Shown here: piece after piece, positions 1-64,000 of the stretch
Layout of the letters: every line of letters begins with the position of its first letter
Numbering within the stretch: position 1 is the first letter of the stretch
NCBI GenBank assembly: GCA_963662545.2
Contig: CAXXLL010000002.1
Coordinates: 1,600,001 to 1,664,000, forward strand
Length of the DNA stretch: 64,000 bases
Origin: Gammaproteobacteria bacterium
GTDB lineage: Bacteria > Pseudomonadota > Gammaproteobacteria > Ga0077536
Reading direction: 5' to 3'
Program-made: the position numbers and the translations under genes
The notes under the pieces: generated by a model
Seen by the model: only the letters and a program-made list of their open reading frames with translations
What the model was told of the DNA's origin: nothing
Database searches by the model: none

Positions 1-351
1 ACGGATCCGCAGGGCCAGACTGGCCCGGCTGGTCGCGGGCGTAAAATGAAATGTCCCGACCTTGGGTTCCGGGTTGTCGTCGACGAAGAGATGAATGGTC
101 TCGATGTAGCGCTCAGGCGTCTGCGGGATTATCGCTTTAATGCGAATTGGGGTAACCGCCGCGTCTTCAGATCGGTAGGGCGCGCTCATATCGATCACTG
201 TCGCGTCCTCCACGATCCCGATGCCGGGAAAGTGGTGGGGTTTGAGCAAGGCGTCCCAGATTTCAACCGGAGATTGCTGCGCCTCGATCGGTTGGACGCT
301 GAACGCGAGGATCAGCGTCACGATGGCGAGAAAAGCAATGGGTAAGCGCAT
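1..351 (-). CDS. SoxY(Z)-like carrier protein, quinoprotein dehydrogenase-associated type (runs off window edge)
   Basis: Own translation of the minus strand from ATG 351: MRLPIAFLAIVTLILAFSVQPIEAQ (signal peptide)...APYRSEDAAVTPIRI...LFVDDNPEPKVGTFHF...LALRIR, which resembles the SoxY-like fold motifs. Not in the ORF track because it has no stop in the window. Confidence 0.7.
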   Translation of the reverse strand, partial: MRLPIAFLAIVTLILAFSVQPIEAQQSPVEIWDALLKPHHFPGIGIVEDATVIDMSAPYRSEDAAVTPIRIKAIIPQTPERYIETIHLFVDDNPEPKVGTFHFTPATSRASLALRIR

Positions 352-543
352 GATTTCGACTTCGAACAGGAGCGTGTTAAAAAATTGTTCCGAACGACGA
401 GTCAGATCGTATTTTGCCGCAGGCGGGCGAAAGATTGCGCACCGTTAGGAATAACAAAGCGTCGTATCATTCTCATAGCCCCATATAGTGTAGCTGAGCC
501 CACATGACCGGCCCAATCTGAAAGCACTGGAGACGACCAACTA

Positions 544-978
544 ATGAGTAGCGCAAGCATATGGAAACACCCGGATCCAGTCGCCGAAGCGGCGCGCGTT
601 TCCGCCAAGCTCATGCCCGGGCGCCTCGGTATCGAATTCTTGGAGGCTGGGGACGATTGGCTGACGGCGCGCATGCCGGTGGACGATCGAACCCGCCAGC
701 CGGCGGGCATTTTGCACGGCGGCGCATCGCTGGTGCTGGCCGAAACCCTGGCCTCGACTGCCGCGTACTTCTGTATCGATGCAAATTTGAAGATGTGCGT
801 CGGCCTCGAGATCAACGCCAATCACGTTCGTTCGGTGCGCGAAGGATACGTCTACGGCCGCGCGTCGCCGCTGCACATGGGACGCAGTACGCACGTCTGG
901 GAAATTCGGATTACCGACGAGCAGGGCCGGCTCGTGTGTATTTCGCGCTGCACGCTTGCGATTCTCGACGCGCGCTGA
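544..978 (+). CDS. Hotdog-fold acyl-CoA thioesterase (PaaI/MenI-like)
   Basis: QPAGILHGGASLVLAET and VGLEINANH motifs. Confidence 0.9.
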   Translation: MSSASIWKHPDPVAEAARVSAKLMPGRLGIEFLEAGDDWLTARMPVDDRTRQPAGILHGGASLVLAETLASTAAYFCIDANLKMCVGLEINANHVRSVREGYVYGRASPLHMGRSTHVWEIRITDEQGRLVCISRCTLAILDAR

Positions 979-1104
979 TGTATACACTGAAAAAGATCGG
1001 ACGAGCGATTGCCGGTGGAACCGCCGCACAGGTGCTTGAAACCGCCGTGTACGAGATCAGCCTGTTATATTATTGAATCGGGATGATGCTAGAGCGCAAA
1101 CGTT

Positions 1105-1584
1105 ATGACAGAAATTCGCACGCTTGAAGATCGAATCGCCATTGCGCACGTGATCCAACAGGTCGCGAGGGCCTTCGACGAAAAAATGCATGACGAGCTT
1201 TTACCCCAGTCTTTCACTGAAGACGCAAAAATACTCTATCGGTTACGCGGATCCCTTATCGACTTTTCTATGCCAGACGGTATAGCGAAATTCAAGCACT
1301 ACCATGATCGCTGCTTCTGGACACAGCACCTGGTGTCGCCTCATATCGTTGCACTTGAAGGCGATACGGCGCGAGCGAGTACGCCTGTTCACGCCGTGCA
1401 CGTTCAGGTTCGCGACGATGGCACTCGCAACAATTGGTTGATTGGCGCCGTTTATCACGACGAACTGGTGCGCACGCCGAAAGGTTGGCGCATAAAGGCC
1501 CGGACCGTGCCATGTCCCTACGTCGAAGGTGATTTTCTAGAAACTGGCGTACGTGCCTTTCTAACGCTCCCGTCCTACGACTAA
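1105..1584 (+). CDS. SnoaL/NTF2-like protein
   Basis: LEDRIAI...FTEDA...TQHLV...YHDELVRTPKGWRIKAR pattern. Confidence 0.85.
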   Translation: MTEIRTLEDRIAIAHVIQQVARAFDEKMHDELLPQSFTEDAKILYRLRGSLIDFSMPDGIAKFKHYHDRCFWTQHLVSPHIVALEGDTARASTPVHAVHVQVRDDGTRNNWLIGAVYHDELVRTPKGWRIKARTVPCPYVEGDFLETGVRAFLTLPSYD

Positions 1585-1657
1585 TCGCTGCTGTTTCGAC
1601 CGGCATTTAGCTGCGATCACTTGACCCCGCTCGTCCGTGTTTTCAAGGCCACCGTGT

Positions 1658-2320
1658 TTACGGCCCTTCTTCCATAATTGCCGCCGCCAGACCGGCGTGA
1701 CCGAAACAGGCGCCGGCGCCCATTTCAATCGCGACCCACACGGCTTCGACGATCTCTTTCCGTTCGTATCCCGCGTCAAGCGCAGCGCGCACGTGGGTGT
1801 CGATACAAAACGGACAACGCGTATTGTGCGCGCATGCGACGGCGATGAGTTCCTTGAATTTCCGCTTGAGTGCGCCGTCGCTGAACGCCGCGTGATGCAG
1901 CTCGGTGTACGCTCCGTAGGCGGCCGGGTGGAGCGCCGCCAAATCGCCTAATCGCTCTTTCGTATCCGGGGCGTAGTATTCACCCGAACCGCCGTCCATC
2001 GACTGCATTGCGATCGCAGCATGGCCGTAGCAGGCGCCGGCGCCCATGGCGACGCCAACCCAGATCGCTTCGGCGATTTCGGGCTTTCCCGCGCCCGCCT
2101 CGAGCGCCAATCCAACGTGATAGTCAATGCAATACGGACAGCGCAGCACGTGGGCGGAGCCGACGGCGATCAACTCCTTTTCACGACGGGACAGGGCCCC
2201 ATCCTGAAAGCACGCTTCCGCCAGGCGACCAAACGCGTGTAGCGGTTCGGGCGCCCATCGTTCGTACAATGCCGTCTTTTTGAGATAGGTGGAATGCGAC
2301 AAGGATGCGAGTCTGTTCAT
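1658..2320 (-). CDS. Tandem-domain AhpD/carboxymuconolactone decarboxylase family protein
   Basis: Two repeats of KELIAV..H..RCP(Y/F)CID.H; likely start MNRLASL at 2320. Confidence 0.85.
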   Translation of the reverse strand: MNRLASLSHSTYLKKTALYERWAPEPLHAFGRLAEACFQDGALSRREKELIAVGSAHVLRCPYCIDYHVGLALEAGAGKPEIAEAIWVGVAMGAGACYGHAAIAMQSMDGGSGEYYAPDTKERLGDLAALHPAAYGAYTELHHAAFSDGALKRKFKELIAVACAHNTRCPFCIDTHVRAALDAGYERKEIVEAVWVAIEMGAGACFGHAGLAAAIMEEGP

Positions 2321-2442
2321 GGCATGTCCTCTTTCCGCAGGAGAGTCGAAAACGGGCTGTAGAGATATTAGCAAGGCCGCCGTCGAGTGCCGCCCAGCCG
2401 CTTGCAAACGGACTCTATTCGCCTATAGTGGAGTCATCGAGC

Positions 2443-2525
2443 GAAGCTAGGGGTGCTCCTCCGCCGGGGCTGAGAACATACCCTTCGAACCTGAACCGGT
2501 TCATGCCGGCGTAGGGAAGCAGTGG
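2443..2525 (+). promoter_or_regulatory. TPP riboswitch (THI box)
   Basis: GGGGTGC...GCTGAGA..ATACCCTTCGAACCTGAACCGGTTCATGCCGGCGTAGGGAAGC directly upstream of thiC. Confidence 0.95.
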
Positions 2526-2565
2526 CCCTCCTAGACGCAGCGCGATAATGACGCAAGCAACGTAA

Positions 2566-4458
<1,893 letters not shown>

Positions 4459-4577
4459 GCGCGCGAAGATCGGTCTAACAAATCGTTAAATCAGGTGTAT
4501 TAGCTCACATCTGATCTTAGAATATTCGGCGCCTTCATCGATCCCGGATCGAGTCTTTTGCATTCTCTCAACCAGCG

Positions 4578-4961
4578 CTAAAGCGTGTCGAGGAGAGGCT
4601 GCAACGTCACCACATCCCAATAGTCGTCCCACTGCGCTATCAGTCCGTCGCGAACGACGAAGACCCCGGCGCAAGGTAAATCAACGGTAACATCGGCGTT
4701 CTCCCAGCGTTCAATGCGCGCATTCATCACAACCTCCCCATCGGCGACGCTATGAAGTATTTCCATGATCTTAAGCGCGCTTGCCGGACGATGGATCCAT
4801 GGGTCAAGCACCTCGCGAACGCCCGCGTGCCCATTCACCGGCCCCCACGGCTTGTTGTGGTAGATCACCTCGTCGCTTAGATAGTCGACAGTTTTTACCA
4901 TATCGCCAGCGAGCAGGGACTTCAACATGTCAGTGACAATTCGAATGTTGGTGTCGGTCAT
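4578..4961 (-). CDS. Limonene-1,2-epoxide hydrolase / SnoaL-like protein
   Basis: YHNKPW..VNG, VMNARIERW, GVFVVRDGLI..WDDYWD. Confidence 0.8.
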   Translation of the reverse strand: MTDTNIRIVTDMLKSLLAGDMVKTVDYLSDEVIYHNKPWGPVNGHAGVREVLDPWIHRPASALKIMEILHSVADGEVVMNARIERWENADVTVDLPCAGVFVVRDGLIAQWDDYWDVVTLQPLLDTL

Positions 4962-4992
4962 TGAGTCGGTCTCCGGTTAGGAAACGCGGGAG

Positions 4993-5065
4993 TTCCGGGG
5001 ACAATTTACTTATCTCGATATTTTTCACCCAAATCGGTGCCGAGATAAGTAAACTGTCCCCGGAA
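4993..5065. repeat. REP-like palindrome with 25-bp arms
   Basis: TTCCGGGGACAATTTACTTATCTCG ... CGAGATAAGTAAACTGTCCCCGGAA, one mismatch, intergenic. Confidence 0.75.
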
Positions 5066-5083
5066 TCGCGGAATTGCCACGTA

Positions 5084-5728
5084 TTACAGGTTCGCGATGT
5101 CGTTCAAGGTTTTTTGCGGCTCAGGACGGTTGGTGTAATCCGGGTCTACGTCGGCCGCGCGAACGATCCCATCCTGGCCGATCACGAACCGGGCCGGCAT
5201 GGGCAAGGTCCAGCTATCTTCCGCATTGTGGGTCGGAAGATCGATGCCGAAACCTGAGTAGACTTCACGTAGGTCGTCTGGGAGCGCAAACTTGAGGCCC
5301 AATTTTGCGGCATATTCGTTGCCCGGGTCCGACAATAGATCGAAGTTTATCTTGTTCTTTTCGCGCATGATCAAGCTATGGTCCGGAGATTGCGGGGTGA
5401 TTGCGACGACGGTGACGTTCTTTTCTTTAAGTTCGGCTGCAATTTCCTGCAAAGCATACAGCTCTGCAATGCAGTAGGGTCACCAACTACCGCGGAAGAC
5501 AGTCAGCACCACCGCGCCTTGGGACAACAGGTCGGACGAGCGAACACTATCGCCTTCGGCGTTTTTCAGCTCGAAGTCGGGCAATCGGTCGCCCACTTTC
5601 AGCACCCCGTCCATAATGCCCGACGCCCGCAAATTTTTGGTCGCGCGCAACATAATCTCGAACCGGTCGGCTGGGATCCTTTTTTGCGCCCCTTCTTTAA
5701 TCTCGTTCAACTTCTCAGCTAATGACAT
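5084..5728 (-). CDS. Peroxiredoxin-like (AhpC/TSA) selenoprotein with UxxC motif
   Basis: ORFs 5480..5728 and 5084..5452 form one frame: VFRGSW-TGA-PYCIAEL; the TGA at 5480-5482 occupies the first Cys of the family WCPYC motif. Confidence 0.85.
5448..5468 (-). promoter_or_regulatory. Putative bacterial SECIS element
   Basis: Hairpin UGCAGAGC-UGUAU-GCUUUGCA beginning 11 nt after the UGA, with G at loop position 2. Confidence 0.7.
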
Positions 5729-5827
5729 CGATGTCTTCCTCCGATGAGACCGAGCAGGCAGCGGGTTCCTCCGCCAGCCCTGTTACAATGACACTTCGGG
5801 CAAATAGGCCGGCTACAAAGGCAAGGT

Positions 5828-6121
5828 TCACCCGTCGAATTTATCGTAGACGACGATTGTCGGCGGCGCCGACATCATGTTGCCAAGTGCTTCCATTACT
5901 CCGGTTTCGGTGCGCCACTGGATGTATTTTTCCCGATGCTGGCGCGTGTCCCAAATCTCGTAAAACAATACGTGGCCGGGTTTATCCTGGTCGATCCAAA
6001 TATCGAATGATTGGCACCCATCGTAGGCGCGGGTTTCAGGCGCGGCGCCTTTGATTGCGGCCAGAAATTCGCCCATCTTGTCAGTGTCAATCGTAAGGTC
6101 GAGTGTGACGCATACGGCCAT
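5828..6121 (-). CDS. ABM-domain (antibiotic biosynthesis monooxygenase) protein
   Basis: ETRAYDGC...FYEIWDT...Y..WR pattern, 97 aa. Confidence 0.85.
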   Translation of the reverse strand: MAVCVTLDLTIDTDKMGEFLAAIKGAAPETRAYDGCQSFDIWIDQDKPGHVLFYEIWDTRQHREKYIQWRTETGVMEALGNMMSAPPTIVVYDKFDG

Positions 6122-6400
6122 TGCCAGCTCCTTTTATTCGTTACGCGATCGGACTATGCGTATTATTTACACCACGTAGTGTAAAATAGCAAACCCTGCA
6201 ATTCCTGAGCATCACCAAGATGACACCGTTAGCGGAGCGGCGGTAGCCAGATGTCCGTAAAATTTCGGAATCTTGGTCCACTAAAAATCTCTTGAGCATC
6301 GCGACGAGACGAAAAGCTGGTGAGAATCTGCGTACCATTGTTGGCATTCACCCAACCATTAGGGGTTGCTTTTTTACACCGATAGTTGTAAATAATACGC

Positions 6401-6982
6401 ATGGCCCGCCCCCGTGAATTCGATGTCGACATCGTTACCAATCGCGCCCTGGGCTTGTTTGCGCGCGAGGGCTATGAGTGCACGTCGTTAGCAGACCTGG
6501 AAAACGAGACCGGCGTTGATCGCAAAGGGCTGTATAACACGTTCGGCAGTAAACGCGGCTTGTTTATCGAAGCCCTCAAACGATATGAAGAGCGCGCCAT
6601 TGAAGTGCTCGTCGCGCCGCTGGAATCGGCGGGCGCCGGGCGGCCAGAAATCGTACACGTCTTCGGTATCATGGCGTCCCAAAGAGGGCAGCTGAAAGAG
6701 AACCGCGGGTGCCTGTTCTGTCTGACCGCACAGAGCGACGTGGCACAGTCGGAGGAGGTCGCCGATCGCGTGCAAGGATTTTTGCAGCGGTTCCGACACG
6801 GCTTCGCCAACGCATTGCGCGGCGCAAGGACAGTGGGAGACCTTGCCCCGCATAAGAAGCCCGAAGTCATGGCCGATTTTTTAATGGGTACGGTGATGGG
6901 CCTGTCCGCGATGGTGCGCGCCCGTCGTCCCAATGCACAGATAATGCACTACGTTGATACCGCCTTGTCCACGCTCGACTGA
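6401..6982 (+). CDS. TetR/AcrR family regulator (NemR-like)
   Basis: MARPREFD...GY..TS..DL...GV....LYNTFGSK; GCLF. Confidence 0.92.
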   Translation: MARPREFDVDIVTNRALGLFAREGYECTSLADLENETGVDRKGLYNTFGSKRGLFIEALKRYEERAIEVLVAPLESAGAGRPEIVHVFGIMASQRGQLKENRGCLFCLTAQSDVAQSEEVADRVQGFLQRFRHGFANALRGARTVGDLAPHKKPEVMADFLMGTVMGLSAMVRARRPNAQIMHYVDTALSTLD

Positions 6983-7065
6983 GTAGGGCACGGCGGAAAT
7001 TTTTTTGCCTGATAAAACACCGATTAGTGTAAAAATTCGAAGAATTCAAAGGAGCAACAAGCAAC

Positions 7066-7746
7066 ATGATTGATCTGTATACCGACGCCACGCCGAACGG
7101 GTGGAAAGTCTCCGTAATGCTCGAGGAAATCGGCATGGCGTACACCACCCACCATATCGATATCATGACCGGCGCACAGAAGGAGGAATCGTTTCTCAAG
7201 CTCTGCCCGAACGGCCGCATCCCGGCTATCGTCGATCGCGACAACGATGATTTGGCGATCTTCGAATCGGGCGCGATCATGCTCTACCTGGCGAAAAAGT
7301 CCGGGCAGCTCATGCCGCTGGACGACAAGGGCGAATCGCGTGTCACACAGTGGTTGATGTTCCAGATGGCCGGCATCGGACCGATGATGGGACAGTCGAA
7401 CGTATTCTTTCGTTATTTTCCCGAGAAGATCCCGGCCGCGATCGACCGTTACCACAATGAGTGCAGGCGTCTGTACGAAGTGCTCGACAAACAACTCGAA
7501 GGGCGCGACTACCTGTGCGACGTCTATTCGCTCGCGGACATCGCGAACTGGTGCTGGGTACGCATTTATTTCTGGGGCGGCACCAACATCGACGGTCTGG
7601 ATAACCTCAAGGCGTGGATGGACCGTCTCGAAGCACGCCCGGCGTGCCAACGCGGCATTGCCGTACCCCACCCAACGGATTTCGAGAAGCTTGAAGCAGA
7701 TTTAGCGAAAGACGACAGCAATATACTGTCGCTGGTCACGAAATAG
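7066..7746 (+). CDS. Glutathione S-transferase, YfcG/YghU-like
   Basis: [30 protein letters not shown]. Confidence 0.92.
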
Positions 7747-7813
7747 GGGCGACCGCGAGCTTATGCGCGTACCCCGGCGCGATAACAACACGATAACGAT
7801 GAAAGGATAAAAA

Positions 7814-8578
7814 ATGGAATATGTCGATATTGATAAAGCGATAAGCACTGACGGCTTGCGCATCATCCTGGTGCAGGGCTTCCCGAGTCCCTGGGGGCAG
7901 GCCGCCAAGGCCATGATGGAACACAAAGGTCTCGACTACTTCGTCGGACCCCAGCAAGCCGGCGGCCCCAATCCCGAAATCGTCGCCTGGTCGGGGGTTA
8001 ACAGCGCCCCGGTAGTCGCTTGGAATGACGAGAAGCCGATCAATCGTTGGGACGACATCCTGCTGCTCCTCGAGCGGCTCGCACCAGATAAACCACTGGT
8101 CCCGCAGCGCGGAACCGAAAGGGTACAGCTGTTCGGTCTCGGTCACGAGATCTGCGGCGAACTCGGCTTTGGCTGGAACCGACGTCTCGACATGTTCCGG
8201 CCGGCAATGGAATCCGGCGAGGCGCCGGAAGGCGTCGTCAGTATGTGCGACAAATACGGCTATAACGAGACCGACGTCGCGCTAGCCAATCAGCGCACGA
8301 TCGCGCTTCTCGAACTCCTGACCGAGATGCTCACGGCGCAGAAAGATAAAGGCAACGATTACCTGATCGGTGCACAGCTGACGGCGGCTGATTTCTACTG
8401 GGCTGCATTCAGTAATCTCGTCGTCATCCAACCGCCCGAGGAATGCCCGCTCGACCCCGGCGTCCGGCCAATGTTCGAGAATACGCCGGCCGACGTCGCC
8501 GCCGCGGTCGATCCAATTCTCATCGAGCACCGTAACAGGATCATGCAAGCGCATTTCAAGATCCCGATGGAGCTCTAA
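7814..8578 (+). CDS. GST-like protein
   Basis: PSPWGQAAK N-terminus; YLIGAQLTAADFYWA C-terminal GST motif. Confidence 0.75.
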   Translation: MEYVDIDKAISTDGLRIILVQGFPSPWGQAAKAMMEHKGLDYFVGPQQAGGPNPEIVAWSGVNSAPVVAWNDEKPINRWDDILLLLERLAPDKPLVPQRGTERVQLFGLGHEICGELGFGWNRRLDMFRPAMESGEAPEGVVSMCDKYGYNETDVALANQRTIALLELLTEMLTAQKDKGNDYLIGAQLTAADFYWAAFSNLVVIQPPEECPLDPGVRPMFENTPADVAAAVDPILIEHRNRIMQAHFKIPMEL

Positions 8579-9151
8579 GCCCGGCGTCGACGATCAAACG
8601 CAAAAAACGTCGAGTGAAGTTCTTAAACGAATAGGTAAATGCGGAGTTGGGTACCAGGTCTTGCCTTTTGCCCTCGCGGCGCAGGAAGTCTCCACAATCC
8701 GATTGACGCGCAAGTAGCGCGATCCGAACAGGCGCCAATTTGCTTCAGTGGATAGCCGCCGCGTTCATAGGCTTTTGCGGTCGAAGTATCTCGATACGAG
8801 CCGTCTTCGAGAATTTTAAGGGGCCGGTCAATTTACAAGGATCACTTCAACGCCATGCATGATCACGTTCGAGCACGCTATACCGTACTTCGAAAAACGG
8901 CCGATGGTAATCGTTTAATACATGCGAATGCTTCTTATTAAAAAGGCGTTCCCGCGGAGACGTATTGTGAATCTGAGCGTAAGCGTTCCTTAAACTGAGA
9001 CAGGTCTGTGTTCACTAACAACCAGGTTCCTATATTCGCAACTCCGTAGGAGTCCGCTTGCGAGGGAACTATGTGTAAAAAGTCAGACTCGATCTGACAA
9101 ACTATAAGCGGAGCTAAGACTTGCTCCGAGAGTTCCGCCATGTGAATTGAT

Positions 9152-9383
9152 GTCCACTATCGAAGACATTCCGGCCAAACTTCGACGTGACGATTTCGGC
9201 AGCAGTCGATCTATTGTGTTGAAAAAGTCGTACCGCATACGATTTCGATATATTTGCGGGTCGCTAAACCATTCCCGGAGTGCCGATCGTCGCTTACAGG
9301 CGATCCTACGCGGTCGGTTTTTCTGCACACGTCGCGACCGACGGCGAATCGGACTTTTTCAACAGAATAGGCCAGAAGCGGCC
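9152..9383 (+). repeat. Tripartite site copy S1 (degenerate B plus C; C interrupted by a MITE)
   Basis: GTCCACT-N11-TCCGGCC at 9152; removing the MITE gives approximately GGCAGCA-GTCGGCCAGA-AGCGGCC. Confidence 0.55.
9211..9370. mobile_element. MITE, 160 bp
   Basis: 19-bp terminal IR CTATTGTGTTGAAAAAGTC / GACTTTTTCAACAGAATAG, no ORF. Confidence 0.8.
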
Positions 9384-9481
9384 ACTGCGAAATACCGTGT
9401 CAGGCCGCATATTCGGGGATCTACATCGGGCCTGTTGCTGCTGACAAGGGGTAATGCCCACCATCGCTTGATTAGTCGATT

Positions 9482-9859
9482 ATGGCCTGCCCCAAGCTAA
9501 AGTTTTTCGCGATACGGACGCCATCAGGAAAATGTACTTCATGGCGCCCTCTGGTTGCCGGAGAGATGCATAAAGTGAACCTCGACCTGACGGTGGAAAG
9601 CTATTGCGGTTACGACTGGGAGACGGAATTAACCTTAAACGGCTGCATTTTTCTGGCAGCTAAACATCTTGGTTTGGTGGCGCCTGATGCGACCGGATTT
9701 GGTTGGAACAATGCACAAATCTGTGATTTGGCCGACAGGGTTAGGGTCAGCATCGATTCCGACCCAACTGTGCTGGATGCTTTGCCGAATCACGTCCGAG
9801 TCCAGCTATTCGAGGGTCTGAATCTTTCCCCCGCGGCTCATCAAACAACTCCAGACTAA
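9482..9859 (+). CDS. Hypothetical protein
   Basis: Open frame directly upstream of the PilZ-like gene; start uncertain. Confidence 0.45.
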   Translation: MACPKLKFFAIRTPSGKCTSWRPLVAGEMHKVNLDLTVESYCGYDWETELTLNGCIFLAAKHLGLVAPDATGFGWNNAQICDLADRVRVSIDSDPTVLDALPNHVRVQLFEGLNLSPAAHQTTPD

Positions 9860-9871
9860 TAATGGTGAGAT

Positions 9872-10318
9872 GTGAACAGTTCAAATGTTGACGAGGCGAG
9901 CAGCAATCGGAGCCTGCTATGGCAGGAGATAGAAAACCTTGACGAACAGCGACGCTACCCTCGGGTTCCGCTGAACATCCAGGCGGCTTTTGTAACCGAT
10001 ACGGGCCGTACATTCTCAGTTGAGATTTTTAATATTTCTCCGGATGGGCTGCAGGTACGATGCTCAGTCGAAAATGCACACTTCATTCGTCCCCAAGGTA
10101 GCAACATCAATCCGCTCAATGCGCCCTGCATAAGCGCGGCCATCGCGTTGCCCGTGGGTCACGGCAGTAGAACATTGGGATTACGCTGCCAGATGCTCTA
10201 CCTCAAAACGATTGACACTGAACTTGGCTGCATTGTGGGCTTGCGCTATGTCCAGCTCGACCTGCGATCCGAACGGATTCTTAACGCGTTCTTCGCCGAC
10301 CACCTCATCCACGAGTGA
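9872..10318 (+). CDS. PilZ-domain protein
   Basis: EQRRYPR and NISPDG c-di-GMP-binding motifs. Confidence 0.8.
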   Translation: MNSSNVDEASSNRSLLWQEIENLDEQRRYPRVPLNIQAAFVTDTGRTFSVEIFNISPDGLQVRCSVENAHFIRPQGSNINPLNAPCISAAIALPVGHGSRTLGLRCQMLYLKTIDTELGCIVGLRYVQLDLRSERILNAFFADHLIHE

Positions 10319-10370
10319 ACCGACACAGAAGTCGCATAAGCATAGGTCAATTGGCCCACCCTCAAAGGCC

Positions 10371-10398
10371 GCAAAAGAAAGCGCCCCGAAGGGCGCTA
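10371..10398 (-). terminator. Rho-independent terminator
   Basis: AGCGCCC-TTCG-GGGCGCT hairpin followed by TTCTTTT on the minus strand; near-identical copy at 10979. Confidence 0.6.
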
Positions 10399-10602
10399 TG
10401 TAGAGTGCTGTCCTTGGCGCATAGCTCGTATGGTCGGCTACGAAGGCCGTTTCATGGCCTTATGGGCGATTCAGGCGGGGCAAAATAAGATGGCCTTTGA
10501 TATTCGGCATGTCCCAACTTCCCGCACTGCCACCCAATTAAAGGGAGAAGCCCTTATTGCCGTTACCGATGCTAGTTCGTCCCTTTTGGCGGGAGATGGA
10601 AC

Positions 10603-10773
10603 ATGAAGCACAGAGAATTCAACTGGACTCCCCCTCCGGTGCGTTTAGCGTACAGCAACACCGGCAAAGTCGTTTGCCCCGGTGTCGAAAAGCTACCCAG
10701 AACCGGATACGACATCCACGTCGTTGAATACGACAAGCGTTTCGCTGAAACGACCGAGCTCGGCCCAGCCTGA
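10603..10773 (+). CDS. Small hypothetical protein (56 aa)
   Basis: GGGAG RBS, then MKHREFNWTPPPVRLAYSNTGKVV...ELGPA. Confidence 0.45.
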   Translation: MKHREFNWTPPPVRLAYSNTGKVVCPGVEKLPRTGYDIHVVEYDKRFAETTELGPA

Positions 10774-10978
10774 TTGGTTCGTTATCTCCTCATGGAAAAC
10801 ATTCTCATAGCGCTTTACTACGTCGTTACAATCATAGTCATCGTTGGACATTACATCGGAAGGCTCGAAGGACGCGGATTCGAATGGATGGCCTATGTCG
10901 TTGCCGTTTTTATGTTTCCGATGTTGTACTTCGCCTACATCCCCTAGAATCCACCTCTTTCAGCCCGCCAGTGGGAAT

Positions 10979-11006
10979 GCAAAAGAAAGCGCCCAGAAGG
11001 GCGTTT
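10979..11006 (-). terminator. Rho-independent terminator
   Basis: GCAAAAGAAAGCGCCCAGAAGGGCGTT, downstream of the minus-strand ABM gene. Confidence 0.55.
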
Positions 11007-11115
11007 ATTTGCCGGAAGCGGAAGTGCGAACGAAGGTACGCTCGTCGCATCGGGGTGTCCGTTTTAGAGTGTTAAGCAGTCCTTTTTATCCGGCATTCAA
11101 ACAGCGCGGATGCGT

Positions 11116-11433
11116 CTAAAGGACCTCCTCAAACGTCTCTAGGTTCGGATGGCCGAGGTAGGTTCCCTTGGGTGCGCTCGCCTGGGCGTGGGCTTTGCGG
11201 AAATGATCGGATTCCGTCCACGCCTCAAAGGCGATGCGGGACTCCCAGATGGTGTGGCTCGCATAGAGTACATAGTCGTCGCCGCCCGGCATTTCGACTT
11301 GCGGACCCTTCAGCAACGCGAAAGACTGGAAACCCGGGACCTCGGACAGGTAGGTGTCGCGTTCGCGCCAGACCTTCTCGAAGCCTTCCTCGAAACCGGG
11401 CGAGATTTTGAACCGGTTCATCGCGATGAACAT
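11116..11433 (-). CDS. IsdG/HmoA-like ABM monooxygenase
   Basis: MFIAMNRF...VPGF..F.LL...WES..AFEAWT.S.HFRKAH. Confidence 0.85.
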   Translation of the reverse strand: MFIAMNRFKISPGFEEGFEKVWRERDTYLSEVPGFQSFALLKGPQVEMPGGDDYVLYASHTIWESRIAFEAWTESDHFRKAHAQASAPKGTYLGHPNLETFEEVL

Positions 11434-11897
11434 GACGTTTAACCTTTCGCAGATGCTGCGGCTATTCTAGCGTGTTGCCAGTCCCTTGACCTGTTCCGGT
11501 CCGGAATCCTCCCGGCGGCCGAAGCTGCGCCGATAGAATCCACAACAATGTTCATGTTTGTGCTCATCGGGAATGCTGTAACGATGGCCATACTGAGTAA
11601 GGCGCTGTGGCCGGAGGGTGGGGAACAATAGTAAAATCGATCAGCGGTCACCTGTCCCAAATGACGTAATCGTTTTCTTGCATTGCTGATTTGAGCATCT
11701 CGATCAGTGGCAGGGCGCGATGCGCCATGCTTACTAACGGTTCGCGTTTTTCATCGTCTTCTGAATCGTTACGGTCGGCTTTCAGGGGTCGATCCGGGCC
11801 GGCTGTCACCGCTTGTTCCAGGCCCTCCAACGCCGCCCGGATGTCTTCGGCGGCAAGAGATCCGGGAACTGTACCGCTGTGGCCCATTAACTTAATT

Positions 11898-13282
11898 GGG
11901 TCTACGCGGAAACGTGTGGGTTGATATTGGCATTTCTGGGTAGTGGCGGAAGAAATGCCGCAATGATTTTCAGTTTGAGGAATTCCTCATCACGATAGCC
12001 ATAGGCGCGTCGTTGCAGGACCCGGATTTTGTTGTTGACCCCTTCGACCAATCCAAGACTGACTTTATTCTTAGCATCACAATAGGAAGCAATGCCATCC
12101 CAATGGGATTCAATCAGCTCAGCAAACTTGCGATACGGCGCCAATCGCTGCCATTTCAGACTGTCCTTCCAGCGCTCGAAAAAGGCACGCGCGCCGCGCT
12201 CGGTACGGTAGTCCCAGAGTTGGCCGAAGGTTTCCTTGAGGACGTAGGCGGTGTTCAGACGCCGGTTGGCCTGGAGCAGTTTTTTCAGGGCTCGTCTGCC
12301 ATCCAGATTCAGGTTCTCGCGTCGCGAGAGCAAGGTATATCGCTGGCCTTTGATGTAACTCCTGTCCTTGCCGCGGAGACGTTTGTATTCACGGCGCCGG
12401 ACTTCATCGAGAGCCTTTGAGAGGTGGCGCATGATATGGAACTTGTCATAGATGATCCGCGCCTGCGGTGCGTTGTTCATGACCGAGTTACGGAACGGCT
12501 TCCACATGTCCATCGCCGCCAGTTCGATGCGAGCGCTCTTGTTCTCGCCCAATGCCTGGAAAAACAGGTCGATGTCAGCCTCTTTGCGACCTTCACCACC
12601 GACCCAGATAGGACGCCCCCGATCCAGGTCACTGACGATGACCCGGTAGTTATGTCCTTTGCGGATGGAGATCTCATCAATACCGATGGCCCGGGGTGCT
12701 GGCATGCCCGCCAGCTCAACCTGCTTTTGCATGTACAGCTTATCGAGGTCTTTCACCGTGCTGTGGTGCAGGCGTTCCCTCTCGGCGACAGCCTGGTTCG
12801 GCATGTCCCGGCACAGCTTGCCCACCTGCATGGCAAAGCGCTGCGTATAGCGAGGGTTCTTTGCCAGCCAGTCAAGATGTTCTACCTGCACGCCGCCGCA
12901 CCTCCGGCAACTGACACGCCAGCGTTCGAACTCCAGGTAGATTCGCCATCCGGCAACTGACAGGTCTCGTACTCGCAGCACCTTCTTGTCGTAACGCCCG
13001 CGGCACCGGTGAGCACAGTGAGAACAGATCGCTGTTTTTTTCGCCTCTTGAGTTGGATCACACGGGCATACCGATCACCAAACATGCCCACCAATTTCGA
13101 TGCGGCGGTAAAACCAGGGAACGCAAACAGCGCTCGGATCGACTTGGGATTCTTCATGGCCTTAGCCTACCCACAAAATGAAACCACTTTCACCCCATAC
13201 GAAATCTCTGAATGTCTACATGATTTCAATGGTTTACACTTGGTCTAATTCAGAATTTACCCACATGAATCCGCGTAGACCC
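11898..13282 (-). mobile_element. ISL3-family insertion sequence
   Basis: IR GGGTCTACGCGGA / TCCGCGTAGACCC; 8-bp DR ACTTAATT at 11890 and 13283. Confidence 0.95.
11902..13157 (-). CDS. ISL3 transposase (two frames joined by a -1 shift at an A7 run, 13035-13041)
   Basis: IGIDE, MDMW.PF, DKFH, EGVNNKI....RRAYGYR motifs; the N-terminal ORF 12882..13157 overlaps the main ORF. Confidence 0.85.
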
Positions 13283-13503
13283 ACTTAATTAGTTCGAGAG
13301 CCACCGCCTCGAGCATCATGATGTTCGGTGAATGTCTGCTTTTGAAAATAATGGGCATGATGCAGCATGCAATTCTGACTGAAGGTGACCAGGCCGGGAG
13401 TTCGTGCCCCTGATCCACGCACTACACACTAGCTTGATCATGCGCGCGCGGAAAGGCCGAACCGTTGACGTTCTAGCGCTGTATCGGATTGGGGATCCGG
13501 GTC

Positions 13504-14526
13504 ATGATATCAACCATGCGCCACCGCACATCGGGACCGGCCGCGTTGCTTGCTGCCTTGTTGGTTGTCGTTATCGGAGCGGGACTGTTGATCATCACGA
13601 AAATGCCCGGACGTTCCTTCCGGGGGCCGTTGGCGGCGCTCTCCGCGGAGCAAATCGATCTCGAGGGGCGTCTGAGAGTCCACGTCGAGACCCTCGCCAC
13701 GCGCATCGGTGAGCGTAACTTGTTGCGGCATTCGGCCCTGACTCGCGCCGCCCAATACATCGACGACACGCTGGCGACCGTGGGCTTTCGATCGCAGTCG
13801 CAGGAGTACTATGTTCAGGGCAAACCGGTACGCAATATCGAGGTCGAGTTGACCGGCGCGGAGCCAAGCCGTGGGATCGTGCTGGTTGGCGCACACTACG
13901 ATTCGGTAGCAGGCTCGCCCGGCGCGAATGACAATGGCACTGGCGTCGCGGCCCTGATCGAGCTGGCGCGGGCGCTTAAAGGCCACCGGCTGCGACGCAG
14001 CGTGCGTCTGGTTGCATTCGTCAACGAGGAACCGCCGTTCTTCTACTCCGACGCGATGGGTAGCCTGCGCTACGCGAAGCGCATGGCCGAACGGAGCGAA
14101 GAGCTGGTGGCGATGCTGTCGCTCGAGACCATCGGCTATTATTCCGATGCTCCCGGAAGCCAGCGTTACCCATTCCCGTTGGGCTTCTTCTACCCCGATA
14201 CCGGGAACTTCATCGGCTTCGTGGGCAACCTGCGCTCGAAAGCGCTGGTGCGCCGAGCCGTGCAGAGCTTTCGTGAGCACGCCCGCTTCCCGTCCGAAGG
14301 TCTCGCTGCTCCCGGCTGGCTCACCGGCGTCGGCTGGTCCGACCATTGGTCGTTCTGGCAAGCCGGGTTCCCGGCCATCATGGTGACGGATACCGCGCTA
14401 TTTCGGTACCGGGAATACCACACGCCGGCGGACCAACCCGGGGTCGTGAATTACGGGCGATTCGCTCGGGTGGTGGACGGTCTCGTTCAGGTAGTCATCG
14501 AGCTGGCCGACGGCGACGCGCCATAG
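13504..14526 (+). CDS. M28 family peptidase
   Basis: VGAHYDS, GANDNGTG, NEEPP, SDHWSF, YHT. Confidence 0.92.
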   Translation: MISTMRHRTSGPAALLAALLVVVIGAGLLIITKMPGRSFRGPLAALSAEQIDLEGRLRVHVETLATRIGERNLLRHSALTRAAQYIDDTLATVGFRSQSQEYYVQGKPVRNIEVELTGAEPSRGIVLVGAHYDSVAGSPGANDNGTGVAALIELARALKGHRLRRSVRLVAFVNEEPPFFYSDAMGSLRYAKRMAERSEELVAMLSLETIGYYSDAPGSQRYPFPLGFFYPDTGNFIGFVGNLRSKALVRRAVQSFREHARFPSEGLAAPGWLTGVGWSDHWSFWQAGFPAIMVTDTALFRYREYHTPADQPGVVNYGRFARVVDGLVQVVIELADGDAP

Positions 14527-14651
14527 GGGTTGGCGCCTTCTTCGTTGAAGCACTTCCTCAAACGGAACATAAATAGATTCGGGACGAATAACACGCCTGC
14601 CGAAACGGGTGGACTTCACGTGTCAAAGTAAAACGGGCCAGGTAGCCAACT

Positions 14652-16640
14652 ATGCCGAGAACACGCGTGGGCCGACCTCCAATCCTCATGACTGTACGCG
14701 GCGTTACCAAACCGCTACAGCAATGGGCGGCTGACAACGGGCTCTAAAGGATCCCCACGAATTCATACGAATTCAGCCTGGCCGGTGATTAAGGCGTTGA
14801 GTTGTGGAAAGGCGCTTTCGAGGTCAGCGCGCGACAGTTTAAAGCGGTGACTGCGCCACAGCTGATGTCCCAAAAAAGGTAGAGACAACACCGGTCGTCG
14901 TCGTTCGGTATTCGCCTGAAAATGGCGTGCCCACTGTTTGGCTTGCGCGGCAAGGCCGGTAATCCAAAGGACGAGGCTCGCTAATAGCGCGATGAGCAGC
15001 AAGATCTCAAGGCGTTTCGTATCGGTGCACCGTGCATAGCGTAAGGCGAAGCCCCAACGATGGTTTTTGAGGTCCCGAAAGGCTTCTTCAATTTGCATAC
15101 GTTGAGCGTAAGCGCGCATGATTTTGTTGCCGCTACCGCGAGCATACGGTAAGGAGGTAGCGAGCAGCCAGGGAGCGCGGTGTAAGCGACGATATAAGCG
15201 GCCATTGGTACCGTAACTTTTGCGTTTCGCGTGTCGTCCCGGTGCGCGATGATAGGCACGCACGAGATAGAGCCGACACCAGTAACGATGGCGTTTGGAC
15301 AGGCAGCGTTGACCGATATGTTGAACCTTGGGCGTCGCTTGCGGGTAAAGCGAATGAACGTAGCACCAGCGTCCAGTCTCGGGTTTGAAGTACTTGATGG
15401 TATTTCGGATGCGTCCGATCCAATCCCAGCCCAATGCTTCGACCGCTCTAAACCAGGGGCCACGGAAGCCGGCATCGGTGACGACGATGGGGCACACCTC
15501 ACGGGGTAGTATTCGATGAAGGGTTTTCAGGAACAGGCGATGGATTCGGGGGTTATTATAGCGCCGTAGCGGATGCACTTCCTCGTACAGCGTGATGGCT
15601 CGACCGGCGATGGGGACAGCCGCTCTTAAGATGAGCATCTCTCGTTCAAGCTCGCAATCGGCCCAATCTACAATGATGAGCGGGCGCGCTATCCCTGACA
15701 ACACAGTGCGGGCCAGGGCGGCGTAGATGCCGTGTCGTTCTTGCTGAAGATGACGGTTGCCAAGTCAGGCGGTCTACGGCTTTGATGTGATGTTTGACGA
15801 AAGCTGAGCCGCTGCGATGTCGTCCTAGGTGTGTCAATGCCAGCTTGCCACCATCGAGTAGTGCGACGACTACCCGGAGCGTGGCATCGAGTCGCGCCCG
15901 ATGTCCGATGACGGCATTGCGCTCGCACCATTTTTTTAACAAGCTAATAGCGTGCATGCTGCTGCTCCTGACCTTAATGATTGTGTGGTAACGACCATTA
16001 GATCAGGCGGCAGCAGGCACGTCGATCATCTAACTGTTTGTATTCTTTGCATGAAACGTCTTAAATCGTGGGGATACATCAGCAAGGGCTACACCCCCAG
16101 TCCATTCGCAGACGACTGAAAAAGGGCGCAACCCCAGCGGAAGCGGTTGCCAAAGTTCAAAGCAGAACCCGACTCATTACCATTAACGGTAAGACGCGTT
16201 CGCTTGCCGAATGGCTGCGGCATTACAACCGCAACGACGTGACATTCTATTGGCGTATCGCCCGGGGCTATTCCGAGCAGGATGCAATTACTACCCAGCT
16301 ACAAAAACGAAAATCTGCTTTACCTCGTGCCGATAAATACGACACACCGCTTAAGGGTCGATCGGGCGTTTATTCCATTCGATGCAAGTCAACCAAGCGA
16401 TACTATATTGGAAGCAGCACAAATCTGCTGAATACGAAGACGCGTTGGTCATCTAACCTAAATGCCCAAAGCAAACGCTCATTGCCGAAGCGATTGTTGC
16501 CCGATTTGCAGAAACACGGTGCCGACAGCTTTGAGTTCCACGTACTCACGTTCTGCGAACCCGACCGCATACAATCAAGAAAAGCGACATTGTTACGCCA
16601 AGCACAAAGGAAACATCTGCGTAGGCTCTATAACCCTTGA
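14652..16640 (+). pseudogene. GIY-YIG endonuclease gene (homing-endonuclease-like) interrupted by an IS4-family element
   Basis: Rejoined frame MPRTRVGRPPILMTVRGVTKPLQQWAADNG|LHPQSIRRR...ITINGKTRSLAEW...SGVYSIRCKSTKRYYIGSS. Confidence 0.75.
14744..16082 (-). mobile_element. IS4-family (IS10-like) element with frameshifted transposase (14763..15957)
   Basis: IR CTAAAGGATCCCCACGA / TCGTGGGGATACATCAG; near-DR CAACGGGCT / CAAGGGCT; VDW, TDAGF and Y..RMQIEE.FRDLK motifs; extra base near 15765. Confidence 0.88.
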
Positions 16641-16922
16641 AAACTCACCGTTCGGCACTAATCGCTTTGGCCAGAGGGTGAGAAAGAGGAATAAGAAGCC
16701 GCCGATCAAGCTCACGTCCGCTTAGCCCGAAAGCAGCCATCATCGGCGATGCAAATCCCACACTTGATCATGACGGCTTACGGCCAACGGACGAAACCGC
16801 TATCGCGGTAGTGGTTAGCGAGGTTGTGGCGGAGTAGTAGTCAGTTCAGTTAGCGAGATGGGCCCGCCCTGTGTTGAGGTTGTTATCGGAAAACAACGAC
16901 CCACAACACAGGAGACAGGCCC

Positions 16923-17804
16923 ATGACCCAGTCTAACAATTCCATCAGCCCTTTACGTCAACGCATGATCGACGACATGACCTTGCGTCAGCTGCAGGAG
17001 AAAACGCAGAGCGGATATCTGCGTTCCGTCAAACGCTTGACGAAGTTTCTGGGTCGCTCACCGGATAGCGCGTCAGCCGAAGACCTGCGCGCGTTTCAAA
17101 AACAGTTGGTTGAACACGGCGCGTCGAGCGCGACCATCAATGCCACGATCCGCGGTCTACGGTTCTTCTTCGAGACCACCTTGGAACGCCCAGCGGCACT
17201 CAAACGGATGAGTCCGGTGCGGGTGCCGGAGCGCTTGCCGGTAGTCTTGAGCGTTGCAGACGTCACCCGCTTACTAGACGCCGCGCCCAATCTGAAGTCG
17301 AAAGCCGCGCTGTCGGTGGCCTACGGTGCCGGCTTACGCGCCAGCGAAGTCTGCCACCTCAAAATCACCGACATCGACAGTGAACGGATGATTATCCGGG
17401 TCGAGCAGGGTAAAGGTTCGCGCGACCGTCAAGCGATGCTCTCGCCCGCTTTGTTAGGTTTACTGCGCGCCTGGTGGCGCGACGGTCATCGCCGCGGCAA
17501 GATGCTCCCCAAGGGTTGGCTGTTCCCCGGCAGGGATCCCGTTGACCCGCTCTCACCTCGTCAACTCAATCGCATGTGTCACTTCGCCGCGGCCACCGCC
17601 GAGTTGGATAAACAGATCTCCATGCACACCCTACGCCACAGTTTCGCGACGCACTTGCTCGAACAGCAGATCGATATCCGGGTCATCCAGGTATTACTTG
17701 GCCACAAGAAGCTGACCACCACGGCGCGCTATGCCCATGTCGCAACGAAGGTGTTGAGCGACGTACAAAGTCCCCTCGACCGGCTGAGCTTACCGACGCC
17801 GTAA
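16923..17804 (+). CDS. Tyrosine recombinase / site-specific integrase
   Basis: YGAGLRASE, GKG, HTLRHSFATHLLE, LLGH, TARY catalytic residues; N-terminal SAM-like domain. Confidence 0.95.
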   Translation: MTQSNNSISPLRQRMIDDMTLRQLQEKTQSGYLRSVKRLTKFLGRSPDSASAEDLRAFQKQLVEHGASSATINATIRGLRFFFETTLERPAALKRMSPVRVPERLPVVLSVADVTRLLDAAPNLKSKAALSVAYGAGLRASEVCHLKITDIDSERMIIRVEQGKGSRDRQAMLSPALLGLLRAWWRDGHRRGKMLPKGWLFPGRDPVDPLSPRQLNRMCHFAAATAELDKQISMHTLRHSFATHLLEQQIDIRVIQVLLGHKKLTTTARYAHVATKVLSDVQSPLDRLSLPTP

Positions 17805-17805
17805 C

Positions 17806-18960
17806 GTGGCGCGGCCACCGCTCGAGGTGGCAGATATTTTTAGACGCGACGGCGCGACCTGGCGTCAAGCGCATGCCGGTCATATCAGCCTCGGCCAACT
17901 CAAGGTCATGTCTGCCATCGAACACTGCCGCACCGAGGCGCTCGGCGGGCACCTGTTGCATTGCGAGCCGTGCGATGCAGAGCGTATTGCCTATAACTCG
18001 TGCAGGAACCGCCATTGTCCGAAATGTCAGGGACGTAAAGCAGCGCAATGGCTCGAACACCGTCAAGCAGAGCTGCTACCGGTTGAGTATTACCATGTCG
18101 TGTTCACTCTACCGGCCCAGATCGCCGAGTTTGCCTATCAGAATAAAGCCGTGGTCTATGACCTGCTGCTCAGAGTGTCTGCCCAGACACTCCTCATCAT
18201 CGCCGCCGATCCGAAACACCTGGGCGCCCAGATCGCAATGACCTCCGTGCTGCATACCTGGGGCTCGGCACTCACCCATCATCCGCATGTCCATTGCATC
18301 GTGCCCGGCGGCGGACTCGATGGCGAGACCTGGGTGCCGTGCAAACGGGGGTTCTTCCTGCCGGTACGGGTGTTGTCGCGACTGTTCCGGCGCTTGTTTC
18401 TGGAGCGGCTCCACCAGGCACACCGTGACGGGCAGCTACACTTCTGCGGTGACTTGGCGACTCTCGCCAACCGCGCATCGTTCGACCAGTATCTGGCACC
18501 ATTGGCGCAAACCGATTGGTTCGTCTATGCCAAACAACCTTTTGCCGGACCCCAAGCCGTGCTCGCTTATCTGTCGCGCTACACCCACCGCCTCGCCATC
18601 TCCAACCATCGGCTCATCGCCCATGATGCGCGTGGCGTCACCTTCCAATGGCAGGACTATCGCAGCAAACGCCGGGTGCGCTACCAACCCATGACGCTCG
18701 CCACCGATGAGTTCATCCGGCGCTTCCTGAACCACGTCTTACCCAGGGGCTTCCATCGCATCCGTCATTACGGCTTGCTCGCCAATCCGGTGCGACGCGA
18801 TAACCTGGCCCGCTTGCGCCGAGCACTCGATATGCACCACGAGCCCGACGTCGAAACACAACCAATTACGACACCTTCGCCGACCTTCGTGTGTCGAACC
18901 TGTGGCGCGCCCTTACAGATCGTCGAGATCCTAAACCCGAGAACTCGGTCACCGCCATGA
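17806..18960 (+). CDS. IS91-family (Y2/HUH) transposase
   Basis: YNSCRNRHCPKCQ zinc-binding domain, HPHVH, YLSRY, RIRHYG. Confidence 0.95.
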   Translation: MARPPLEVADIFRRDGATWRQAHAGHISLGQLKVMSAIEHCRTEALGGHLLHCEPCDAERIAYNSCRNRHCPKCQGRKAAQWLEHRQAELLPVEYYHVVFTLPAQIAEFAYQNKAVVYDLLLRVSAQTLLIIAADPKHLGAQIAMTSVLHTWGSALTHHPHVHCIVPGGGLDGETWVPCKRGFFLPVRVLSRLFRRLFLERLHQAHRDGQLHFCGDLATLANRASFDQYLAPLAQTDWFVYAKQPFAGPQAVLAYLSRYTHRLAISNHRLIAHDARGVTFQWQDYRSKRRVRYQPMTLATDEFIRRFLNHVLPRGFHRIRHYGLLANPVRRDNLARLRRALDMHHEPDVETQPITTPSPTFVCRTCGAPLQIVEILNPRTRSPP

Positions 18961-19370
18961 CATCGGCTTCTACTGACAACAATGACAGGCAGCACGCAGC
19001 GGTGTTGGCGATCTCTTATTGCCTCAGCCGTGGCAGACACCCGAACCGCGCGATCAAAACCAACCGATCACTCGCTAAAACCGCTCTCAAAAGCATCGAT
19101 AGCGCCGACATCGGACTTCGAATCGCCGCGCACCACCACACCGTCGACCCACTGCCCTAAACAATCCCCATAGCCACGCCCCGCGGTTTCCTCCCCTGGG
19201 CGTTATCGAACATCCGCCTCAACGCTGTCGCAGAACCGCGCCCTTGTGCCGTTGCGGGTGTCCAATAACCCTAACCATGAGCGGATCCGTATGGTGTGTG
19301 TGGTTTGTAATTTGTGTTCCTTTGATGGCGGCCTATTCTTAACAATAGAAAAACGTATGAGAATGGCGTT

Positions 19371-20336
19371 ATGCGAAAACTAGCACTCTGTGCGTTTTGC
19401 GTGTTGTGCGTAGCGTGTACGACTTCTTACCAACCAAATCGCCAAGTCGTAGTTCCTCCAGTTCATAACGACAAGATTGACCCAGCCAGGTCATCTCGGT
19501 ATATCCCGAGCCAGGAAGAAGAAGAAAAAGCGAAGGCGCGCCCTGCTGAAAAAGCTACGGTAAGCCTTATTGAACTGGTCGCGACCCGGACGGCGGTGGA
19601 TGCGTCGAGATACACGTTCGACCTCGTCGTGGAGCTCGCGCCCCAACTCGCGGGCTTCGATCCCGACGTGGCCCATGGAACGGGCACTGGGACGCTTCGG
19701 GGCGCTCGACGTGGCGCGTTGGGCTGCATCAAGGCAGGGGCATGGATGGATATTGGCAGTGGCCACTTTGTTGTCCTCGGGATCCTGCTCTCTCCAGCCT
19801 GCGCTGTTATCGGCGGGTTGGTGGGAGCCGCCTCCGCTGAGTCGAAAGAAGACGCCGCAGCCCGTATGATCGAGGCGCTGAGCAAGACGGCAGCCGACCT
19901 CGGGTATCCTGAAGAGCTGCCCCGCCTCCTGGCGATGGAGCTTCAGGCGAACTCAATCTACCGAATCCACTCCGGGGGTGGACGCGAGACGAGCGGTGCT
20001 GGACAGGAGGAGACACCCAACGCCTCGATCCACGTCCGCATAACCGAGTACGGTCTGACCCGCTTTGGGGTCGGGGCCTACTTTCAGCTGCAGCTCTCCG
20101 CCGTCGTTTGCGTCACCGCAAACGAGACTGGCGAGGCACTCTCGTTCGAGAAGCTGGCGGTGCGTTCCGATGAATTTTACCTGACGGAATCGGGCGCAAG
20201 ATCATCACACTCATTCTTAGAGGCCCTCACGACCGCGCTCACCAGAAAACTGGCCACCTCTGCCGAGGAGGCGTTCGGCCATCTGGTTTCACTCGGGGAT
20301 AAGCCGTCCTGCTCATGGCAAGACGGTCCAACCTGA
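19371..20336 (+). CDS. Hypothetical lipoprotein
   Basis: Lipobox-like CVAC after a hydrophobic signal; 321-aa ORF. Confidence 0.65.
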   Translation: MRKLALCAFCVLCVACTTSYQPNRQVVVPPVHNDKIDPARSSRYIPSQEEEEKAKARPAEKATVSLIELVATRTAVDASRYTFDLVVELAPQLAGFDPDVAHGTGTGTLRGARRGALGCIKAGAWMDIGSGHFVVLGILLSPACAVIGGLVGAASAESKEDAAARMIEALSKTAADLGYPEELPRLLAMELQANSIYRIHSGGGRETSGAGQEETPNASIHVRITEYGLTRFGVGAYFQLQLSAVVCVTANETGEALSFEKLAVRSDEFYLTESGARSSHSFLEALTTALTRKLATSAEEAFGHLVSLGDKPSCSWQDGPT

Positions 20337-20410
20337 GGGCGAAGTTCAGATTGCCGCGGAATCTCTGATGCACCCTGATATCTTTTCGCTATCGTCGACT
20401 AAGAACGAAC

Positions 20411-20730
20411 GACCGCTTCGGGTCGTCAGCGGCCGGATCGTGGCAACACAGCACTGCTCTAGATTACGTCTGCAATGCGCTCGTAAGCGGCCATTCAGCT
20501 TGTTTAGAAAACATCGCTGGAGGTGACTTCGGCTTCCGGCCGAGGCTGTGTCAAAAGTCGAAAAATGGAGCCCGCCGCGAAAATTTTCCCCACTTAGGTA
20601 AGATGAACGGGTCGATGTTATGCACGATTGATTAAGGGAACGCACCGCCTAAGGTAGGCGAATCGGGTTAAACTTCTCCCACTTTCAAAATTCGAAAATA
20701 CTTTTGACACAGCCTCGGCCAATAACAGAC
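20411..20730 (+). repeat. Tripartite site copy S3 (A-33-B-35-C; MITE in C)
   Basis: A GACCGCT-TCGGGTCGTC-AGCGGCC at 20411; B GTCTGCA-ATGCGCTCGTA-AGCGGCC at 20468; C starts at 20528. Confidence 0.85.
20542..20716. mobile_element. MITE, 175 bp, IS1182-like ends
   Basis: IR GAGGCTGTGTCAAAAG / CTTTTGACACAGCCTC; 4-bp DR GGCC; near-identical to 41074..41240. Confidence 0.88.
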
Positions 20731-20849
20731 CTTATGAGTTGTTGCTCTGAGCTCGATTATTCGACGGGCATCGATTTGAAGTGCGCGCGGGTGTCTAACG
20801 GAGTTACTCTTGACAGTGGGCATACAGCAATAGTGGCGAGGAGTCGAAT

Positions 20850-21716
20850 ATGGCGCGCGTTGGAGTGATAAAGGAGATTTGGCGTTTTCCGGTGAAATCG
20901 ATGCAGGGCGACACAATCGAGCGCTGCAAGGTCACTCAAACCGGCGTCGCGGGTGACCGGTGCTGGGCGATGCGCGACGAGGGACGGGCGGAGATTACAT
21001 GGGGCAAGCGTTATCCGCAGCTCATGCTGTGCTCGGCGCGGTATCGCGCCGAGCCGAGCGATGATGCGATCACACCGGTCGTTATCACGTTCCCCGACGG
21101 GCAAACGATCGGCAGCGACGATGCGCGGGTCAACGCTAAACTGAGCGAATTGATCGAGCGTGATGCGACGTTGCGCGCAATCGAACCAGCTAGCAATCTC
21201 GAATTCTACAAGCGCCACAAACCGGACGAACAAGTATTCCTTGAGGAAATGACGGAGCTTTTCGCGCGCGAGCCGGGCGAACCGGTACCGGAGATGTCTC
21301 TGTTCCCAGAGGTGCTGATGGATCATGTCGCGGTCCCCGGCACTTTTTTCGACAATGAGGAGATCCATATGATCACCACGGCGTCGATGGACTACATGCG
21401 CAGGAAAAATCCCGGCGCGAACTGGGATATCCGGCGTTTTCGTCCGAACTTCTACATCGAGACCGACCCGGCGGTAACGGGCCTGGTCGAAAACGACTGG
21501 GTCGGCAAGACTCTGGCGATCGGCTCGGCAACCCTCGAGATCACCATGCCGACGGTGCGTTGCGGTATGACCGTAAGACCACAAGCCGATATCGAATATG
21601 ACAAATCGATATTGCGCACTGTGGTGAAGGAAGGCGACCAATGCCTTGGCGTTGGCGCCCATGTGCGCGTGCCCGGTGAAATCAAACAGGGCGACACGGT
21701 TGAACTGAACGACTAA
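20850..21716 (+). CDS. MOSC-domain protein
   Basis: IWRFPVKSM.G, GDR.WA, RRFRPN, RC.M. Confidence 0.92.
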   Translation: MARVGVIKEIWRFPVKSMQGDTIERCKVTQTGVAGDRCWAMRDEGRAEITWGKRYPQLMLCSARYRAEPSDDAITPVVITFPDGQTIGSDDARVNAKLSELIERDATLRAIEPASNLEFYKRHKPDEQVFLEEMTELFAREPGEPVPEMSLFPEVLMDHVAVPGTFFDNEEIHMITTASMDYMRRKNPGANWDIRRFRPNFYIETDPAVTGLVENDWVGKTLAIGSATLEITMPTVRCGMTVRPQADIEYDKSILRTVVKEGDQCLGVGAHVRVPGEIKQGDTVELND

Positions 21717-21855
21717 CAATTGGACGCGCTGCGCCACTTGGCAGACAAAGAGCGGCGCAATGATATCGAATCACAGCGGCGTCGGAGCAACGCCTGTGTA
21801 ATATGTCGGAGACGGCTATCCGTCCCCGTTCGCACAACGAACTTGGAGAGCAGAT

Positions 21856-22563
21856 ATGGCGGAGCAAGCCCCCAAGAAAATCGACCTCGCAAGCGTCGAT
21901 CATGTTATGAAGACCACGCGCACGGTCCGTCTGCGCCTCGACCTCGAGCGATCCGTTCCGGAATCACTGATCGAAGAAGCGATCGAAGTGGCGCTCCAGG
22001 CACCGACCGGAGCGAATTCTCAGACCTGGCGCTTCGTCGTAGTCACGGATGAACATTTACGCTCGGGTATAGCTGACCTGTATCGCCAGGGGGCGGAGCG
22101 TTACCTGGCCGGTGAAACCGGAGTAACGCGCACCGGCGTGGCCGTCGATAAACAGTACCCTGACGACGACCCGCGTCAGCAAAGAATGCCTCTAATCGTC
22201 AAATCGGCGGTCCATTTAATAGAAAATCTGCACCGCGTCCCCGTACACATCATGCTTTTCCTGGAAAACCGCTTCGACCACGAAGATGTCTTTACCCAAG
22301 GCTCCATGTGGGGGTCCATTCTACCGGCGGCCTGGTCGTTGATGCTGGCGCTCCGCGCGCGCGGAGTTGCGTCGGCCTGGACGACATTCACTCTGATGTA
22401 TGAAAAAGAGATCCAGGAACTTCTCGGCGTTCCTGCGCATTACACGCAGGCGGTACTGCTACCGGTCGCCTGGCTCAAGGGTGGCGATTTAAGACCCGCG
22501 AAACGCTTCCCGGCGCGCGATGTGACGTTCTGGAACGGCTGGGATAAACAGCGCGCTGAATAG
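21856..22563 (+). CDS. Nitroreductase family protein
   Basis: TTRTVR, QAPTGANSQTWRFVVV, LALRARG. Confidence 0.9.
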   Translation: MAEQAPKKIDLASVDHVMKTTRTVRLRLDLERSVPESLIEEAIEVALQAPTGANSQTWRFVVVTDEHLRSGIADLYRQGAERYLAGETGVTRTGVAVDKQYPDDDPRQQRMPLIVKSAVHLIENLHRVPVHIMLFLENRFDHEDVFTQGSMWGSILPAAWSLMLALRARGVASAWTTFTLMYEKEIQELLGVPAHYTQAVLLPVAWLKGGDLRPAKRFPARDVTFWNGWDKQRAE

Positions 22564-22616
22564 CCGCTAATGGTTTGAGGTCAGAGTACAAGAACCTACA
22601 AGGTCTGCTTAGGGTC

Positions 22617-24301
22617 CAGAGTGTGTGAAAACTCGGAATGAAGAGGAATCACGTCGAGAACTCCTCGTCAGACGCAACGCGGCGCGGTTACGACGGCCGC
22701 GCTCGCGGTCCAATGCGATCGGTTAGTTAATGGAACATTCCTTAGAACGGCCCCAGAAGCCGGCAGTGAAGCCGTGGATCAGGGAGTTTTCGAGGCCACA
22801 GAGGGTCTCATGCCGTCATCGCTTCGATGAGCGTAGCGACACCCAGTAGATTCATCACGCGTTTCATGTTGTAAGCGAGCACGTGCAGACTCATTTCCGT
22901 ACCAACGTGTTTCAGCGTGCGCATCTGGAAGTGGGTCGAACCCATCCAGGATTTGATCGTGCCAAATGGATGCTCGACCGTCTCTCGGCGGACACGCATA
23001 GGGTCAGGTTCACGATCCAATCGCGCCTGCACCGCTTCAACAACCGCTTCATGTTCCCAACGGCTGACGCGCCGGTATCGACCCGTTGTGCATTTAGATT
23101 TGATCGGGCAGCGGGGACACGCCGAACTCCAGTAGCGCCGGATCTGCTTGCCTTTCTCCACTCGGGTGAACCGGTAAATCAGTCGCTCACCGGCCGGGCA
23201 TTCATACGCATCCTCTTCGGGTTGGTAAATGAAGTCGCGCTTGCCAAACAAGCCCTTCGCCTGGTTACCCGAGGTCTGCGGTTTCGGCAGATAGGTCGTG
23301 ATGCCGGCTTTAGCGCACGCCAAGATCTCTTCGCCACTGAAGTACCCGCGATCCGCAACGACGGTCAACTCCTTCTTATCCAGCGCCTCTTTGGCTTTCT
23401 CCGACATGTTCGACAGTTGCGCCCGGTCATGACCTACGTTCGTCACTTCATGTGCCACAATCAGATGACTCTTCGTGTCGACCGCCGTCTGCACGTTGTA
23501 CCCCACCATGCCGCTGCCACGGCCGCTCGTCGCCATCGAGCGCGCGTCCGGGTCCGTCAGTGAGACCTGATGGTCCGGCGTCTCCTCGAGCCGTACCTCG
23601 AGCTTTTTTAGGCGGCCTATCTCTTCCTTCAGTACCTCGATCTTGTCCTTCAAACGCTGCGACTTGTCACCTGACACCGCACGCTCCTGGCGGTCGGCAC
23701 TTGCAATTTCCGCCAGGTACCGCTCAACGCTCTCGTCAATCTGCTGCAACCGACGTTTCAGCTTCGCCTTCGTGAAGTTCCGGTCACGGTTGTTTACCGC
23801 TTTGAACTTGCTGCCATCTATCGCCACGAAGGCTTCCGAAAACAGCTGCAGCTTACGGCACAGCATCACGAACTCCCGGCATACCAGACGAATGGCGTCA
23901 CCGTTATCTTTGCGGAAATCGGCAATGGTCTTGAAATCAGGCGCCAGACGACCCGTCAGCCACATCAGTTCCACGTTCCGCTGCGCCTCCCGTTCCAGGC
24001 GACGGCTCGATTGAACCCGGTTCAGGTAACCGTAGATATAGAGCTTCAGCATCGTCGCCGGGTGATACCCCGGTCGACCCGTCTCATGCGCATCGGTTCT
24101 GAAACTCAGACCTGACAGATCCAACTCATCGACGAACACATCGATGACCCGCACCGCACTCTCCTCAGCGACATAATCGTCCAGACACTCGGGAAACAGC
24201 GTTGTTTGGCGGCGGTCCGCGCCTTCAATGAACCCGCTCATCAACGACTCCCCAGGACCGAAAGAGTGATCTTATCTGATGCAGAGTTTTCACACACTCT
24301 G
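22617..24301 (-). mobile_element. IS1182-family insertion sequence
   Basis: Perfect 18-bp IR CAGAGTGTGTGAAAACTC; 4-bp DR GGTC. Confidence 0.95.
22808..24244 (-). CDS. IS1182 transposase
   Basis: GRPGYHP..MLKLYIYGY, PDFKTIADFR, TDPDAR, ADRGY, VEHPFGTIK. Confidence 0.95.
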   Translation of the reverse strand: MMSGFIEGADRRQTTLFPECLDDYVAEESAVRVIDVFVDELDLSGLSFRTDAHETGRPGYHPATMLKLYIYGYLNRVQSSRRLEREAQRNVELMWLTGRLAPDFKTIADFRKDNGDAIRLVCREFVMLCRKLQLFSEAFVAIDGSKFKAVNNRDRNFTKAKLKRRLQQIDESVERYLAEIASADRQERAVSGDKSQRLKDKIEVLKEEIGRLKKLEVRLEETPDHQVSLTDPDARSMATSGRGSGMVGYNVQTAVDTKSHLIVAHEVTNVGHDRAQLSNMSEKAKEALDKKELTVVADRGYFSGEEILACAKAGITTYLPKPQTSGNQAKGLFGKRDFIYQPEEDAYECPAGERLIYRFTRVEKGKQIRRYWSSACPRCPIKSKCTTGRYRRVSRWEHEAVVEAVQARLDREPDPMRVRRETVEHPFGTIKSWMGSTHFQMRTLKHVGTEMSLHVLAYNMKRVMNLLGVATLIEAMTA

Positions 24302-24577
24302 GGTCGTGAGCTGCCTCCTCGCGGCAGTGCAGCACTGCTCTAAATTACGTCTGCAATGCGCTCGTAAGCGGTCGTCAAACAACGTTCGGCTGCGTGACCA
24401 TAGTGCAGGGCTGCAGTCGGCCACAAGCGGTCCTCAAACTCCCGCGGCATAGCACTCCGGTTACCACGAATTGACTTGGTAGAAGTGCAAAGTGGTAGGC
24501 TGGCTTCCCGCGCGGTATGGTTGCCCTGAAGCGCGCTTCCGGCTGTTATCTGCTCAGCGAGAAAGGGCTCATCCACT

Positions 24578-26278
24578 GTGAAGTTTTCGGAAATCATCGA
24601 CCAAGCCAGCGACTTACTCCAGCGTAAGCGGCGGTTGTCGTATCGTGCCTTAAAGCGGGAGTTCGGTCTTGACAATGAAGCGCTCGAAGACCTGAAAGAA
24701 GAACTGATTGAAGCCCGCGGCGCGGCGGTCGATGAGAACGGGCGAATCTTGGTCTGGACGGGCACAGAGGTTCGTTCACCGGAGTCCCCGGCCGCCGCTA
24801 CTGCCACTCAGCCCAGCGCGCGGGCGACACCCGTGCCGGCCGACCCACCGCTGCCCGCAGGTGAACGTCGGCAACTCACGGTGATGTTCTGTGACATGGT
24901 TGGCTCGACCACGCTGTCCGAACAACTCGATCCCGAAGACCTGCATACCATCGTGCGCACCTACCAGGCGGCGTGTCGGGAGTTCATTGAGCACTACGAG
25001 GGGTATATCGCCCAATACCTGGGCGACGGCATTTTGGTCTACTTTGGCTACCCGGCGGCGCATGAAGACGATGCTGTCCGCGGGGTTCAAGCGGGCTTGG
25101 ATATCTTGGACCAACTCCAACGCTTGAACCCCGCCCAACCAATCCAAATTCGGATTGGCATCCATACCGGCCCGGTGGTCATCGGCGCGGTCGGGGACGG
25201 CGAGCAAACCGAGCAACTGGCCTTGGGAGAAACACCGAATCTTGCCGCACGCGTGCAAGGGAAAGCCGCAGCCAACACGCTCGTCATTAGCCGGGATACT
25301 TACCGCTTGGTCCAAGGACTCTTTGCGTGTGAAGACCTCGGCTCGCAGGAGTTGAAGGGTTTCTCTGCCCCACTCACGCTCTATCAAGTCACCGGGAAAG
25401 GAGAGGCGCAGAGCCGGTTTGACGTCTCCGTGCAGCAGGGCCTCACGCCCTTCATTGGTCGAGAAGAAGAACTCGAGCTGCTCTTGCGGCGGTGGGAACG
25501 CGCCAAAGAGGGTGACGGCCAAGTAGTGATGCTCAGTGGTGAGGCCGGTATTGGAAAATCCCGTCTCGTCCAGGTGCTGAGAGAAAAAATTACTCACGAA
25601 GACCAATTCGGGACATTCTTTCTCTGTTCGCCCTTTTATCAGAATAGTACGTTGTATCCGGTGATCGGCCAGCTACAGCGCGTCTTGCAATTCACCGAGG
25701 ACGACTCCCCGACCGCCAAATTCACCAAACTCATTCAAGCGCTTGAACCGGTGGCGATGACAGACCCCGAGACTCTTGCGCTCTTTGCGGCCTTACTCTC
25801 AATCCCGCTCCCCGACGACCACCCGCCCTTAGAACTCAGTCCCCAGAAGCAAAAAGAAAAGACCCTGCGAGCGCTAGTGACCTGGCTGCATAAGATAGCT
25901 GCTCAGCAACCCGTCCGGGTGACGGTTGAAGATCTACACTGGGTCGATCCGTCGACCTTAGAATTCCTTGGTCTCCTCATCGAGGAGGCGCCCGATGCTC
26001 GGATGCTGGTCCTGCTTACCTTCCGCCCGGAGTTCACACCGCCGTGGCCGTCGCAGGCGCATGTCCTCGCGATGCACTTGAGCCGGCTGTCTCCGCGCCG
26101 TATCGCCGAGGTGGTGGAACGGGTCGCAGGCAAGCCGCTGCCACACGACATTGTTCAGCAACTCATTACCAAGTCGGATGGCGTGCCGCTGTACATCGAG
26201 GAGATGACCAAGAATCTGCTGGAGTCGGGGCTGCTGACCGAGACGGACAGGCAGTATGAGTTAACCGGCCGGTACTGA
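24578..26278 (+). pseudogene. Class III adenylate/guanylate cyclase plus AAA ATPase, 3'-truncated by IS6
   Basis: ERRQLTVMFCD, YLGDG, GEAGIGKS, EDLHW, GVPLYIEE; the frame ends 8 nt inside the IS6 IR. Confidence 0.85.
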
Positions 26279-27059
26279 CAAGTTAAACGACTTTAAGTGA
26301 CAATTCCTGGATGAATCAATCATCCAGCCTCTACAAACGTCACAGATATCCACCTGCGATCATTCAATATGCTGTCTGGCTCTACCATCGATTCAATCTC
26401 AGCCACCGCGATATCGAAGATCTTCTGGCTGAACGTGGTATTGAAGTCAGTTATGAATCTGTTCGGTTGTGGTGCAACAAGTTTGGGCCGAAATACGCCA
26501 GGCGTCTGAAGCGTCGACACCAAGGATTCGGGGATACGTTCTTTATCGATGAAGTCTTCGTCAAGATCCGCGGCATCCAGCACTATTTGTGGCGCGCCGT
26601 CGATCAGGATGGAGAAATAGTCGATGTTTTCCTGCAGCGACGGCGTGACGGAGCGGCCGCTAAGCGCTTCTTCAAACGCGTATTGAAAAACCACCGATCT
26701 GAACCGAGAAAGATAGTGACGGATAAATTGAGAAGCTACGGTGTGGCCCACCGGGGCATGATCCCCAATACAACCCACGACACAGCGCAATACGCTAACA
26801 ATCGCGCCGAGCTTTCCCATCAGCCAACCCGTGTAAGAGAACGGGGCATGCGGCGCTTCAAATCGATGAAACAAGCCCAGCGCTTTTTGACAGTTCACGC
26901 GGCCGTCTACAATTTATTCAACCTTGGTCGTCACCTTGTTTCAGCGAAGACTTATCGGTTTTTTCGAATGCGTGCCTTTGCGCTTTGGGAGCAAGTTGCT
27001 GCGTAAAAGACAGATTCTGGTCAAGTACGTCCAGACAGAGAACTTAACTTGTCAGTACC
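26271..27059 (+). mobile_element. IS6-family insertion sequence
   Basis: IR GGTACTGACAAGTTAA / TTAACTTGTCAGTACC; no DR. Confidence 0.93.
26311..27006 (+). CDS. IS6 transposase
   Basis: HRYP..II..AVWLY, IDEVFVKI.G..YLWRAVD, TDK, NN.AE.SH. Confidence 0.95.
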   Translation: MNQSSSLYKRHRYPPAIIQYAVWLYHRFNLSHRDIEDLLAERGIEVSYESVRLWCNKFGPKYARRLKRRHQGFGDTFFIDEVFVKIRGIQHYLWRAVDQDGEIVDVFLQRRRDGAAAKRFFKRVLKNHRSEPRKIVTDKLRSYGVAHRGMIPNTTHDTAQYANNRAELSHQPTRVRERGMRRFKSMKQAQRFLTVHAAVYNLFNLGRHLVSAKTYRFFRMRAFALWEQVAA

Positions 27060-27131
27060 CTCGTAAGCGGTCGTCGAAGCGCCGTAGGCGCCATGCAGAA
27101 CCCCGACTTCAGCAGTCGGCCAACACCGGAC
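27060..27131 (+). repeat. Tripartite site copy S5 (half of B plus C; left part missing at the IS6 end)
   Basis: CTCGTAAGCGGTC, 35 nt, TTCAGCA-GTCGGCCAAC-ACCGGAC. Confidence 0.75.
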
Positions 27132-27170
27132 GCCGCTGCTATGATTCCCGCAAGTGGCGGCGCGGCGACG

Positions 27171-28691
27171 TTAAACCATACTCAGGTAGTCATAAAACAG
27201 GTCCGCCGGATCGTAAGTGGCGCGCAATGCGCGCAAGCGCGCCCACGTCTCTGGCGTGTAGCATTGCTGGGCGACATCGGCCTCCTTGGTGAGATCCGTT
27301 TCGCCGACATAGCGGCCTATTTTGTGCGGGTCGAGTAATGCTGTCGCGCCGGCATGCCAGGCACGATTCGTGTCATCGTCAGCCGCATCCGTCCATAGCG
27401 TGTTGTTGTACACGAGATAGCGCCCAAGCCACGAGTATGACGTTGCATTCAATTCGAAAGCCGGGTGGAAACAAACCGCTAGAATGTGGGACATCGGCGA
27501 CGGCGCGCTGGCGTAATGCGCGGGGCTGCCGGTGAGCATTGTCCGGAGCGGTACGTTCGACCAGACGTTGTCCACCACGCAGCGGTGACCGCCCGGCAGC
27601 GTCGCGCCGAGTGTGCCTAAAAACGTGTCGAGATCGGTTGGGACATTCACCGAGGATGACACGGCCCGGCTCACGCGCGGATCGGAATTCAGGGGCTTGA
27701 GTGCCGTCTCCGCGTCGGCCACGGAATCGGAATAGGCGATCGCCATTACAACCCCGACGGTTTCGTTGTCGGCGGCCAGTTCGGGCGGCGGCGCGCCAAT
27801 GGACAGGATCAACAACACATCCCGCGACATCGTGGCCGAGAGGCCGTCCACCAATTCACTCGCCGTACCGATCGCGGATCCGGGAAACACATAGGTGCTC
27901 ATGGTGATCGCGCGTGGGAGAGGGTGAAGCTTCAAGTGATAGCGGGTCGCCACGGCGAAAAATCCTGGACCTGCGCCGCGCGCGGCCCAGAACAAATCCG
28001 CGTGTTCTCCGCTACTCACAGTTAGTTCGCGACCATCGGCGAGCACGAGATCGATGGCGAGGACATTGCTGCACGCGGTGCCCCAACGATTGAAGTTCAG
28101 GCCGTTGCCGCCGTTGAGCAGAAATCCGCTCATGGGGACGGTCGGACAATGGGCGACCGGAAACGCGAGACCGTGCTCGGCCGCCTGCTGGATCAGTTCG
28201 GCGCCCTGAATCGCCGGCCCGATGGTCGCGGTCGCCTGCGCCGCGTCGATTGTGAGCGACCGCATGTGTGACAGGTCGAGAAGAACGCCGCCTTGGCGCA
28301 GTGACGACGCACACCAACTGTGCCCACCTCCTCGCACCGCGACCTGGCGACCCTGCTCGCGGGCCAAGCGCAGTGTGGCGACCACATCGGCTTGTGATTT
28401 AGCCATCACGATGACTTCAGGGCGCCGCTCCGGGAGCATGCGATTCCAGCTGATGCCACGCATGGGCTCGAAACGTTTGTTGTCGGGCAACAGCAGATCG
28501 CCTTCGAGGGTGTCCGCGAGGGCGTGTAAGGCCTTCGCGGTGCGTTCAGCGTCGAAGGCGGCCGGCTGCGCGGCCCAGCTCGACGCGGTGGTTGCGATCA
28601 GGGCAGCCGTCGCCACGCAATACTCCAGGAACTCGCGGCGCGGTATTGATACAGACTCTTGCCCCTTGTGCATGTCGATCCCCTTGTGCAT
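27171..28691 (-). CDS. Tat-exported FAD-binding oxidoreductase (BBE/VAO-like)
   Basis: PRREFL Tat motif, RGGGHS, DLFWA.RG.G, YDP..LF. Confidence 0.9.
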   Translation of the reverse strand: MHKGIDMHKGQESVSIPRREFLEYCVATAALIATTASSWAAQPAAFDAERTAKALHALADTLEGDLLLPDNKRFEPMRGISWNRMLPERRPEVIVMAKSQADVVATLRLAREQGRQVAVRGGGHSWCASSLRQGGVLLDLSHMRSLTIDAAQATATIGPAIQGAELIQQAAEHGLAFPVAHCPTVPMSGFLLNGGNGLNFNRWGTACSNVLAIDLVLADGRELTVSSGEHADLFWAARGAGPGFFAVATRYHLKLHPLPRAITMSTYVFPGSAIGTASELVDGLSATMSRDVLLILSIGAPPPELAADNETVGVVMAIAYSDSVADAETALKPLNSDPRVSRAVSSSVNVPTDLDTFLGTLGATLPGGHRCVVDNVWSNVPLRTMLTGSPAHYASAPSPMSHILAVCFHPAFELNATSYSWLGRYLVYNNTLWTDAADDDTNRAWHAGATALLDPHKIGRYVGETDLTKEADVAQQCYTPETWARLRALRATYDPADLFYDYLSMV

Positions 28692-28734
28692 GTCGATCGT
28701 TAGCGGGCGCAGTCTAGTTCAGATGTGCGTCGAT

Positions 28735-28816
28735 GTCCGCTCAGGATCGTCAGCGGCCTGATCGCGGCAGCGCAGCACTGTTCTAGATTACGTCTGCAAT
28801 GCGCTCGTAAGCGGAC
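28735..28816 (+). repeat. Tripartite site copy S6 (A-33-B)
   Basis: GTCCGCT-CAGGATCGTC-AGCGGCC ... GTCTGCAATGCGCTCGTAAGCGGAC. Confidence 0.85.
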
Positions 28817-29009
28817 TCGAGCGGCTTTGAACCCACCTTCTCGGCGGTCGCCGCAGCACCCATTATTAATGCTGTGCGTTCGCTACAGTTTCCTAAAATT
28901 ACCGTTAAATAAAATCGAAGGGCTTACAAAACACATGTCCTTGTTTATATTCATAGCAGGGTATTTCTGCCCGTACATTAACTGATAGACCGACAAGGGG
29001 AGAACCGTC

Positions 29010-29510
29010 GTGAAGCACTTCAGCGCAATGGTTTTGGGCCTTCTGCTAAACGGCGGGCTGTGGGCCGGGGACGACGGAATTCGCACGTTCGACTTACCGC
29101 AAGGGATAACCGTATCGATTCCAGACGGCTGGGTGCTAATTGGCGAAAATCAACTGCGGGCCTACGAGCGAAAACGGGACGCCTTAGTTGGGGACTATGC
29201 GAGCGCGACTGGCGCCCAGGCACATGTGCCTTTCCAAGCGCTGAAACGCACGTCCCAATCGAGCACCGGAGCCATGATGACAGTCATGCCCGGTGAAGCC
29301 ACCCAAGATGAGATCGCACAGTGGGCAGAAGAGGACGGCAGGATCGAGGAGCTTGGTCGATTGCTTGGACAGGCACAGAATCAGGGTCTAGCGGCCGCCG
29401 GTGCGACCGATATTCAAATTGGTCCTGCTGAACTTCTCGACCTGATAATTCAACAACGTTACTCTCTCTCATGGTGGCGTATCCTCTTTGGTTGGCTTGC
29501 TGCTTGGTAA
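29010..29510 (+). CDS. Hypothetical secreted protein, possibly 3'-truncated
   Basis: GGGGAG RBS and signal peptide; composition shifts to AT-rich near the end. Confidence 0.5.
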   Translation: MKHFSAMVLGLLLNGGLWAGDDGIRTFDLPQGITVSIPDGWVLIGENQLRAYERKRDALVGDYASATGAQAHVPFQALKRTSQSSTGAMMTVMPGEATQDEIAQWAEEDGRIEELGRLLGQAQNQGLAAAGATDIQIGPAELLDLIIQQRYSLSWWRILFGWLAAW

Positions 29511-29690
29511 CAACATTTCAACCAGATACGCCGCCTTTATTCAATTCACTCAAACACCAGATTCAGTTATAACTCTAGCAGAATGACTGAGCGGCCTAAC
29601 ACCTATGAGGCCCTCGCACATCAAGGGCAATAAGCGCCCGTCGTATAAGATTCGATAGAAATGGTTTTCGAATAGCGCGAGATCTAATCG

Positions 29691-30020
29691 TTGGTCAACT
29701 GCCGCAAATGTGGAAAGAGGTTACCGTTCCGTAGTTTTCTGTTTCCCCCAGGTCTTTCTGTTGCGGATGTGAAATGCCCTTCCTGCCATCTCGTGATGCG
29801 TGCCGGTCGGCGGAGTAAACAAACGATCTGGTTAGGACTACTCATAGGCGGCATCCTCGGTGCGGTTGGTGCACATTGGGCCTACCAGGTTCAGGGCTGG
29901 AGTCGCGGTTCAAGTGCCGGGGTTATATTGGCCGTTGCGATCATGGTTGGCGCGGCGTTGACATGCTATGCGTGGATCAAAAACGACTACGAGGCGAATA
30001 CGGACTCGGCCCGCGAGTAG
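29691..30020 (+). CDS. Small membrane protein with two CxxC motifs
   Basis: CRKC...CPSC followed by two hydrophobic helices. Confidence 0.55.
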   Translation: MVNCRKCGKRLPFRSFLFPPGLSVADVKCPSCHLVMRAGRRSKQTIWLGLLIGGILGAVGAHWAYQVQGWSRGSSAGVILAVAIMVGAALTCYAWIKNDYEANTDSARE

Positions 30021-30090
30021 AGATTTAATCCCTCCAAAAACCATTACAACTTCCCGCCTCAAATTCCGTATACCGACAGCGTTGTTGCAA

Positions 30091-30116
30091 TAAAAAACCG
30101 CCCGAAGGCGGCCTTT
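30091..30116 (-). terminator. Rho-independent terminator
   Basis: CCGCC-TTCG-GGCGG followed by TTTTTT on the minus strand. Confidence 0.7.
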
Positions 30117-30137
30117 CATGAAGCGATAGGGTTGCTG

Positions 30138-30215
30138 TTAAGCTGCTTTACGCCTTTGGAAACCCAATCCCGCTACAGCTAATCCCATTGAAGCAAGCGT
30201 GGTGGGTTCGGGCAC
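30138..30215 (-). pseudogene. Orphan PEP-CTERM tail
   Basis: VPEPTTLASMGLAVAGLGFQRRKAA*; in-frame stop shortly upstream. Confidence 0.7.
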
Positions 30216-30288
30216 ATGTAGAATTAAAGGGTCGGTGACAACGGAGAATCATTTGCTTTCTCATTTGTCAGCGGCCCCTTTTTCTGAT

Positions 30289-31137
30289 CTACAATCGGAG
30301 GCGAAAAAAGTGGTTCTGCAGTCGGGGCCAGTTAAGCCCGATTGCAGAAACCAACCACGGCACCAGCCGAAAGGTGAGCGGAGCTGCGCACCGCAACGCC
30401 CACCAGGTCAGGGCGCCGAGGGCAGGAGACTCCGCGGGCAAGAACGGCAGTGTGCGGCGGCGAAGTTCGACGAGCTCGACCGCGACTTCCATGGCCGTAT
30501 AGGCGCGGTTCCGACGCACGTCTGGGGAGAAGAAGCCGGCAGCCTGGAACAACTTCCGGTAGAGAGGCACACTGCGATAGACCGCCTGGTACTCGCCTTG
30601 GGAGGCGGTGCTCCCCCTTGGGATCGTGCTCTCCCGTAGGATCACGGAGCCCCCGGTCTCAAGCTTTGCTCCCAGTGTGCGAAGTAGCGCGATCACGTCG
30701 GCATCGTTCAGATACATGCAGAGCCCTCCCAGAAAGATCAGGTCGAAAGGCCCCTCGGGGAGCCGCGCTCGCGCGTCTCCTTGCTGAATTTCGACGTGGG
30801 CCTGCCCCGCCAGCCGAGCCCTGGCGCAGCGCACCATGGATGCGCTCCGCTCAACGCCGATCGCCGTTCCGCACCGTCTCGCGAAGATCTCGGTCCAGGT
30901 ACCGGCGCCGCAGCCGAGATCGAGTACCTTTCCGTCCGCCGGCATCTCGGCCAACCAATCCGTGATGGTGGCTACCTCGCCGCGGAGTCGGTAGCGAACC
31001 GAGTCGGGCGGCAGGTTTTGCGCGTGCGCCATGTAACTGGCCGAAACCGCGGCGTCGGTGGTTATCCCCTCGAAATATTGCTGAACGGCGTCGTCGTCGA
31101 TCTGCTGGCCAGCGATGTCTGGACCGGTGTCGTTCAT
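30289..31137 (-). CDS. Class I SAM-dependent methyltransferase
   Basis: VLDLGCGAG, FDLIF.GG..MYL. Confidence 0.88.
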   Translation of the reverse strand: MNDTGPDIAGQQIDDDAVQQYFEGITTDAAVSASYMAHAQNLPPDSVRYRLRGEVATITDWLAEMPADGKVLDLGCGAGTWTEIFARRCGTAIGVERSASMVRCARARLAGQAHVEIQQGDARARLPEGPFDLIFLGGLCMYLNDADVIALLRTLGAKLETGGSVILRESTIPRGSTASQGEYQAVYRSVPLYRKLFQAAGFFSPDVRRNRAYTAMEVAVELVELRRRTLPFLPAESPALGALTWWALRCAAPLTFRLVPWLVSAIGLNWPRLQNHFFRLRL

Positions 31138-31307
31138 GGCCTCGATGATACTCGCAGTGACCTTTCCCCAAAAAAAAGAATGTAGGAGAGTACCGGAATA
31201 TATGATCAGTGTTGGAATGAAAACGCCACCTAACAAGCGTTCGAGCGGACGTGACCGCGGATTCTTCTCAGCGGCCTAATCGCGGCAGCGCAGCACTAGT
31301 AACGATT

Positions 31308-32727
31308 CATAGGTCGGATCTTATAACCCGTTGAAAAGAGGGAACCAAAAGCGCTCCACCCGATCAGATCATGAAATCAACATCAATCAACATCATGATC
31401 TGGGAGTATCGGATGGAGCACAAACAAATTAGCACGGTGAGTCGTCAGTTAAAACGCACGCTAGGCGAGCGCACGCTCAACGATTTGGGGCGTGCAACGC
31501 GGTTCTGTCGGCGTGAACGGGAGATTACGCCGTTCCGTTTAGCGGTGAGCCTGATCGAAAGCTTCGGCGGGCACTCGGCGGGTTGCATTGCCGATATTCA
31601 ACGGGCTTTCAATGCCCTGTGCTCGACCACGGTGCGCTACAAACCGTTTCATAATCAGCTCGCTAAAAAGCAGTTTCCGATGTTTATGCAAGCGCTGCTG
31701 AGCGAATTGCTCAATGGCCTGGCCTGCGATGTCCTCCGATTCGAACCCAACAGCCCATTTGCGCAGTTTGACCACATCCGCATCCAGGACGGCACCTCGT
31801 TTGCGTTAAAACCGGCGCTGAAGGACAGCTTTCCCGGTCGCTTCACGACCGTGAGTCCCGCCGCGGTGGAACTCCATGCCGATCTCGACCTGCTCAGTGA
31901 GACCCTGAACGAGGTCGTACTCAGCCCTGACAGCTCAGCAGAGCGGCAGTTCTTGCCGGCGGTTGAAGAGGTCGCTGGCGGTTTGTTGCTGGCCGACCGT
32001 GGCTACTTCGCACGGCCTTACTTTGAAGCGCTCGACACCGCCGGCGGCCATTTCATCGTGCGCGCGGGTCAGGGCATCAATCCGCTGATCCTGTGCGCTC
32101 GTCAGACCCATGGGCGGCGGGTTAAACGCTTTGAGAATCAACGCTTGAAAGCGGTGGCATCGACGTTAAAGCGTTTCGACTGCCTCGACATGGTCGTGCA
32201 ATTCGACGGCGTGCAGGAACCTTGGACCTGTCGTTTAGTCGTGCACCCCAACCTCAAAGGCACAGCGCCTCGTTATCTCATCACCAATCTCGACGCCGCC
32301 ACCTTTACCCCCGAGCATGTCAGCGACGCGTATCGCTTGCGCTGGCAGGTAGAACTGCTCTTCAAAGAGTGGAAGTCTTACGCCAATCTACACGCCTTTG
32401 ATACCGCCAACCCGCACATCGCCGAAGGGCTTATCTGGGCCGCACTATGCGCCGCAACGCTGCAGCGCTATTGCGCTCATGTCACCGAGCGCTGGTTGAA
32501 CGTCGCCATCTCGACTCATACCGCGGCCAAGTGCATTCATCACGTGCTCGGTCCCATTCTCCATACGCTTATCCATCGGCCCCGCGCTTTACACCGACCG
32601 CTCGAACGCGCGTTGCGCTATTTGGCCAGCAACGCTCAGCGCGCAAAACCTGGCCGCGATTGCATTTCGGGACGACTCAAACTCGGCCTCCACCATGTTC
32701 ATGCGGCCGCTTAAGAACTAACCTATG
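31308..32727 (+). mobile_element. IS4-family insertion sequence
   Basis: Ends CATAGGTCGGATCTTA / TAAGAACTAACCTATG; 10-bp DR AGTAACGATT. Confidence 0.93.
31413..32714 (+). CDS. IS4 transposase
   Basis: QDGTS, LADRGY, YRLRWQVELLFKEWKS. Confidence 0.93.
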   Translation: MEHKQISTVSRQLKRTLGERTLNDLGRATRFCRREREITPFRLAVSLIESFGGHSAGCIADIQRAFNALCSTTVRYKPFHNQLAKKQFPMFMQALLSELLNGLACDVLRFEPNSPFAQFDHIRIQDGTSFALKPALKDSFPGRFTTVSPAAVELHADLDLLSETLNEVVLSPDSSAERQFLPAVEEVAGGLLLADRGYFARPYFEALDTAGGHFIVRAGQGINPLILCARQTHGRRVKRFENQRLKAVASTLKRFDCLDMVVQFDGVQEPWTCRLVVHPNLKGTAPRYLITNLDAATFTPEHVSDAYRLRWQVELLFKEWKSYANLHAFDTANPHIAEGLIWAALCAATLQRYCAHVTERWLNVAISTHTAAKCIHHVLGPILHTLIHRPRALHRPLERALRYLASNAQRAKPGRDCISGRLKLGLHHVHAAA

Positions 32728-32809
32728 AGTAACGATTAGGTCTGCAATGGGCTCGTAAGCGGTCGTCCGATAGTTCGGGGGCGCGAGCAAGCGTTATGAG
32801 CCGTTCTAA

Positions 32810-33097
32810 GTCCGGCCGCTTGAGTTCGACAACAAGGCCGTCTACCGCACGCTCGGCATCGTCGTATTGTGCGGTTCCAATACGCGCACCGGGCAGGGCG
32901 AACTCGTTTTCGTCAGGGCGATCGGCGGCACCTACAATTTTTACATCGTGCAGAAAATTTGGCGGACGCCGGAGTTCGATATATCTACGGAGTTGCCGGT
33001 GCCCCTCGCCGAACGCCAGACCTGGCTCGAATACCTCACGTCCATTGATGTCTGCGATCTGGGTCTAGGGAACTGTCCGGAATCGGTGAAGGAATAA
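32810..33097 (+). pseudogene. Probable C-terminal fragment of a hypothetical gene
   Basis: Protein-like open frame beginning right after site S7 without a convincing start or RBS. Confidence 0.4.
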
Positions 33098-33122
33098 GCG
33101 GCATTGGGGCTAGCCCGCCCCG

Positions 33123-34214
33123 TTACGCGACCGCTTTACGTTCGCCGAATCCGGTTTGAAATCGTGGCGCCACCTCGTTGGCGAACATCGTCATCGACCG
33201 CTCAATTTTTTCGAACGGCAAAGCGTACAGATCGCAATGCGCGACGAAATGGTTGTAACCCATCTCGATGTGGCGTTCGATTTTCTCGGCCACTGTGTCC
33301 GGTGAACCGACAAACAAGAGATCCAACACCTGTTCCATAACCTCCGGTTTCCCCAGGCTTTTCAGCATATTGAACAGCGCCATCCAGGATTCATAGCCCT
33401 TGATCTTGTCGAAGCGCGTGCTATCCACGGTGTAGTGTCTTTGTTGCAATTGAAAAAAACGGGTCATGGTTTCGCGTGCAATCGCGTAGGCCTCTGCGTC
33501 GGTCTCGGCAATGACCGTCGGCACCCAATTAATGCGGTCGGCGCTCGTATCGCCGCCAATTTCCGCGGTGACCTTCGCCCATTCCTTGATGTTTGCCTCC
33601 TGAACCTCCGGGTCGGGATAACCCGCATTCAACACCGGCAGACCCATTTCGGCGTATTTGCGGGCGCTGGTCGGATTCGCATACGGCCCGTAAAACGTGA
33701 TGTTTTCCGTCCTTGCCCGCGGTCGCAGTTCAACCTCCCGGGTGACGCTCACGAACTCGCCCTCATAGGTAAAGCTGCCCCCGGCCAACGCTTTTCGCAG
33801 GATCGCCAGCGCATCATTGAAGCGCCCCTGGGCGTCCGGCATGGGCACGCCGTAGGCCTCATGTTCCATCGGCGCCGTCCCGCGACCCACGCCCATATAG
33901 AGATGCCCATCGGTTTGGTTCGACAACATCGCGATCTCGGCCGCGAGGCGCAACGGCTGATACCATGGCAGCACTAAGACGCAGGTGCCGAGACCCAGTT
34001 CCGGGCATTGCGAAGCGATCTGGGAGAGCGTGATCATCGGGCTCGGTGTTGCATAGTAGTCGGTGAAATGATGCTCGGCCACCCAGACCGCCTCATAGCC
34101 CAGATCCCGCCCCAGCCGAGCGATCTTCATGCGTGTTTGGTAGATTGTGTGGTCGTCCGAACCGAGTGCATCCGTCGGGTTTGCGGAAAAATCAAAATGA
34201 ATGTCCTGTGTCAC
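33123..34214 (-). CDS. Luciferase-like (LLM) flavin-dependent oxidoreductase
   Basis: WVAEHHF, P.RLAAEIAML, GVGRG, VGSPDTV. Confidence 0.92.
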   Translation of the reverse strand: MTQDIHFDFSANPTDALGSDDHTIYQTRMKIARLGRDLGYEAVWVAEHHFTDYYATPSPMITLSQIASQCPELGLGTCVLVLPWYQPLRLAAEIAMLSNQTDGHLYMGVGRGTAPMEHEAYGVPMPDAQGRFNDALAILRKALAGGSFTYEGEFVSVTREVELRPRARTENITFYGPYANPTSARKYAEMGLPVLNAGYPDPEVQEANIKEWAKVTAEIGGDTSADRINWVPTVIAETDAEAYAIARETMTRFFQLQQRHYTVDSTRFDKIKGYESWMALFNMLKSLGKPEVMEQVLDLLFVGSPDTVAEKIERHIEMGYNHFVAHCDLYALPFEKIERSMTMFANEVAPRFQTGFGERKAVA

Positions 34215-34290
34215 TGACGATCCTCCAATAAACCAAGCCTAAGATAATGGCGCATTTTCACATGTAACGGCGGCTTATGACACCCGTGAT

Positions 34291-35312
34291 GTCCGTTATG
34301 GGTGTGCGCCGTGCAAAGGCGGCGTTCTTCAGTGGGTGCAAGTCCCACCCGGCAACTGTCGCTCCAGCCGGAAGCAATCGGAGCAGTCATGGAGGTAACA
34401 AGATGGCTGAAGCCTTCGGTGTAGAGGGTCACTAGGTGACTTGGCGAGTGTGCAGGCCGTAAGGTGAGTGAACGCTGAGCAAGCCTCGAAAAGGACGATG
34501 CACGTGCCGACCGGTCAACCCCTATCGGGAAGGCTGAAAGGGCTGGGGAAGCGAGCGATGAGCGCACCCAGTCGGCGTGCCGGGGTAGTGGCGATGGCAT
34601 GTACACAGAGGAGAACGCGCGCAACACGGGAAGCCCGATGGCGTGGTCGGTCGTGGCGATCAACCGGAGACCGGTGACGGTCAGAGAGGGCGCTATGGGG
34701 TGGCGGAGAGGCCCGTAGTACTGAGGAAGCCGGGTAATGCTGGTGGAGGGAAGGGGCCTTAGTTCAAGACGGGCACTGAAAGCGGCAAAGCACAGGAGAT
34801 TGGGGCAACCCTAGGCAACTCCGGTAAGGTGCGGGCGCGGTGGAAGGCGTCACATGTTGAAGCGAAGGAAGAACCCGGATTGCGATCTGGGAAGCGAATG
34901 CCCACCCAAGTGGTGGCATTGGCGGTTGTGTGCAGAACGCTCGGTTCGTGCACGTCGGGATACACGGCCCGGTGTGGTGGGTCGGGTGAACTGCGGATGA
35001 CCTTTCGTGTGCCAAGGCATGAGTCTTGTCCGAGAGCCGGATGCGGTAGTTCCGCCTGTCCGGTTCGATGAGGAGGATGTGGAAACGGAGTGATGGTCCG
35101 GCTATTGAGGCACCGCCAGACGAAAGGGGCGGCAACAGATTGGCTGAACCTTAGACCACCGCGCCACATCCTTACTCTACCGATAGCCGCCTGATCGCGG
35201 CAGTGCAGCACCGCTAAAGTTTACGTCTGCAATGCGCTTGTAAGCGGTCGTCGAGTTGCTTCAAGCATCGAGTCGAGAGGGTACGACGACTTTCGACCAA
35301 CCAGAAGCGGTC
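34291..35312 (+). repeat. Tripartite site copy S8 (A split by the intron; B at 35225; C at 35285 with ACCA duplication)
   Basis: GTCCGTT-ATGGGT|CGAT-AGCCGCC, 33 nt, B, 35 nt, GACGACT-TTCGACCAACCAGA-AGCGGTC. Confidence 0.85.
34304..35180 (+). mobile_element. Group II intron lacking an RT ORF (877 nt)
   Basis: 5' GTGCG; domain V GAGCCGGATGCGGTAGTTCCGCCTGTCCGGTTC (~35034-35066); 3' end CTTACTCTAC; only a short remnant resembling an IEP N-terminus (HVEAKEEPG). Confidence 0.9.
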
Positions 35313-35423
35313 CTTCTCGGCCCGAACTCCGGCGTTTAATAACGCGGAAATAGGCGGTGCGCGCCGCGCCAGTGGCTTACGGGTGTACAATGCACGAGGA
35401 CTAACCGCGGAGATGCTAAGACC

Positions 35424-35894
35424 ATGAGCGCCAAACCCATCACCACGCCGCCCGGCTGTGACCTGTACGACCATGAGATCGATTGGCAGCCCTTCGCCGG
35501 CATCGAAAACCTCGAACTCACACTGTGTGATCTCGACGAAGAACGCCACGTAGTCGATCTGATCGTGCGCTTCGCGCCTAACAAGACCGTGACTATGCAT
35601 AATCACCTGGCGCAGACCAACATGCTCATCATCCAGGGGGAACTGCGCATGTACGAACCAGACGGCAGCATCCGCGAGGCGCGACCGGCCGGACGCTATT
35701 ACCGCGGTCGCACCGACGACACACACAGCGAGGGCGGCGGCCCGGACGGCGCGGTGGTCTTCTACAGCATGCGCTGCGACGGTGCGCACGACGTACTTGA
35801 AATTATGGACGAAGCTGCCAACGTGCAGGCGACGTTGACCATGGATGACGTTCGGGCGGCGTGGGACGCGCAGCAGCAAGCCCGTTCGGCGTGA
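35424..35894 (+). CDS. Cupin-like protein
   Basis: HNHLAQT..LIIQGE...HSEGGG. Confidence 0.75.
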   Translation: MSAKPITTPPGCDLYDHEIDWQPFAGIENLELTLCDLDEERHVVDLIVRFAPNKTVTMHNHLAQTNMLIIQGELRMYEPDGSIREARPAGRYYRGRTDDTHSEGGGPDGAVVFYSMRCDGAHDVLEIMDEAANVQATLTMDDVRAAWDAQQQARSA

Positions 35895-35967
35895 CGAGCG
35901 TGCGTATAGTCACTGTTCAATCAATTTCAGCGTCTCCTTAGAAGAAAACTGGAAACCAGGGTCGTGG

Positions 35968-36272
35968 GACCGCTCAGGGTCGTGAGCCGCCCACTCACGG
36001 CAGTGCAGTACCGCTCCAAATCACGTCTGCAATACCCTCAATAGCGGTCGCCCACTAGCGTTCGGCGGAACGTTAGCCGAGCAGGTCAGCTCACGGCCGA
36101 GGCTGTGTGAAAACTCAAAAACGGGACGACGAAAATAAAAAATTCTCCACCAACATAGTAGTTAAGGCCGTTGAAAAGGGATCGACATTTCAATTAGATC
36201 CAATTTCGAGTGTAGTTCCCCCACTTTTGAAAAACCAAAATAGTTTTCACACAGCCTCGGCCATGATCGGTC
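35968..36272 (+). repeat. Tripartite site copy S9 (A-33-B-35-C; MITE in C)
   Basis: GACCGCT-CAGGGTCGTG-AGCCGCC; GTCTGCA-ATACCCTCAAT-AGCGGTC at 36025; GTCAGCT-CACGGCC|ATG-ATCGGTC. Confidence 0.85.
36099..36258. mobile_element. MITE, 160 bp, IS1182-like ends
   Basis: IR GAGGCTGTGTGAAAAC / GTTTTCACACAGCCTC; DR GGCC. Confidence 0.88.
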
Positions 36273-36347
36273 ATAAACATCTTCATACTTTGCAAAAGAA
36301 AACCCCGCGCTAAGGTGGAGCTTCGTATTCTGATAGCGGTCCGGCAT

Positions 36348-36622
36348 TCCTTCCGCCCGAGCACCCCCGCAAGCGAAGTTGCCGACCCTCAACGACTGAG
36401 GCTCGATGTCACCCCTAAACTCAACCACGGATGCCAGGCCTCTTAAGCCAACGGTCACAGCCTCGCGCGCCCACACCCCTGTAGCACCAGCCAACGCCGA
36501 ACATCGACCACCGAACAACGCTAAACTCGGCTCATCACCGCCTCAGAACTACTCAATTGGTTCTCGTTGACGAGACGCGCGACCGACGCATGGTCGAAAA
36601 ATGGCCGTTATTCGCTCTAGAC
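36348..36622 (+). mobile_element. Possible ISCR/IS91 3'-end remnant
   Basis: PSARAPPQ...* resembles an ISCR transposase C-terminus; oriIS-like AAATGGCCGTTATTCGCTCTAGAC downstream. Confidence 0.35.
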
Positions 36623-36863
36623 TCCGATCTGCAATCTCCCCACAATCGTGATCGAGTATGTCACGTGCTCCAAATGGTAATTGTTACAAAGGGGGTCATA
36701 AGTAACCGATCATTGCCACAGACTTTGGTGCGCTACGGAGTACGTTTTTCCAATGAAGTGATGTTCGGATACTTTGTTTCGCCTTAGTAACTAGTGTGTA
36801 GTGCCCATCCAGGCTACATATTCGGATCTTCGTTTAACATAGCGCGGACCGGTTAACTGGGGG

Positions 36864-37517
36864 ATGACGTTGGCGAAGCTCGAGTTCTTCTTCGATTTTG
36901 CCAGCCCGTGGACCTATATGGCCTACTGCCGTGTCGAATCGATCGTCGCGGAGACCGGGTCGGATCTCGAATGGCGGCCGTTCGACATGAGCGACGTGTT
37001 CTAGAAGGCCAACCCCGGTGTTGCGACGATGCGCGCAAACCCCGTGCCTGCCAAAATCACGCACTATTACAAGGATATGCAGGATTGGGCGCGACGCCTT
37101 GGCATTACGATCGGCCGGCCGCCGGTATACGGCGGCGCTGCGCAACAATTACGCTGCGTTAAAGCGCTTAGCGGCGCATTGATCGCGCTGGAGCGAGATT
37201 GCATATCCGATTACTCACGTGCGATGTTCGAAGCGTACTGGCACGACTTGCGTGATCTTTCCGATGACGATGTATTGACCAATATCGTCTCGGATCTGGG
37301 CTTTGATGCGTCTGAATTTCTACAACGAGTCAACTCATCCGAGTTAAAAAACGAAATCGTCGCAAACGCCGAAGAGCTCATAGCCCGAGGCGGCTTCGGT
37401 TCGCCGACCTTTTTCGTCGACGGTGATGATATGTATTTCGGCAATGATCGGTTGGACTTCATACGTGAAGCACTATCGCATCGTCCAGATATCGCCGCGG
37501 GTAGCGGGCAGGGTTAA
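36864..37517 (+). pseudogene. 2-hydroxychromene-2-carboxylate isomerase (DsbA/kappa-GST) with in-frame TAG at 37002
   Basis: LEFFFDFASPWTY...WRPF..VF*KAN...RGGFGSPTFFV...FGNDRL in a single frame. Confidence 0.85.
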
Positions 37518-37522
37518 CGAGC

Positions 37523-38275
37523 TTGGAAGGCCAGGTCGCAATTGTAACCGGCGCTGGCAGCGGCATCGGCGCGGCCATCGTACGTGAATTCGTAACGTTG
37601 GGGGCTGCGGTGCTGATCGTGGACATCGATGGTGACCATGCTGCGAAGGTAGCGAAAGAACTGACAGACACCGGCGGGCACGCCGCGAGTTTAACGGTTG
37701 ACGTCACCGATCAAGCACAGGTCGACACCATCTCCAGCGCCGCGATCGAGCAATTCGGTGCCATTCATATCCTCGTGAACTGTGCCGGCATCGGTGAAAA
37801 CACGACGATCGCTGAGCACAGTATCGAACAATTCGAACGCATCATCGCGGTCAACTTGACTGGTAGCTACCGCTGTATCCGTGAGGTCATGGGCGAGATG
37901 ATGGCGCGCAAGTACGGCCGGATCATCAATGTGTCATCGGTCGCGGGGCTGCGCGGATGCGCGGGCCGTATCGGTTACGGCACGTCGAAGGCTGGCGTCA
38001 TCGGCTTGACCAAACATGCTGCGGTGGAGTTGGCGCCCTACAACATCACTGTCAACGCCATCGCGCCGGGTCCTATCGACACACCGTTGACCCAGGCGAT
38101 CCACCCACCAGACACGCGTGAGCAGTTCAACCGGGTTATCCCGCTGCACCGCTATGGTACGCTGGACGAAGTCGCGTTCAGCGTGGCCTTTTTGGCATCC
38201 GAGCGCGCGAGCTACATGACCGGACACACGCTCACCCTCGACGGCGGTTTCAGTTCGTCGGTCGCCATTTTCTGA
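37523..38275 (+). CDS. SDR oxidoreductase
   Basis: TGAGSGIG, YGTSK, VNAIAPG. Confidence 0.93.
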   Translation: MEGQVAIVTGAGSGIGAAIVREFVTLGAAVLIVDIDGDHAAKVAKELTDTGGHAASLTVDVTDQAQVDTISSAAIEQFGAIHILVNCAGIGENTTIAEHSIEQFERIIAVNLTGSYRCIREVMGEMMARKYGRIINVSSVAGLRGCAGRIGYGTSKAGVIGLTKHAAVELAPYNITVNAIAPGPIDTPLTQAIHPPDTREQFNRVIPLHRYGTLDEVAFSVAFLASERASYMTGHTLTLDGGFSSSVAIF

Positions 38276-38285
38276 AGGAGATCCC

Positions 38286-39353
38286 ATGAGATTTAGCATC
38301 ATTATCGTCCCGCAAGTTCGAGACGGGGAGCCTGAAGTATTCGAACAGATCGTTGAACAGATCGAATATGCCGAAGAGCTTGGCTACGACACCGTTTGGC
38401 TGACCGAACACCATTTCAGCCCCTACGGGCGGGCGGCCGTGCCGAGTATTGCGGCCCATGCCATCGCGCGGACCAAAAAAATTCGGATCAGCACGGCCGT
38501 TGTGGTTCTACCGTTTCATCACCCCGTGCGGGTCGCCGAAGAGTGGGCAACCCTCGATCACATGTCCAAGGGCCGTGTAGACGTCGGTCTCGGTCGGGGT
38601 AACCAGCCCGCGGAGTTCAAAGGTTTCGGCATTCCCATGGACGAGGCCGAACAGCGCTTCGCCGAATCCTTGGCGATCATCAAGCGCGCTTGGACCGAAG
38701 AGCGGTTCTCCTACGCTGGGCAATTCTGGCAGATCGAAGATCTGTCGGTACTACCCAAACCCTTTACGAAACCCCATCCGCCGTTATGGCAGGCCGCTTT
38801 GAGCGACTATACCGTCCAGAAGGTCATCGACCGCGACATCAACGGTCTGATCGGACCTTATCTGTGTCCGTACGAAACCTTGAAAACGAATTATTTCGAC
38901 GTGTGGCACGGACGTCTCCGCGAAGCCGGTCGAACTGATCTGGCCTTAGCACACAATGAGTTCGTCTATGTCGGCGAGAGTGACGCACAAGTCAAAGCCG
39001 ACATCGAGGAAAACATCATGTGGTATATCCGCACGGCCGCGAAGATTTGGGGCGAGCGCGATCGAAGCAAAGTCGCGAGTCAGTACGCGAATTACAACGA
39101 CATTCTCGAATACCTCGACGTCGTCCCATTCAGCGAGGTCTATAACGAATTGGGTATGTTCGGAACGCCCGACGCGGTAGCGGAAAAAGTCCGTTGGATG
39201 CGCGACGAAGGCGGTGTCGAGCAACTCATTAACTTCACGTGGTTTGGCGGCATCAGTCAGGAAAAGGCACTGCGCAACATGGAGCTGTTTGCGCACGAAG
39301 TGATGCCGCGGTTTAAGGAGCTGGTAGAAGTCGCCGGCGCGTTCGGGGCTTAA
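38286..39353 (+). CDS. LLM flavin-dependent oxidoreductase
   Basis: WLTEHHF, HPVRVAEE, GLGRG. Confidence 0.92.
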   Translation: MRFSIIIVPQVRDGEPEVFEQIVEQIEYAEELGYDTVWLTEHHFSPYGRAAVPSIAAHAIARTKKIRISTAVVVLPFHHPVRVAEEWATLDHMSKGRVDVGLGRGNQPAEFKGFGIPMDEAEQRFAESLAIIKRAWTEERFSYAGQFWQIEDLSVLPKPFTKPHPPLWQAALSDYTVQKVIDRDINGLIGPYLCPYETLKTNYFDVWHGRLREAGRTDLALAHNEFVYVGESDAQVKADIEENIMWYIRTAAKIWGERDRSKVASQYANYNDILEYLDVVPFSEVYNELGMFGTPDAVAEKVRWMRDEGGVEQLINFTWFGGISQEKALRNMELFAHEVMPRFKELVEVAGAFGA

Positions 39354-39394
39354 TTAGAGACCGTCGCGAAATTTACAGCACGGAGAAGCGCTCG

Positions 39395-40450
39395 ATGGGT
39401 GAGGAAACATTGAATAGAGAAATGATCGACGTATTTCGCGAAGAGTTGCGGCTTTGCGGTGTAGGTCCCGGCGAGAAGGTCGCGGTGCTGTCCGAAGGCG
39501 ATATCTTGCAAGATTACTCAGAGGCGTTTTTGCACGGTGCTGAAGAACTCGGCGCGGACGCCGTGCGCGTCAACGTCGCCGCGTCAGATACCAATGCCGG
39601 TGCGGAAGCGCGCCTCGCAGATTTGGGCACGAGTGCCTTGTCGACCGACCGTGAGTCGTTGGAGACGCTCAAAGGGTCTGACCTGGTCGTCGATCTGATG
39701 CTGCTGTTGTTTTCAAAAGAGCAACTCGAGATCCAGGCCTCGGGTACCCGCATCTTGCTCGCAGTCGAGCCTTTTGAATCCTTGAAACGTCTGTTCCCGA
39801 CGGACGCCCAGCGTAAGCGCGTGGAGTCCGGCGCGCGTCGCATGTTCGCAGCCGAGACCCTGCGGTTTACCAATGGCGTTGGCACCGACGTCCGCTATGA
39901 ACTGTTAAAGGGGCCGCCAACCAAATGCGTCATCACCGAATACGGTTTCACCGATATTCCCGGTCGCTGGGACCACTGGCCAAGCGGCTTTCTCGCCTCG
40001 GCTGGGACTAAGACGGGCGTCGAAGGACGGGTGGTGATGGATGTCGATGACATGATCTTGCCGTGGAAGCAGCTACTGCGCGCTCCCATCGATTTAACCA
40101 TTCGCGACGGCGTGATCACCGATGTCGCGGGAGGCGATGACGCGAAACAGTTTCGTGAGTACGTCGAAAGTTTTGAAGACCCGCGCGCCTATGGGATTTC
40201 ACACATTGGCTGGGGACTGAACGAAAACGCGAATTGGGATGTGAACGTGCCCGGCATCTGTCAGGACGGACGCGCCTACTACGGCAACGTGCTTTTTTCG
40301 ATCGGCCCGAATATCGAATTCGGCGGTGACAACGATACCGCCTGTCACCTGGATCTACCGATGAAGAATTGTTCGCTGTGGCTGGATGATGATCTGATCG
40401 TCGAAAACGGTCGCGTCATTCCCGACGATATGCGGGCGCCGGGGCGTTAG
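39395..40450 (+). CDS. NicX-like (2,5-dihydroxypyridine 5,6-dioxygenase-like) M29-fold protein
   Basis: PGRWDHWPSGF, SHIGWGLN, FS.GPN, CHLDLPM. Confidence 0.75.
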   Translation: MGEETLNREMIDVFREELRLCGVGPGEKVAVLSEGDILQDYSEAFLHGAEELGADAVRVNVAASDTNAGAEARLADLGTSALSTDRESLETLKGSDLVVDLMLLLFSKEQLEIQASGTRILLAVEPFESLKRLFPTDAQRKRVESGARRMFAAETLRFTNGVGTDVRYELLKGPPTKCVITEYGFTDIPGRWDHWPSGFLASAGTKTGVEGRVVMDVDDMILPWKQLLRAPIDLTIRDGVITDVAGGDDAKQFREYVESFEDPRAYGISHIGWGLNENANWDVNVPGICQDGRAYYGNVLFSIGPNIEFGGDNDTACHLDLPMKNCSLWLDDDLIVENGRVIPDDMRAPGR

Positions 40451-40462
40451 ACCAGGCAACGC

Positions 40463-40561
40463 ATGTCCCACACCGAAATCTGCCGCATGGATGCGGCCAC
40501 ACTCGCCGACAACATTCGTTCCAAGGCACTCTCGCCTACCGAGGTCATCGAGGCTGTCCTG
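40463..40561 (+). pseudogene. Amidase N-terminal fragment
   Basis: MSHTEICRMDAATLADNIRSKALSPTEVIEAVL, then abrupt switch to transposase sequence. Confidence 0.65.
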
Positions 40562-40563
40562 CC

Positions 40564-40935
40564 CTCGCGGCACTCATTCCCAAACTCCGCGTCAACCTCA
40601 TCCGCTACCACGGCGTGTTCACCCCGAACAGTCCACACCGCGCAGCGGACACCCCCGCCCGTCGCGGCCGCAAAGCGCCAGGTACCAAGGGTTCCGAAAC
40701 ACCCGTCGAGCGCCGCGCCGCCATGAGCTGGGCGCAACGCCTCAAGCGCGTGTTCAACATCGACATTGAAACCTGCGAGGTATGTGGCGGTGCGGTGAAG
40801 GTCATCGCCTGCATCGAAGATCCCGCTGTCATCCAACGCATCCTCGACCATCTCGACCACCGCTCTGCACAGCCGACGCTTGTCTGCGTCCTTCCTTCAC
40901 TACCGCTCCGGTCGGCCGAAGCAAACGCACGATAA
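40564..40935 (+). pseudogene. ISCR-type (IS91-like) transposase C-terminal remnant
   Basis: LAALIPKLRVNLIRYHGVFTPNS...MSWAQRLKRVFNIDIETC..CGG.VKVIACIEDP.VI.RIL.HL. Confidence 0.85.
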
Positions 40936-40949
40936 TGCATCGCAACAAG

Positions 40950-41254
40950 TCCGGTCGTTCCCGGTCTAATCGCGGCAGTGCAACACTGGTAAGGATTACG
41001 TCCGCAATCCTCTCGAAAGCGGTCGTCCAGTAGCGTTCGGCGGAACATTAGCGGAGCACGTCGGCTCACGGCCGAGGCTGTGTCAAAAGTCGAAAAATGG
41101 AGCCCGCTGCGAAAATTTTCCCCAATGCACGACTTAGATTGTTATGCACGATTGATTAAGGGAACACACCGCCTAAGGTAGGCAAATCGAGCTAAACTTC
41201 TCCCACTTTCAAAATTCAAAAATACTTTTGACACAGCCTCGGCCAGAAGCCGAC
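40950..41254 (+). repeat. Tripartite site copy S10 (partial A-33-B-35-C; MITE in C)
   Basis: B GTCCGCA-ATCCTCTCGAA-AGCGGTC at 41000; C GTCGGCT-CACGGCC|AGA-AGCCGAC at 41060. Confidence 0.85.
41074..41240. mobile_element. MITE, 167 bp, sibling of 20542..20716
   Basis: Same IRs, largely identical interior, DR GGCC. Confidence 0.88.
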
Positions 41255-41425
41255 ATCACGTCCCGAGTTCCACTACCTTTGACAGCACTATTGTCTGTCC
41301 GTCAGTGGCCCCGTTTCCTGAGAGAAAAGTGGGCGTGCACGCAGAGCCCGAACGAGTGTGTGCACAGTGGCTATACTTGGATCTGGTGCGCAGAAGTTCT
41401 GGCTGCGGGGGAGGAGTGTGTCGCG

Positions 41426-41860
41426 ATGTCACGTTTATTTGTCATGCTCGCAAGTATGCTCGTGATTCCAGCCGTGGGCGCGTTCGATACGGAACACGAT
41501 AGCCGTGCCTTGCTCTATTTTGAGGTCCCGTTCGGCAAAGCGGCAGCAGCTCCGTCGTATTCTTTCGGAGTTCGTCTGGAGCGGGTGAATCACCAGGAGA
41601 AGATGGTGGTTTCGATGACTCGTCCCGTGAGGGCCGCTCCAGTCATGGATATTCGAGGAACCCTCGAAGGAATCAGTTCCTGGACGATAAACGGTGAGGA
41701 ACTCCTCGCTAATCGATATGTGACAAGCGCGGCCGAAGGGGGTTCTAAGACGGTCGTAATAACCATCGTTGTGGTGGCAGCGGTTGTGGGCGCGGCTCTA
41801 TTGATAGTTGACGCGGTGGAGGATGAGATCGAAGAGAGTATTGACTTCAGCAACAATTAG
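41426..41860 (+). CDS. Hypothetical exported/membrane protein
   Basis: GAGGAG RBS, signal peptide, C-terminal TM helix. Confidence 0.6.
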   Translation: MSRLFVMLASMLVIPAVGAFDTEHDSRALLYFEVPFGKAAAAPSYSFGVRLERVNHQEKMVVSMTRPVRAAPVMDIRGTLEGISSWTINGEELLANRYVTSAAEGGSKTVVITIVVVAAVVGAALLIVDAVEDEIEESIDFSNN

Positions 41861-41992
41861 AACCTTCGGACGTGTTGCCTCAAGAAGGAATGTTACCGAA
41901 GTGTGACACCGTTGGGGCCGGCTCCTTAAGTGACCGGAAAAGTTGACAGTATTATTTTCTCTGTGAAGAGATAAATCCGTACGAGGCTGCAT

Positions 41993-42220
41993 GTCTTCTT
42001 CGGGTCCAGGCTGTCCGAAAACTCCGAAAAATCGTTACGTGACGAAAAATTTCCCCACTTGTTGTCCCTATAGCAGATGAATTAGGGATCACACTGCGCG
42101 ATTTGATCAGATTGGATAACGCATTCCCCACAAAATCGAATTTAGTTTTCGGACAGCCTGGGTCGACTCCGGACTCCCGCAGTGCAGCATGGCATGGCTG
42201 CTTACGGCGGTATAGCGGAC
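41993..42220 (+). repeat. Tripartite site copy S11 (A with MITE, shortened linker, B-like)
   Basis: GTCTTCT-TCGGGTC|GAC-TCCGGAC, linker containing GCAGTGCAGCA, then GGCTGCT-N11-AGCGGAC. Confidence 0.65.
42007..42160. mobile_element. MITE, 154 bp, IS1182-like ends
   Basis: IR CAGGCTGTCCGAAAACT / AGTTTTCGGACAGCCTG; DR GGTC. Confidence 0.88.
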
Positions 42221-42367
42221 CCTAATCTCGTAAAGCCCGATTGCAGAGTGCGGTGTTTATGCGACGGCACTCGTCAGGTTAGGTCGAATCCAGGATGCCA
42301 ATATGTAAGAACGAGTCCAAGTTTTCACAAATTATGGTCTCGCGATGCGAACGGACCGGATTCACCG

Positions 42368-43363
42368 TTATGCCACGCGGGCATCGATGCGGTAGAGACC
42401 AGCACTGCGCGCTGCTGCGATTGCGCCCGCCAGCTCCGTATCTCGGGGCCGGCGATCGATATCGCGATATTTACCCTTACGGTCGTTTGGTCCCACCTGG
42501 TATTCCGGACGGTATTGCGACATCACGTTGACATAGGTATCGACCGACAATTCGTCAGCGAGCCAATTCAATATTGCGCGGGTCTCGTCTTCCTGTCCCG
42601 GCATCACCAGATGGCGCACCAGCAGCCCGCGCCGCGCTAGGCCGTCGGGGCCGAACCGAAGCGGTCCAACCTGGCGTTGCATCTCCTGGATCGCCGTTCT
42701 TGCCCGCTCGGGATAATCCTTGGCTTTGGCGAGGCGCCGGGCACTCTCGCGGTGCCAGAACTTGAAGTCGGGCATGTAGATGTCGACGATGCCGTCGAGC
42801 AGCCGCAGCGACGACACCGCGTCGTAAGCGCTGGTGTTGTAGACGACCGGAATATGGAAGCCCCTGGGCACTGCGGCCGCGACGGCCTCGATGACCTGGG
42901 GCGCGACATGCTCGGGGGTGACGAAATTGATGTTGTGACAACCGCGTTCCTGTAATGCCAACATGATGGATGCGATCTGATGAGCGTCGCATTCGGTGCC
43001 TGATTTTTGTTGAGAGATGTCCCAGTTCTGGCAGAACACACAGCGCAGGTTGCACTGCCCGAAGAATATCGTGCCCGAGCCGTACGAACCACGCAGGCAG
43101 TCTTCTTCGCCAAAGTGTGGGAAGGCGCTCGAGACGATCGCGTGCCGGCCCGTGTGGCATACCCGCGCGACGTTCTCCAGGCGGTTGACGTGGCAGTTAC
43201 GGGGACAGGCGCAGCAGTCCTCGAGTTCACCGAGGGCGTTCGCGACGCGTTGCTCGAGTTCGCCGCTACGGTAGAGTGTGAGATAGGCGGGTTCGAAGTG
43301 CTCGATCACGAAGCGCCGTTCGTGACGGGATGTGCGGGTACGAAGGCGTTCTACATCGCTCAT
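42368..43363 (-). CDS. Radical SAM protein (PflX-like)
   Basis: HFGEE..L.G..GSGTIFF, CNLRCVFCQN, HNIN.VTP, RHLVMPG. Confidence 0.9.
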   Translation of the reverse strand: MSDVERLRTRTSRHERRFVIEHFEPAYLTLYRSGELEQRVANALGELEDCCACPRNCHVNRLENVARVCHTGRHAIVSSAFPHFGEEDCLRGSYGSGTIFFGQCNLRCVFCQNWDISQQKSGTECDAHQIASIMLALQERGCHNINFVTPEHVAPQVIEAVAAAVPRGFHIPVVYNTSAYDAVSSLRLLDGIVDIYMPDFKFWHRESARRLAKAKDYPERARTAIQEMQRQVGPLRFGPDGLARRGLLVRHLVMPGQEDETRAILNWLADELSVDTYVNVMSQYRPEYQVGPNDRKGKYRDIDRRPRDTELAGAIAAARSAGLYRIDARVA

Positions 43364-43598
43364 TACACTGTCGCTTAAACGCCGGCCTACGCCGCCCGTT
43401 CGTACTGCGTGACGACGCAACACCTGCCGCGCCCGATGTTGTGCTGCAAGGCGATCTTCGCTCCTTCAATATGAAATGGCGTGATGCCACTTTCAGTTAC
43501 GCGAACGATACCGGACAATAGGCCGGTGCACATCATTTTGCGCTGCGGGGCGGCGCTTCAAACGCGTGCATCCCGAACACCTAAAAGGGGGAGATAGC

Positions 43599-44339
43599 AT
43601 GGCAAACGATCGGATCGCTCTGGTGACGGGTGCGAACCGGGGGCTGGGCTTTGAGATCTGTCGCCAGCTGGGCAGCCAGGGCCACACGATGATCGTCGCT
43701 TCACGCGATCCGGATAAGGGCGAAGCGGCAGCCGAAAGGCTTCGTGCCGAGGGCATTGACGCGCACGCCCAGCAGTTGGATGTGGCCGATTCCGCCAGTA
43801 TCGCGGCTGCGGCCGACGCCGTTGCAAAGCAATTCAGCGTGCTCGACGTGCTGGTGAACAACGCCGGCACCTTCGTCGAGGAGTGGGGCACCTTGCCGAG
43901 CGCGGTGACCGTGGCCCAGATGCGTGAAACCTTCGACACCAATTTCTTCGGCCCCCTCGAGGTCCTGCGCGAGTTCATACCGCTCATGCGCAAAAGCAAA
44001 GCTGGGCGCGTTGTCAACGTTTCGAGCGACATGGGTTCGCTCGCAAACATCAACAACCCGGAATCGATCGTCTACGACGTTATGGGTCCCGCCTATCAGG
44101 CGTCAAAGGTGGCCATCAATGCACTCACGACCTTGTTCGCGAAAGAATTCAAGGACACGAACTTCAAGGTCAATTCGTCGTCGCCCGGCTGGTCGCGTAC
44201 GGATATGGGGGGCGAGGAAGCGCCGCTCAGTCCCGCCGAAGGCGCGGACACCGCCGTGTGGCTCGCGACCCTGCCGGACGACGGGCCCACCGGGGGATTC
44301 TTCAGCGCGACGCGCGAGCGTGGCGCGATGGAGTGGTAG
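43599..44339 (+). CDS. SDR oxidoreductase (carbonyl reductase-like)
   Basis: TGANRGLG, YQASK, PGW.RTDMGG, GADT.VWLA. Confidence 0.92.
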   Translation: MANDRIALVTGANRGLGFEICRQLGSQGHTMIVASRDPDKGEAAAERLRAEGIDAHAQQLDVADSASIAAAADAVAKQFSVLDVLVNNAGTFVEEWGTLPSAVTVAQMRETFDTNFFGPLEVLREFIPLMRKSKAGRVVNVSSDMGSLANINNPESIVYDVMGPAYQASKVAINALTTLFAKEFKDTNFKVNSSSPGWSRTDMGGEEAPLSPAEGADTAVWLATLPDDGPTGGFFSATRERGAMEW

Positions 44340-44384
44340 GCAGGGCGCGTCAAAAAGAACATTTAAATAAGAGGTGGTTTTACC

Positions 44385-45230
44385 ATGACCCGATGCGGTG
44401 TCATCATTTTCGCGACCGACAAGTCCATGCAGCCGATAGAACTGGCGAAGGCCGTCGAGGAGCGAGGGCTGGATTCACTCTTCGTGCCGGAGCACACGCA
44501 CATTCCCACGAATTCGGTTTCGCCGTTCCTGCCGGGGGGCGAAATACCCGAGCCTTATCGCCGAACTTATGATCCGTTCGTCGTGCTGGCCGCGTGTGCG
44601 GCTGTCACCGAACGCATCTCGCTCGGAACCGGCATCTGTCTGGTGTCACAACGGCATCCGATTACCCTGGCGAAGGAAGTAGCGACCCTCGACAACATAT
44701 CCAATGGACGGTTCATATTCGGTATCGGCGCCGGCTGGAACAAGCCGGAGATCGAGAACCACGGCACCGTGTTCGAGCAGCGCTGGGCCGTGTTGCGCGA
44801 ACGGATCCTCGCGATGAAAACCATATGGACCGAAGACGAGGCCGAGTTTCACGGCGAATTCGTAGATTTCGATCCCATCTGGTCCTATCCCAAGCCGGTG
44901 CAGGCCGGCGGACCCCCGATCTGGATCGGCGCCAATTCTAAATATGTCGCCGATCGGGTGGCCGAGTTCGCCGACGGCTGGCTGCCGATCGGCGGACGTG
45001 CCGGCGGCGCGAATATCGCTCAGGTTCGCGCGGCTTGCGAGAAGCGCGGGCGCTCGTTCGACGACATTACTCTGGCACTGTTTTTTCCGCCGATGGACGA
45101 GGGCGAAGCCCGTGAGCAAATCGAACTCGGATACTCGGAACTCATTTTCCACCTGCCTTCCGAGGGTGCGGACAAGGTATTGCCCGTGCTCGACGATATC
45201 GCGGTGCTTGCGGACAAGCTGCGCGGGTGA
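44385..45230 (+). CDS. LLM class, F420-dependent-type oxidoreductase (Rv2161c-like)
   Basis: PEHTHIP, DPFV.L, LAKEVATLD, GIGAGWN. Confidence 0.88.
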   Translation: MTRCGVIIFATDKSMQPIELAKAVEERGLDSLFVPEHTHIPTNSVSPFLPGGEIPEPYRRTYDPFVVLAACAAVTERISLGTGICLVSQRHPITLAKEVATLDNISNGRFIFGIGAGWNKPEIENHGTVFEQRWAVLRERILAMKTIWTEDEAEFHGEFVDFDPIWSYPKPVQAGGPPIWIGANSKYVADRVAEFADGWLPIGGRAGGANIAQVRAACEKRGRSFDDITLALFFPPMDEGEAREQIELGYSELIFHLPSEGADKVLPVLDDIAVLADKLRG

Positions 45231-46225
45231 GCGTGAATGAAGACCACCCGTTTCACCGTCTGACACCGGATTTCATTCTCGCGGCCGTCGAGTCACGCGG
45301 CTACGTTACCGACGGTCGGCTGCTCGCGCTCAACAGCTACGAAAACCGGGTCTACCAGATTGGAATCGAAGACGCGCAACCTTTGATTGCGAAGTTCTAT
45401 CGCCCCGGACGCTGGACCGACGAACAGATCCGCGAAGAACACGCCTTCTGTTTTGAACTCGTCGCGCAGGACCTGCCAGTGGTTGCACCGCTCGGCGACA
45501 GCCCTGCGGACAGCCTGGTTCACGTCGAGGAGTTCCCGATCGCCTTCTATCCGCGTCGGGGCGGTCGGGCGCCCGATTTGGACGATGACGAAAACCTGCG
45601 CACCATGGGACGCTACCTGGCACGCATGCACACCGTCGGCGCGGGCCGTCCATTCGAGTACCGGCCGGCCATCGACGTAGATTCATTCGGCACCGAGAGC
45701 GTCGCATACGTGAGCGGCAACTGCATACCCGATGATCTGCGGGCCGCCTACGACAGCCTGACCGTCGATTTGCTACGCCTGTGTGATGAGCGTTTTACGA
45801 TGTGTGAGGGCGTACGTATTCTGCGCGTGCATGGCGACTGTCACCACGGCAATGTCTTGTGGCGCGACGACGCGCCGCATTTCGTCGATTTCGACGACGC
45901 GCGCATGGCGCCCGCGGTACAGGATTTGTGGATGCTCTTGTCCGGACATCGCGAAGAGCAACGCGTGCAACTCAATACTATCCTCGAGGGCTATCATGAA
46001 TTCGCGGATTTCGATTTGCGTGAAATGGCATTGATCGAAGCGCTCAGGACCCTGCGCATGCTGCACTACGCAGCATGGTTGGCGCGTCGCAGGGATGATC
46101 CGGCCTTTCCCCTGGCATTCCCGTGGTTCAACTCGCAGGCGTATTGGGAGCGCCACGTGCTGGAGCTGCGTGAACAGTTTGCCGAGCTATGCGAACCGCT
46201 CTGGTCGGGAGAAATGCTACAGTGA
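45227..46225 (+). CDS. srkA: Stress-response Ser/Thr kinase (SrkA/RdoA/YihE)
   Basis: LNSYENRVY, KFYRP.RW, HGDCH.GN, VDFDD, PAVQDLWMLL, DPAFP.AFPWF. Confidence 0.9.
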   Translation: MSVNEDHPFHRLTPDFILAAVESRGYVTDGRLLALNSYENRVYQIGIEDAQPLIAKFYRPGRWTDEQIREEHAFCFELVAQDLPVVAPLGDSPADSLVHVEEFPIAFYPRRGGRAPDLDDDENLRTMGRYLARMHTVGAGRPFEYRPAIDVDSFGTESVAYVSGNCIPDDLRAAYDSLTVDLLRLCDERFTMCEGVRILRVHGDCHHGNVLWRDDAPHFVDFDDARMAPAVQDLWMLLSGHREEQRVQLNTILEGYHEFADFDLREMALIEALRTLRMLHYAAWLARRRDDPAFPLAFPWFNSQAYWERHVLELREQFAELCEPLWSGEMLQ

Positions 46226-46251
46226 ATGGCGCGGCAGAAGGCTAGTGAGAT

Positions 46252-46611
46252 ATGCGGATTAACCTCCATAAGCTCATCGGCTTTGCTACGGCGGTGGGGC
46301 TTGTCATTGCGGTGCTCGCGCTGGTCGGCATCGGTATATCGGGCGTTGACGACGCGCTCTTGATCCTCTTCTGGTGCGGTTGGGGCGTGGTCAGTGCCGC
46401 CTTGCTAGCCGGCCTTTTCACAGTCAGGATGCCGTTACCGCTGGACGGCCCGTTCAAGGTGATTCGATTCGGAATCGCCACGGTGATCCTCGGTTTTGCC
46501 ATGGAATCGCTTTCCGGTGCTTCGATGCGGCCGCTGTGGGGCTTCGGAGCCGCGACGGTGTTCGTGGGGATCGGTTGGGCCCTGTGGTCGATCGGGGGCA
46601 TGCGGGAATGA
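46252..46611 (+). CDS. Small membrane protein (about 4 TM helices)
   Basis: Hydrophobic ORF collinear with its neighbours. Confidence 0.6.
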   Translation: MRINLHKLIGFATAVGLVIAVLALVGIGISGVDDALLILFWCGWGVVSAALLAGLFTVRMPLPLDGPFKVIRFGIATVILGFAMESLSGASMRPLWGFGAATVFVGIGWALWSIGGMRE

Positions 46612-46748
46612 ACAGGTGGCCTATGCGGGACACCACACCAGTGTCGGCAAAAGCTTGCTGAATCTTGGTGCCCCGATTGACTGTTTCGCGACGCGGGCCT
46701 ACTTTGCGCGAGGTAGAAACGACGAGGCCCAAAACGAAGGAGACATCC

Positions 46749-47216
46749 ATGTTCGCCGACAATGCCTATGAATCAATGGCTGCACGTGAAGTCATCGAGC
46801 TACACGAATTTCTCGAAAACTGGTTCACAGGCCGCTGCACGAACGCCGACGAAGTATGGTCAGCTCGGTTATTGTCGCGTTTCACCGATGATTTCCACAT
46901 CACTATGCCCGCGGGGACACTCCTGTCGGGCGGCGGGCTGTGGGATCCCCTGCGTGCCGAACACGGGCGCAACCCGACCTTCAAGATCAACATCAGGGCC
47001 ATCGTTCAGGCCGCACGCCTGCGCAACGGCGTTTCGGTGTGGACTTATGAAGAATGGCAGCGCAACGCGTTGAATGCCTCGCCGCCCGATAACGGGCGCG
47101 CGGCGAGCGTGGTGTTTATCGAGGATCCCACGACGGCGACGGGATTGAAATGGGCTCACGTTCACGAGACTTGGTTGCCGGCGGAAACCATAGCCGCCGA
47201 TGCGTTCGACTGGTAG
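46749..47216 (+). CDS. NTF2-like / DUF4440-like protein
   Basis: EVIELH.F...WF.G, YEEWQ, W.H.HETW. Confidence 0.75.
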   Translation: MFADNAYESMAAREVIELHEFLENWFTGRCTNADEVWSARLLSRFTDDFHITMPAGTLLSGGGLWDPLRAEHGRNPTFKINIRAIVQAARLRNGVSVWTYEEWQRNALNASPPDNGRAASVVFIEDPTTATGLKWAHVHETWLPAETIAADAFDW

Positions 47217-47260
47217 TCGTAACACAGACTTAACGAGATTTAAGGCGAGGAACTCTTATC

Positions 47261-48274
47261 ATGTTGCCGATCGGTTATTTCCCATGTACCCAGGATGCGC
47301 CGGATGGTAAGAATATCGCCCGGGTCATCGACGAGCTGGTTGAACAGGCGGAGCTGTGTGAACAGGTCGGCTTCGATGGTTTCTTCTTTACCGAGCATCA
47401 CCAGCAGGAAGACGGATATCTGCCGTCCCCGGTGCTTCTGTCCGGCATGATCGGCATGCGCACCCAGCGTATCAAGGTCGGCAGCTGCGTGTTGCTCGCG
47501 CCGCTCTATCATCCCATTCGCCTGGCCGAGGACATCGCGGTCGTCGACCAGGCGACCAAGGGGCGCATGGTGGCGGCGGTGGGCATCGGCTATCAGCCGC
47601 ACGATTTCGACGCCTTCGGTGTTCCCATCAAGCAGCGCGCGCGGCGCACCGAGGAAATCGTCGAGATTCTCCGTCTGGCATGGACGGGCCAACCATTCAG
47701 CTACGAGAGCAAATATCACACCATCGACAACGTGCGCGTTACGCCGCCCGCTTACCAGCAGCCGGGGCCGCCGATCTGGCTCGCGGGCTGGGTGCCTGCC
47801 GGCTTGGAGCGTGCGGGCCGGATGGGTGACGGCTGGATCGCCGACCCCATTCAGTCGCTGGCCGTGATCAAGGATTACGCGAAGCAGTACCGCGCCGAGG
47901 CGAGAAAACACGGCCGCAAGCCATATGTCGTACTCATGCGGGACTGCGTCATCGGTGAATCCTGGGATGCCTGCGTCGCCAAGAGCGAACCGACAATGGT
48001 GACGCATCGCTGGTATTTTCGCTACGGCGCCTATGTAATGGATGACTACATCAAGGACGTCAAGGATCCCGAGGAACTGAGTTTCGACGTGGCGAAGAAG
48101 GATCGCCTCATCGCCGGCAATCCCGAACAATGCCTTGACCAGCTCTTGATGTGGAAGCAAGAGATCAATCCCGATTACATCATGCTGCGCATGCGCCAGC
48201 CCGGAGGACCGCCGCAGCCGGAAGCGCTTGCCGACATCCGCATGTTCGGCGAAAAGGTCATCCCTAATTTGTAG
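47261..48274 (+). CDS. LLM flavin-dependent oxidoreductase
   Basis: TEHH, HPIRLAEDIA, PPIWL. Confidence 0.9.
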   Translation: MLPIGYFPCTQDAPDGKNIARVIDELVEQAELCEQVGFDGFFFTEHHQQEDGYLPSPVLLSGMIGMRTQRIKVGSCVLLAPLYHPIRLAEDIAVVDQATKGRMVAAVGIGYQPHDFDAFGVPIKQRARRTEEIVEILRLAWTGQPFSYESKYHTIDNVRVTPPAYQQPGPPIWLAGWVPAGLERAGRMGDGWIADPIQSLAVIKDYAKQYRAEARKHGRKPYVVLMRDCVIGESWDACVAKSEPTMVTHRWYFRYGAYVMDDYIKDVKDPEELSFDVAKKDRLIAGNPEQCLDQLLMWKQEINPDYIMLRMRQPGGPPQPEALADIRMFGEKVIPNL

Positions 48275-48393
48275 CCGTCCTGACCGTGAGAACGGCATCG
48301 ATCGACCGATGTAGCAAGCCGGCGAATCAAATTTGAGGTTCTCGATTGGTATCAAGGACGGCGGTACATAACAGCAAGCTGTAGGTGACGGTA

Positions 48394-49350
48394 ATGGCAT
48401 ATTTTGAAGATAACTCTCTATCGATCGGCAACACACCGCTCGTCAAACTCAAGCGGGTCGTCGACCCGGACAAGGCGACGGTGCTGGCGAAGATCGAGGG
48501 CCGCAATCCAGCGTACTCGGTCAAGTGCCGCATCGGCGCATCGATGATCTGGGATGCGGAGGAGAAAGGCCTGCTGAAGCCGGGTATCGAGGTGGTCGAA
48601 CCCACCAGCGGCAATACCGGCATCGCGCTGGCCTACGTGTGTGCGGCGCGGGGTTACAAGCTGACCCTGACGATGCCGGAGACGATGAGCATCGAGCGTC
48701 GCCAGGTGCTCAAGGCGTTCGGCGCCAATTTGGTATTGACCGAAGGCCCGAAAGGCATGCCGGGTGCTATAAAGAAAGCCGAGGAAATCGTCGCCAGTGA
48801 TCCGAAACGCTACTACATGCCGCAGCAATTCGAGAATCCGGCGAATCCCGCGATCCATGAATCGACGACCGGCCCCGAGATCTGGGAGCAGACGGACGGC
48901 GCCGTCGACGTGTTCGTTTCAGGGGTGGGTACCGGCGGCACGATCACCGGTGTTTCGCGATACATCAAGCATACCCGCGGCAAGGCGATCACCTCGGTGG
49001 CGATCGAGCCCGAACCGAGCCCGATCATCACGCAAACCTTGGCGGGCGAGGAACTCAAGCCGGCGCCGCACAAGATCCAGGGCATCGGTGCAGGCTTTAT
49101 TCCGGGCACACTGGATTTGTCGGTGGTCGATCGCGTGGAACTCGTGTCGAACGAGGAAGCGGTCGAAATGGGCCGGCGCCTGGCGACCGAGGAAGGCATA
49201 CTCAGCGGGATCTCCTGCGGTGCCGCGGTCGTGGTGGCCCGGCGGATCTCGGAGGAGCCGGCGTTCGCGGGCAAGACCATCGTCGTGATCCTGCCCGATG
49301 CGGGCGAACGCTATCTCTCGAGCGTAATGTTCGAGGATTTAGACGTATAG
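48394..49350 (+). CDS. cysK: Cysteine synthase A
   Basis: [37 protein letters not shown]. Confidence 0.96.
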
Positions 49351-49405
49351 CTTACGGTCCACGGTCGTGATCGAATTGCGGGGTGAAGCAATTGGAATCG
49401 AGCGC

Positions 49406-50053
49406 ATGAAACGAAACTCGATGCTGGCCGTCGCCACCTTACTGGGACTGATAGTGACTGCTCCGAGTTACGCCACGCTTACCGTGTTCAGCGATCGCGC
49501 GAGCTGGGAGGCCGCTATCGGCGGCAGTGACGGGTTCGAGAACTTCAACGGCGTGACCCCGTTTGGAATGTCTTCCGGCGTGAATGGTGCGGGTTTGATC
49601 GACATCGAGATAATCGGCGACCCTACCCTCAATCGAATCGATGCCGGCAGCGGTGGGGCGGACACGGATGGTTCGAATTATTTCCACGGCGCGCTCGATT
49701 TCTCGGGTGTTACGCCGTCGGACTTGATCACCGTGTTGATTAACCAACCGGTCATTGGGTTCGGCGCCGACTGGGCAACTACGATCACAGGCGGTGAATT
49801 GATCATGACCATCGGCAACGACACCGTCGCGTTCACTGACCATTTTACCGGCCTGGGCGACGGCTTCCTCGGGGTCATTGCGACGGCGGCGTTCTCGAGT
49901 GTGGTGCTGGATACCGAGCTGGGCACGGCCGAGCAGTTCGGTATGGACAACTTCACCTTCAAGACGGTCGCAGAGCCGCCGCCCCTTGCGCTTATGGCGC
50001 TTGGAATGGTTCTGAGAACGCCATTGCTTCGAGGTGTGACTCGAACGCGGTGA
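49406..50053 (+). CDS. Exported protein with a degenerate PEP-CTERM-like tail
   Basis: Signal peptide, G/D/T-rich body, VAEPPPLALMALG...R tail. Confidence 0.7.
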   Translation: MKRNSMLAVATLLGLIVTAPSYATLTVFSDRASWEAAIGGSDGFENFNGVTPFGMSSGVNGAGLIDIEIIGDPTLNRIDAGSGGADTDGSNYFHGALDFSGVTPSDLITVLINQPVIGFGADWATTITGGELIMTIGNDTVAFTDHFTGLGDGFLGVIATAAFSSVVLDTELGTAEQFGMDNFTFKTVAEPPPLALMALGMVLRTPLLRGVTRTR

Positions 50054-51781
50054 TCAACTCGCGCGCCGTACGGGTTTCTTGCTGTTTTGCAGTGCCTCGT
50101 CGTAGCCGTATTTCTCGCGCGCCTGTTCAGGGCTTACGTATCCTTCGCTCACGTCCTCGCTGACCGCTTCGCGCGCGCGTTCGATGGGGTCGCCGTATCC
50201 GCCCCCACCGGGCGCCATCACCTGCACGCGGTCGCCGGGCTTCATCGGCACGTTCGAGTATTTGCTGGGGCTGACTTTGCCGAAGGCCTCGGCGATCGTC
50301 TGCCATTGCGTGCTGCCGGCGGCCTGGTAGAGCGTCGCCCCGGGCAGACCATCCATGCCGCCCTTCAGCCCCCAGGCCGTTAACTTGTGCTTATTGGTCA
50401 TCTGGCTGATCAGCATCTCACCCGTGCACAGCATGGTCTTGGTGTTGCTCAGCCCGCCGCGATGGCGTCCCGGTCCGCCTGAATCGGGACGCAGGGCGTA
50501 CTCTTCGACGATCCATGGGAAGCGCGTTTCGAACACCTCCATCGGCGTGTTCGCACAATTTCCGTTGATCGAGTCCGTCGCGTCATTGCCGTCGGCAAAT
50601 GAACGGCCACCGTAACCGACGTAGCTGAAATCAAATCCGCCGTACGGTTCGTCATTCATTTCATCGTAGCCGCCGAAGACGAAGCAGCCGTGCGTCGTGC
50701 CCTCGGATGCCATCACGCGATCCGGCACGCACTCCGCCATGGCGCCGAAGATCGCGCACACGATGACCGGATGCGTTTCGGTATTGCCGCCGACCGAGGA
50801 ACCGGGGTAATTGACGTTCATGACGGTGCCCGCCGGCGCGATCACGCGAATCGGTCGGAAGCAGCCCGAATTCTTGGGGATCGTCTGATCCGTCAGGTGC
50901 AGCATCGCGTTGATCGCGGCCGACCAGGCGACGCCGAGGGTCGCGTTGATCGGGCCCTTGGCCTGTGGCGAGGAACCGGTGTAGTCGATCACCACTTCGT
51001 CGCCCTGTACGTATACCGCCACGTGGATTTCGAATTCGCGATCCTCGATGCCGTCGTCTTCCACACGATCGACGAAGGTGTACTTGCCATCCGGAAACGA
51101 TGCGATCTCGGCTCGCATGCGCCTTTCCGAATACGTCAGCAGATCGGTCACGGTCTGCCCGAAGACGTCTTTGCCATATTTTTTTACCAATTCGATCATG
51201 CGTCGCTCGCCCAGATCGACAGCGCTGATCAAGGCGCGCATATCACCGTAGTTGCCCCGTGGTGTGCGCACGTTGGCGAGCATCATCTTCCAGACTTCGG
51301 GTACGTCCTTGCCACGCTTGATGATCTTGACGGGCGGCACACGCAGGCCTTCGTGAAAGATCTCCGTCGCTTCGCCGGGAAAACCACCCGGCACCATCCC
51401 GCCAACTTCGACAAAATGGCCGATGCAGACGGCGAAGGCGGTGATCTCGTTGTCGACGAAGATGGGTTTGAAGACTGTGTGCTCCGGGGTGTGGAGCCCG
51501 CCGCGGTAGGGATCGTTGTGCACGATCACGTCGCCTTCCCCCATTTCTTCCAGCGGTACTTCTTTGACCATGGAACGCACGAGCAATGGAACGCCCCCTA
51601 TCTGCGCCGGACAAAAGTCAGCCACGGCAATCATCTCGCCGTCGGGGCTCGCCAGCGCGCAGGTGAAATCCTCGGCTTCGCTGAAGATCGTCGAATAGGC
51701 GGTTTTCTGAACGTTGATACCCATTTCACGGGTGATCGCGACCATCGCCGATTCGATGATGTTCAGGTTGATCATGTCCAT
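50054..51781 (-). CDS. Hydantoinase B / oxoprolinase family protein
   Basis: NDPY.GG.H, EIFHEG, NTP.E..E, PGGGGYGDP. Confidence 0.93.
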   Translation of the reverse strand: MDMINLNIIESAMVAITREMGINVQKTAYSTIFSEAEDFTCALASPDGEMIAVADFCPAQIGGVPLLVRSMVKEVPLEEMGEGDVIVHNDPYRGGLHTPEHTVFKPIFVDNEITAFAVCIGHFVEVGGMVPGGFPGEATEIFHEGLRVPPVKIIKRGKDVPEVWKMMLANVRTPRGNYGDMRALISAVDLGERRMIELVKKYGKDVFGQTVTDLLTYSERRMRAEIASFPDGKYTFVDRVEDDGIEDREFEIHVAVYVQGDEVVIDYTGSSPQAKGPINATLGVAWSAAINAMLHLTDQTIPKNSGCFRPIRVIAPAGTVMNVNYPGSSVGGNTETHPVIVCAIFGAMAECVPDRVMASEGTTHGCFVFGGYDEMNDEPYGGFDFSYVGYGGRSFADGNDATDSINGNCANTPMEVFETRFPWIVEEYALRPDSGGPGRHRGGLSNTKTMLCTGEMLISQMTNKHKLTAWGLKGGMDGLPGATLYQAAGSTQWQTIAEAFGKVSPSKYSNVPMKPGDRVQVMAPGGGGYGDPIERAREAVSEDVSEGYVSPEQAREKYGYDEALQNSKKPVRRAS

Positions 51782-51842
51782 GCCGTCACCCTCCGTTTAC
51801 CGCTCACCACTAGCTGCCGTCGTAGCTGTCGCGAATCACGCG

Positions 51843-52058
51843 CTACTCGGTTTCGTGAAGCCCTTCCTTGGGTAGCGGAATGCGGGGTTCTTCAATACCT
51901 TTCGCACGCGCGCCCGCCCATTCAATACACCAATTTGAACAGAACAGCTGTTCCTTGCCCGTGACATCAGCGTTGATGCCTTCACCGTAGATGAGGACGC
52001 CGCAGTTGTCGCATTTGACGTAGCGTTCGATGTAATAGCCATTGTCCGAAAATCTCAT
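51843..52058 (-). CDS. Small Cys-rich, TRASH/YHS-like metal-binding protein
   Basis: CDNCG...LFCSNWC, with RBS, between hyuA-like and hyuB-like genes. Confidence 0.7.
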   Translation of the reverse strand: MRFSDNGYYIERYVKCDNCGVLIYGEGINADVTGKEQLFCSNWCIEWAGARAKGIEEPRIPLPKEGLHETE

Positions 52059-52083
52059 GTCCTTCTCTCCTCGACGCAGCGTT

Positions 52084-54120
52084 TCACGCGGTCGCGATTT
52101 CTCCGATCAATATGTTGCCGTACTCGTCGATGCGAACCGGGCAGCCCGGTGCTATCACCGTGACCGAGGCGTCCTCTTCGATGACGGCAGGTCCGGTCAT
52201 GCGATGCCCCGCCTTGAGTGTGTGCCGCTGAAAGACGGGCGTCGCTCGTGGACCGTCGTCGAAGATCACCTCGCGTTCTCCTTCGGGGACGGGGTCACCC
52301 GCGGCCGCGTCGAGTTTCGGTAGGTCCGGTTTCGGCCGCGCCGATACGGCCGTGATCTTGATGCTGATGAGTTCTATCGTCTCGCGGTGAATGTCAAAGT
52401 TGTAGCGCGCCTTGTGCGCGGCGTGAAACTTACCCCAAATGGACGCGATGCTGGCGTCGTCGAATGTTTCGAAGTCGATGGAGACTTCGAGTTCGTGATT
52501 CTGGCCGAAATAGCGCATCTCTAGCGAGCGGTAGAGTTCGATATTTTCGCCGTAGCCCTGGCGGGTTAGCGCCTCGATCGATTCACGGGCGAGATCGCCC
52601 ATGACCTGATTCGCATGTTCACGATTAAAGGCCTTGGACGTCATCTGCGTGGTTCGTTCGAGGTCGATGCGCGCATCGGTCATGATGAATCCGAAAGCGG
52701 AGAACTGCCCGGGGTGATTCGGTACGATACCGCTCGGGATATTCGCCTGCTGCATGAGATCGCAAATATGCACGGGACCGGCGCCGCCGAATGCGAGCAG
52801 GGTGAATTCCCGGGGGTCGAGTCCGCGTTCCGTCAATACCATGCGGAGCGCACCGACCATGTTGTTGTTCGAGATGTGCACGATGCCGAGCGCGGCGTCG
52901 GCGACGCTCCGGTCGATCTTAGCGGCGACGACGGCGACGGCCTGGCGCGCGGCGGCAGCGTCCAGCGTCATTTCGCCGCCCAGAAAATTATCCGGGTTGA
53001 TACGCCCGAGCACGACGTTTGCATCGGTTGCGCACGCATCCTTGCCGCCGCGCCCGTAGCAGGCCGGGCCGGGGTCGGCGCCCGCACTGCGAGGTCCAAC
53101 CTGTAGCATGCCACCCTTGTCGATCCAAGCGATGGATCCGCCGCCGGCCCCTATGGTGCGGATGTCGATCATCGGGATCTGGATGGGTACGCCGAACTCG
53201 ATTTCGAAGCTCGTGGTGAAGCTCTCGCGTCCGCCGACGACGGTGGACACGTCGGTCGACGTGCCCCCCATGTCGAGGGTAACCAGATGGTCGATGCCGA
53301 TCAGCCGTGCGATCTGTTTGGCCCCGACTACGCCCCCGGTCGGGCCGGACAGGCTCAGCTGGATCGGCGCGGCGCTCGCGGCATCGAGCGTCATCTCGCC
53401 GCCGTTCGATTTGATGACGGCAACCTGGCCGATGTCACTCTCGACGCGCAGCCGCCGTTCCAGCGCATCGAGGTTGGCCGCAACCAGAGGTTTCACGTAG
53501 GCGTCGGCGATAGTCGTCGACGAGCGTTCGTGTTCCTTCCATTTCGGCAGCAGTTCATAGGAGATGGAGACCGGTTTGTCGGGACAAACTTCGGCGAAGA
53601 TCTCGCGTACGCGGCGCTCGTGATCCGGTATGACGTAAGAGCACAGTAGGCAAATCGCGATGGATTCAATTTCGGGATCGCGGGCGATTTCCTGCGCGAC
53701 CAAGCGTGCCTGATCTTCGTCGAGCGGCCGGTAGACGCCCTCGCGCGGCGTGATGCGCTCGTCAATTTCGAAGCAGTGCCGCCGCTTGACCAGCGGTTTG
53801 GATTTGATCCAGGTGATGTCGTAATGGCTTTTTCGCTTGCCCCGCTGGATGAAGGGGACGTCCTTGAAACCGCGGGTGGTCACGAAGGCGACGTTCGCGC
53901 CTTTGCGTTCCAGGATGGCATTGGTCGCGATAGTGGTTCCAAAGCGCAGGTGGTCGATAGCGCCGTCCATGCTGGATCGGGCGAGCCCGTCGATAATGCC
54001 ATCACTGGGGTCGCGCGGCGTAGACAGGGTTTTCCATACCTCGAGCGCGCGCGTATCGGGTTGATAGGCCACGAAGTCGGTAAAGGTTCCGCCGACATCG
54101 ATACCGACTATACGTGCCAT
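52084..54120 (-). CDS. Hydantoinase A / oxoprolinase family protein
   Basis: GIDVGGTFTD, DMGGTSTD, GAGGGSI, SAGA.PGPACY. Confidence 0.95.
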   Translation of the reverse strand: MARIVGIDVGGTFTDFVAYQPDTRALEVWKTLSTPRDPSDGIIDGLARSSMDGAIDHLRFGTTIATNAILERKGANVAFVTTRGFKDVPFIQRGKRKSHYDITWIKSKPLVKRRHCFEIDERITPREGVYRPLDEDQARLVAQEIARDPEIESIAICLLCSYVIPDHERRVREIFAEVCPDKPVSISYELLPKWKEHERSSTTIADAYVKPLVAANLDALERRLRVESDIGQVAVIKSNGGEMTLDAASAAPIQLSLSGPTGGVVGAKQIARLIGIDHLVTLDMGGTSTDVSTVVGGRESFTTSFEIEFGVPIQIPMIDIRTIGAGGGSIAWIDKGGMLQVGPRSAGADPGPACYGRGGKDACATDANVVLGRINPDNFLGGEMTLDAAAARQAVAVVAAKIDRSVADAALGIVHISNNNMVGALRMVLTERGLDPREFTLLAFGGAGPVHICDLMQQANIPSGIVPNHPGQFSAFGFIMTDARIDLERTTQMTSKAFNREHANQVMGDLARESIEALTRQGYGENIELYRSLEMRYFGQNHELEVSIDFETFDDASIASIWGKFHAAHKARYNFDIHRETIELISIKITAVSARPKPDLPKLDAAAGDPVPEGEREVIFDDGPRATPVFQRHTLKAGHRMTGPAVIEEDASVTVIAPGCPVRIDEYGNILIGEIATA

Positions 54121-54231
54121 CAGCGCCTTCTCCTGGACTTTAGGGACAGTCTCGCGCTAAAGAGCGTAGCAGATGTGCAGGTGGAATTGGTCGACGCTGC
54201 GGATTACCCGCCGCGGATGTACGACGAAAGT

Positions 54232-56700
54232 CTACTCGGCCCGGCGTTGTTCCGCCGCCCGCCGCAGGCCCTCGCCGATGCCTGGGCAAAGCGCCACCGC
54301 TTCCTGGACTTCCGAGCGGCTCAATTCGTAGAGTGCGCAGGCAGTCGCCGCACGGCAGGTCGCGGTGCGCGGTTCGTCTTCGAGAATGGCGATCTCGCCG
54401 AAGAAATCGCCTGCGAACAGGGTCGCCAGTTCGTGATCCTCGCCACCGTCGTCGCGTCTTAAGACCCGCATCACGCCGCGGGCGATGAAATACATCGTCG
54501 CCCCGGTCTCGCCCTGGCGAATGACGTCGTCGCCAGGCGCCACGGTGACGGGTTTCAGGCGCGCGACGATCTGCGCGACATCGGCCGTCGGCGCATCGGC
54601 GAAGAACGGTACCTTCTTTAACAGTTCGGAAGGATCGACGTCCAGTGCGGCGACCGTAACGCGGCCCAGGTTACGGATACGCAGATCGAATTGTTCGAGC
54701 AATTCTTCCCCGAGTCCGTGCGGCAGCGCGCCGGTATCGACATGCGCCTCAATAGCGTCCCGCTCGACGCGAAGGATCAAACGTTCGGCCAGTCGCATCT
54801 GCATGGCGGCGACGAATTCCGGAAACTGCTCGGCCCAGTCGTCGAGTCGTTTACGCGCGTCGTTACGACGCACCGTGTAATGTTCGCGCAGCTTATTGAC
54901 GGCCTGTCCACTCAAGGTTTGCGCTTCGCCCGCCTCGATTAGAAATTCCTCGACGCGCCGGCAGGCCTGAAATTCGGCCCAGGCAATCTGATAGGCGCGC
55001 GTCACCGCGCGCGTGCTCATATGGCGGGCAAGCGCCTTTGGCAAATGCGTGGCCAGGCGCTGGAACAGCGAGGTTTTCTCGATCGTTTCGCTGATGCTCG
55101 TGTCCGAAGGCAGGTGACCGTAATGTCGCAGTTCGTCGATCATGGCGGAGACGGCGTGGGCGGCGGCCCGGTAGGCATCCTCGGTGATGTGGTGGCGGGC
55201 GAACTGTTCGTAATAGGCCGCCTTTTCATTGGCCAAGCAACGCAGGTGCAGTACGCGCAGCTCCTCGGTTTCGTCGAGTTCGTGTACGCGTAATTCGGCG
55301 ATTGCCGCCCGCAGCTGGGTAATCTCCTCGCGGTGCTGTATCTCGAGGTCGCGCGCGATGCGCGCCGAGAACAGCCCACCCGCGCCGAGTTCAGGGATGC
55401 GGTCGACCGCACGCAATGACGATTCGACCATGGCCTCGTCGCGCGCGAAGCGATCCCCGGCGCTCGGGATGTCGAGTCCGAGCCAACGCATCAAGGGTTC
55501 CATCGTCAGACCTTGGACGATCAGAGTGAACAGCACGGCGCCCATGACGACTGCGGTAAATGCGCGCGTCCACTCGAAATCGCCGAGGCTTAATACGACC
55601 GCAATGGCGACGGCGCCGCGTAATCCGCCCCAGTACATCACGGTCTGATAGGAGCGAGAGACCGCTTCAGCGCCGGGCAGCCGGCCGAGCGCGGGAACGA
55701 GACTGTAGATCACCAACGCGCGGGAGATGAGCATGGCGAATATGGCGATCAAAAGTACATCGGCGAACAAGGCGAGGGCCTCGAGATCGATAGTCAAGCC
55801 GACCAGCAGGAAGATCAGGGCGTTGGCGACGAAAGAGATATAAGCCCAGAAATGCTCGATGTAGTCGCTGATGCCCGGTGACAGTTTGCTTCGACCCCAG
55901 CCCCCGATGGTGAGCCCCGCGGCGACGGTAGCCATGACGCCGCTGACGTGGAAGATCTCTTCGCCGACGATGAACGAGAGATAAGCCAGCACAGTCAGAA
56001 TCGATATCTCGATGGCCTGGTTTTCATAGACGGCGCCCAGGATGAAGCCGGCGGCGAGCGCCATCAGCCAGCCGACCAGAACACCGCCGATGAACACGAA
56101 CACGAATTCGAGCACGCCGTTCGCCACCGTTTCCCAGCTTGCGAACCCGGCGATCGCGATCGCGAGCAGGATCTTGGCGGCGACGATGGCGGTGGCATCG
56201 TTGAAAAGGCTTTCACCTTCGACCAGGACCGTCAGGCGCTGCGGCGCGCCGAGTTGACGGAACAGCGCGATGACGGCGACCGGATCGGTCGCCGATAAAA
56301 TCGCGCCCAGGACCAGCGCGGCGATGAAGGGAACGTCGGTCAGGGCGGCGACGAGTCCCGCGATCACGACCGTTGAAATCAGCAGGCCCGGGACGGCGAG
56401 GGTGAGTACCGGCAGGAGATTTTCGCGCAGCTGCCGCGCATCGAGATGCAACGCGGATTCGAAAATGAGGCTGGGTAGAAACACATAAAGAATGATGTCA
56501 GGCGAGATGTGGAACGCGAGCATCCGCGCCAACGATACCGGCAGCACGGGCGAGAGAGCCGTGATCCCGAGACCGACGATGACCAGGAGGATCGTAAACG
56601 GCAGATGCATTCGCTTCGCAAGTGCTAGAGTCGCCGAAGCCAGCAGCAACAAAATGCACAGGCCGAGTACGAGTTCGGCGATTGCGCTGTGATGTTCCAT
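54232..56700 (-). CDS. CPA1 Na+/H+ antiporter with C-terminal cNMP-binding domain
   Basis: SATDPVAV, EGESLFND, WGGLRGA; FFGEIA..PRTA. Confidence 0.92.
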   Translation of the reverse strand: MEHHSAIAELVLGLCILLLLASATLALAKRMHLPFTILLVIVGLGITALSPVLPVSLARMLAFHISPDIILYVFLPSLIFESALHLDARQLRENLLPVLTLAVPGLLISTVVIAGLVAALTDVPFIAALVLGAILSATDPVAVIALFRQLGAPQRLTVLVEGESLFNDATAIVAAKILLAIAIAGFASWETVANGVLEFVFVFIGGVLVGWLMALAAGFILGAVYENQAIEISILTVLAYLSFIVGEEIFHVSGVMATVAAGLTIGGWGRSKLSPGISDYIEHFWAYISFVANALIFLLVGLTIDLEALALFADVLLIAIFAMLISRALVIYSLVPALGRLPGAEAVSRSYQTVMYWGGLRGAVAIAVVLSLGDFEWTRAFTAVVMGAVLFTLIVQGLTMEPLMRWLGLDIPSAGDRFARDEAMVESSLRAVDRIPELGAGGLFSARIARDLEIQHREEITQLRAAIAELRVHELDETEELRVLHLRCLANEKAAYYEQFARHHITEDAYRAAAHAVSAMIDELRHYGHLPSDTSISETIEKTSLFQRLATHLPKALARHMSTRAVTRAYQIAWAEFQACRRVEEFLIEAGEAQTLSGQAVNKLREHYTVRRNDARKRLDDWAEQFPEFVAAMQMRLAERLILRVERDAIEAHVDTGALPHGLGEELLEQFDLRIRNLGRVTVAALDVDPSELLKKVPFFADAPTADVAQIVARLKPVTVAPGDDVIRQGETGATMYFIARGVMRVLRRDDGGEDHELATLFAGDFFGEIAILEDEPRTATCRAATACALYELSRSEVQEAVALCPGIGEGLRRAAEQRRAE

Positions 56701-56712
56701 CCGACCCCGACC

Positions 56713-57438
56713 TCAACGGACCACTGCGGTACGCCGCCAATTGTCCCACAGCAGGCGCGCCAGATGATTGAAACCGACCATGTGTGAAGCGCAATCGGCC
56801 CGAAAATCGTCCAGACCCTGCGGACCGAGCTCGGCATGCAGCGCATCGCGATAGGCCGGGATCGCGCCCCAGTCATCGACCGTCGAATCCACCACTTCCA
56901 CATGAAACTGAAAACTGAAAGCCGTGCGCCCGACGGCGAGTGCCTGTATCGCGCAGGCCGGTGATTCTGCCAAAACGCGTGCGCCCGGTGGTGGTGAATC
57001 GACCTCCGCGCCATGCCATTGCAGGGCGGGAAACGACGCCGGCATGCCGGAGAAATATCCGCTCTTTACGCCGGCGGCGGTCAAGGCGACGTCCATCACG
57101 CCAATTTCAGCCTGCCGTGACTTGGCGACCCGGCCGCCGAGCGCGTCCGCCAGCAACTGATGGCCCAGACAGACGCCTAGATAAGGCCGTTGGAGTTCAC
57201 CGACGACAGTTCGGATCGCGGTCTTTTCCTGAGCGAGCCAGCCGTGTGCGTCCTCTTCCCACACGTCCATGGGTCCGCCCATGACAATGAGTGCGTCGTA
57301 GTTGGCGACGTCGGGCATCGCCTCGCCCTGATCGAGTTCGACCGTGTCCCAGCGGACCCCTTCCTCACGCATGAAATCGCGGAAGATACCCGGATGCTCC
57401 ACGTCAATGTGTTGCAAAACCAGAAATTGCTGCGTCAT
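56713..57438 (-). CDS. Class I glutamine amidotransferase-like protein
   Basis: MGGPM, GVCLGHQ, QFHVE. Confidence 0.9.
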   Translation of the reverse strand: MTQQFLVLQHIDVEHPGIFRDFMREEGVRWDTVELDQGEAMPDVANYDALIVMGGPMDVWEEDAHGWLAQEKTAIRTVVGELQRPYLGVCLGHQLLADALGGRVAKSRQAEIGVMDVALTAAGVKSGYFSGMPASFPALQWHGAEVDSPPPGARVLAESPACAIQALAVGRTAFSFQFHVEVVDSTVDDWGAIPAYRDALHAELGPQGLDDFRADCASHMVGFNHLARLLWDNWRRTAVVR

Positions 57439-58190
57439 TCGAGCGGTTCTCGATCCCGGTTGTCCGGTCCGCCGCCGGTGGCGGTGATGCCGAGAAATGT
57501 GATGATCCACTGCTTGAGCATGCGATTGTCGTGTGCGCGGGCTAGCGAATGAAGTGCCGCAAGATAGGTCGTCTCCGGCATCCGATCCCGGCGCCATTCC
57601 ACCAGCTTGCGGATGAACTCCACGCTGAATTCGGGATGCCCCTGGACGCCCAGAATGCGATCGGTGAAACGGACGATGAAGTTTTCACAATGACTGTTAC
57701 GCGCGAGGCGCATGGCGCCCGGCGGCAGCGCAGTGACCTGGTCCTGGTGGCACACGGGCACCACGAACCGATCGCGCTGCGGACGCATCCAGGGCTCGTC
57801 GCTCAGCACTTCGTATTCTCCGATGCCGAGCCCCCAGCCCTGGGGGGCGACCTCAACCTGGCCGCCGAGTGCCTGGCCGAGGATCTGGTGGCCGAAGCAC
57901 AGCCCGACGATGGGCTGCCCGTTCTGCGCGACGCCCTTGATGAAGGTTTCGAGGCGCGCTATCCACGGCAGCGCATCGTAAGCGCCGTGGCGGCTTCCGG
58001 AGATGAGGTAACCATCGCACGTATTCGCATGCGGCGGCAGTTCTTCCCGTGTGATATCGAACACCTGCCACTCGATTTCGGTCGTTACCTCGTCGAACGC
58101 TTCGGCGAACATGTCAGGAAAATCCGGGAATTGCCCCGCAAACGGTTCCATCACGTGGTCGCAGAGCAGAAAACCGAGCCGGTATGCCAT
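57435..58190 (-). CDS. Class I glutamine amidotransferase-like protein
   Basis: ISGS, GLCFGHQ, HQDQV, QGHPE. Confidence 0.9.
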   Translation of the reverse strand: MAYRLGFLLCDHVMEPFAGQFPDFPDMFAEAFDEVTTEIEWQVFDITREELPPHANTCDGYLISGSRHGAYDALPWIARLETFIKGVAQNGQPIVGLCFGHQILGQALGGQVEVAPQGWGLGIGEYEVLSDEPWMRPQRDRFVVPVCHQDQVTALPPGAMRLARNSHCENFIVRFTDRILGVQGHPEFSVEFIRKLVEWRRDRMPETTYLAALHSLARAHDNRMLKQWIITFLGITATGGGPDNRDREPLE

Positions 58191-58201
58191 AATTTTCCTT
58201 T

Positions 58202-58367
58202 AAGGAACCTCTGAATAAGTCATGGTGCGTCTGAATTGTTCATGAAATTGTGCAGATCAAGGCACGAAGCGCAGGCAATAGCGGGGACTATTGGCAAGGT
58301 TCGTAACGCTGAGCTGCGCGATTTAATGGGCAAGGCAGATGTGCCATGACTTATTCAGCGGTTCCTT
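58202..58367. mobile_element. MITE-like element with IS5-type ends
   Basis: 24-bp IR AAGGAACCTCTGAATAAGTCATGG / CCATGACTTATTCAGCGGTTCCTT. Confidence 0.75.
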
Positions 58368-58484
58368 GAGCACCCAGCTTTTCTTTGCGTGTTATGCGTC
58401 TCTGCGAGAGTATCATCAAGGTCGCTTTCCAGCGCGGCGGGATCCGTGTCGTAGCGCTCATACTCTCATACAGAATTAGTTGAA

Positions 58485-59555
58485 ATGAAATTCGGCGTAT
58501 TTCTTCCCAACGGCAGCAACGGTTATATCCCTTCGGCGGGAAGTCCGGTCTACTTGCCGACCTTTCAACACAACAAGGACATATCGATCGAAGCCGAGAA
58601 GCAGGGACTGGATTTCGTCCTTTCGATGATGAAATACCGCGGCTTCGGCGGCGACACGGGCTATTGGGACGCCTGCCTCGAATCCTTCACCTTGATGGCA
58701 GCGCTCGCCGCCGTGACCAAGCGAGTCGAACTCTACCCTTCGATTTCGATCCTGAGTCAGCATCCCGCGGTCGTCGCGCGCATGGTCGCCACGATCGACG
58801 ACATCAGCGGCGGGCGCTGCGGCTTGAACATCGTCACCGGTTGGAATCGGCCGGAATACGCGCAGATGGGTTTGTGGCCCGGCGATTCCCATTACGAACG
58901 GCGTTATGACTACGCAGAAGAATATCTGACGATTTTGAGAGAACTTTGGGAAACTGGCCGCTCGAGTCAGAAAGGCGAGTTTTTCGAGCTCGACGATTGT
59001 GCGATGTACCCGGCGCCCAGCCGTAAGATTCCGATCGTCTGCGCCGGCCAGTCACCGCGCGGCAAGCAGTTCGTCGCCGAGATGGCGGATCAGCAATTCG
59101 TCATGACCGCCGACTCGAAGCTGGCACCGGGCGTGGCCGACATCAAGGACCGTGCGCGTAAAACGGGCCGCAAAGTCGGCATCTATGCGCTCTATCACAT
59201 GATTGTGGCCGACAGCGATGACGACGCGGTTCGCATGGCTGAAGAAATCGTCGCGCGCGCCGACCGCGGCGCGATTGCCAATATCCTGGCCAGCGCCGAT
59301 CTCGACACCAACGTGGACGGCACGAGTGACCACCTCAAGGCTGCCCTCGAGCTAGGCATAGAGGAAGGCAACATCGCCTTCATGAGCATTCCCGTCGTGC
59401 TCGGATCACCGGCCACGGTCGCCCGGCGAATCGATCAAATTTCTGAAAACACCGGCATTGACGGCATGCTGTTCAGCTGGCCCGACTTCGTGTCCGGCAT
59501 ACGCCGATTCGGCGAAGACGTAATCCCGCTGTTGAAATGCCTGAAAGCGGCCTGA
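58485..59555 (+). CDS. RutA-like flavin-dependent monooxygenase
   Basis: GVFLP..NGYI, LSM.KYRGFGG.T.YWD..LESFTLMA, CAGQS. Confidence 0.85.
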   Translation: MKFGVFLPNGSNGYIPSAGSPVYLPTFQHNKDISIEAEKQGLDFVLSMMKYRGFGGDTGYWDACLESFTLMAALAAVTKRVELYPSISILSQHPAVVARMVATIDDISGGRCGLNIVTGWNRPEYAQMGLWPGDSHYERRYDYAEEYLTILRELWETGRSSQKGEFFELDDCAMYPAPSRKIPIVCAGQSPRGKQFVAEMADQQFVMTADSKLAPGVADIKDRARKTGRKVGIYALYHMIVADSDDDAVRMAEEIVARADRGAIANILASADLDTNVDGTSDHLKAALELGIEEGNIAFMSIPVVLGSPATVARRIDQISENTGIDGMLFSWPDFVSGIRRFGEDVIPLLKCLKAA

Positions 59556-59571
59556 GTTTGTTATAAACGCC

Positions 59572-59952
59572 TCAGGTTTTCTTCCTGGCGCGCCCCGGTT
59601 GCCGGTCTTTCTCCACGGCAGCGATCGCTTCGTCGTAAGGCTGGGTGTCGCCAGTCGCCACCGCCTCGAGTTCGATCTCGACGATGCGCAGGATTTCGCC
59701 GAGGTAGCTTTCGCGCCAGGCGGCGCGCTCGGCCATGACCGCGGCGCCTGGCTCGTAAGCCTCAATTTCGGCGCGCTTCAGCAGGCCCTTAGTTTCCAGC
59801 AAGCGTTCGATGGTATCGAGGCGATCACGTGCGACTGCCACCTCCCCGGCGAGTCCCATGACCATGGAGACGACCTTGTCGACATTCGGATCGTCGAAGA
59901 AATAGGGGCGTTCGCCCCGGGCCTTGCGCTTGAGCCGGCTGGTCGTGCCCAC
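59572..59952 (-). CDS. Conserved hypothetical protein
   Basis: ARGERPYFFDDP.VD...LA.EV.V.RDRLDT.ERLL; coupled to the methyltransferase gene. Confidence 0.7.
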   Translation of the reverse strand: MGTTSRLKRKARGERPYFFDDPNVDKVVSMVMGLAGEVAVARDRLDTIERLLETKGLLKRAEIEAYEPGAAVMAERAAWRESYLGEILRIVEIELEAVATGDTQPYDEAIAAVEKDRQPGRARKKT

Positions 59953-59962
59953 CTGCCGGTTC

Positions 59963-61144
59963 CTATTTGGCGTTGCCGTAAATAAACCACAAGCCGCCGC
60001 CGCCGAAGTCGCCGCCCTGGAATACTTTGGAGCGCTTCGCCTCGGCCACTTGCAAGGCACTGGGGATCATGGCCTCGAATTCCTTGTCGGGATCGAATCC
60101 GCCTTCGCGGGAAAGCGCCTGGAGATCGATTTCGTGTGAACGCGCCCAGAATGGCTCGTTGTTGTTCAGTGTGTCCCAGTCGAGCATGAAAGCGTCGAAC
60201 GGATCCATACCCGCGTAGGGCGGTGTTTCCGCATGAACCATCATGCCGCCGGGTTTGAGTAAGCGGTGACACTCCTTGACGATGTTGTGAATCGCTTTCT
60301 CCGAGGTTTCGTGCAGGAGAATATGTGAGACGATGAGATCGAAGAAGCCGTCCGGAAATTTCGTTTTCTCCGCATTCTGCTGCGAAAAATGAATCTTCGC
60401 CCCGAGATCGTTTGCGCGAGCGTGCGCATAGCGGAGCATCGGCGCCGCGACGTCGATGGCATGCACCTGCGCTTCGGGATATGCCCGCGTATAGGGCACC
60501 GTGCTGTGTCCGACGGCGCAGCCCATATCGAGGATCCGCTGCGGTGCGAAATCAGGGTGATGGTCCTCGAGCCACAGGGCGATACTCGCGCCGATATCGT
60601 CGTTATAAGGCCCCATCTGTCCCATCGCATAGATATGCACCCCACGGTCGTACACCATGCCGGGCGAAGCATCTTCGGGCGTAAATTCGCTGTGATAAGC
60701 ACCCGGCTGGCAATGGATGTCGACCGCGGTGTGGTACCGCGGCGTCTTGAGATTCGAATCGAGTTTGAGCGAGCCCTTTGTCTTCTGGCCGCGCTGGTGC
60801 CTGATCTTGTCATTGAGGGCATCGAATTCGCGTTCGACCGGTTTCTGGCAGGCCGACCACATCATTTCCTGGCTGTTTCTTAGCAGGGCGCTGAACATCT
60901 GGTAGTACGGGTCTCGGGTCATGACATCGCGAACTTCGAAACGATCTTTCGGCGCGCGCCGATGCCCTTTTTCGAACGCCGGCTTCACGGCCAGGTCGTA
61001 GCGTTTCCGGTTGCCGCCGTGGACGTGCCGGACCAGGAACTGCTTGTAAGAGCGAACGAATTCCTGCCGCGCGAATTCATCGTGCGTCGTGCCGGGAAGT
61101 GCCACATGTGCGGCCTGGGCGTTGGGATCCTTCGTTGCTGCCAT
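59963..61144 (-). CDS. Class I SAM-dependent methyltransferase
   Basis: RILDMGC.VG, FDLIVS..LLHE, NNEPF. Confidence 0.88.
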   Translation of the reverse strand: MAATKDPNAQAAHVALPGTTHDEFARQEFVRSYKQFLVRHVHGGNRKRYDLAVKPAFEKGHRRAPKDRFEVRDVMTRDPYYQMFSALLRNSQEMMWSACQKPVEREFDALNDKIRHQRGQKTKGSLKLDSNLKTPRYHTAVDIHCQPGAYHSEFTPEDASPGMVYDRGVHIYAMGQMGPYNDDIGASIALWLEDHHPDFAPQRILDMGCAVGHSTVPYTRAYPEAQVHAIDVAAPMLRYAHARANDLGAKIHFSQQNAEKTKFPDGFFDLIVSHILLHETSEKAIHNIVKECHRLLKPGGMMVHAETPPYAGMDPFDAFMLDWDTLNNNEPFWARSHEIDLQALSREGGFDPDKEFEAMIPSALQVAEAKRSKVFQGGDFGGGGLWFIYGNAK

Positions 61145-61282
61145 CGGTATTTCTCCTGCCCTCGGGCTTGGATGCGACGGCAATACAATCTACAGATTTT
61201 CACCGACGCGCGAAAGTACGCTGATGTACACTCTCGCTTCCCACAACGCAGAGGCAGCGTTACTGTTGGGCGGATTAGAATC

Positions 61283-63331
61283 ATGAGCTACCGATTGGGC
61301 GCCGACGTCGGCGGTACATTTACGGACCTGTTGCTCGTCAACGAGCAAACGGGTGAGATCGCGGCCGCCAAGGTACCGTCGACACCGGCGGACCCCTCGA
61401 TCGGCGTTCTGCAGGGCATAGAGCGCGTGTGCAAGGCGGCGGGGGTGGCGCCCTCCGACATCACCCATGTCATGCACGGGACCACGGTGGCAACCAATAC
61501 CATGCTGACCGGGACCGGCGCGCGCGTGGGGCTCGTGACCACCAAGGGTTATCGACAGGTCCTGCAGATCGCCCGCTCCTTCGTTCCGGGCGGCCTCGGC
61601 GGCTGGGTCATTTATAACCAATCTGATCCAATAGCGCCGTTGGAGCTGACCATCGAGGCGGATGAACGGATGGGAGCGGACGGCAGGGTCGTTCGAGACC
61701 TCGACGAGGCCGCTCTGGCTGCGGACCTTGCAGGCCTCGGCCGTGAAGGCGTTGAGGCGCTGACGGTCAGCCTGATCAATTCGTACACCAACGGCAGCCA
61801 TGAAGTGCGGGTGCGCGAGATTGCGATGGAGGCTTTGCCCGGGATACCGGTGTCGCTGTCGTCATTGGTGATTCCCGAAATGCAGGAATACGAGCGCACG
61901 GTCACGACGGTCGCGAATTCCTACGTACGTCCCAAGGTTGAGGTCTATCTCAAAAACCTGGAACGGGAACTCGCGGTCAAGATGGGTCGGGTTAAGCTCA
62001 ATATCCTGCGCTCCGACGGTGGTCTGGCCTCGGCCGAAGCCGCCGCCAATTATCCGGTAAACATGCTCATGAGCGGCCCCGCGGGCGGCGTTGCAGGTGC
62101 GATCTGGGTCGCGCGTAATGCGGGCTTTGATGATCTGTTAACGCTCGACATGGGCGGCACCTCGACGGATGTCGCGCTGGTCCAGGACGGTGTCGCGCAA
62201 ATCAGGCGCGAGACCACCGTCGGTGATGTCACCGTACGCGCTTCTTCGATTGACGTGAGGTCCGTGGGCGCGGGCGGCGGCTCGATTGCGCACGTCCCCG
62301 AATTAACCGGTGCGTTGCGGGTCGGTCCGCAAAGCGCCGGTGCGGATCCCGGTCCGGCCGCTTACAATCGTGGAGGTACGGAGCCGACCGTCACGGACGC
62401 GAACCTCGTACTCGGCTACCTGCCGGGTGTCGCTAAGCTGGGCGGTGATATGGCGATCGACGTCGACAGCGCACGCGCTGCCGTAACCCGGATCGCCAAA
62501 GCCATGGATCTGCCGGTCGAACGCGCCGCAGCAGGTATCTACGACATCGTCAACGAAAACATGTTCGGCGCTTTGCGCCTGGTATCGGTCGAAAAGGGCT
62601 ATGACCCGCGCAATTTCGCGCTGATCGCCTTCGGTGGAGCCGGCCCATTGCACGCGAACGCTTTAGGGCGTCTGATGGGCTCCTGGCCGGTGATCATTCC
62701 GCCGGGTCCCGGAGTCCTCTGTGCTTATGGCGATGCCACGACGCGGTTGCGCGACGAGGCTTCCCGGACCTTCATCCGCCGCTTTTCCGAGACGAACGCC
62801 ACGGCGCTGCGCGATGCCTTGCTCGAGTTGGAACGGGTTGCAGCGGCCGCTTTACGTGCGGAAGGTGTCGACGCTCGGGAGCAGATCACGAGCTACCAGG
62901 TCGACCTGCGCTACCATGGCCAGGGACTGTTACTGACAGTTGATATTGAACTCGACGACCTCGCGGATGGCTTGGACGTCCTGGCCGCGCGATTCGACGC
63001 GATGCACGAACAACTCTTCACCTTCGCGCTGCCGGCGGAGAAGGAAATCGTGAATTTGCGCAGCGTGGCGCTGGGCAGCGCTCCGAGCGTGAAGGCGCAG
63101 CAACTTGCGCGCGGTGCCGATCCGGAAAGTGCGGTCTATGAACGCCAGGCGGTGTTCGTTGGCGGCGAATGGCTGGACACGAAGATCTATGATCGCGCTC
63201 GAATCGGCAGCGGGGCAAAAATATCCGGCCCCGCGATCGTGACTGAAATGGATGCGACCACGCTGATCCTCCCGGGTCACCTCGGCACCGTCGACGACTT
63301 CGGAAATATCCTGATTACACCGGAGCCCTAA
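61283..63331 (+). CDS. Hydantoinase A / oxoprolinase family protein
   Basis: GADVGGTFTD, HGTTVATN, SGPAGG, DMGGTSTD. Confidence 0.95.
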   Translation: MSYRLGADVGGTFTDLLLVNEQTGEIAAAKVPSTPADPSIGVLQGIERVCKAAGVAPSDITHVMHGTTVATNTMLTGTGARVGLVTTKGYRQVLQIARSFVPGGLGGWVIYNQSDPIAPLELTIEADERMGADGRVVRDLDEAALAADLAGLGREGVEALTVSLINSYTNGSHEVRVREIAMEALPGIPVSLSSLVIPEMQEYERTVTTVANSYVRPKVEVYLKNLERELAVKMGRVKLNILRSDGGLASAEAAANYPVNMLMSGPAGGVAGAIWVARNAGFDDLLTLDMGGTSTDVALVQDGVAQIRRETTVGDVTVRASSIDVRSVGAGGGSIAHVPELTGALRVGPQSAGADPGPAAYNRGGTEPTVTDANLVLGYLPGVAKLGGDMAIDVDSARAAVTRIAKAMDLPVERAAAGIYDIVNENMFGALRLVSVEKGYDPRNFALIAFGGAGPLHANALGRLMGSWPVIIPPGPGVLCAYGDATTRLRDEASRTFIRRFSETNATALRDALLELERVAAAALRAEGVDAREQITSYQVDLRYHGQGLLLTVDIELDDLADGLDVLAARFDAMHEQLFTFALPAEKEIVNLRSVALGSAPSVKAQQLARGADPESAVYERQAVFVGGEWLDTKIYDRARIGSGAKISGPAIVTEMDATTLILPGHLGTVDDFGNILITPEP

Positions 63332-63340
63332 GGAGGACAC

Positions 63341-64000
63341 ATGGCCGCGCGTTTGATCGAAACCAACGATACCCCGCTCGAGCAGGTCGAGGTCGACGCG
63401 GTCACGCTAGACATCATCGAGAACGCACTTAAGAACGCGCGTTTCGAAATGGATGCCGTCCTGTTCCGCACGGCCATGTCGCCGGGCATCAGGGAGCAGC
63501 ACGACGAATTCCCCATGATTGCGAACCGCGACGGCAAGATGGTCGTCGGTCAATTCGGATCCTTTATTCACGGTTTTTCCCAGGGTTACGAGGGTACCAT
63601 CGAGGACGGCGACATTTTCCTCACGACCGATCCCTACGCTTGCAATGGTGCGATCAGTCACGCCAACGACTGGCTCGTACTGATGCCGATCTTCAAGGAC
63701 GGCCGACTGATCGCGTGGACGGCCATGTTCGGCCACATGACCGACATCGGTGGCAAGGTGCCAGGCAGCCTGCCGACCGATGCGCGCCAAATTTACGAAG
63801 AAGGCATCGTCGTACCGCCGATCAAGATTTACCGAGCCGGCGTCCTGCAGGACGATTTGCTCAAACTCATTCTTCACAACTGCCGGCTGCCGCATTGGAA
63901 CCACAGCGACTTCAACGCGATCATCGCCGCCTGCCGCACGGCGGCGAAGCGATGTGTCGAACTGACCGAACGGTTCGGCGACGACATTTTTTATTCTGCA
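63341..64000 (+). CDS. Hydantoinase B / oxoprolinase family protein (partial)
   Basis: AGGAGG RBS; RTAMSPGIREQ, TDPY..GA.SH..D, GH.TDIGG..PGS; runs off the window edge. Confidence 0.92.
   Translation, partial: MAARLIETNDTPLEQVEVDAVTLDIIENALKNARFEMDAVLFRTAMSPGIREQHDEFPMIANRDGKMVVGQFGSFIHGFSQGYEGTIEDGDIFLTTDPYACNGAISHANDWLVLMPIFKDGRLIAWTAMFGHMTDIGGKVPGSLPTDARQIYEEGIVVPPIKIYRAGVLQDDLLKLILHNCRLPHWNHSDFNAIIAACRTAAKRCVELTERFGDDIFYSA

What the first reader, a model, noticed from the sequence alone, without database searches (positions are those of the whole stretch)
9152..42220. Array of ~11 co-oriented tripartite palindromic sites delimiting gene blocks: candidate non-attC cassette system
Seen: a recurring ~141-bp unit of three imperfect inverted repeats with a shared arm consensus GTCCGCT...AGCGGNC. 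A has a 10-nt spacer (core usually GGGTCG), B an 11-nt spacer (GTCTGCAATGCGCTCGTAAGCGGTC) and C a 10-nt spacer (core CGGCCA). The A-B linker is 33 nt in S3, S4, S6, S7, S8, S9 and S10 and carries CGCGGCAGTGCAGCAC. The B-C linker is 35 nt in S3, S4, S5, S8, S9 and S10 although its sequence varies. Copies start at 9152, 16716, 20411, 22603, 27060, 28735, 31253, 34291, 35968, 40950 and 41993, all in one orientation, and I found none in the housekeeping flanks. Between them lie unrelated cargo blocks in either orientation (lipoprotein; MOSC plus nitroreductase; cyclase; FAD oxidase; methyltransferase; LLM; cupin; a catabolic cluster). Inference: conserved spacing with variable sequence, and dyad arms around an asymmetric core, is the geometry of multi-subsite recombination sites. 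This suggests a gene-capture or shuffling platform different from integrons (no RYYYAAC...GTTRRRY frame, mixed cargo orientation) and from pdif modules.
Basis: partly seen in the sequence, partly recalled or inferred. Interest (0 to 1): 0.92.

Follow-up and report, generated by a model that had tools for sequence, protein, structure and literature searches.

The report
Three-dyad repeats bounding island gene blocks
This bacterial genome carries about 120 copies of a 141-base DNA module made of three palindrome-like sites, which sits, pointing one way within each array, at the joints between swappable accessory gene blocks; it looks like an integron cassette array but uses a different kind of site, and no dedicated enzyme was found.

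Summary
The repeat is real. A profile built from the window's copies finds 123 hits in the genome, and 115 lie in 13 co-oriented arrays covering 320 kb. The subsite register is fixed while the linker sequence varies. It is not attC. The same genome has two integron integrases, and one sits beside canonical hairpin attC sites with folding z of -8 to -13. The units fold no better than shuffled sequence, with z about -0.5. It matches no Rfam family and shows no base-pair covariation. The roughly 40 kb holding the window's array is missing at this locus in two congeners. The same gene blocks recur between units in other arrays and species, and in one case in a different order. However, the joints fall at several positions within the unit, and the units' variable segments are in linkage equilibrium. 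No recombinase recurs at array ends. The exchange I can see is therefore homology-driven, not fixed-point. At least five mobile elements insert at fixed points in the units. Best reading: a new, genus-restricted, probably protein-bound cassette-joint module. Its enzymology is unknown.

The parts
9073..9386 (+). Array head. A conserved leader of about 80 nt with two short hairpins, followed by short unit S1 (A-like arm at 9152 and a C-like end, no site B). S1 is split by a MITE at about 9208-9370.
   Evidence: Read. The leader plus short unit recurs at 6 places in the genome and lies at the 5' start of 3 arrays. An 80-82% copy in G001 lies 5' of two units. No Rfam match at E up to 1.
16716..19295 (+). 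Short unit S2 (A'-C, no B). It is split after CGGCCA by an IS91-like element at 16791-19284, which encodes a tyrosine recombinase (16923-17804) and a Y2/IS91 transposase (17806-18960).
   Evidence: Pfam hits. The same insertion junction is seen in 4 of 5 copies compared. Element extent.
20411..20737 (+). Unit S3, with a MITE (about 20528-20722, TIR GAGGCTGTGTCAAAAGT, flanked by GGCC) at the centre of site C.
   Evidence: 8 of 10 MITE copies overlap a unit hit.
22603..24437 (+). Unit S4. It is split at the centre of site A by an IS1182-like element at about 22617-24301 (transposase 22808-24244 on the - strand, flanked by GGTC).
   Evidence: 14 of 16 copies of this IS lie within 60 nt of a unit hit.
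27053..27131 (+). Partial unit S5 (B-right to C), lying behind an IS6-like element (transposase 26311-27006).
   Evidence: Profile hit covers positions 67-145. Pfam.
28735..28831 (+). Unit S6: A, linker and B are present, and the C part is replaced by other sequence.
31253..32830 (+). Unit S7, split in the A-B linker by an IS4-like element (transposase 31371-32714).
   Evidence: This IS is not unit-specific: 1 of 12 copies is at a unit.
34291..35305 (+). Unit S8, split after GGGT of site A by a group II intron at 34304-35180 for which I assigned no intron-encoded protein.
   Evidence: Rfam RF02003 at 34330-34467, 100.8 bits. Junctions read. Both full-length copies are in units, and a third unit shows the same 3' junction.
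35968..36275 (+). Unit S9, with a MITE at the centre of site C.
40950..41260 (+). Unit S10, with a MITE at the centre of site C. Just upstream (40593-40858) lies a fragment of the 3' end of an ISCR-like Y2 transposase gene.
41993..42222 (+). Short terminal unit S11 (A, part of the linker palindrome, and C; no B), with a MITE (about 42007-42160) at the centre of site A.
9482..41860 (.). Cargo blocks between the units, on both strands:
- PilZ, 9872-10318 (+)
- ABM monooxygenase, 11116-11433 (-)
- ISL3 transposase, 11902-12981 (-)
- M28 peptidase, 13489-14526 (+)
- IS4-type transposase, 14763-15704 (-)
- GIY-YIG, 16068-16640 (+)
- 321-aa protein of unknown function, 19371-20336 (+)
- MOSC, 20850-21716 (+)
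- nitroreductase, 21856-22563 (+)
- cyclase fused to a STAND ATPase, 24578-26278 (+)
- FAD oxidase, 27171-28691 (-)
- methyltransferase, 30289-31236 (-)
- luciferase-like monooxygenase, 33123-34214 (-)
- cupin, 35424-35894 (+)
- DsbA, SDR and luciferase-like monooxygenase, 37029-39353 (+)
   Evidence: Pfam scans.
4500..44384 (.). The island as a whole: the stretch that is absent at this locus in two genomes of the same genus.
   Evidence: In G001:C3, the match to window 1667-4465 ends 1.1 kb before the match to window 44384-46609. In G002:C136, window 2369-2511 and window 43468-44618 lie 88 nt apart. GC content is 0.546-0.569 inside, against 0.589 and 0.605 in the outer flanks.

Best explanation
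What it is. The window holds one of 13 arrays of a genus-restricted, 141-bp double-stranded DNA module. The module has three 24-25-bp dyads, A, B and C, with arms GTCCGCT and AGCGGNC around spacers of 10-11 bp. A fourth short palindrome, GCAGTGC-A-GCACTGC, lies between A and B. All four are held in a fixed register.

Where it sits. Units lie between the ORFs I called. They point one way within an array whatever the direction of the cargo, and they mark the joints between accessory gene blocks in genomic islands.

Shown here:
- The blocks behave as modules. The same block occurs between units in other arrays and in other species, and in one case in another order.
- The island is absent from the same locus in congeners.
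- The exchange that has left traces is homology-driven. Crossovers fall in any of the conserved patches, and the units are mosaics.

Inferred:
- Arrays grow and shrink by Campbell-type insertion and excision. A circle carrying one unit recombines with a resident unit. This always yields direct repeats, which explains co-orientation that does not depend on cargo orientation.
- The conserved dyads at constant spacing, with free linker sequence between them, are kept because a protein complex binds them. I have not identified it. It may be a recombinase with accessory sites, or an architectural or regulatory protein.

Also shown: the exact centres of dyads A and C are insertion hot spots for several mobile elements.
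For: The repeat and its geometry:
- The refined profile gives 123 hits. 115 lie in 13 arrays spanning 320,227 bp, and 102 of 105 neighbouring pairs are co-oriented.
- The register is 48 nt in 79 of 84 copies and 69 nt in 59 of 72 copies.
- By eye, the B-C linker subtypes share little sequence but have the same length.

Double-stranded DNA, not a folded strand:
- Folding z is -0.67 (top strand) and -0.38 (bottom strand), with 2 of 20 units below -2 on each strand. Nine true attC sites of the same genome give -7.7 to -13.5.
- No subregion folds better than shuffles.
- RNAalifold returns an essentially empty consensus: nothing on one strand and a single 2-bp hairpin at -0.02 on the other.
- Mutual information shows no Watson-Crick covariation.
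- There are no Rfam hits.

Modules move:
- C2:442786-445149 matches C2:682777-685156 at 95% over 2333 bp.
- Window 20409-22634 matches C3:909864-913868 at 98.6%.
- The window's FAD-oxidase block matches a block in a G001 array at 95.6%.
- The order U-unit-D in G000 becomes unit-D-unit-U in G002, at another chromosomal locus.
- The island is absent at this locus in G001 and G002.

Homology-driven exchange:
- Joints fall at unit positions 14, 31, 32, 46, 126 and about 131.
- Adjusted mutual information between the variable segments is -0.07 to 0.10, apart from adjacent or overlapping segment pairs.

Insertion hot spots:
- IS1182-like element, 14 of 16 copies in or beside units.
- MITEs, 8 of 10 and 5 of 7 copies.
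- Group II intron, 2 of 2 copies.
- For comparison, ISL3 is 0 of 20 and the IS4-like element 1 of 12.
- The IS91-like element sits after CGGCCA in 4 of 5 copies.
- An IS5-like element sits in the CTAG of the linker.
Against: - No binding protein or recombinase is identified.
- No excision circle or deletion junction was seen. The only public data available were short contigs that break at the units.
- Only 6 informative joints were found. IS copies inside the units could themselves cause rearrangements with ends at site A.
- Homologous recombination between repeats of roughly 60-80% identity, with identical patches of only 15-30 bp (my reading), is inefficient.
- If the units were only portable homology, there would be no need for three dyads at fixed spacing.
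- The linkage equilibrium could partly reflect a few allowed variants recurring at each segment.
- The congeners are incomplete draft genomes (89% and 95% complete).
Confidence: 0.45

Rival explanations
1. The unit is a true multi-subsite site-specific recombination site, built like a res site. One terminal dyad (A, or C) is the crossover site and the other dyads bind accessory subunits. The recombinase is encoded elsewhere and acts in trans. It excises and inserts unit-bounded cassettes, making an integrase-independent cassette platform.
For: - Three dyads, each with 7-bp inverted arms, at a fixed register while the linker sequence is free.
- Strict direct orientation within arrays.
- Four of the 6 joints lie between the centre of A and the start of B, and two lie at C.
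- Arrays have a defined head sequence.
- A truncated serine resolvase gene lies inside one array.
- A tyrosine recombinase family occurs in or next to six arrays: A3, the window's array, A9, A12, and remnants beside A11 and A14.
Against: - The joints are not at one position.
- Every conserved patch behaves as a crossover zone.
- No recombinase recurs at array ends.
- The only resolvase hit is broken, and none was found in G001 or G002.
- The tyrosine recombinase is part of an IS91-like insertion sequence. It was not found in 2 of 2 congeners that have units, and it was found in 2 genera in which no units were found.
Confidence: 0.2
2. The unit is a REP/BIME-like mosaic intergenic repeat. It spreads on its own or by gene conversion and serves a structural or regulatory role. 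It accumulates in islands because insertions are tolerated there, and the gene blocks are not defined by it.
For: - Mosaic build from a few alternative segments separated by conserved patches.
- Placement between the ORFs I called.
- The same kinds of elements that target REP and BIME sites insert at the dyad centres (the REP/BIME targeting is recalled, not tested).
- Eight solo copies lie outside arrays.
Against: - 115 of 123 copies are in arrays, with 102 of 105 neighbouring pairs co-oriented.
- There is no hairpin stability.
- 7 Y1 (RAYT-type) transposase hits exist, and only one partial hit lies within an array.
- Block homology between arrays and species ends inside units, not beside them.
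- No case of a bare unit inserted between otherwise contiguous genes was seen.
Confidence: 0.15
3. The arrays are built by rolling-circle (IS91/ISCR-type) transposases. The element nicks after (G/A)CCA at site C. Read-through past its own end carries the next block as far as the next site C. Insertion is orientation-specific and makes no duplication, so the units stay intact and co-oriented.
For: - The IS91-like element sits after CGGCCA in 4 of 5 copies, is always co-oriented with the units, and ends in ...ACCA.
- 11 of 20 Y2 transposase hits lie in or within about 4 kb of arrays, which cover 5.7% of the genome.
- Fragments of a second ISCR-like transposase gene begin 21-29 nt from unit ends at two places, C2:677346 and C3:1462051.
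- Two of the 6 joints lie at site C.
Against: - Four of the 6 joints lie near A or the A-B linker, so most of the unit travels with the downstream block. This is the opposite of what a site-C boundary predicts.
- Most blocks carry no IS91 remnant.
- The same IS inserts after GTCGGCCA in G012, a genus in which no units were found.
- The IS was not found in the two congeners that have units.
Confidence: 0.12
4. The units are unusual attC sites, and the array is an integron array that has lost its integrase (a CALIN) and is served by the genome's two IntI proteins.
For: - The genome encodes two IntI proteins above the family cut-off.
- The layout of short repeats between small promoterless-looking blocks resembles an integron array.
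- A group II intron and IS elements sit in the sites, as is known for attC (the attC targeting is recalled).
Against: - The integron on C2 has canonical attC sites (CCTAAC...GTTAGG, -40 kcal/mol hairpins) and none of these units.
- No unit lies within about 65 kb of either intI gene.
- Unit folding z is about -0.5, against -8 to -13 for attC.
- Among 49 short blocks the longest ORF points with the unit in 24 and against it in 25.
Confidence: 0.03

Closest known systems
Sedentary chromosomal integron cassette arrays and CALINs (clusters of attC sites lacking an integrase)
   Same: - Long arrays of one species-specific repeat, all pointing one way, separate small and unrelated accessory gene blocks.
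- The blocks recur in other arrays.
- The sites attract IS elements and a group II intron.
- Arrays exist away from any integrase gene.
   Different: - The sites are not folded hairpins and lack the R and L boxes.
- Cargo shows no orientation bias, 24 with the unit and 25 against.
- No integrase lies at the head.
- Joints are not at one point.
- The same genome runs a canonical integron separately.
BIMEs and REP elements of enterobacteria (features recalled from the literature, not tested against their sequences)
   Same: - A mosaic of palindromic units with linkers of set length.
- Intergenic placement.
- Insertion target of specialised IS elements.
   Different: - The palindromes have no hairpin stability.
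- Copies are clustered and co-oriented in islands instead of dispersed.
- There is no RAYT link.
- The units coincide with the ends of block homology.
res sites of Tn3-family transposons and similar multi-subsite sites such as cer/psi and the Tn4430 IRS (architecture recalled from the literature)
   Same: - A site of about 110-140 bp with three imperfect dyads, each suited to bind a dimer, at fixed spacing.
- Such sites act between direct repeats.
- res sites are known targets of 'res-hunter' transposons.
   Different: - No adjacent resolvase gene. The one hit in the genome is truncated.
- More than 100 copies are spread over arrays, instead of one per element.
- No crossover at a single subsite centre was shown.
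pdif modules of Acinetobacter plasmids (recalled from the literature)
   Same: Short recombination sites bound discrete modules of unrelated genes that reassort between replicons, without a linked recombinase gene.
   Different: - pdif sites are 28-bp XerC/XerD sites with an 11-6-11 layout and alternate in orientation.
- The sites here have a 7-10/11-7 layout, come three per unit and are all co-oriented.
- These arrays lie on two large (2.6 and 3.0 Mb) contigs that I take to be chromosomal.
ISCR/IS91 complex resistance regions (recalled from the literature)
   Same: - Rolling-circle transposase genes and their 3' fragments are interleaved with unrelated captured genes.
- Insertion is orientation-specific and makes no duplication.
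   Different: - The recurring boundary is not the IS end but a separate 141-bp module.
- Most blocks lack any IS91 remnant.
- Most joints are not at the IS target point.

Membership tests
Integron attC / CALIN | The single strand folds into a stable imperfect hairpin (R''-L''...L'-R') | tested here: not met
   Mean z against 40 dinucleotide shuffles is -0.67 (top) and -0.38 (bottom), with 2 of 20 units below -2 on each strand. Nine attC sites of the same genome give -7.7 to -13.5.
Integron attC / CALIN | RYYYAAC ... GTTRRRY core sites at the two ends | tested here: not met
   The unit ends are GTCCGCT and AGCGGAC. The genome's own attC sites show CCTAAC ... GTTAGG.
Integron attC / CALIN | For a complete integron, the array lies next to intI and attI. 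A CALIN lacks this. | tested here: not met
   Two IntI genes score above the cut-off, at C2:996723 and C3:1527239. The nearest unit hits are about 112 kb and 52-65 kb away. I ran Pfam on 64 selected ORFs of the window, and the only tyrosine recombinase found is the IS91-associated one.
Integron attC / CALIN | Cassette ORFs are co-oriented with the sites | tested here: not met
   The longest ORF points with the unit in 24 and against it in 25 of 49 blocks of 2.2 kb or less. This is a heuristic based on the longest ORF, not on a gene caller.
REP/BIME with RAYT | Palindromic units that form hairpins | tested here: not met
   Dyads A, B and C and both linkers give mean z of -0.38 to +0.21.
REP/BIME with RAYT | Copies dispersed across the genome between core genes, without array polarity | tested here: not met
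   115 of 123 copies lie in 13 arrays, and 102 of 105 neighbouring pairs are co-oriented.
REP/BIME with RAYT | A Y1 (RAYT) transposase gene flanked by the repeats | tested here: not met
   7 PF01797 hits. One partial hit (78-aa open frame, C2:745668-745793) lies within an array's span, and no intact gene is flanked by units.
REP/BIME with RAYT | Mosaic combination of alternative segments | tested here: met
   The variable segments assort independently, with adjusted mutual information near 0.
res-type resolution site (serine or tyrosine resolvase) | Several dimer-binding dyads at fixed spacing within about 110-140 bp | tested here: met
   Three dyads with a 7-10/11-7 layout in a 48-nt and 69-nt register. 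This is met at sequence level only; binding was not tested.
res-type resolution site (serine or tyrosine resolvase) | A cognate resolvase gene next to the site | tested here: not met
   One PF00239 hit in the genome, a 112-aa ORF cut short next to an rve-like (IS3-type integrase) ORF, my reading by eye. No hits in G001 or G002.
res-type resolution site (serine or tyrosine resolvase) | Crossover at the centre of one defined subsite | tested here: inconclusive
   Six joints at unit positions 14, 31, 32, 46, 126 and about 131. This is too few cases, and later conversion may have blurred them.
pdif / Xer modules | 28-bp XerC-6-XerD sites that alternate in orientation | tested here: not met
   The arms are 7 bp around spacers of 10-11 bp, and the units are co-oriented. 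The genome's own dif site was not sought.
IS91/ISCR rolling-circle accretion | A Y2 HUH transposase associated with the region | tested here: met
   11 of 20 PF04986 hits lie in or within about 4 kb of arrays. In the window the gene is at 17806-18960.
IS91/ISCR rolling-circle accretion | Block boundaries at the transposase's nick site (after CGGCCA of site C) | tested here: inconclusive
   2 of 6 joints are at site C and 4 of 6 lie between A and B.
Structured RNA family | A match to a curated family, or base-pair covariation | tested here: not met
   Rfam at gathering threshold over the window finds only a group II intron and a TPP riboswitch. Two unit-bearing stretches give nothing at E up to 1. 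The top mutual-information pairs are neighbouring positions, not Watson-Crick pairs.

The most novel reading that the evidence does not exclude
The 141-bp unit is the recombination site of a gene-cassette platform that does not depend on an integron integrase. It would be a res-like, three-dimer, double-stranded site at which a trans-acting and still unidentified recombinase excises and inserts blocks. In that reading it builds 13 arrays, up to 142 kb long, in one genome that also runs a classical integron. The mosaicism seen here would then be secondary homologous exchange.
Probability: 0.2. Interest if true: 0.9.

Novelty: new variant of a known kind. Interest (0 to 1): 0.62.

Why it matters
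Integrons are the textbook way bacteria file and shuffle single-gene cassettes, and their folded attC site is taken as the hallmark of that process. Here the same overall layout is built from a different kind of site: long, co-oriented arrays of a short species-specific repeat between unrelated accessory genes. These sites are double-stranded, multi-dyad and mosaic. The arrays cover 5.7% of a genome that also has a normal integron, and no integrase sits beside them.

If a dedicated enzyme exists, this would be a second, independent cassette system.

If none exists, it shows that a conserved intergenic module, together with ordinary recombination, can organise an accessory genome into swappable blocks. 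It also shows that such modules become landing pads for several unrelated mobile elements.

Either way it offers a concrete, testable case. It also warns genome annotators that cassette arrays will be missed by attC-based finders.

Tried and rejected
attC/CALIN: rejected, for the reasons given in the membership tests.

Structured RNA or single-stranded DNA: rejected.
- RNAalifold on 86 copies gave an essentially empty structure on both strands.
- Mutual information showed no covariation.
- Folding z-scores for whole units and for parts were not significant.

A recombinase gene conserved at array ends:
- I clustered the ORFs in 8-kb flanks of all 13 arrays. Only IS genes and paralogous enzymes recurred.
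- Pfam on 8 candidates gave P4-like integrases beside tRNA genes at two arrays, rve-type IS transposases, and remnants of the IS91-associated recombinase.

'Recombinase in trio' element at window 16923-20336: rejected. The second ORF is a Y2/IS91 transposase, and the third ORF is not part of the element.

The most frequent protein family in the arrays has 21 members in 8 arrays and a length of about 175 aa, with what looks by eye like one N-terminal membrane helix. It has no clear Pfam match (weak DUF6082 only) and I take it to be cargo, not an enzyme.

Reads:
- The look-up of sequencing runs listed only runs kept as Logan contigs.
- Laid on window 19300-39200, the contigs break at the units, and the listed joints are cross-matches from other unit copies. 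Nothing can be said about circles or deletions.

Wider occurrence:
- The genome-contig scan returned 6 stretches. Four hold real units (L019, L020, L022, L024), one holds only a weak partial match, and one holds none.
- The metagenome-contig scan returned 11 stretches. Three hold real units (L049, L052, L057) and 8 hold only weak B-like matches.
- There was no match in the plasmid collection. The phage collection was not searched.
- The search among relatives used BLAST with a single unit, so diverged versions in other genera could have been missed.

Flanks of the IS91-like element in G012: no unit-like array was found.

Literature: three full-text searches found no description of such arrays. 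I saw listings and the opening lines of abstracts only and read no paper. Statements about the layouts of BIME, res, pdif, ISCR and tycheposon elements, and about an IS91 subgroup that carries an integrase gene, are recalled from memory and not checked here.

Full report
All matches are on the + strand, against 0 and 0.08 expected by chance. The repeat finder recovers the same family.
- I built a profile from six window copies and refined it on 89 genome copies. It gives 123 hits in the 5.58-Mb genome.
- Nine hits lie in the window (C2:1600001-1664000). All are on + and all lie between 20409 and 41086. None lies in the flanks.
S4 is split by an IS1182-like element, S7 by an IS4-like element and S8 by a group II intron. 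S5 is only the B-right to C part, behind an IS6-like element. S1, S2 and S11 are shorter relatives that lack site B.
- The register is very constant. GGGTCG to the left arm of B is 48 nt in 79 of 84 copies. B to CGGCCA is 69 nt in 59 of 72 copies. 20 of the 27 non-empty parsed units that passed my screen for IS or MITE ends are exactly 141 nt.
- By eye, the B-C linker comes in subtypes that share little sequence. Length is therefore conserved where sequence is not.

**Genome-wide picture.**
- 115 of the 123 hits lie in 13 arrays of 2 to 40 units. Together these span 320,227 bp, or 5.7% of the genome.
- 102 of 105 neighbouring pairs less than 25 kb apart are co-oriented.
- Spacing between units runs from about 0.1 to 22 kb, mostly 0.5-10 kb.
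- Among 49 blocks of 2.2 kb or less, the longest ORF points with the unit in 24 and against it in 25.
- With BLAST, the unit is found in both other genomes of the genus (G001, G002), again as co-oriented arrays. It is found in 0 of 16 genomes from other genera of the family and in 0 of 12 from other families of the class. A single-unit BLAST could miss diverged versions.
- Collection scans added only a few short contigs. The record titles of the hits that hold units read Pseudomonadota, Gammaproteobacteria, Chloroflexota and Candidatus Poribacteria MAGs.

**It is not attC.**
- The genome has two integron integrases above the NCBIfam cut-off.
- The one on C2 is preceded by at least nine canonical attC sites (CCTAAC...GTTAGG) that fold into near-perfect hairpins of about -40 kcal/mol.
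- These attC sites score z = -7.7 to -13.5 against dinucleotide shuffles. The 141-nt units score -0.67 (top strand) and -0.38 (bottom strand), with 2 of 20 below -2 on each strand.
- No unit lies within about 50 kb of either intI gene.

**It is not a known or evident RNA.**
- Rfam at gathering threshold finds only a group II intron (34330-34467) and a TPP riboswitch (2439-2534) in the window.
- Two unit-bearing stretches give nothing at E up to 1.
- RNAalifold gives an essentially empty consensus.
- The strongest mutual-information pairs are neighbouring positions, not Watson-Crick partners.
- None of A, B, C or the linkers folds better than shuffles.
- The unit therefore reads as double-stranded DNA with three dyads, with arms GTCCGCT and AGCGGNC around spacers of 10-11 bp, plus a 15-bp palindrome in the A-B linker.

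**The blocks are modules.**
- In G001, the matches to window 1667-4465 (the 626-aa ORF behind the TPP riboswitch, thiC by my reading) and to window 44384-46609 are 1.1 kb apart on one 419-kb contig. In G002, window 2369-2511 and window 43468-44618 are 88 nt apart. About 40 kb is therefore an island that both congeners lack at this locus.
- GC content is 0.546-0.569 inside the island, against 0.589 and 0.605 in the outer flanks.
- Within the genome, a 2.3-kb block with both of its units is shared at 95% by two arrays.
- The window's MOSC and nitroreductase block, with unit S3, is shared at 98.6% with an array on C3.
- Between species, the window's FAD-oxidase block lies between units in a G001 array at 95.6% identity.
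- Two blocks that stand in the order U-unit-D in G000 stand as unit-D-unit-U in G002, next to different core genes.

**The exchange is not fixed-point.**
- In the six informative cases that do not involve an IS, high identity begins at unit positions 14, 31, 32, 46, 126 and about 131. The crossover therefore falls in the A core, the linker palindrome, the start of B, or the C core.
- Where a downstream end is visible, identity stops right after the left arm of A, or runs at least as far as GGGTC.
- Clustering the variable segments of 81 units and comparing the clusters gives adjusted mutual information between -0.07 and 0.10 for every pair, apart from adjacent or overlapping segments.
- The units are mosaics, so every conserved patch has served as a crossover zone. 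This is the signature of homologous exchange or gene conversion, not of a single-point site-specific reaction.

**No cognate enzyme was found.**
- ORFs in 8-kb flanks of all 13 arrays share only IS genes and paralogous enzymes.
- Two arrays begin 1-2 kb after a tRNA gene and a P4-like integrase, so they lie in ordinary tRNA-linked islands. The window's array has neither a tRNA gene nor such an integrase.
- The only serine resolvase hit is a 112-aa ORF cut short next to an rve-like ORF, my reading by eye, and G001 and G002 have none.
- The tyrosine recombinase in the window (16923-17804) is the first gene of a 2.5-kb IS91-like element whose second gene is a Y2/Zn-finger transposase.
- All 7 of its hits in this genome lie in or within about 4 kb of arrays. 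It was not found in G001 or G002, and it is present in G012 and G013, where no units were found. In G012 it again sits after GTCGGCCA. It is an insertion sequence whose target resembles site C.

**The units are landing pads.**
- IS1182-like element: 14 of 16 copies lie within 60 nt of a unit hit. In the window's copy it sits at the exact centre of dyad A, flanked by GGTC.
- Two MITE families: 8 of 10 and 5 of 7 copies lie in units. Where I read the junctions, they sit at the centre of C (flanked by GGCC) or of A.
- Group II intron: both full copies lie in dyad A, after GGGT.
- For comparison, ISL3 is 0 of 20 and an IS4-like element 1 of 12.
- The IS91-like element follows CGGCCA in 4 of 5 copies.
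- An IS5-like element sits in the CTAG of the linker, in both G000 and G001.
- Fragments of a second ISCR-like transposase gene begin 21-29 nt from unit ends at two places. One such fragment lies at window 40593-40858.
- 11 of 20 Y2 transposase hits lie in or near arrays.

**Arrays have a head.** The window's array starts with a conserved leader of about 80 nt, followed by a short unit. The same element lies at the 5' start of two other arrays in this genome, and a copy lies 5' of two units in G001. It also occurs at two places with no array unit nearby and once inside the largest array. No gene is conserved upstream of it.

**Reading.**
- Shown: a genus-restricted, double-stranded, three-dyad module with fixed geometry. 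It marks the joints of mobile accessory blocks in co-oriented arrays, recombines with its copies at many points, and attracts several mobile elements.
- Inferred: arrays arise by Campbell-type insertion of unit-bearing circles into resident units, which gives direct repeats whatever the cargo direction. The dyads and their spacing are kept by a bound protein complex.
- Whether that complex includes a recombinase is open. I put 0.45 on the module-plus-homologous-exchange reading, 0.20 on a true res-like site-specific system, 0.15 on a BIME-like repeat, 0.12 on rolling-circle accretion and 0.03 on attC.

**Limits.**
- Only six joints were informative.
- The congeners are drafts, 89% and 95% complete.
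- The public run data were contigs that break at the units, so no circles could be sought.
- Three full-text searches found no description of such arrays, but I saw only listings and the opening lines of abstracts. Comparisons with BIME, res, pdif and ISCR rest on recalled knowledge.

Noticed in passing
G000:C2:985000-997664 (outside the window): A classical chromosomal integron. intI lies at C2:996723-997664 (462 bits against TIGR02249), and at least nine canonical attC sites of about 105 nt lie in the 12 kb upstream. A second intI at C3:1527239-1528180 has few repeats nearby.
   Followed up: partly
window 58200-58370: A separate repeat of about 167 nt. It has more than 40 copies, in both orientations, in congener G002 at 87-96% identity. 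It looks like a MITE or REP-like element and is unrelated to the 141-nt unit.
   Followed up: no
window 2439-4458: A TPP riboswitch (RF00059, 68.4 bits) lies upstream of a 626-aa ORF that is presumably thiC. In G002 the riboswitch region lies 88 nt from the homologue of window 43468, so thiC is not at this place there.
   Followed up: no
G000 arrays, e.g. L031 (C3:372635-373201), L032, L033: A diverse family of proteins of about 175 aa, with 19-99% identity between members and what looks by eye like one N-terminal membrane helix. It has 21 members in 8 arrays, 17 of them co-oriented with the units, often as single-gene blocks. It has no clear Pfam family, only a weak DUF6082 match.
   Followed up: partly
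window 34304-35180: An 877-nt group II intron for which I assigned no intron-encoded protein. A second full copy (99.5% identical) and a third unit with the same 3' junction show it inserted at the same point of dyad A.
   Followed up: partly
G000:C2:2578392-2588148 versus C3:909864-919305, and C2:2588000 versus C3:11957: Runs of three or more blocks are 99.5-100% identical between the end of contig C2 and places on C3. This is either a recent segmental duplication of part of an array or an assembly join between contigs.
   Followed up: no
window 16791-19284; also L059 (G012) 9700-12190: An IS91-family element that carries an upstream tyrosine recombinase gene. It inserts without duplication after GTCGGCCA and ends in ...ACCA, in two different genera.
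   Followed up: partly
G000:C2:2551529-2551855 (L039 551-889, - strand): The genome's only serine resolvase gene is truncated at 112 aa, next to an rve-like ORF (my reading by eye). It lies inside one of the unit arrays.
   Followed up: partly
G000:C3:2542182-2548642 (-) and C3:2551769-2566798 (+): Two arrays lie back to back in opposite orientation, with an ISL3 copy (C3:2550451-2551655) between them. This suggests an IS-mediated inversion of part of one array.
   Followed up: no

Follow-up and report, generated by a model that had tools for sequence, protein, structure and literature searches.

An IS91-family element with a tyrosine recombinase gene and a defined two-sided target in a host repeat

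The window analysed here, a stretch of 64,000 nucleotides, carries at positions 16787-19277 an intact and autonomous 2,491-bp insertion sequence of the IS91 family. It belongs to the subgroup of this family that has a tyrosine recombinase gene directly upstream of the transposase gene. The element is inserted in a single orientation and without target duplication. The two bases directly before it match the final two of its right end (here CA in CGGCCA), and on the other side a gap of two bases separates it from the conserved heptamer AGCGGNC, which makes for a simple target rule. This copy and its relatives thereby provide a set of defined ends and a defined two-sided target. We found no description of a target rule for integrase-carrying IS91 elements in the literature searched, nor any mechanism assigned to the subgroup. 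To our knowledge, ISfinder lists such members and gives the role of the integrase as unknown, and the literature searched contained nothing on mechanism for the named ones.

IS91-type elements mobilise antibiotic-resistance and virulence genes. The two-enzyme prediction made below separates the roles of the transposase and the recombinase. If insertion is the work of the recombinase, nature would here have joined rolling-circle copy-out to integron-style single-strand integration, in what would also be a compact system for site-specific insertion. Otherwise, the element remains a clean example of an HUH element with an unusually long target.

Ends and junctions of the element

The ends of the element (16787..19277, + strand) were set by comparison with a second copy (98% identity), a third copy (~85%), and relatives at 69%. 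The second copy, at C2:613111-615606, fixes the boundaries independently: its similarity to the window spans 16781-19284 and so takes in the target common to both copies, CGGCCA (6 bases) on one side and TGAGCGG (7 bases) on the other. The junctions read from the window in the initial annotation are borne out, with ...GACGGCTTACGGCCA/ACGGACG... at 16786/16787 and ...CCCTAACCA/TGAGCGGAT... at 19277/19278. Removal of the element in silico leaves GACGGCT-TACGGCCATG-AGCGGAT, the 7-10-7 sub-site foreseen for excision, with arms complementary at only 4/7 positions. By junction comparison, the left target half (16772..16786, +) consists of the arm GACGGCT (16772-16778) and the spacer TACGGCCA (16779-16786); the right half (19278..19286, +) is a variable TG followed by the arm AGCGGAT, where the consensus over insertions is NN-A-G-C-G-G-N-C (17-20/24 insertions per position). 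Target-site duplication is absent, since the left and right flanks differ in all families examined and only 2-3 bases are common with the element tip. The dinucleotides at the two junctions, read from aligned rows, are equal in one of six paired cases.

At the left, ter-like tip (16787..16809, +), a variable AC precedes GGACG and the hairpin ACCGC-TATC-GCGGT (16796-16809). The corresponding motif NN-GGAC(G/T)-AAACCGC-N3-6-GCGGT is present in 76 of the 79 related loci, with invariant stems and variable loops. Near the right end, the conserved motif CGCGGTTTCC (19182..19191, +) lies ~90 nt from the tip and occupies the same place in gamma and alpha relatives. It is followed by a putative ori-like subterminal hairpin (19208..19263, +) with arms GAACATCCGC and GCGGGTGTCC, paired at 8/10 positions. 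This stem is absent from the minimum-energy fold of the window copy and is placed there by position; the arms of its relatives change in sequence together and keep their pairing, with strong predicted folds (-17 to -31 kcal/mol). The terminal 14 nt, AATAACCCTAACCA (19264..19277, +), end in CCA, which junction comparison shows to be also the final bases of the left flank. Subterminal palindromes are hence found at both ter (left) and ori (right), as in the IS91 family.

Contigs from 4 runs of 4 studies, all of them short, were compared with the window over 15900-20300. In X1 and X10, both junctions are spanned by contigs, the left one over 16613-16798 with 0 differences and the right one over 19255-20300 with 0-1 differences; in X14 the left one is spanned (16696-16993). 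Among the eight joints listed for these short contigs of 4 runs, none skips 16787-19277 and none is a circle junction, which in contigs this short does not speak against excision. A search for an orthologous empty site with the right flank (19278-20400) in 40 relatives gave only short weak matches. In all, no circle, empty site or excision product was seen in the contigs of the 4 runs and the 40 relatives.

The recombinase and the transposase

The two genes lie 1 nt apart, as initially noted: int occupies 16923..17804 (+) and tnp 17806..18960 (+), with the single base 17805 between them. The tnp product, assigned by family profiles and catalytic motifs, is an IS91-family Y2-HUH transposase of 384 aa with a GTG start. 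It matches Y2_Tnp (PF04986, 218.3 bits), Zn_Tnp_IS91 (PF14319, 112.3 bits), and the NCBIfam IS91 transposase model NF033538 (423.1 bits for a cut-off of 125). Its zinc-binding cysteines start at residue 53, the HUH motif is H161-V-H163 (HHPHVH at residue 158), and the two tyrosines are Y255 and Y259 (YLSRY at residue 255), which together give the Y2-HUH domain and N-terminal zinc domain of IS91.

The int product is a tyrosine recombinase of 293 aa with the catalytic residues R139, K164, H235, R238, H261, and Y270, and with Pfam matches to Phage_integrase (145.7 bits) and SAM_4. The catalytic six are conserved in 33/33 relatives (H235 in 32/33), down to 56% identity. It had been described as the only site-specific recombinase in the window, and indeed there is one match to PF00589 and none to PF00239 within the window coordinates. 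The window also contains several DDE transposases.

By profile, the nearest characterised recombinase is IntI (TIGR02249, 174 bits; 2A3V chain E, 4e-30). The protein nevertheless scores below the cut-offs of the curated IntI models (174.1 bits vs 265 for TIGR02249, 101.6 vs 435 for PRK15417), and the two true IntI of the same genome reach 462.5 and 461.1 with the integron-integrase model. This model aligns to int in two pieces, 5-174 and 238-315. The additional domain of IntI is missing: model positions 175-237 are unmatched and the 2A3V alignment is broken between chain residues 174 and 248, in line with the lack of an IntI-specific insertion seen earlier. The scores are also below the XerD (167.1 vs 329.6) and XerC (166.4 vs 335.15) cut-offs, and better Xer candidates are located elsewhere in the genome. 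No adjacent attI and attC cassette array accompanies int, which sits within IS ends; the canonical attC array of the host is ~600 kb from the element on the same contig. The available text of a preprint places the recombinases borne by IS91 in an 'Integron-like' subgroup beside IntI, as its nearest relatives without the IntI insertion (10.1101/542381). The int product fits the description of this subgroup of Smyshlyaev et al., as far as that text gives it.

Copies and relatives

There are 6 copies or relatives of the element in this genome (5 besides the window copy), three of which are 99.7-100% identical. One copy is arranged head-to-tail, at the right tip of another. Integrase-less IS91 relatives of this genome, sought as a control for the target rule, are decayed or belong to a different subgroup. 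Two identical copies have ~125 nt of near-identical left flank, after which identity drops to 72-87%; such a pattern could result from co-mobilisation, gene conversion, two similar repeat copies, or one-ended transposition.

The statement that pairs of int and an IS91-type gene occur in proteobacteria can be given numbers. The same gene pair in the same order was found in 370 plasmid records at 60-80% DNA identity, among them 85 of Sinorhizobium and 65 of Rhizobium, and genome contigs provided 205 relatives. Public records annotate these pairs as 'IS91 family transposase' and 'site-specific integrase'. Among the loci surveyed, the integrase always travels with tnp within defined IS ends.

The target rule

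The initial annotation had read the element as site-specific, and the survey of target sites of homologous elements agrees: relatives have the same ends and are inserted at related sequences. Of 24 insertions, 21 have a left flank that ends in the same 2 nt as the element itself, with the classes CA, GT, GC, and CC; permutation gives a mean of 7.6 matches and a maximum of 15 in 2000 permutations, where related copies are not independent. In the right flank, positions +3 to +7 are A18 G18 C20 G17 G18 of 24, and +9 is C in 17/24. The element hence has a specific sequence abutting ori, as IS91 does, namely NN-AGCGGNC (17-20/24 per position). The hexamer CGGCCA is common to the window copy, copy 2, the 69% relatives, and the Arenicellales copies. 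The target arms are partly palindromic, the mean being 3.1/7 positions and that of shifted controls 1.5-1.7.

Even copies with at least 99% identity differ in the dinucleotide at the left tip, and this holds for two families. For one family, the left-tip dinucleotides come from the set that is also found in the right flanks (9/11), and in the Arenicellales family the left tip is constant (AA, 5/5). The samples behind these dinucleotide statistics are small and related, and site preference could also account for them. The unoccupied CGGCCA/AGCGG pairs of this genome are mostly spaced by 1 or 2 nt (31 and 32 sites, vs 6-13 for other spacings), so that insertion adds 2 nt, whose assignment is uncertain. 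In an alpha MAG, the short target pattern is no commoner than the control (134 vs 123).

A parasite of the host repeat

The host repeat is ~160 nt long, has more than 100 copies in the genome, and comprises three similar sub-sites (A, B, and C), each of which carries AGCGGNC. The element sits exactly in the third sub-site of a repeat unit (consensus gtCGGCtctCGGCCaagAGCGGac), which confirms the precise integration into C deduced initially. The repeat copy to its left, a 'D1' variant of ~125 nt (16663..16786, +), has the insertion site as its 3' end. This stretch recurs at 9 other places of the genome with 78-90% identity, each match ending at or near 16784-16788, and in another MAG it also flanks a relative on the left. 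With its target motif serving as sub-site C of so abundant a repeat, the element is a site-specific parasite of the repeats and no part of them.

The initial annotation had left two options for the integrase, a parasite of the system or the enzyme that shuffles its blocks, and of these the first fits and the second does not. As the recombinase of the array, int would recombine A, B, and C and move gene blocks, much like an integron without the IntI insertion. This would agree with the position of every non-tandem copy of this genome, in or beside repeat arrays, with the AGCGGNC of each sub-site, and with the finding of one block (window 20420-22634) in three arrays. We nonetheless hold it to be very improbable. 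The repeat is present in both same-genus genomes (11 and 6 matches), where the window integrase was not found (E<=1e-40). One of the two genomes is 89% complete in 20 contigs and the other 95% in 150, and assemblies often lose repeated elements, so this absence may be an assembly effect. None of the 5 genomes that contain the closest relatives of the element gave a match to the repeat, and in the genome of one relative the sites are a short motif without palindromic arms. The presence of the repeat in genomes without a found integrase, together with close relatives of the element in repeat-free genomes, argues for a parasite and not a shuffler. Moreover, the constant association of the integrase with tnp inside defined IS ends speaks against a role in the array, as does the fact that a single copy of the subtype has both genes intact. 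The C crossover is not where the one duplicated block that was examined ends: one end lies between sub-sites A and B and the other at a multicopy IS5-like element, so homologous recombination would suffice. At the other extreme, an ordinary IS might have landed in a repeat by chance. Of the 32 occurrences of the strict motif CGGCCANNAGCGG in the genome, only 7 fall within recognisable repeat units, so the repeat as such is not required. Yet the same position and orientation recur in independent copies here, in the 69% relative here, and in other genomes, and a chance placement is scarcely credible. In this genome, at least three kinds of mobile DNA have invaded the repeat arrays, which are hotspots of such invasion and not the cassette system of this integrase.

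Other identities were considered for the repeat. It is not the attC of an integron, as the host attC (GCCTAAC...GTTAGGC, ~112 nt, full palindromes) is unrelated. A resemblance by eye between the repeat unit and the element ends was rejected by local alignment against shuffles (z of -0.9 to 1.6). Rfam gave no match in 16400-21000, and single-strand folds of the repeat units revealed no global palindrome. Over the whole window, Rfam matched only a piece of a group II intron and a TPP riboswitch.

Which enzyme inserts the element

The reading that we favour, with belief and doubt in equal parts, is copy-out by the transposase followed by insertion by the integrase. The HUH transposase would nick beside the right-end hairpin, and rolling-circle copying of one strand up to the left-end hairpin would release a single-stranded circle, a route demonstrated for IS91 itself. 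The integron-like recombinase would select the bipartite site and join the circle by a single strand exchange, for which only 2-3 shared bases would be needed, and replication would finish the insertion. A cut 2 nt inside a 10-nt spacer is expected for a tyrosine recombinase with a 6-bp overlap, as in the geometry of Cre and lambda Int, and the insertion point, 2 nt inside the 10-nt spacer, would be just such a position. The varying left-tip dinucleotide fits two cleavage positions 2 nt apart. We favour a role of the integrase in insertion because its catalytic residues are conserved in all 33 relatives, because its gene is coupled to tnp, and because the target is long, extends to both sides, and has arms that are palindromic in part, whereas the integrase-less IS91, IS801, and IS1294 need just a tetranucleotide on the ori side, according to the available part of a 2026 study (PMC13181058).

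Alternatively, the HUH transposase may do all the chemistry, i.e., the ori and ter nicks, the target cut, and the strand transfer. The two-sided target would then be an extended nick site whose palindromic context merely exposes single strands, and the integrase an accessory, for example for Orf121-like help in termination at the neighbouring left end or for the resolution of tandem copies. This is a serious contender, although we hold it to fall short of probable. In the part of the study on IS91 that is available, TnpA by itself inserts single-stranded circles, so a second enzyme is not strictly needed; the tetranucleotide beside ori is essential, and orf121, in the same upstream, overlapping position, reduces one-ended transposition (PMC13181058). 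The ends of the element are of HUH type, and the tandem copies would need resolving. In the Arenicellales MAG, the four sites have arms complementary at only 1-3/7 positions, so that a short motif is enough there, which is expected of an HUH nick site, and the constant left dinucleotide of this family fits carry-over by the transposase alone. Against this stand the full catalytic set of all the relatives, needless in a mere binding factor, the much longer target than in integrase-less members of the family, and, in two families, the variation of the left tip between copies that are nearly identical, where one nick at a fixed position would predict none.

The favoured succession of transposase and integrase also has a strict form, a two-enzyme relay in which integrase-carrying IS91 elements combine an HUH nick with recombinase integration and carry donor-flank bases along. 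The nick would be placed immediately 5' of AGCGG in the flank and of GGAC in the left tip, and the single-stranded circle would carry two flank bases of the donor site. The recombinase would cut both circle and target behind the shared dinucleotide, 2 nt upstream of the nick position, and the single strand would be integrated by one strand exchange in the fashion of IntI on attC. We regard this detailed scheme as rather unlikely. If it were true, the left tip of a daughter would bear the right-flank dinucleotide of its parent, a readable mark of pedigree, and the choice of target could be reprogrammed through the last bases of the element.

Comparison with known systems

IntI acts on a folded single strand, which it recombines through one strand exchange with identity over only 3 bases. 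This logic of single strand, one exchange, and minimal identity would be the one that we propose for the integrase of the element. Unlike IntI, int falls below the family cut-off, lacks the IntI-specific insertion, and has no attI, and its target is not attC.

The element resembles IS91 (and IS801, IS1294, and IS1294b) in its Y2-HUH transposase with an N-terminal zinc domain and in the lack of target duplication. The available text of the 2026 study describes IS91 ends in which one subterminal palindrome lies next to the site of ter cleavage, while ori has subterminal palindromes and directly adjoins a specific target (PMC13181058), an arrangement found here with the ter palindrome on the left and the ori palindromes and specific sequence on the right. 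In both elements, the stop of the upstream gene adjoins the transposase start. In IS91, however, this gene encodes the 121-aa Orf121, which in that text only tunes the frequency and the precision at ter (PMC13181058), whereas here it encodes a 293-aa tyrosine recombinase. In place of the IS91 tetranucleotide, the element has a two-sided target in which ~15 bases are specified and 2 nt match its right tip.

Insertion in one orientation and at a constant position within repeated intergenic elements that are partly palindromic is also reported, in the part of the source available, for IS1397/ISKpn1, ISPpu9/ISPpu10, and IS621 on REP, and oriented, fixed-point insertion on attC for IS1111-attC elements and group IIC-attC introns (PMC1525189). 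Unlike these homing elements, which are of the IS3 or IS110 family or retroelements, the one described here is an HUH element with a tyrosine recombinase. One table row of the same source places IS91 itself beside REP for only 1 of 7 copies in Shigella (PMC1525189).

An IS91-family element with a recombinase gene

The element lies on the forward strand of the window, at 16787-19277, and gene prediction places in it a tyrosine recombinase of 293 aa (16923-17804, +) and a transposase of 384 aa (17806-18960, +), with a single base between the two genes. The domain profile search matched the recombinase to Phage_integrase (145.7 bits) and to an N-terminal SAM-like domain, and the transposase to Y2_Tnp (218.3 bits) and the IS91 zinc-binding domain (112.3 bits). 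The transposase scored 423 bits with the NCBI IS91 transposase model, above the cut-off of 125, and had no similar entry among solved structures. The recombinase carries residues R139, K164, H235, R238, H261 and Y270. The transposase has its HUH motif at H161-V-H163, together with tyrosines Y255 and Y259 and the zinc-binding cysteines.

The genome has 5.58 Mb in three contigs, with the window at C2:1600001-1664000. A second copy of the element, at C2:613111-615606, is 98% identical to the window copy, and their similarity ends 6 nt to the left and 7 nt to the right of the junctions proposed in the initial annotation. These extra bases are an identical target sequence, CGGCCA and TGAGCGG, which bears out the junctions at 16787 and 19277. 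The integrase and IS91 element had been correctly recognised there. The second copy has three TGA stops in the integrase frame and a shortened transposase frame; a third (C2:627524-629838, about 85% identical) has an open integrase frame and a broken transposase. Within its subtype, only the window copy has both genes intact in this genome. A 69%-identical relative has three copies, 99.7-100% identical among themselves, two on contig C3 and one at C2:623521-627523. The latter has another IS within its integrase gene, and the third copy of our element abuts its right tip exactly, head to tail. The two copies on C3 are 100% identical; their left flanks (C3:6563-6821 and a minus-strand twin near C3:923.4 kb) are nearly identical over about 125 nt and, farther out, 72-87% identical. 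This common flank may have been co-mobilised by one-ended transposition or may reflect gene conversion. The window sequence is also present in sequencing runs of several studies, some labelled sponge metagenome, and contigs of four studies span at least one element junction.

The gene pair is widespread and annotated as such in public records. We found it in 370 plasmid records, mostly of rhizobia and Burkholderiales; genome contigs gave 205 relatives, and the best 80 of these were retained. In open-access papers and preprints we came across no account of a target rule for integrase-carrying IS91 elements. The value of the present element is an explicit target rule, and a role of the integrase that is open to a sharp and cheap experiment.

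Element ends and target rule

The left tip consists of two variable bases, GGAC(G/T), and a hairpin, ACCGC-loop-GCGGT. When this hairpin, with its AAA lead, was written as a regular expression, 76 of 79 related loci in other genomes matched, the exceptions being L029, L034 and L056, the first two of which have the gene near a contig edge. The matching loci differ in the loop and agree in the stem, and GGAC-type bases precede the hairpin in nearly all of those listed. The right end has a conserved CGCGGTTTCC about 90 nt inside the tip, followed by a subterminal hairpin and 10-14 terminal bases. The arms of this hairpin vary by lineage with their pairing kept (GGACGCCGGCCC/GGGCCGGCGTCC in the alpha relatives versus GAACATCCGC/GCGGGTGTCC in the window copy). 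The layout is that of the ter and ori ends of IS91, IS801 and IS1294, as described in the available part of a 2026 study (PMC13181058).

We surveyed 24 distinct insertions with both flanks, taken from the source genome, from several alphaproteobacterial MAGs and from two of Arenicellales. To the right of the element the sequence is NN, A (18/24), G (18/24), C (20/24), G (17/24), G (18/24), N, C (17/24). On the left, the 6-8 bases nearest the junction are lineage-specific (CGGCCA, TCGACGT or TTTGCGC), and lineages seen from the left side only end in GGGTCG. In 21 of 24 insertions (CA 8, GT 10, GC 3, CC 1) the dinucleotide that closes the left flank is identical to the one that closes the right tip, a count that overstates independence, since copies within a family are related. 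Shuffled pairing gave a mean of 7.6 matches and a maximum of 15 in 2000 trials, and positions -4 to -3 of the left flank matched the right tip in none of the 24. The three mismatches comprise two loci whose right tip was placed by motif only and a third whose left tip is unusual.

The insertion point is 2 nt inside a 10-nt spacer flanked by 7-nt arms, whose mean complementarity is 3.1/7, versus 1.5 and 1.7 in shifted controls. Complementarity reaches 6/7 in some sites and is 1-3/7 in the four Arenicellales sites; the essential target is therefore a short two-sided motif, and its palindromic setting, though common, is not required. Target duplication is absent, the junction dinucleotides being unequal in five of six paired cases read by eye from alignment rows. 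Oddly, 1-2 bases separate CGGCCA from AGCGG in unoccupied sites, whereas every insertion is bordered left and right by two variable bases. Among the copies of the largest family, which are at least 99% identical, the left tip carries GA (4), AA (2), TA (2), AT, TG or CA, the right-flank dinucleotides are GA (5), AA (3), TG (2) and TA (1), and 9 of 11 left dinucleotides belong to the right-flank set. The Arenicellales family has AA on the left in 5/5 cases and on the right flank in 1/4.

The host repeat D1

At the left flank of the element, 16663-16786, lies a 125-nt repeat that has nine further places in the genome, in two of which the 69% relative sits at the identical position. In another MAG, a 75%-identical integrase (locus L014) also has this repeat on its left. 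Preceding this copy of the repeat is a GIY-YIG ORF (16068-16640) resembling group I intron endonucleases, at 48 bits, below the cut-off; the ORF and repeat form a module with at least three copies in the genome (81-87% identity; C2:606542, C3:385592).

D1, a larger unit of about 160 nt of which the 125-nt repeat is a variant, has no Rfam match. BLAST found D1 in 115 places, 106 of them with a recognisable core; those in the window include 20416-20509, 24297-24390, 28740-28833, 35173-35266, 35973-36066 and 40948-41041. Its clusters are co-oriented, reach 39 units over 135 kb and lie between blocks of accessory genes. The D1 consensus has AGCGGNC three times at about 60-nt spacing, each time forming the right-hand arm of a 7-10-7 layout, and these evidently are the sub-sites A, B and C of the initial annotation. 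Standard D1 units hold both the second copy of the element and the relative at C2:623521, each in the C sub-site. The strict motif CGGCCANNAGCGG occurs 32 times, versus 7.2 expected from base composition, with seven of these occurrences downstream of a D1 core.

D1 sub-site spacers are also struck by a 1,687-bp IS5-like element (DUF772 and DDE; 22635-24321, transposase ORF 22808-24244 on the minus strand), which has many 100%-identical copies, and by its inverted-repeat miniature derivative of about 190 nt with the same tips (20526-20732, 36083-36274, 41058-41256). These insertions have apparent 4-bp duplications, GGTC or GGCC. One further D1 unit is split into an A part (31272-31307) and a B part (32729-32773), 1.4 kb apart; the 447-aa DDE transposase gene between them (31371-32714) looks like another insertion into a D1 unit.

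Two integron integrases of the genome are genuine, scoring 462.5 and 461.1 bits against a cut-off of 265. The one at C2:985242-997664 has an array of at least 10 palindromic attC sites of about 112 nt, with GCCTAAC...GTTAGGC ends and 0.4-3.3 kb spacing; for the one at C3:1527239-1528180, no repeats were detected in the 27 kb upstream. We rejected D1 as an integron attC, the classical attC sites of this genome being unrelated to it. No copy of the element found in the genome is near the attC array at C2:985-996 kb, and integron attC is not the target of this element's lineage.

A parasite of the D1 arrays

D1 gave 11 and 6 matches in the two same-genus genomes. A search at E<=1e-40 detected the integrase in neither of these draft MAGs (89% and 95% complete), where a repeated element may be missed. 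Three other genera of the family do have the integrase, all without D1 matches, and five genomes carrying the closest relatives of the element had no match to a D1 query that does match known occurrences. The window's one block that is repeated in other arrays (20420-22634), with genes for a MOSC-domain protein and a nitroreductase, has three copies of 98.6% identity, the others at C2:2578436 and C3:909953, where the adjoining IS5-like element is inverted relative to the window. Of the two ends of this block, one falls between sub-sites A and B and the other at the multicopy IS5-like element; neither is at the C crossover point. The element therefore exploits D1 sites, and of the two roles proposed in the initial annotation, that of a parasite was right and that of the enzyme shuffling the blocks is unsupported. 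That the integrase runs the D1 arrays is highly improbable.

Which enzyme chooses and cuts the target

We see even chances for a relay in which the transposase copies out a single-stranded circle and the integrase inserts it. Copy-out would take along the donor's two right-flank bases and the integration cut would fall 2 nt upstream, from which the dinucleotide pattern would follow; such a scheme implies two cleavage specificities, hence two enzymes. The overlap between left and right dinucleotides could instead reflect a shared base preference. The 6-bp overlap geometry is based on Cre and lambda Int, and in integrons single strand exchange needs only 2-3 bases common to the partners. By analogy, insertion 2 nt inside the 10-nt spacer fits that geometry and the 2-3 bases common to the partners here satisfy that need, both in favour of the integrase.

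That the transposase selects and cuts the target by itself is a serious reading, if a somewhat doubtful one. In the available part of the 2026 study (PMC13181058), IS91 transposase unaided inserts a single-stranded circle beside an essential tetranucleotide, and orf121 of IS91, which has the same upstream position as our integrase, only lowers frequency and sharpens termination. The Arenicellales sites, without arms and with a constant left dinucleotide, also favour it. However, the integrase catalytic residues are kept in 33 of 33 relatives (H235 in 32 of 33), at identities down to 56%, and the target of our element is long and two-sided, unlike those of integrase-less family members in the same part of that study. 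The available part of a preprint (10.1101/542381) also groups IS91-borne recombinases beside IntI, without the IntI insertion, which again speaks for the integrase.

Other features of the window

A match to group II intron domain 1-4 (RF02003, 100.8 bits, 34330-34467, +) had no intact reverse transcriptase ORF noticed alongside. A TPP riboswitch (RF00059, 68.4 bits, 2439-2534) lies upstream of a 626-aa ORF (2578-4458). Further transposase genes are of the DDE_Tnp_1 type (14763-15704) and the IS6/IS240 type (26311-27006), and from 14.7 to 42 kb mobile elements and accessory metabolic genes are densely interspersed.
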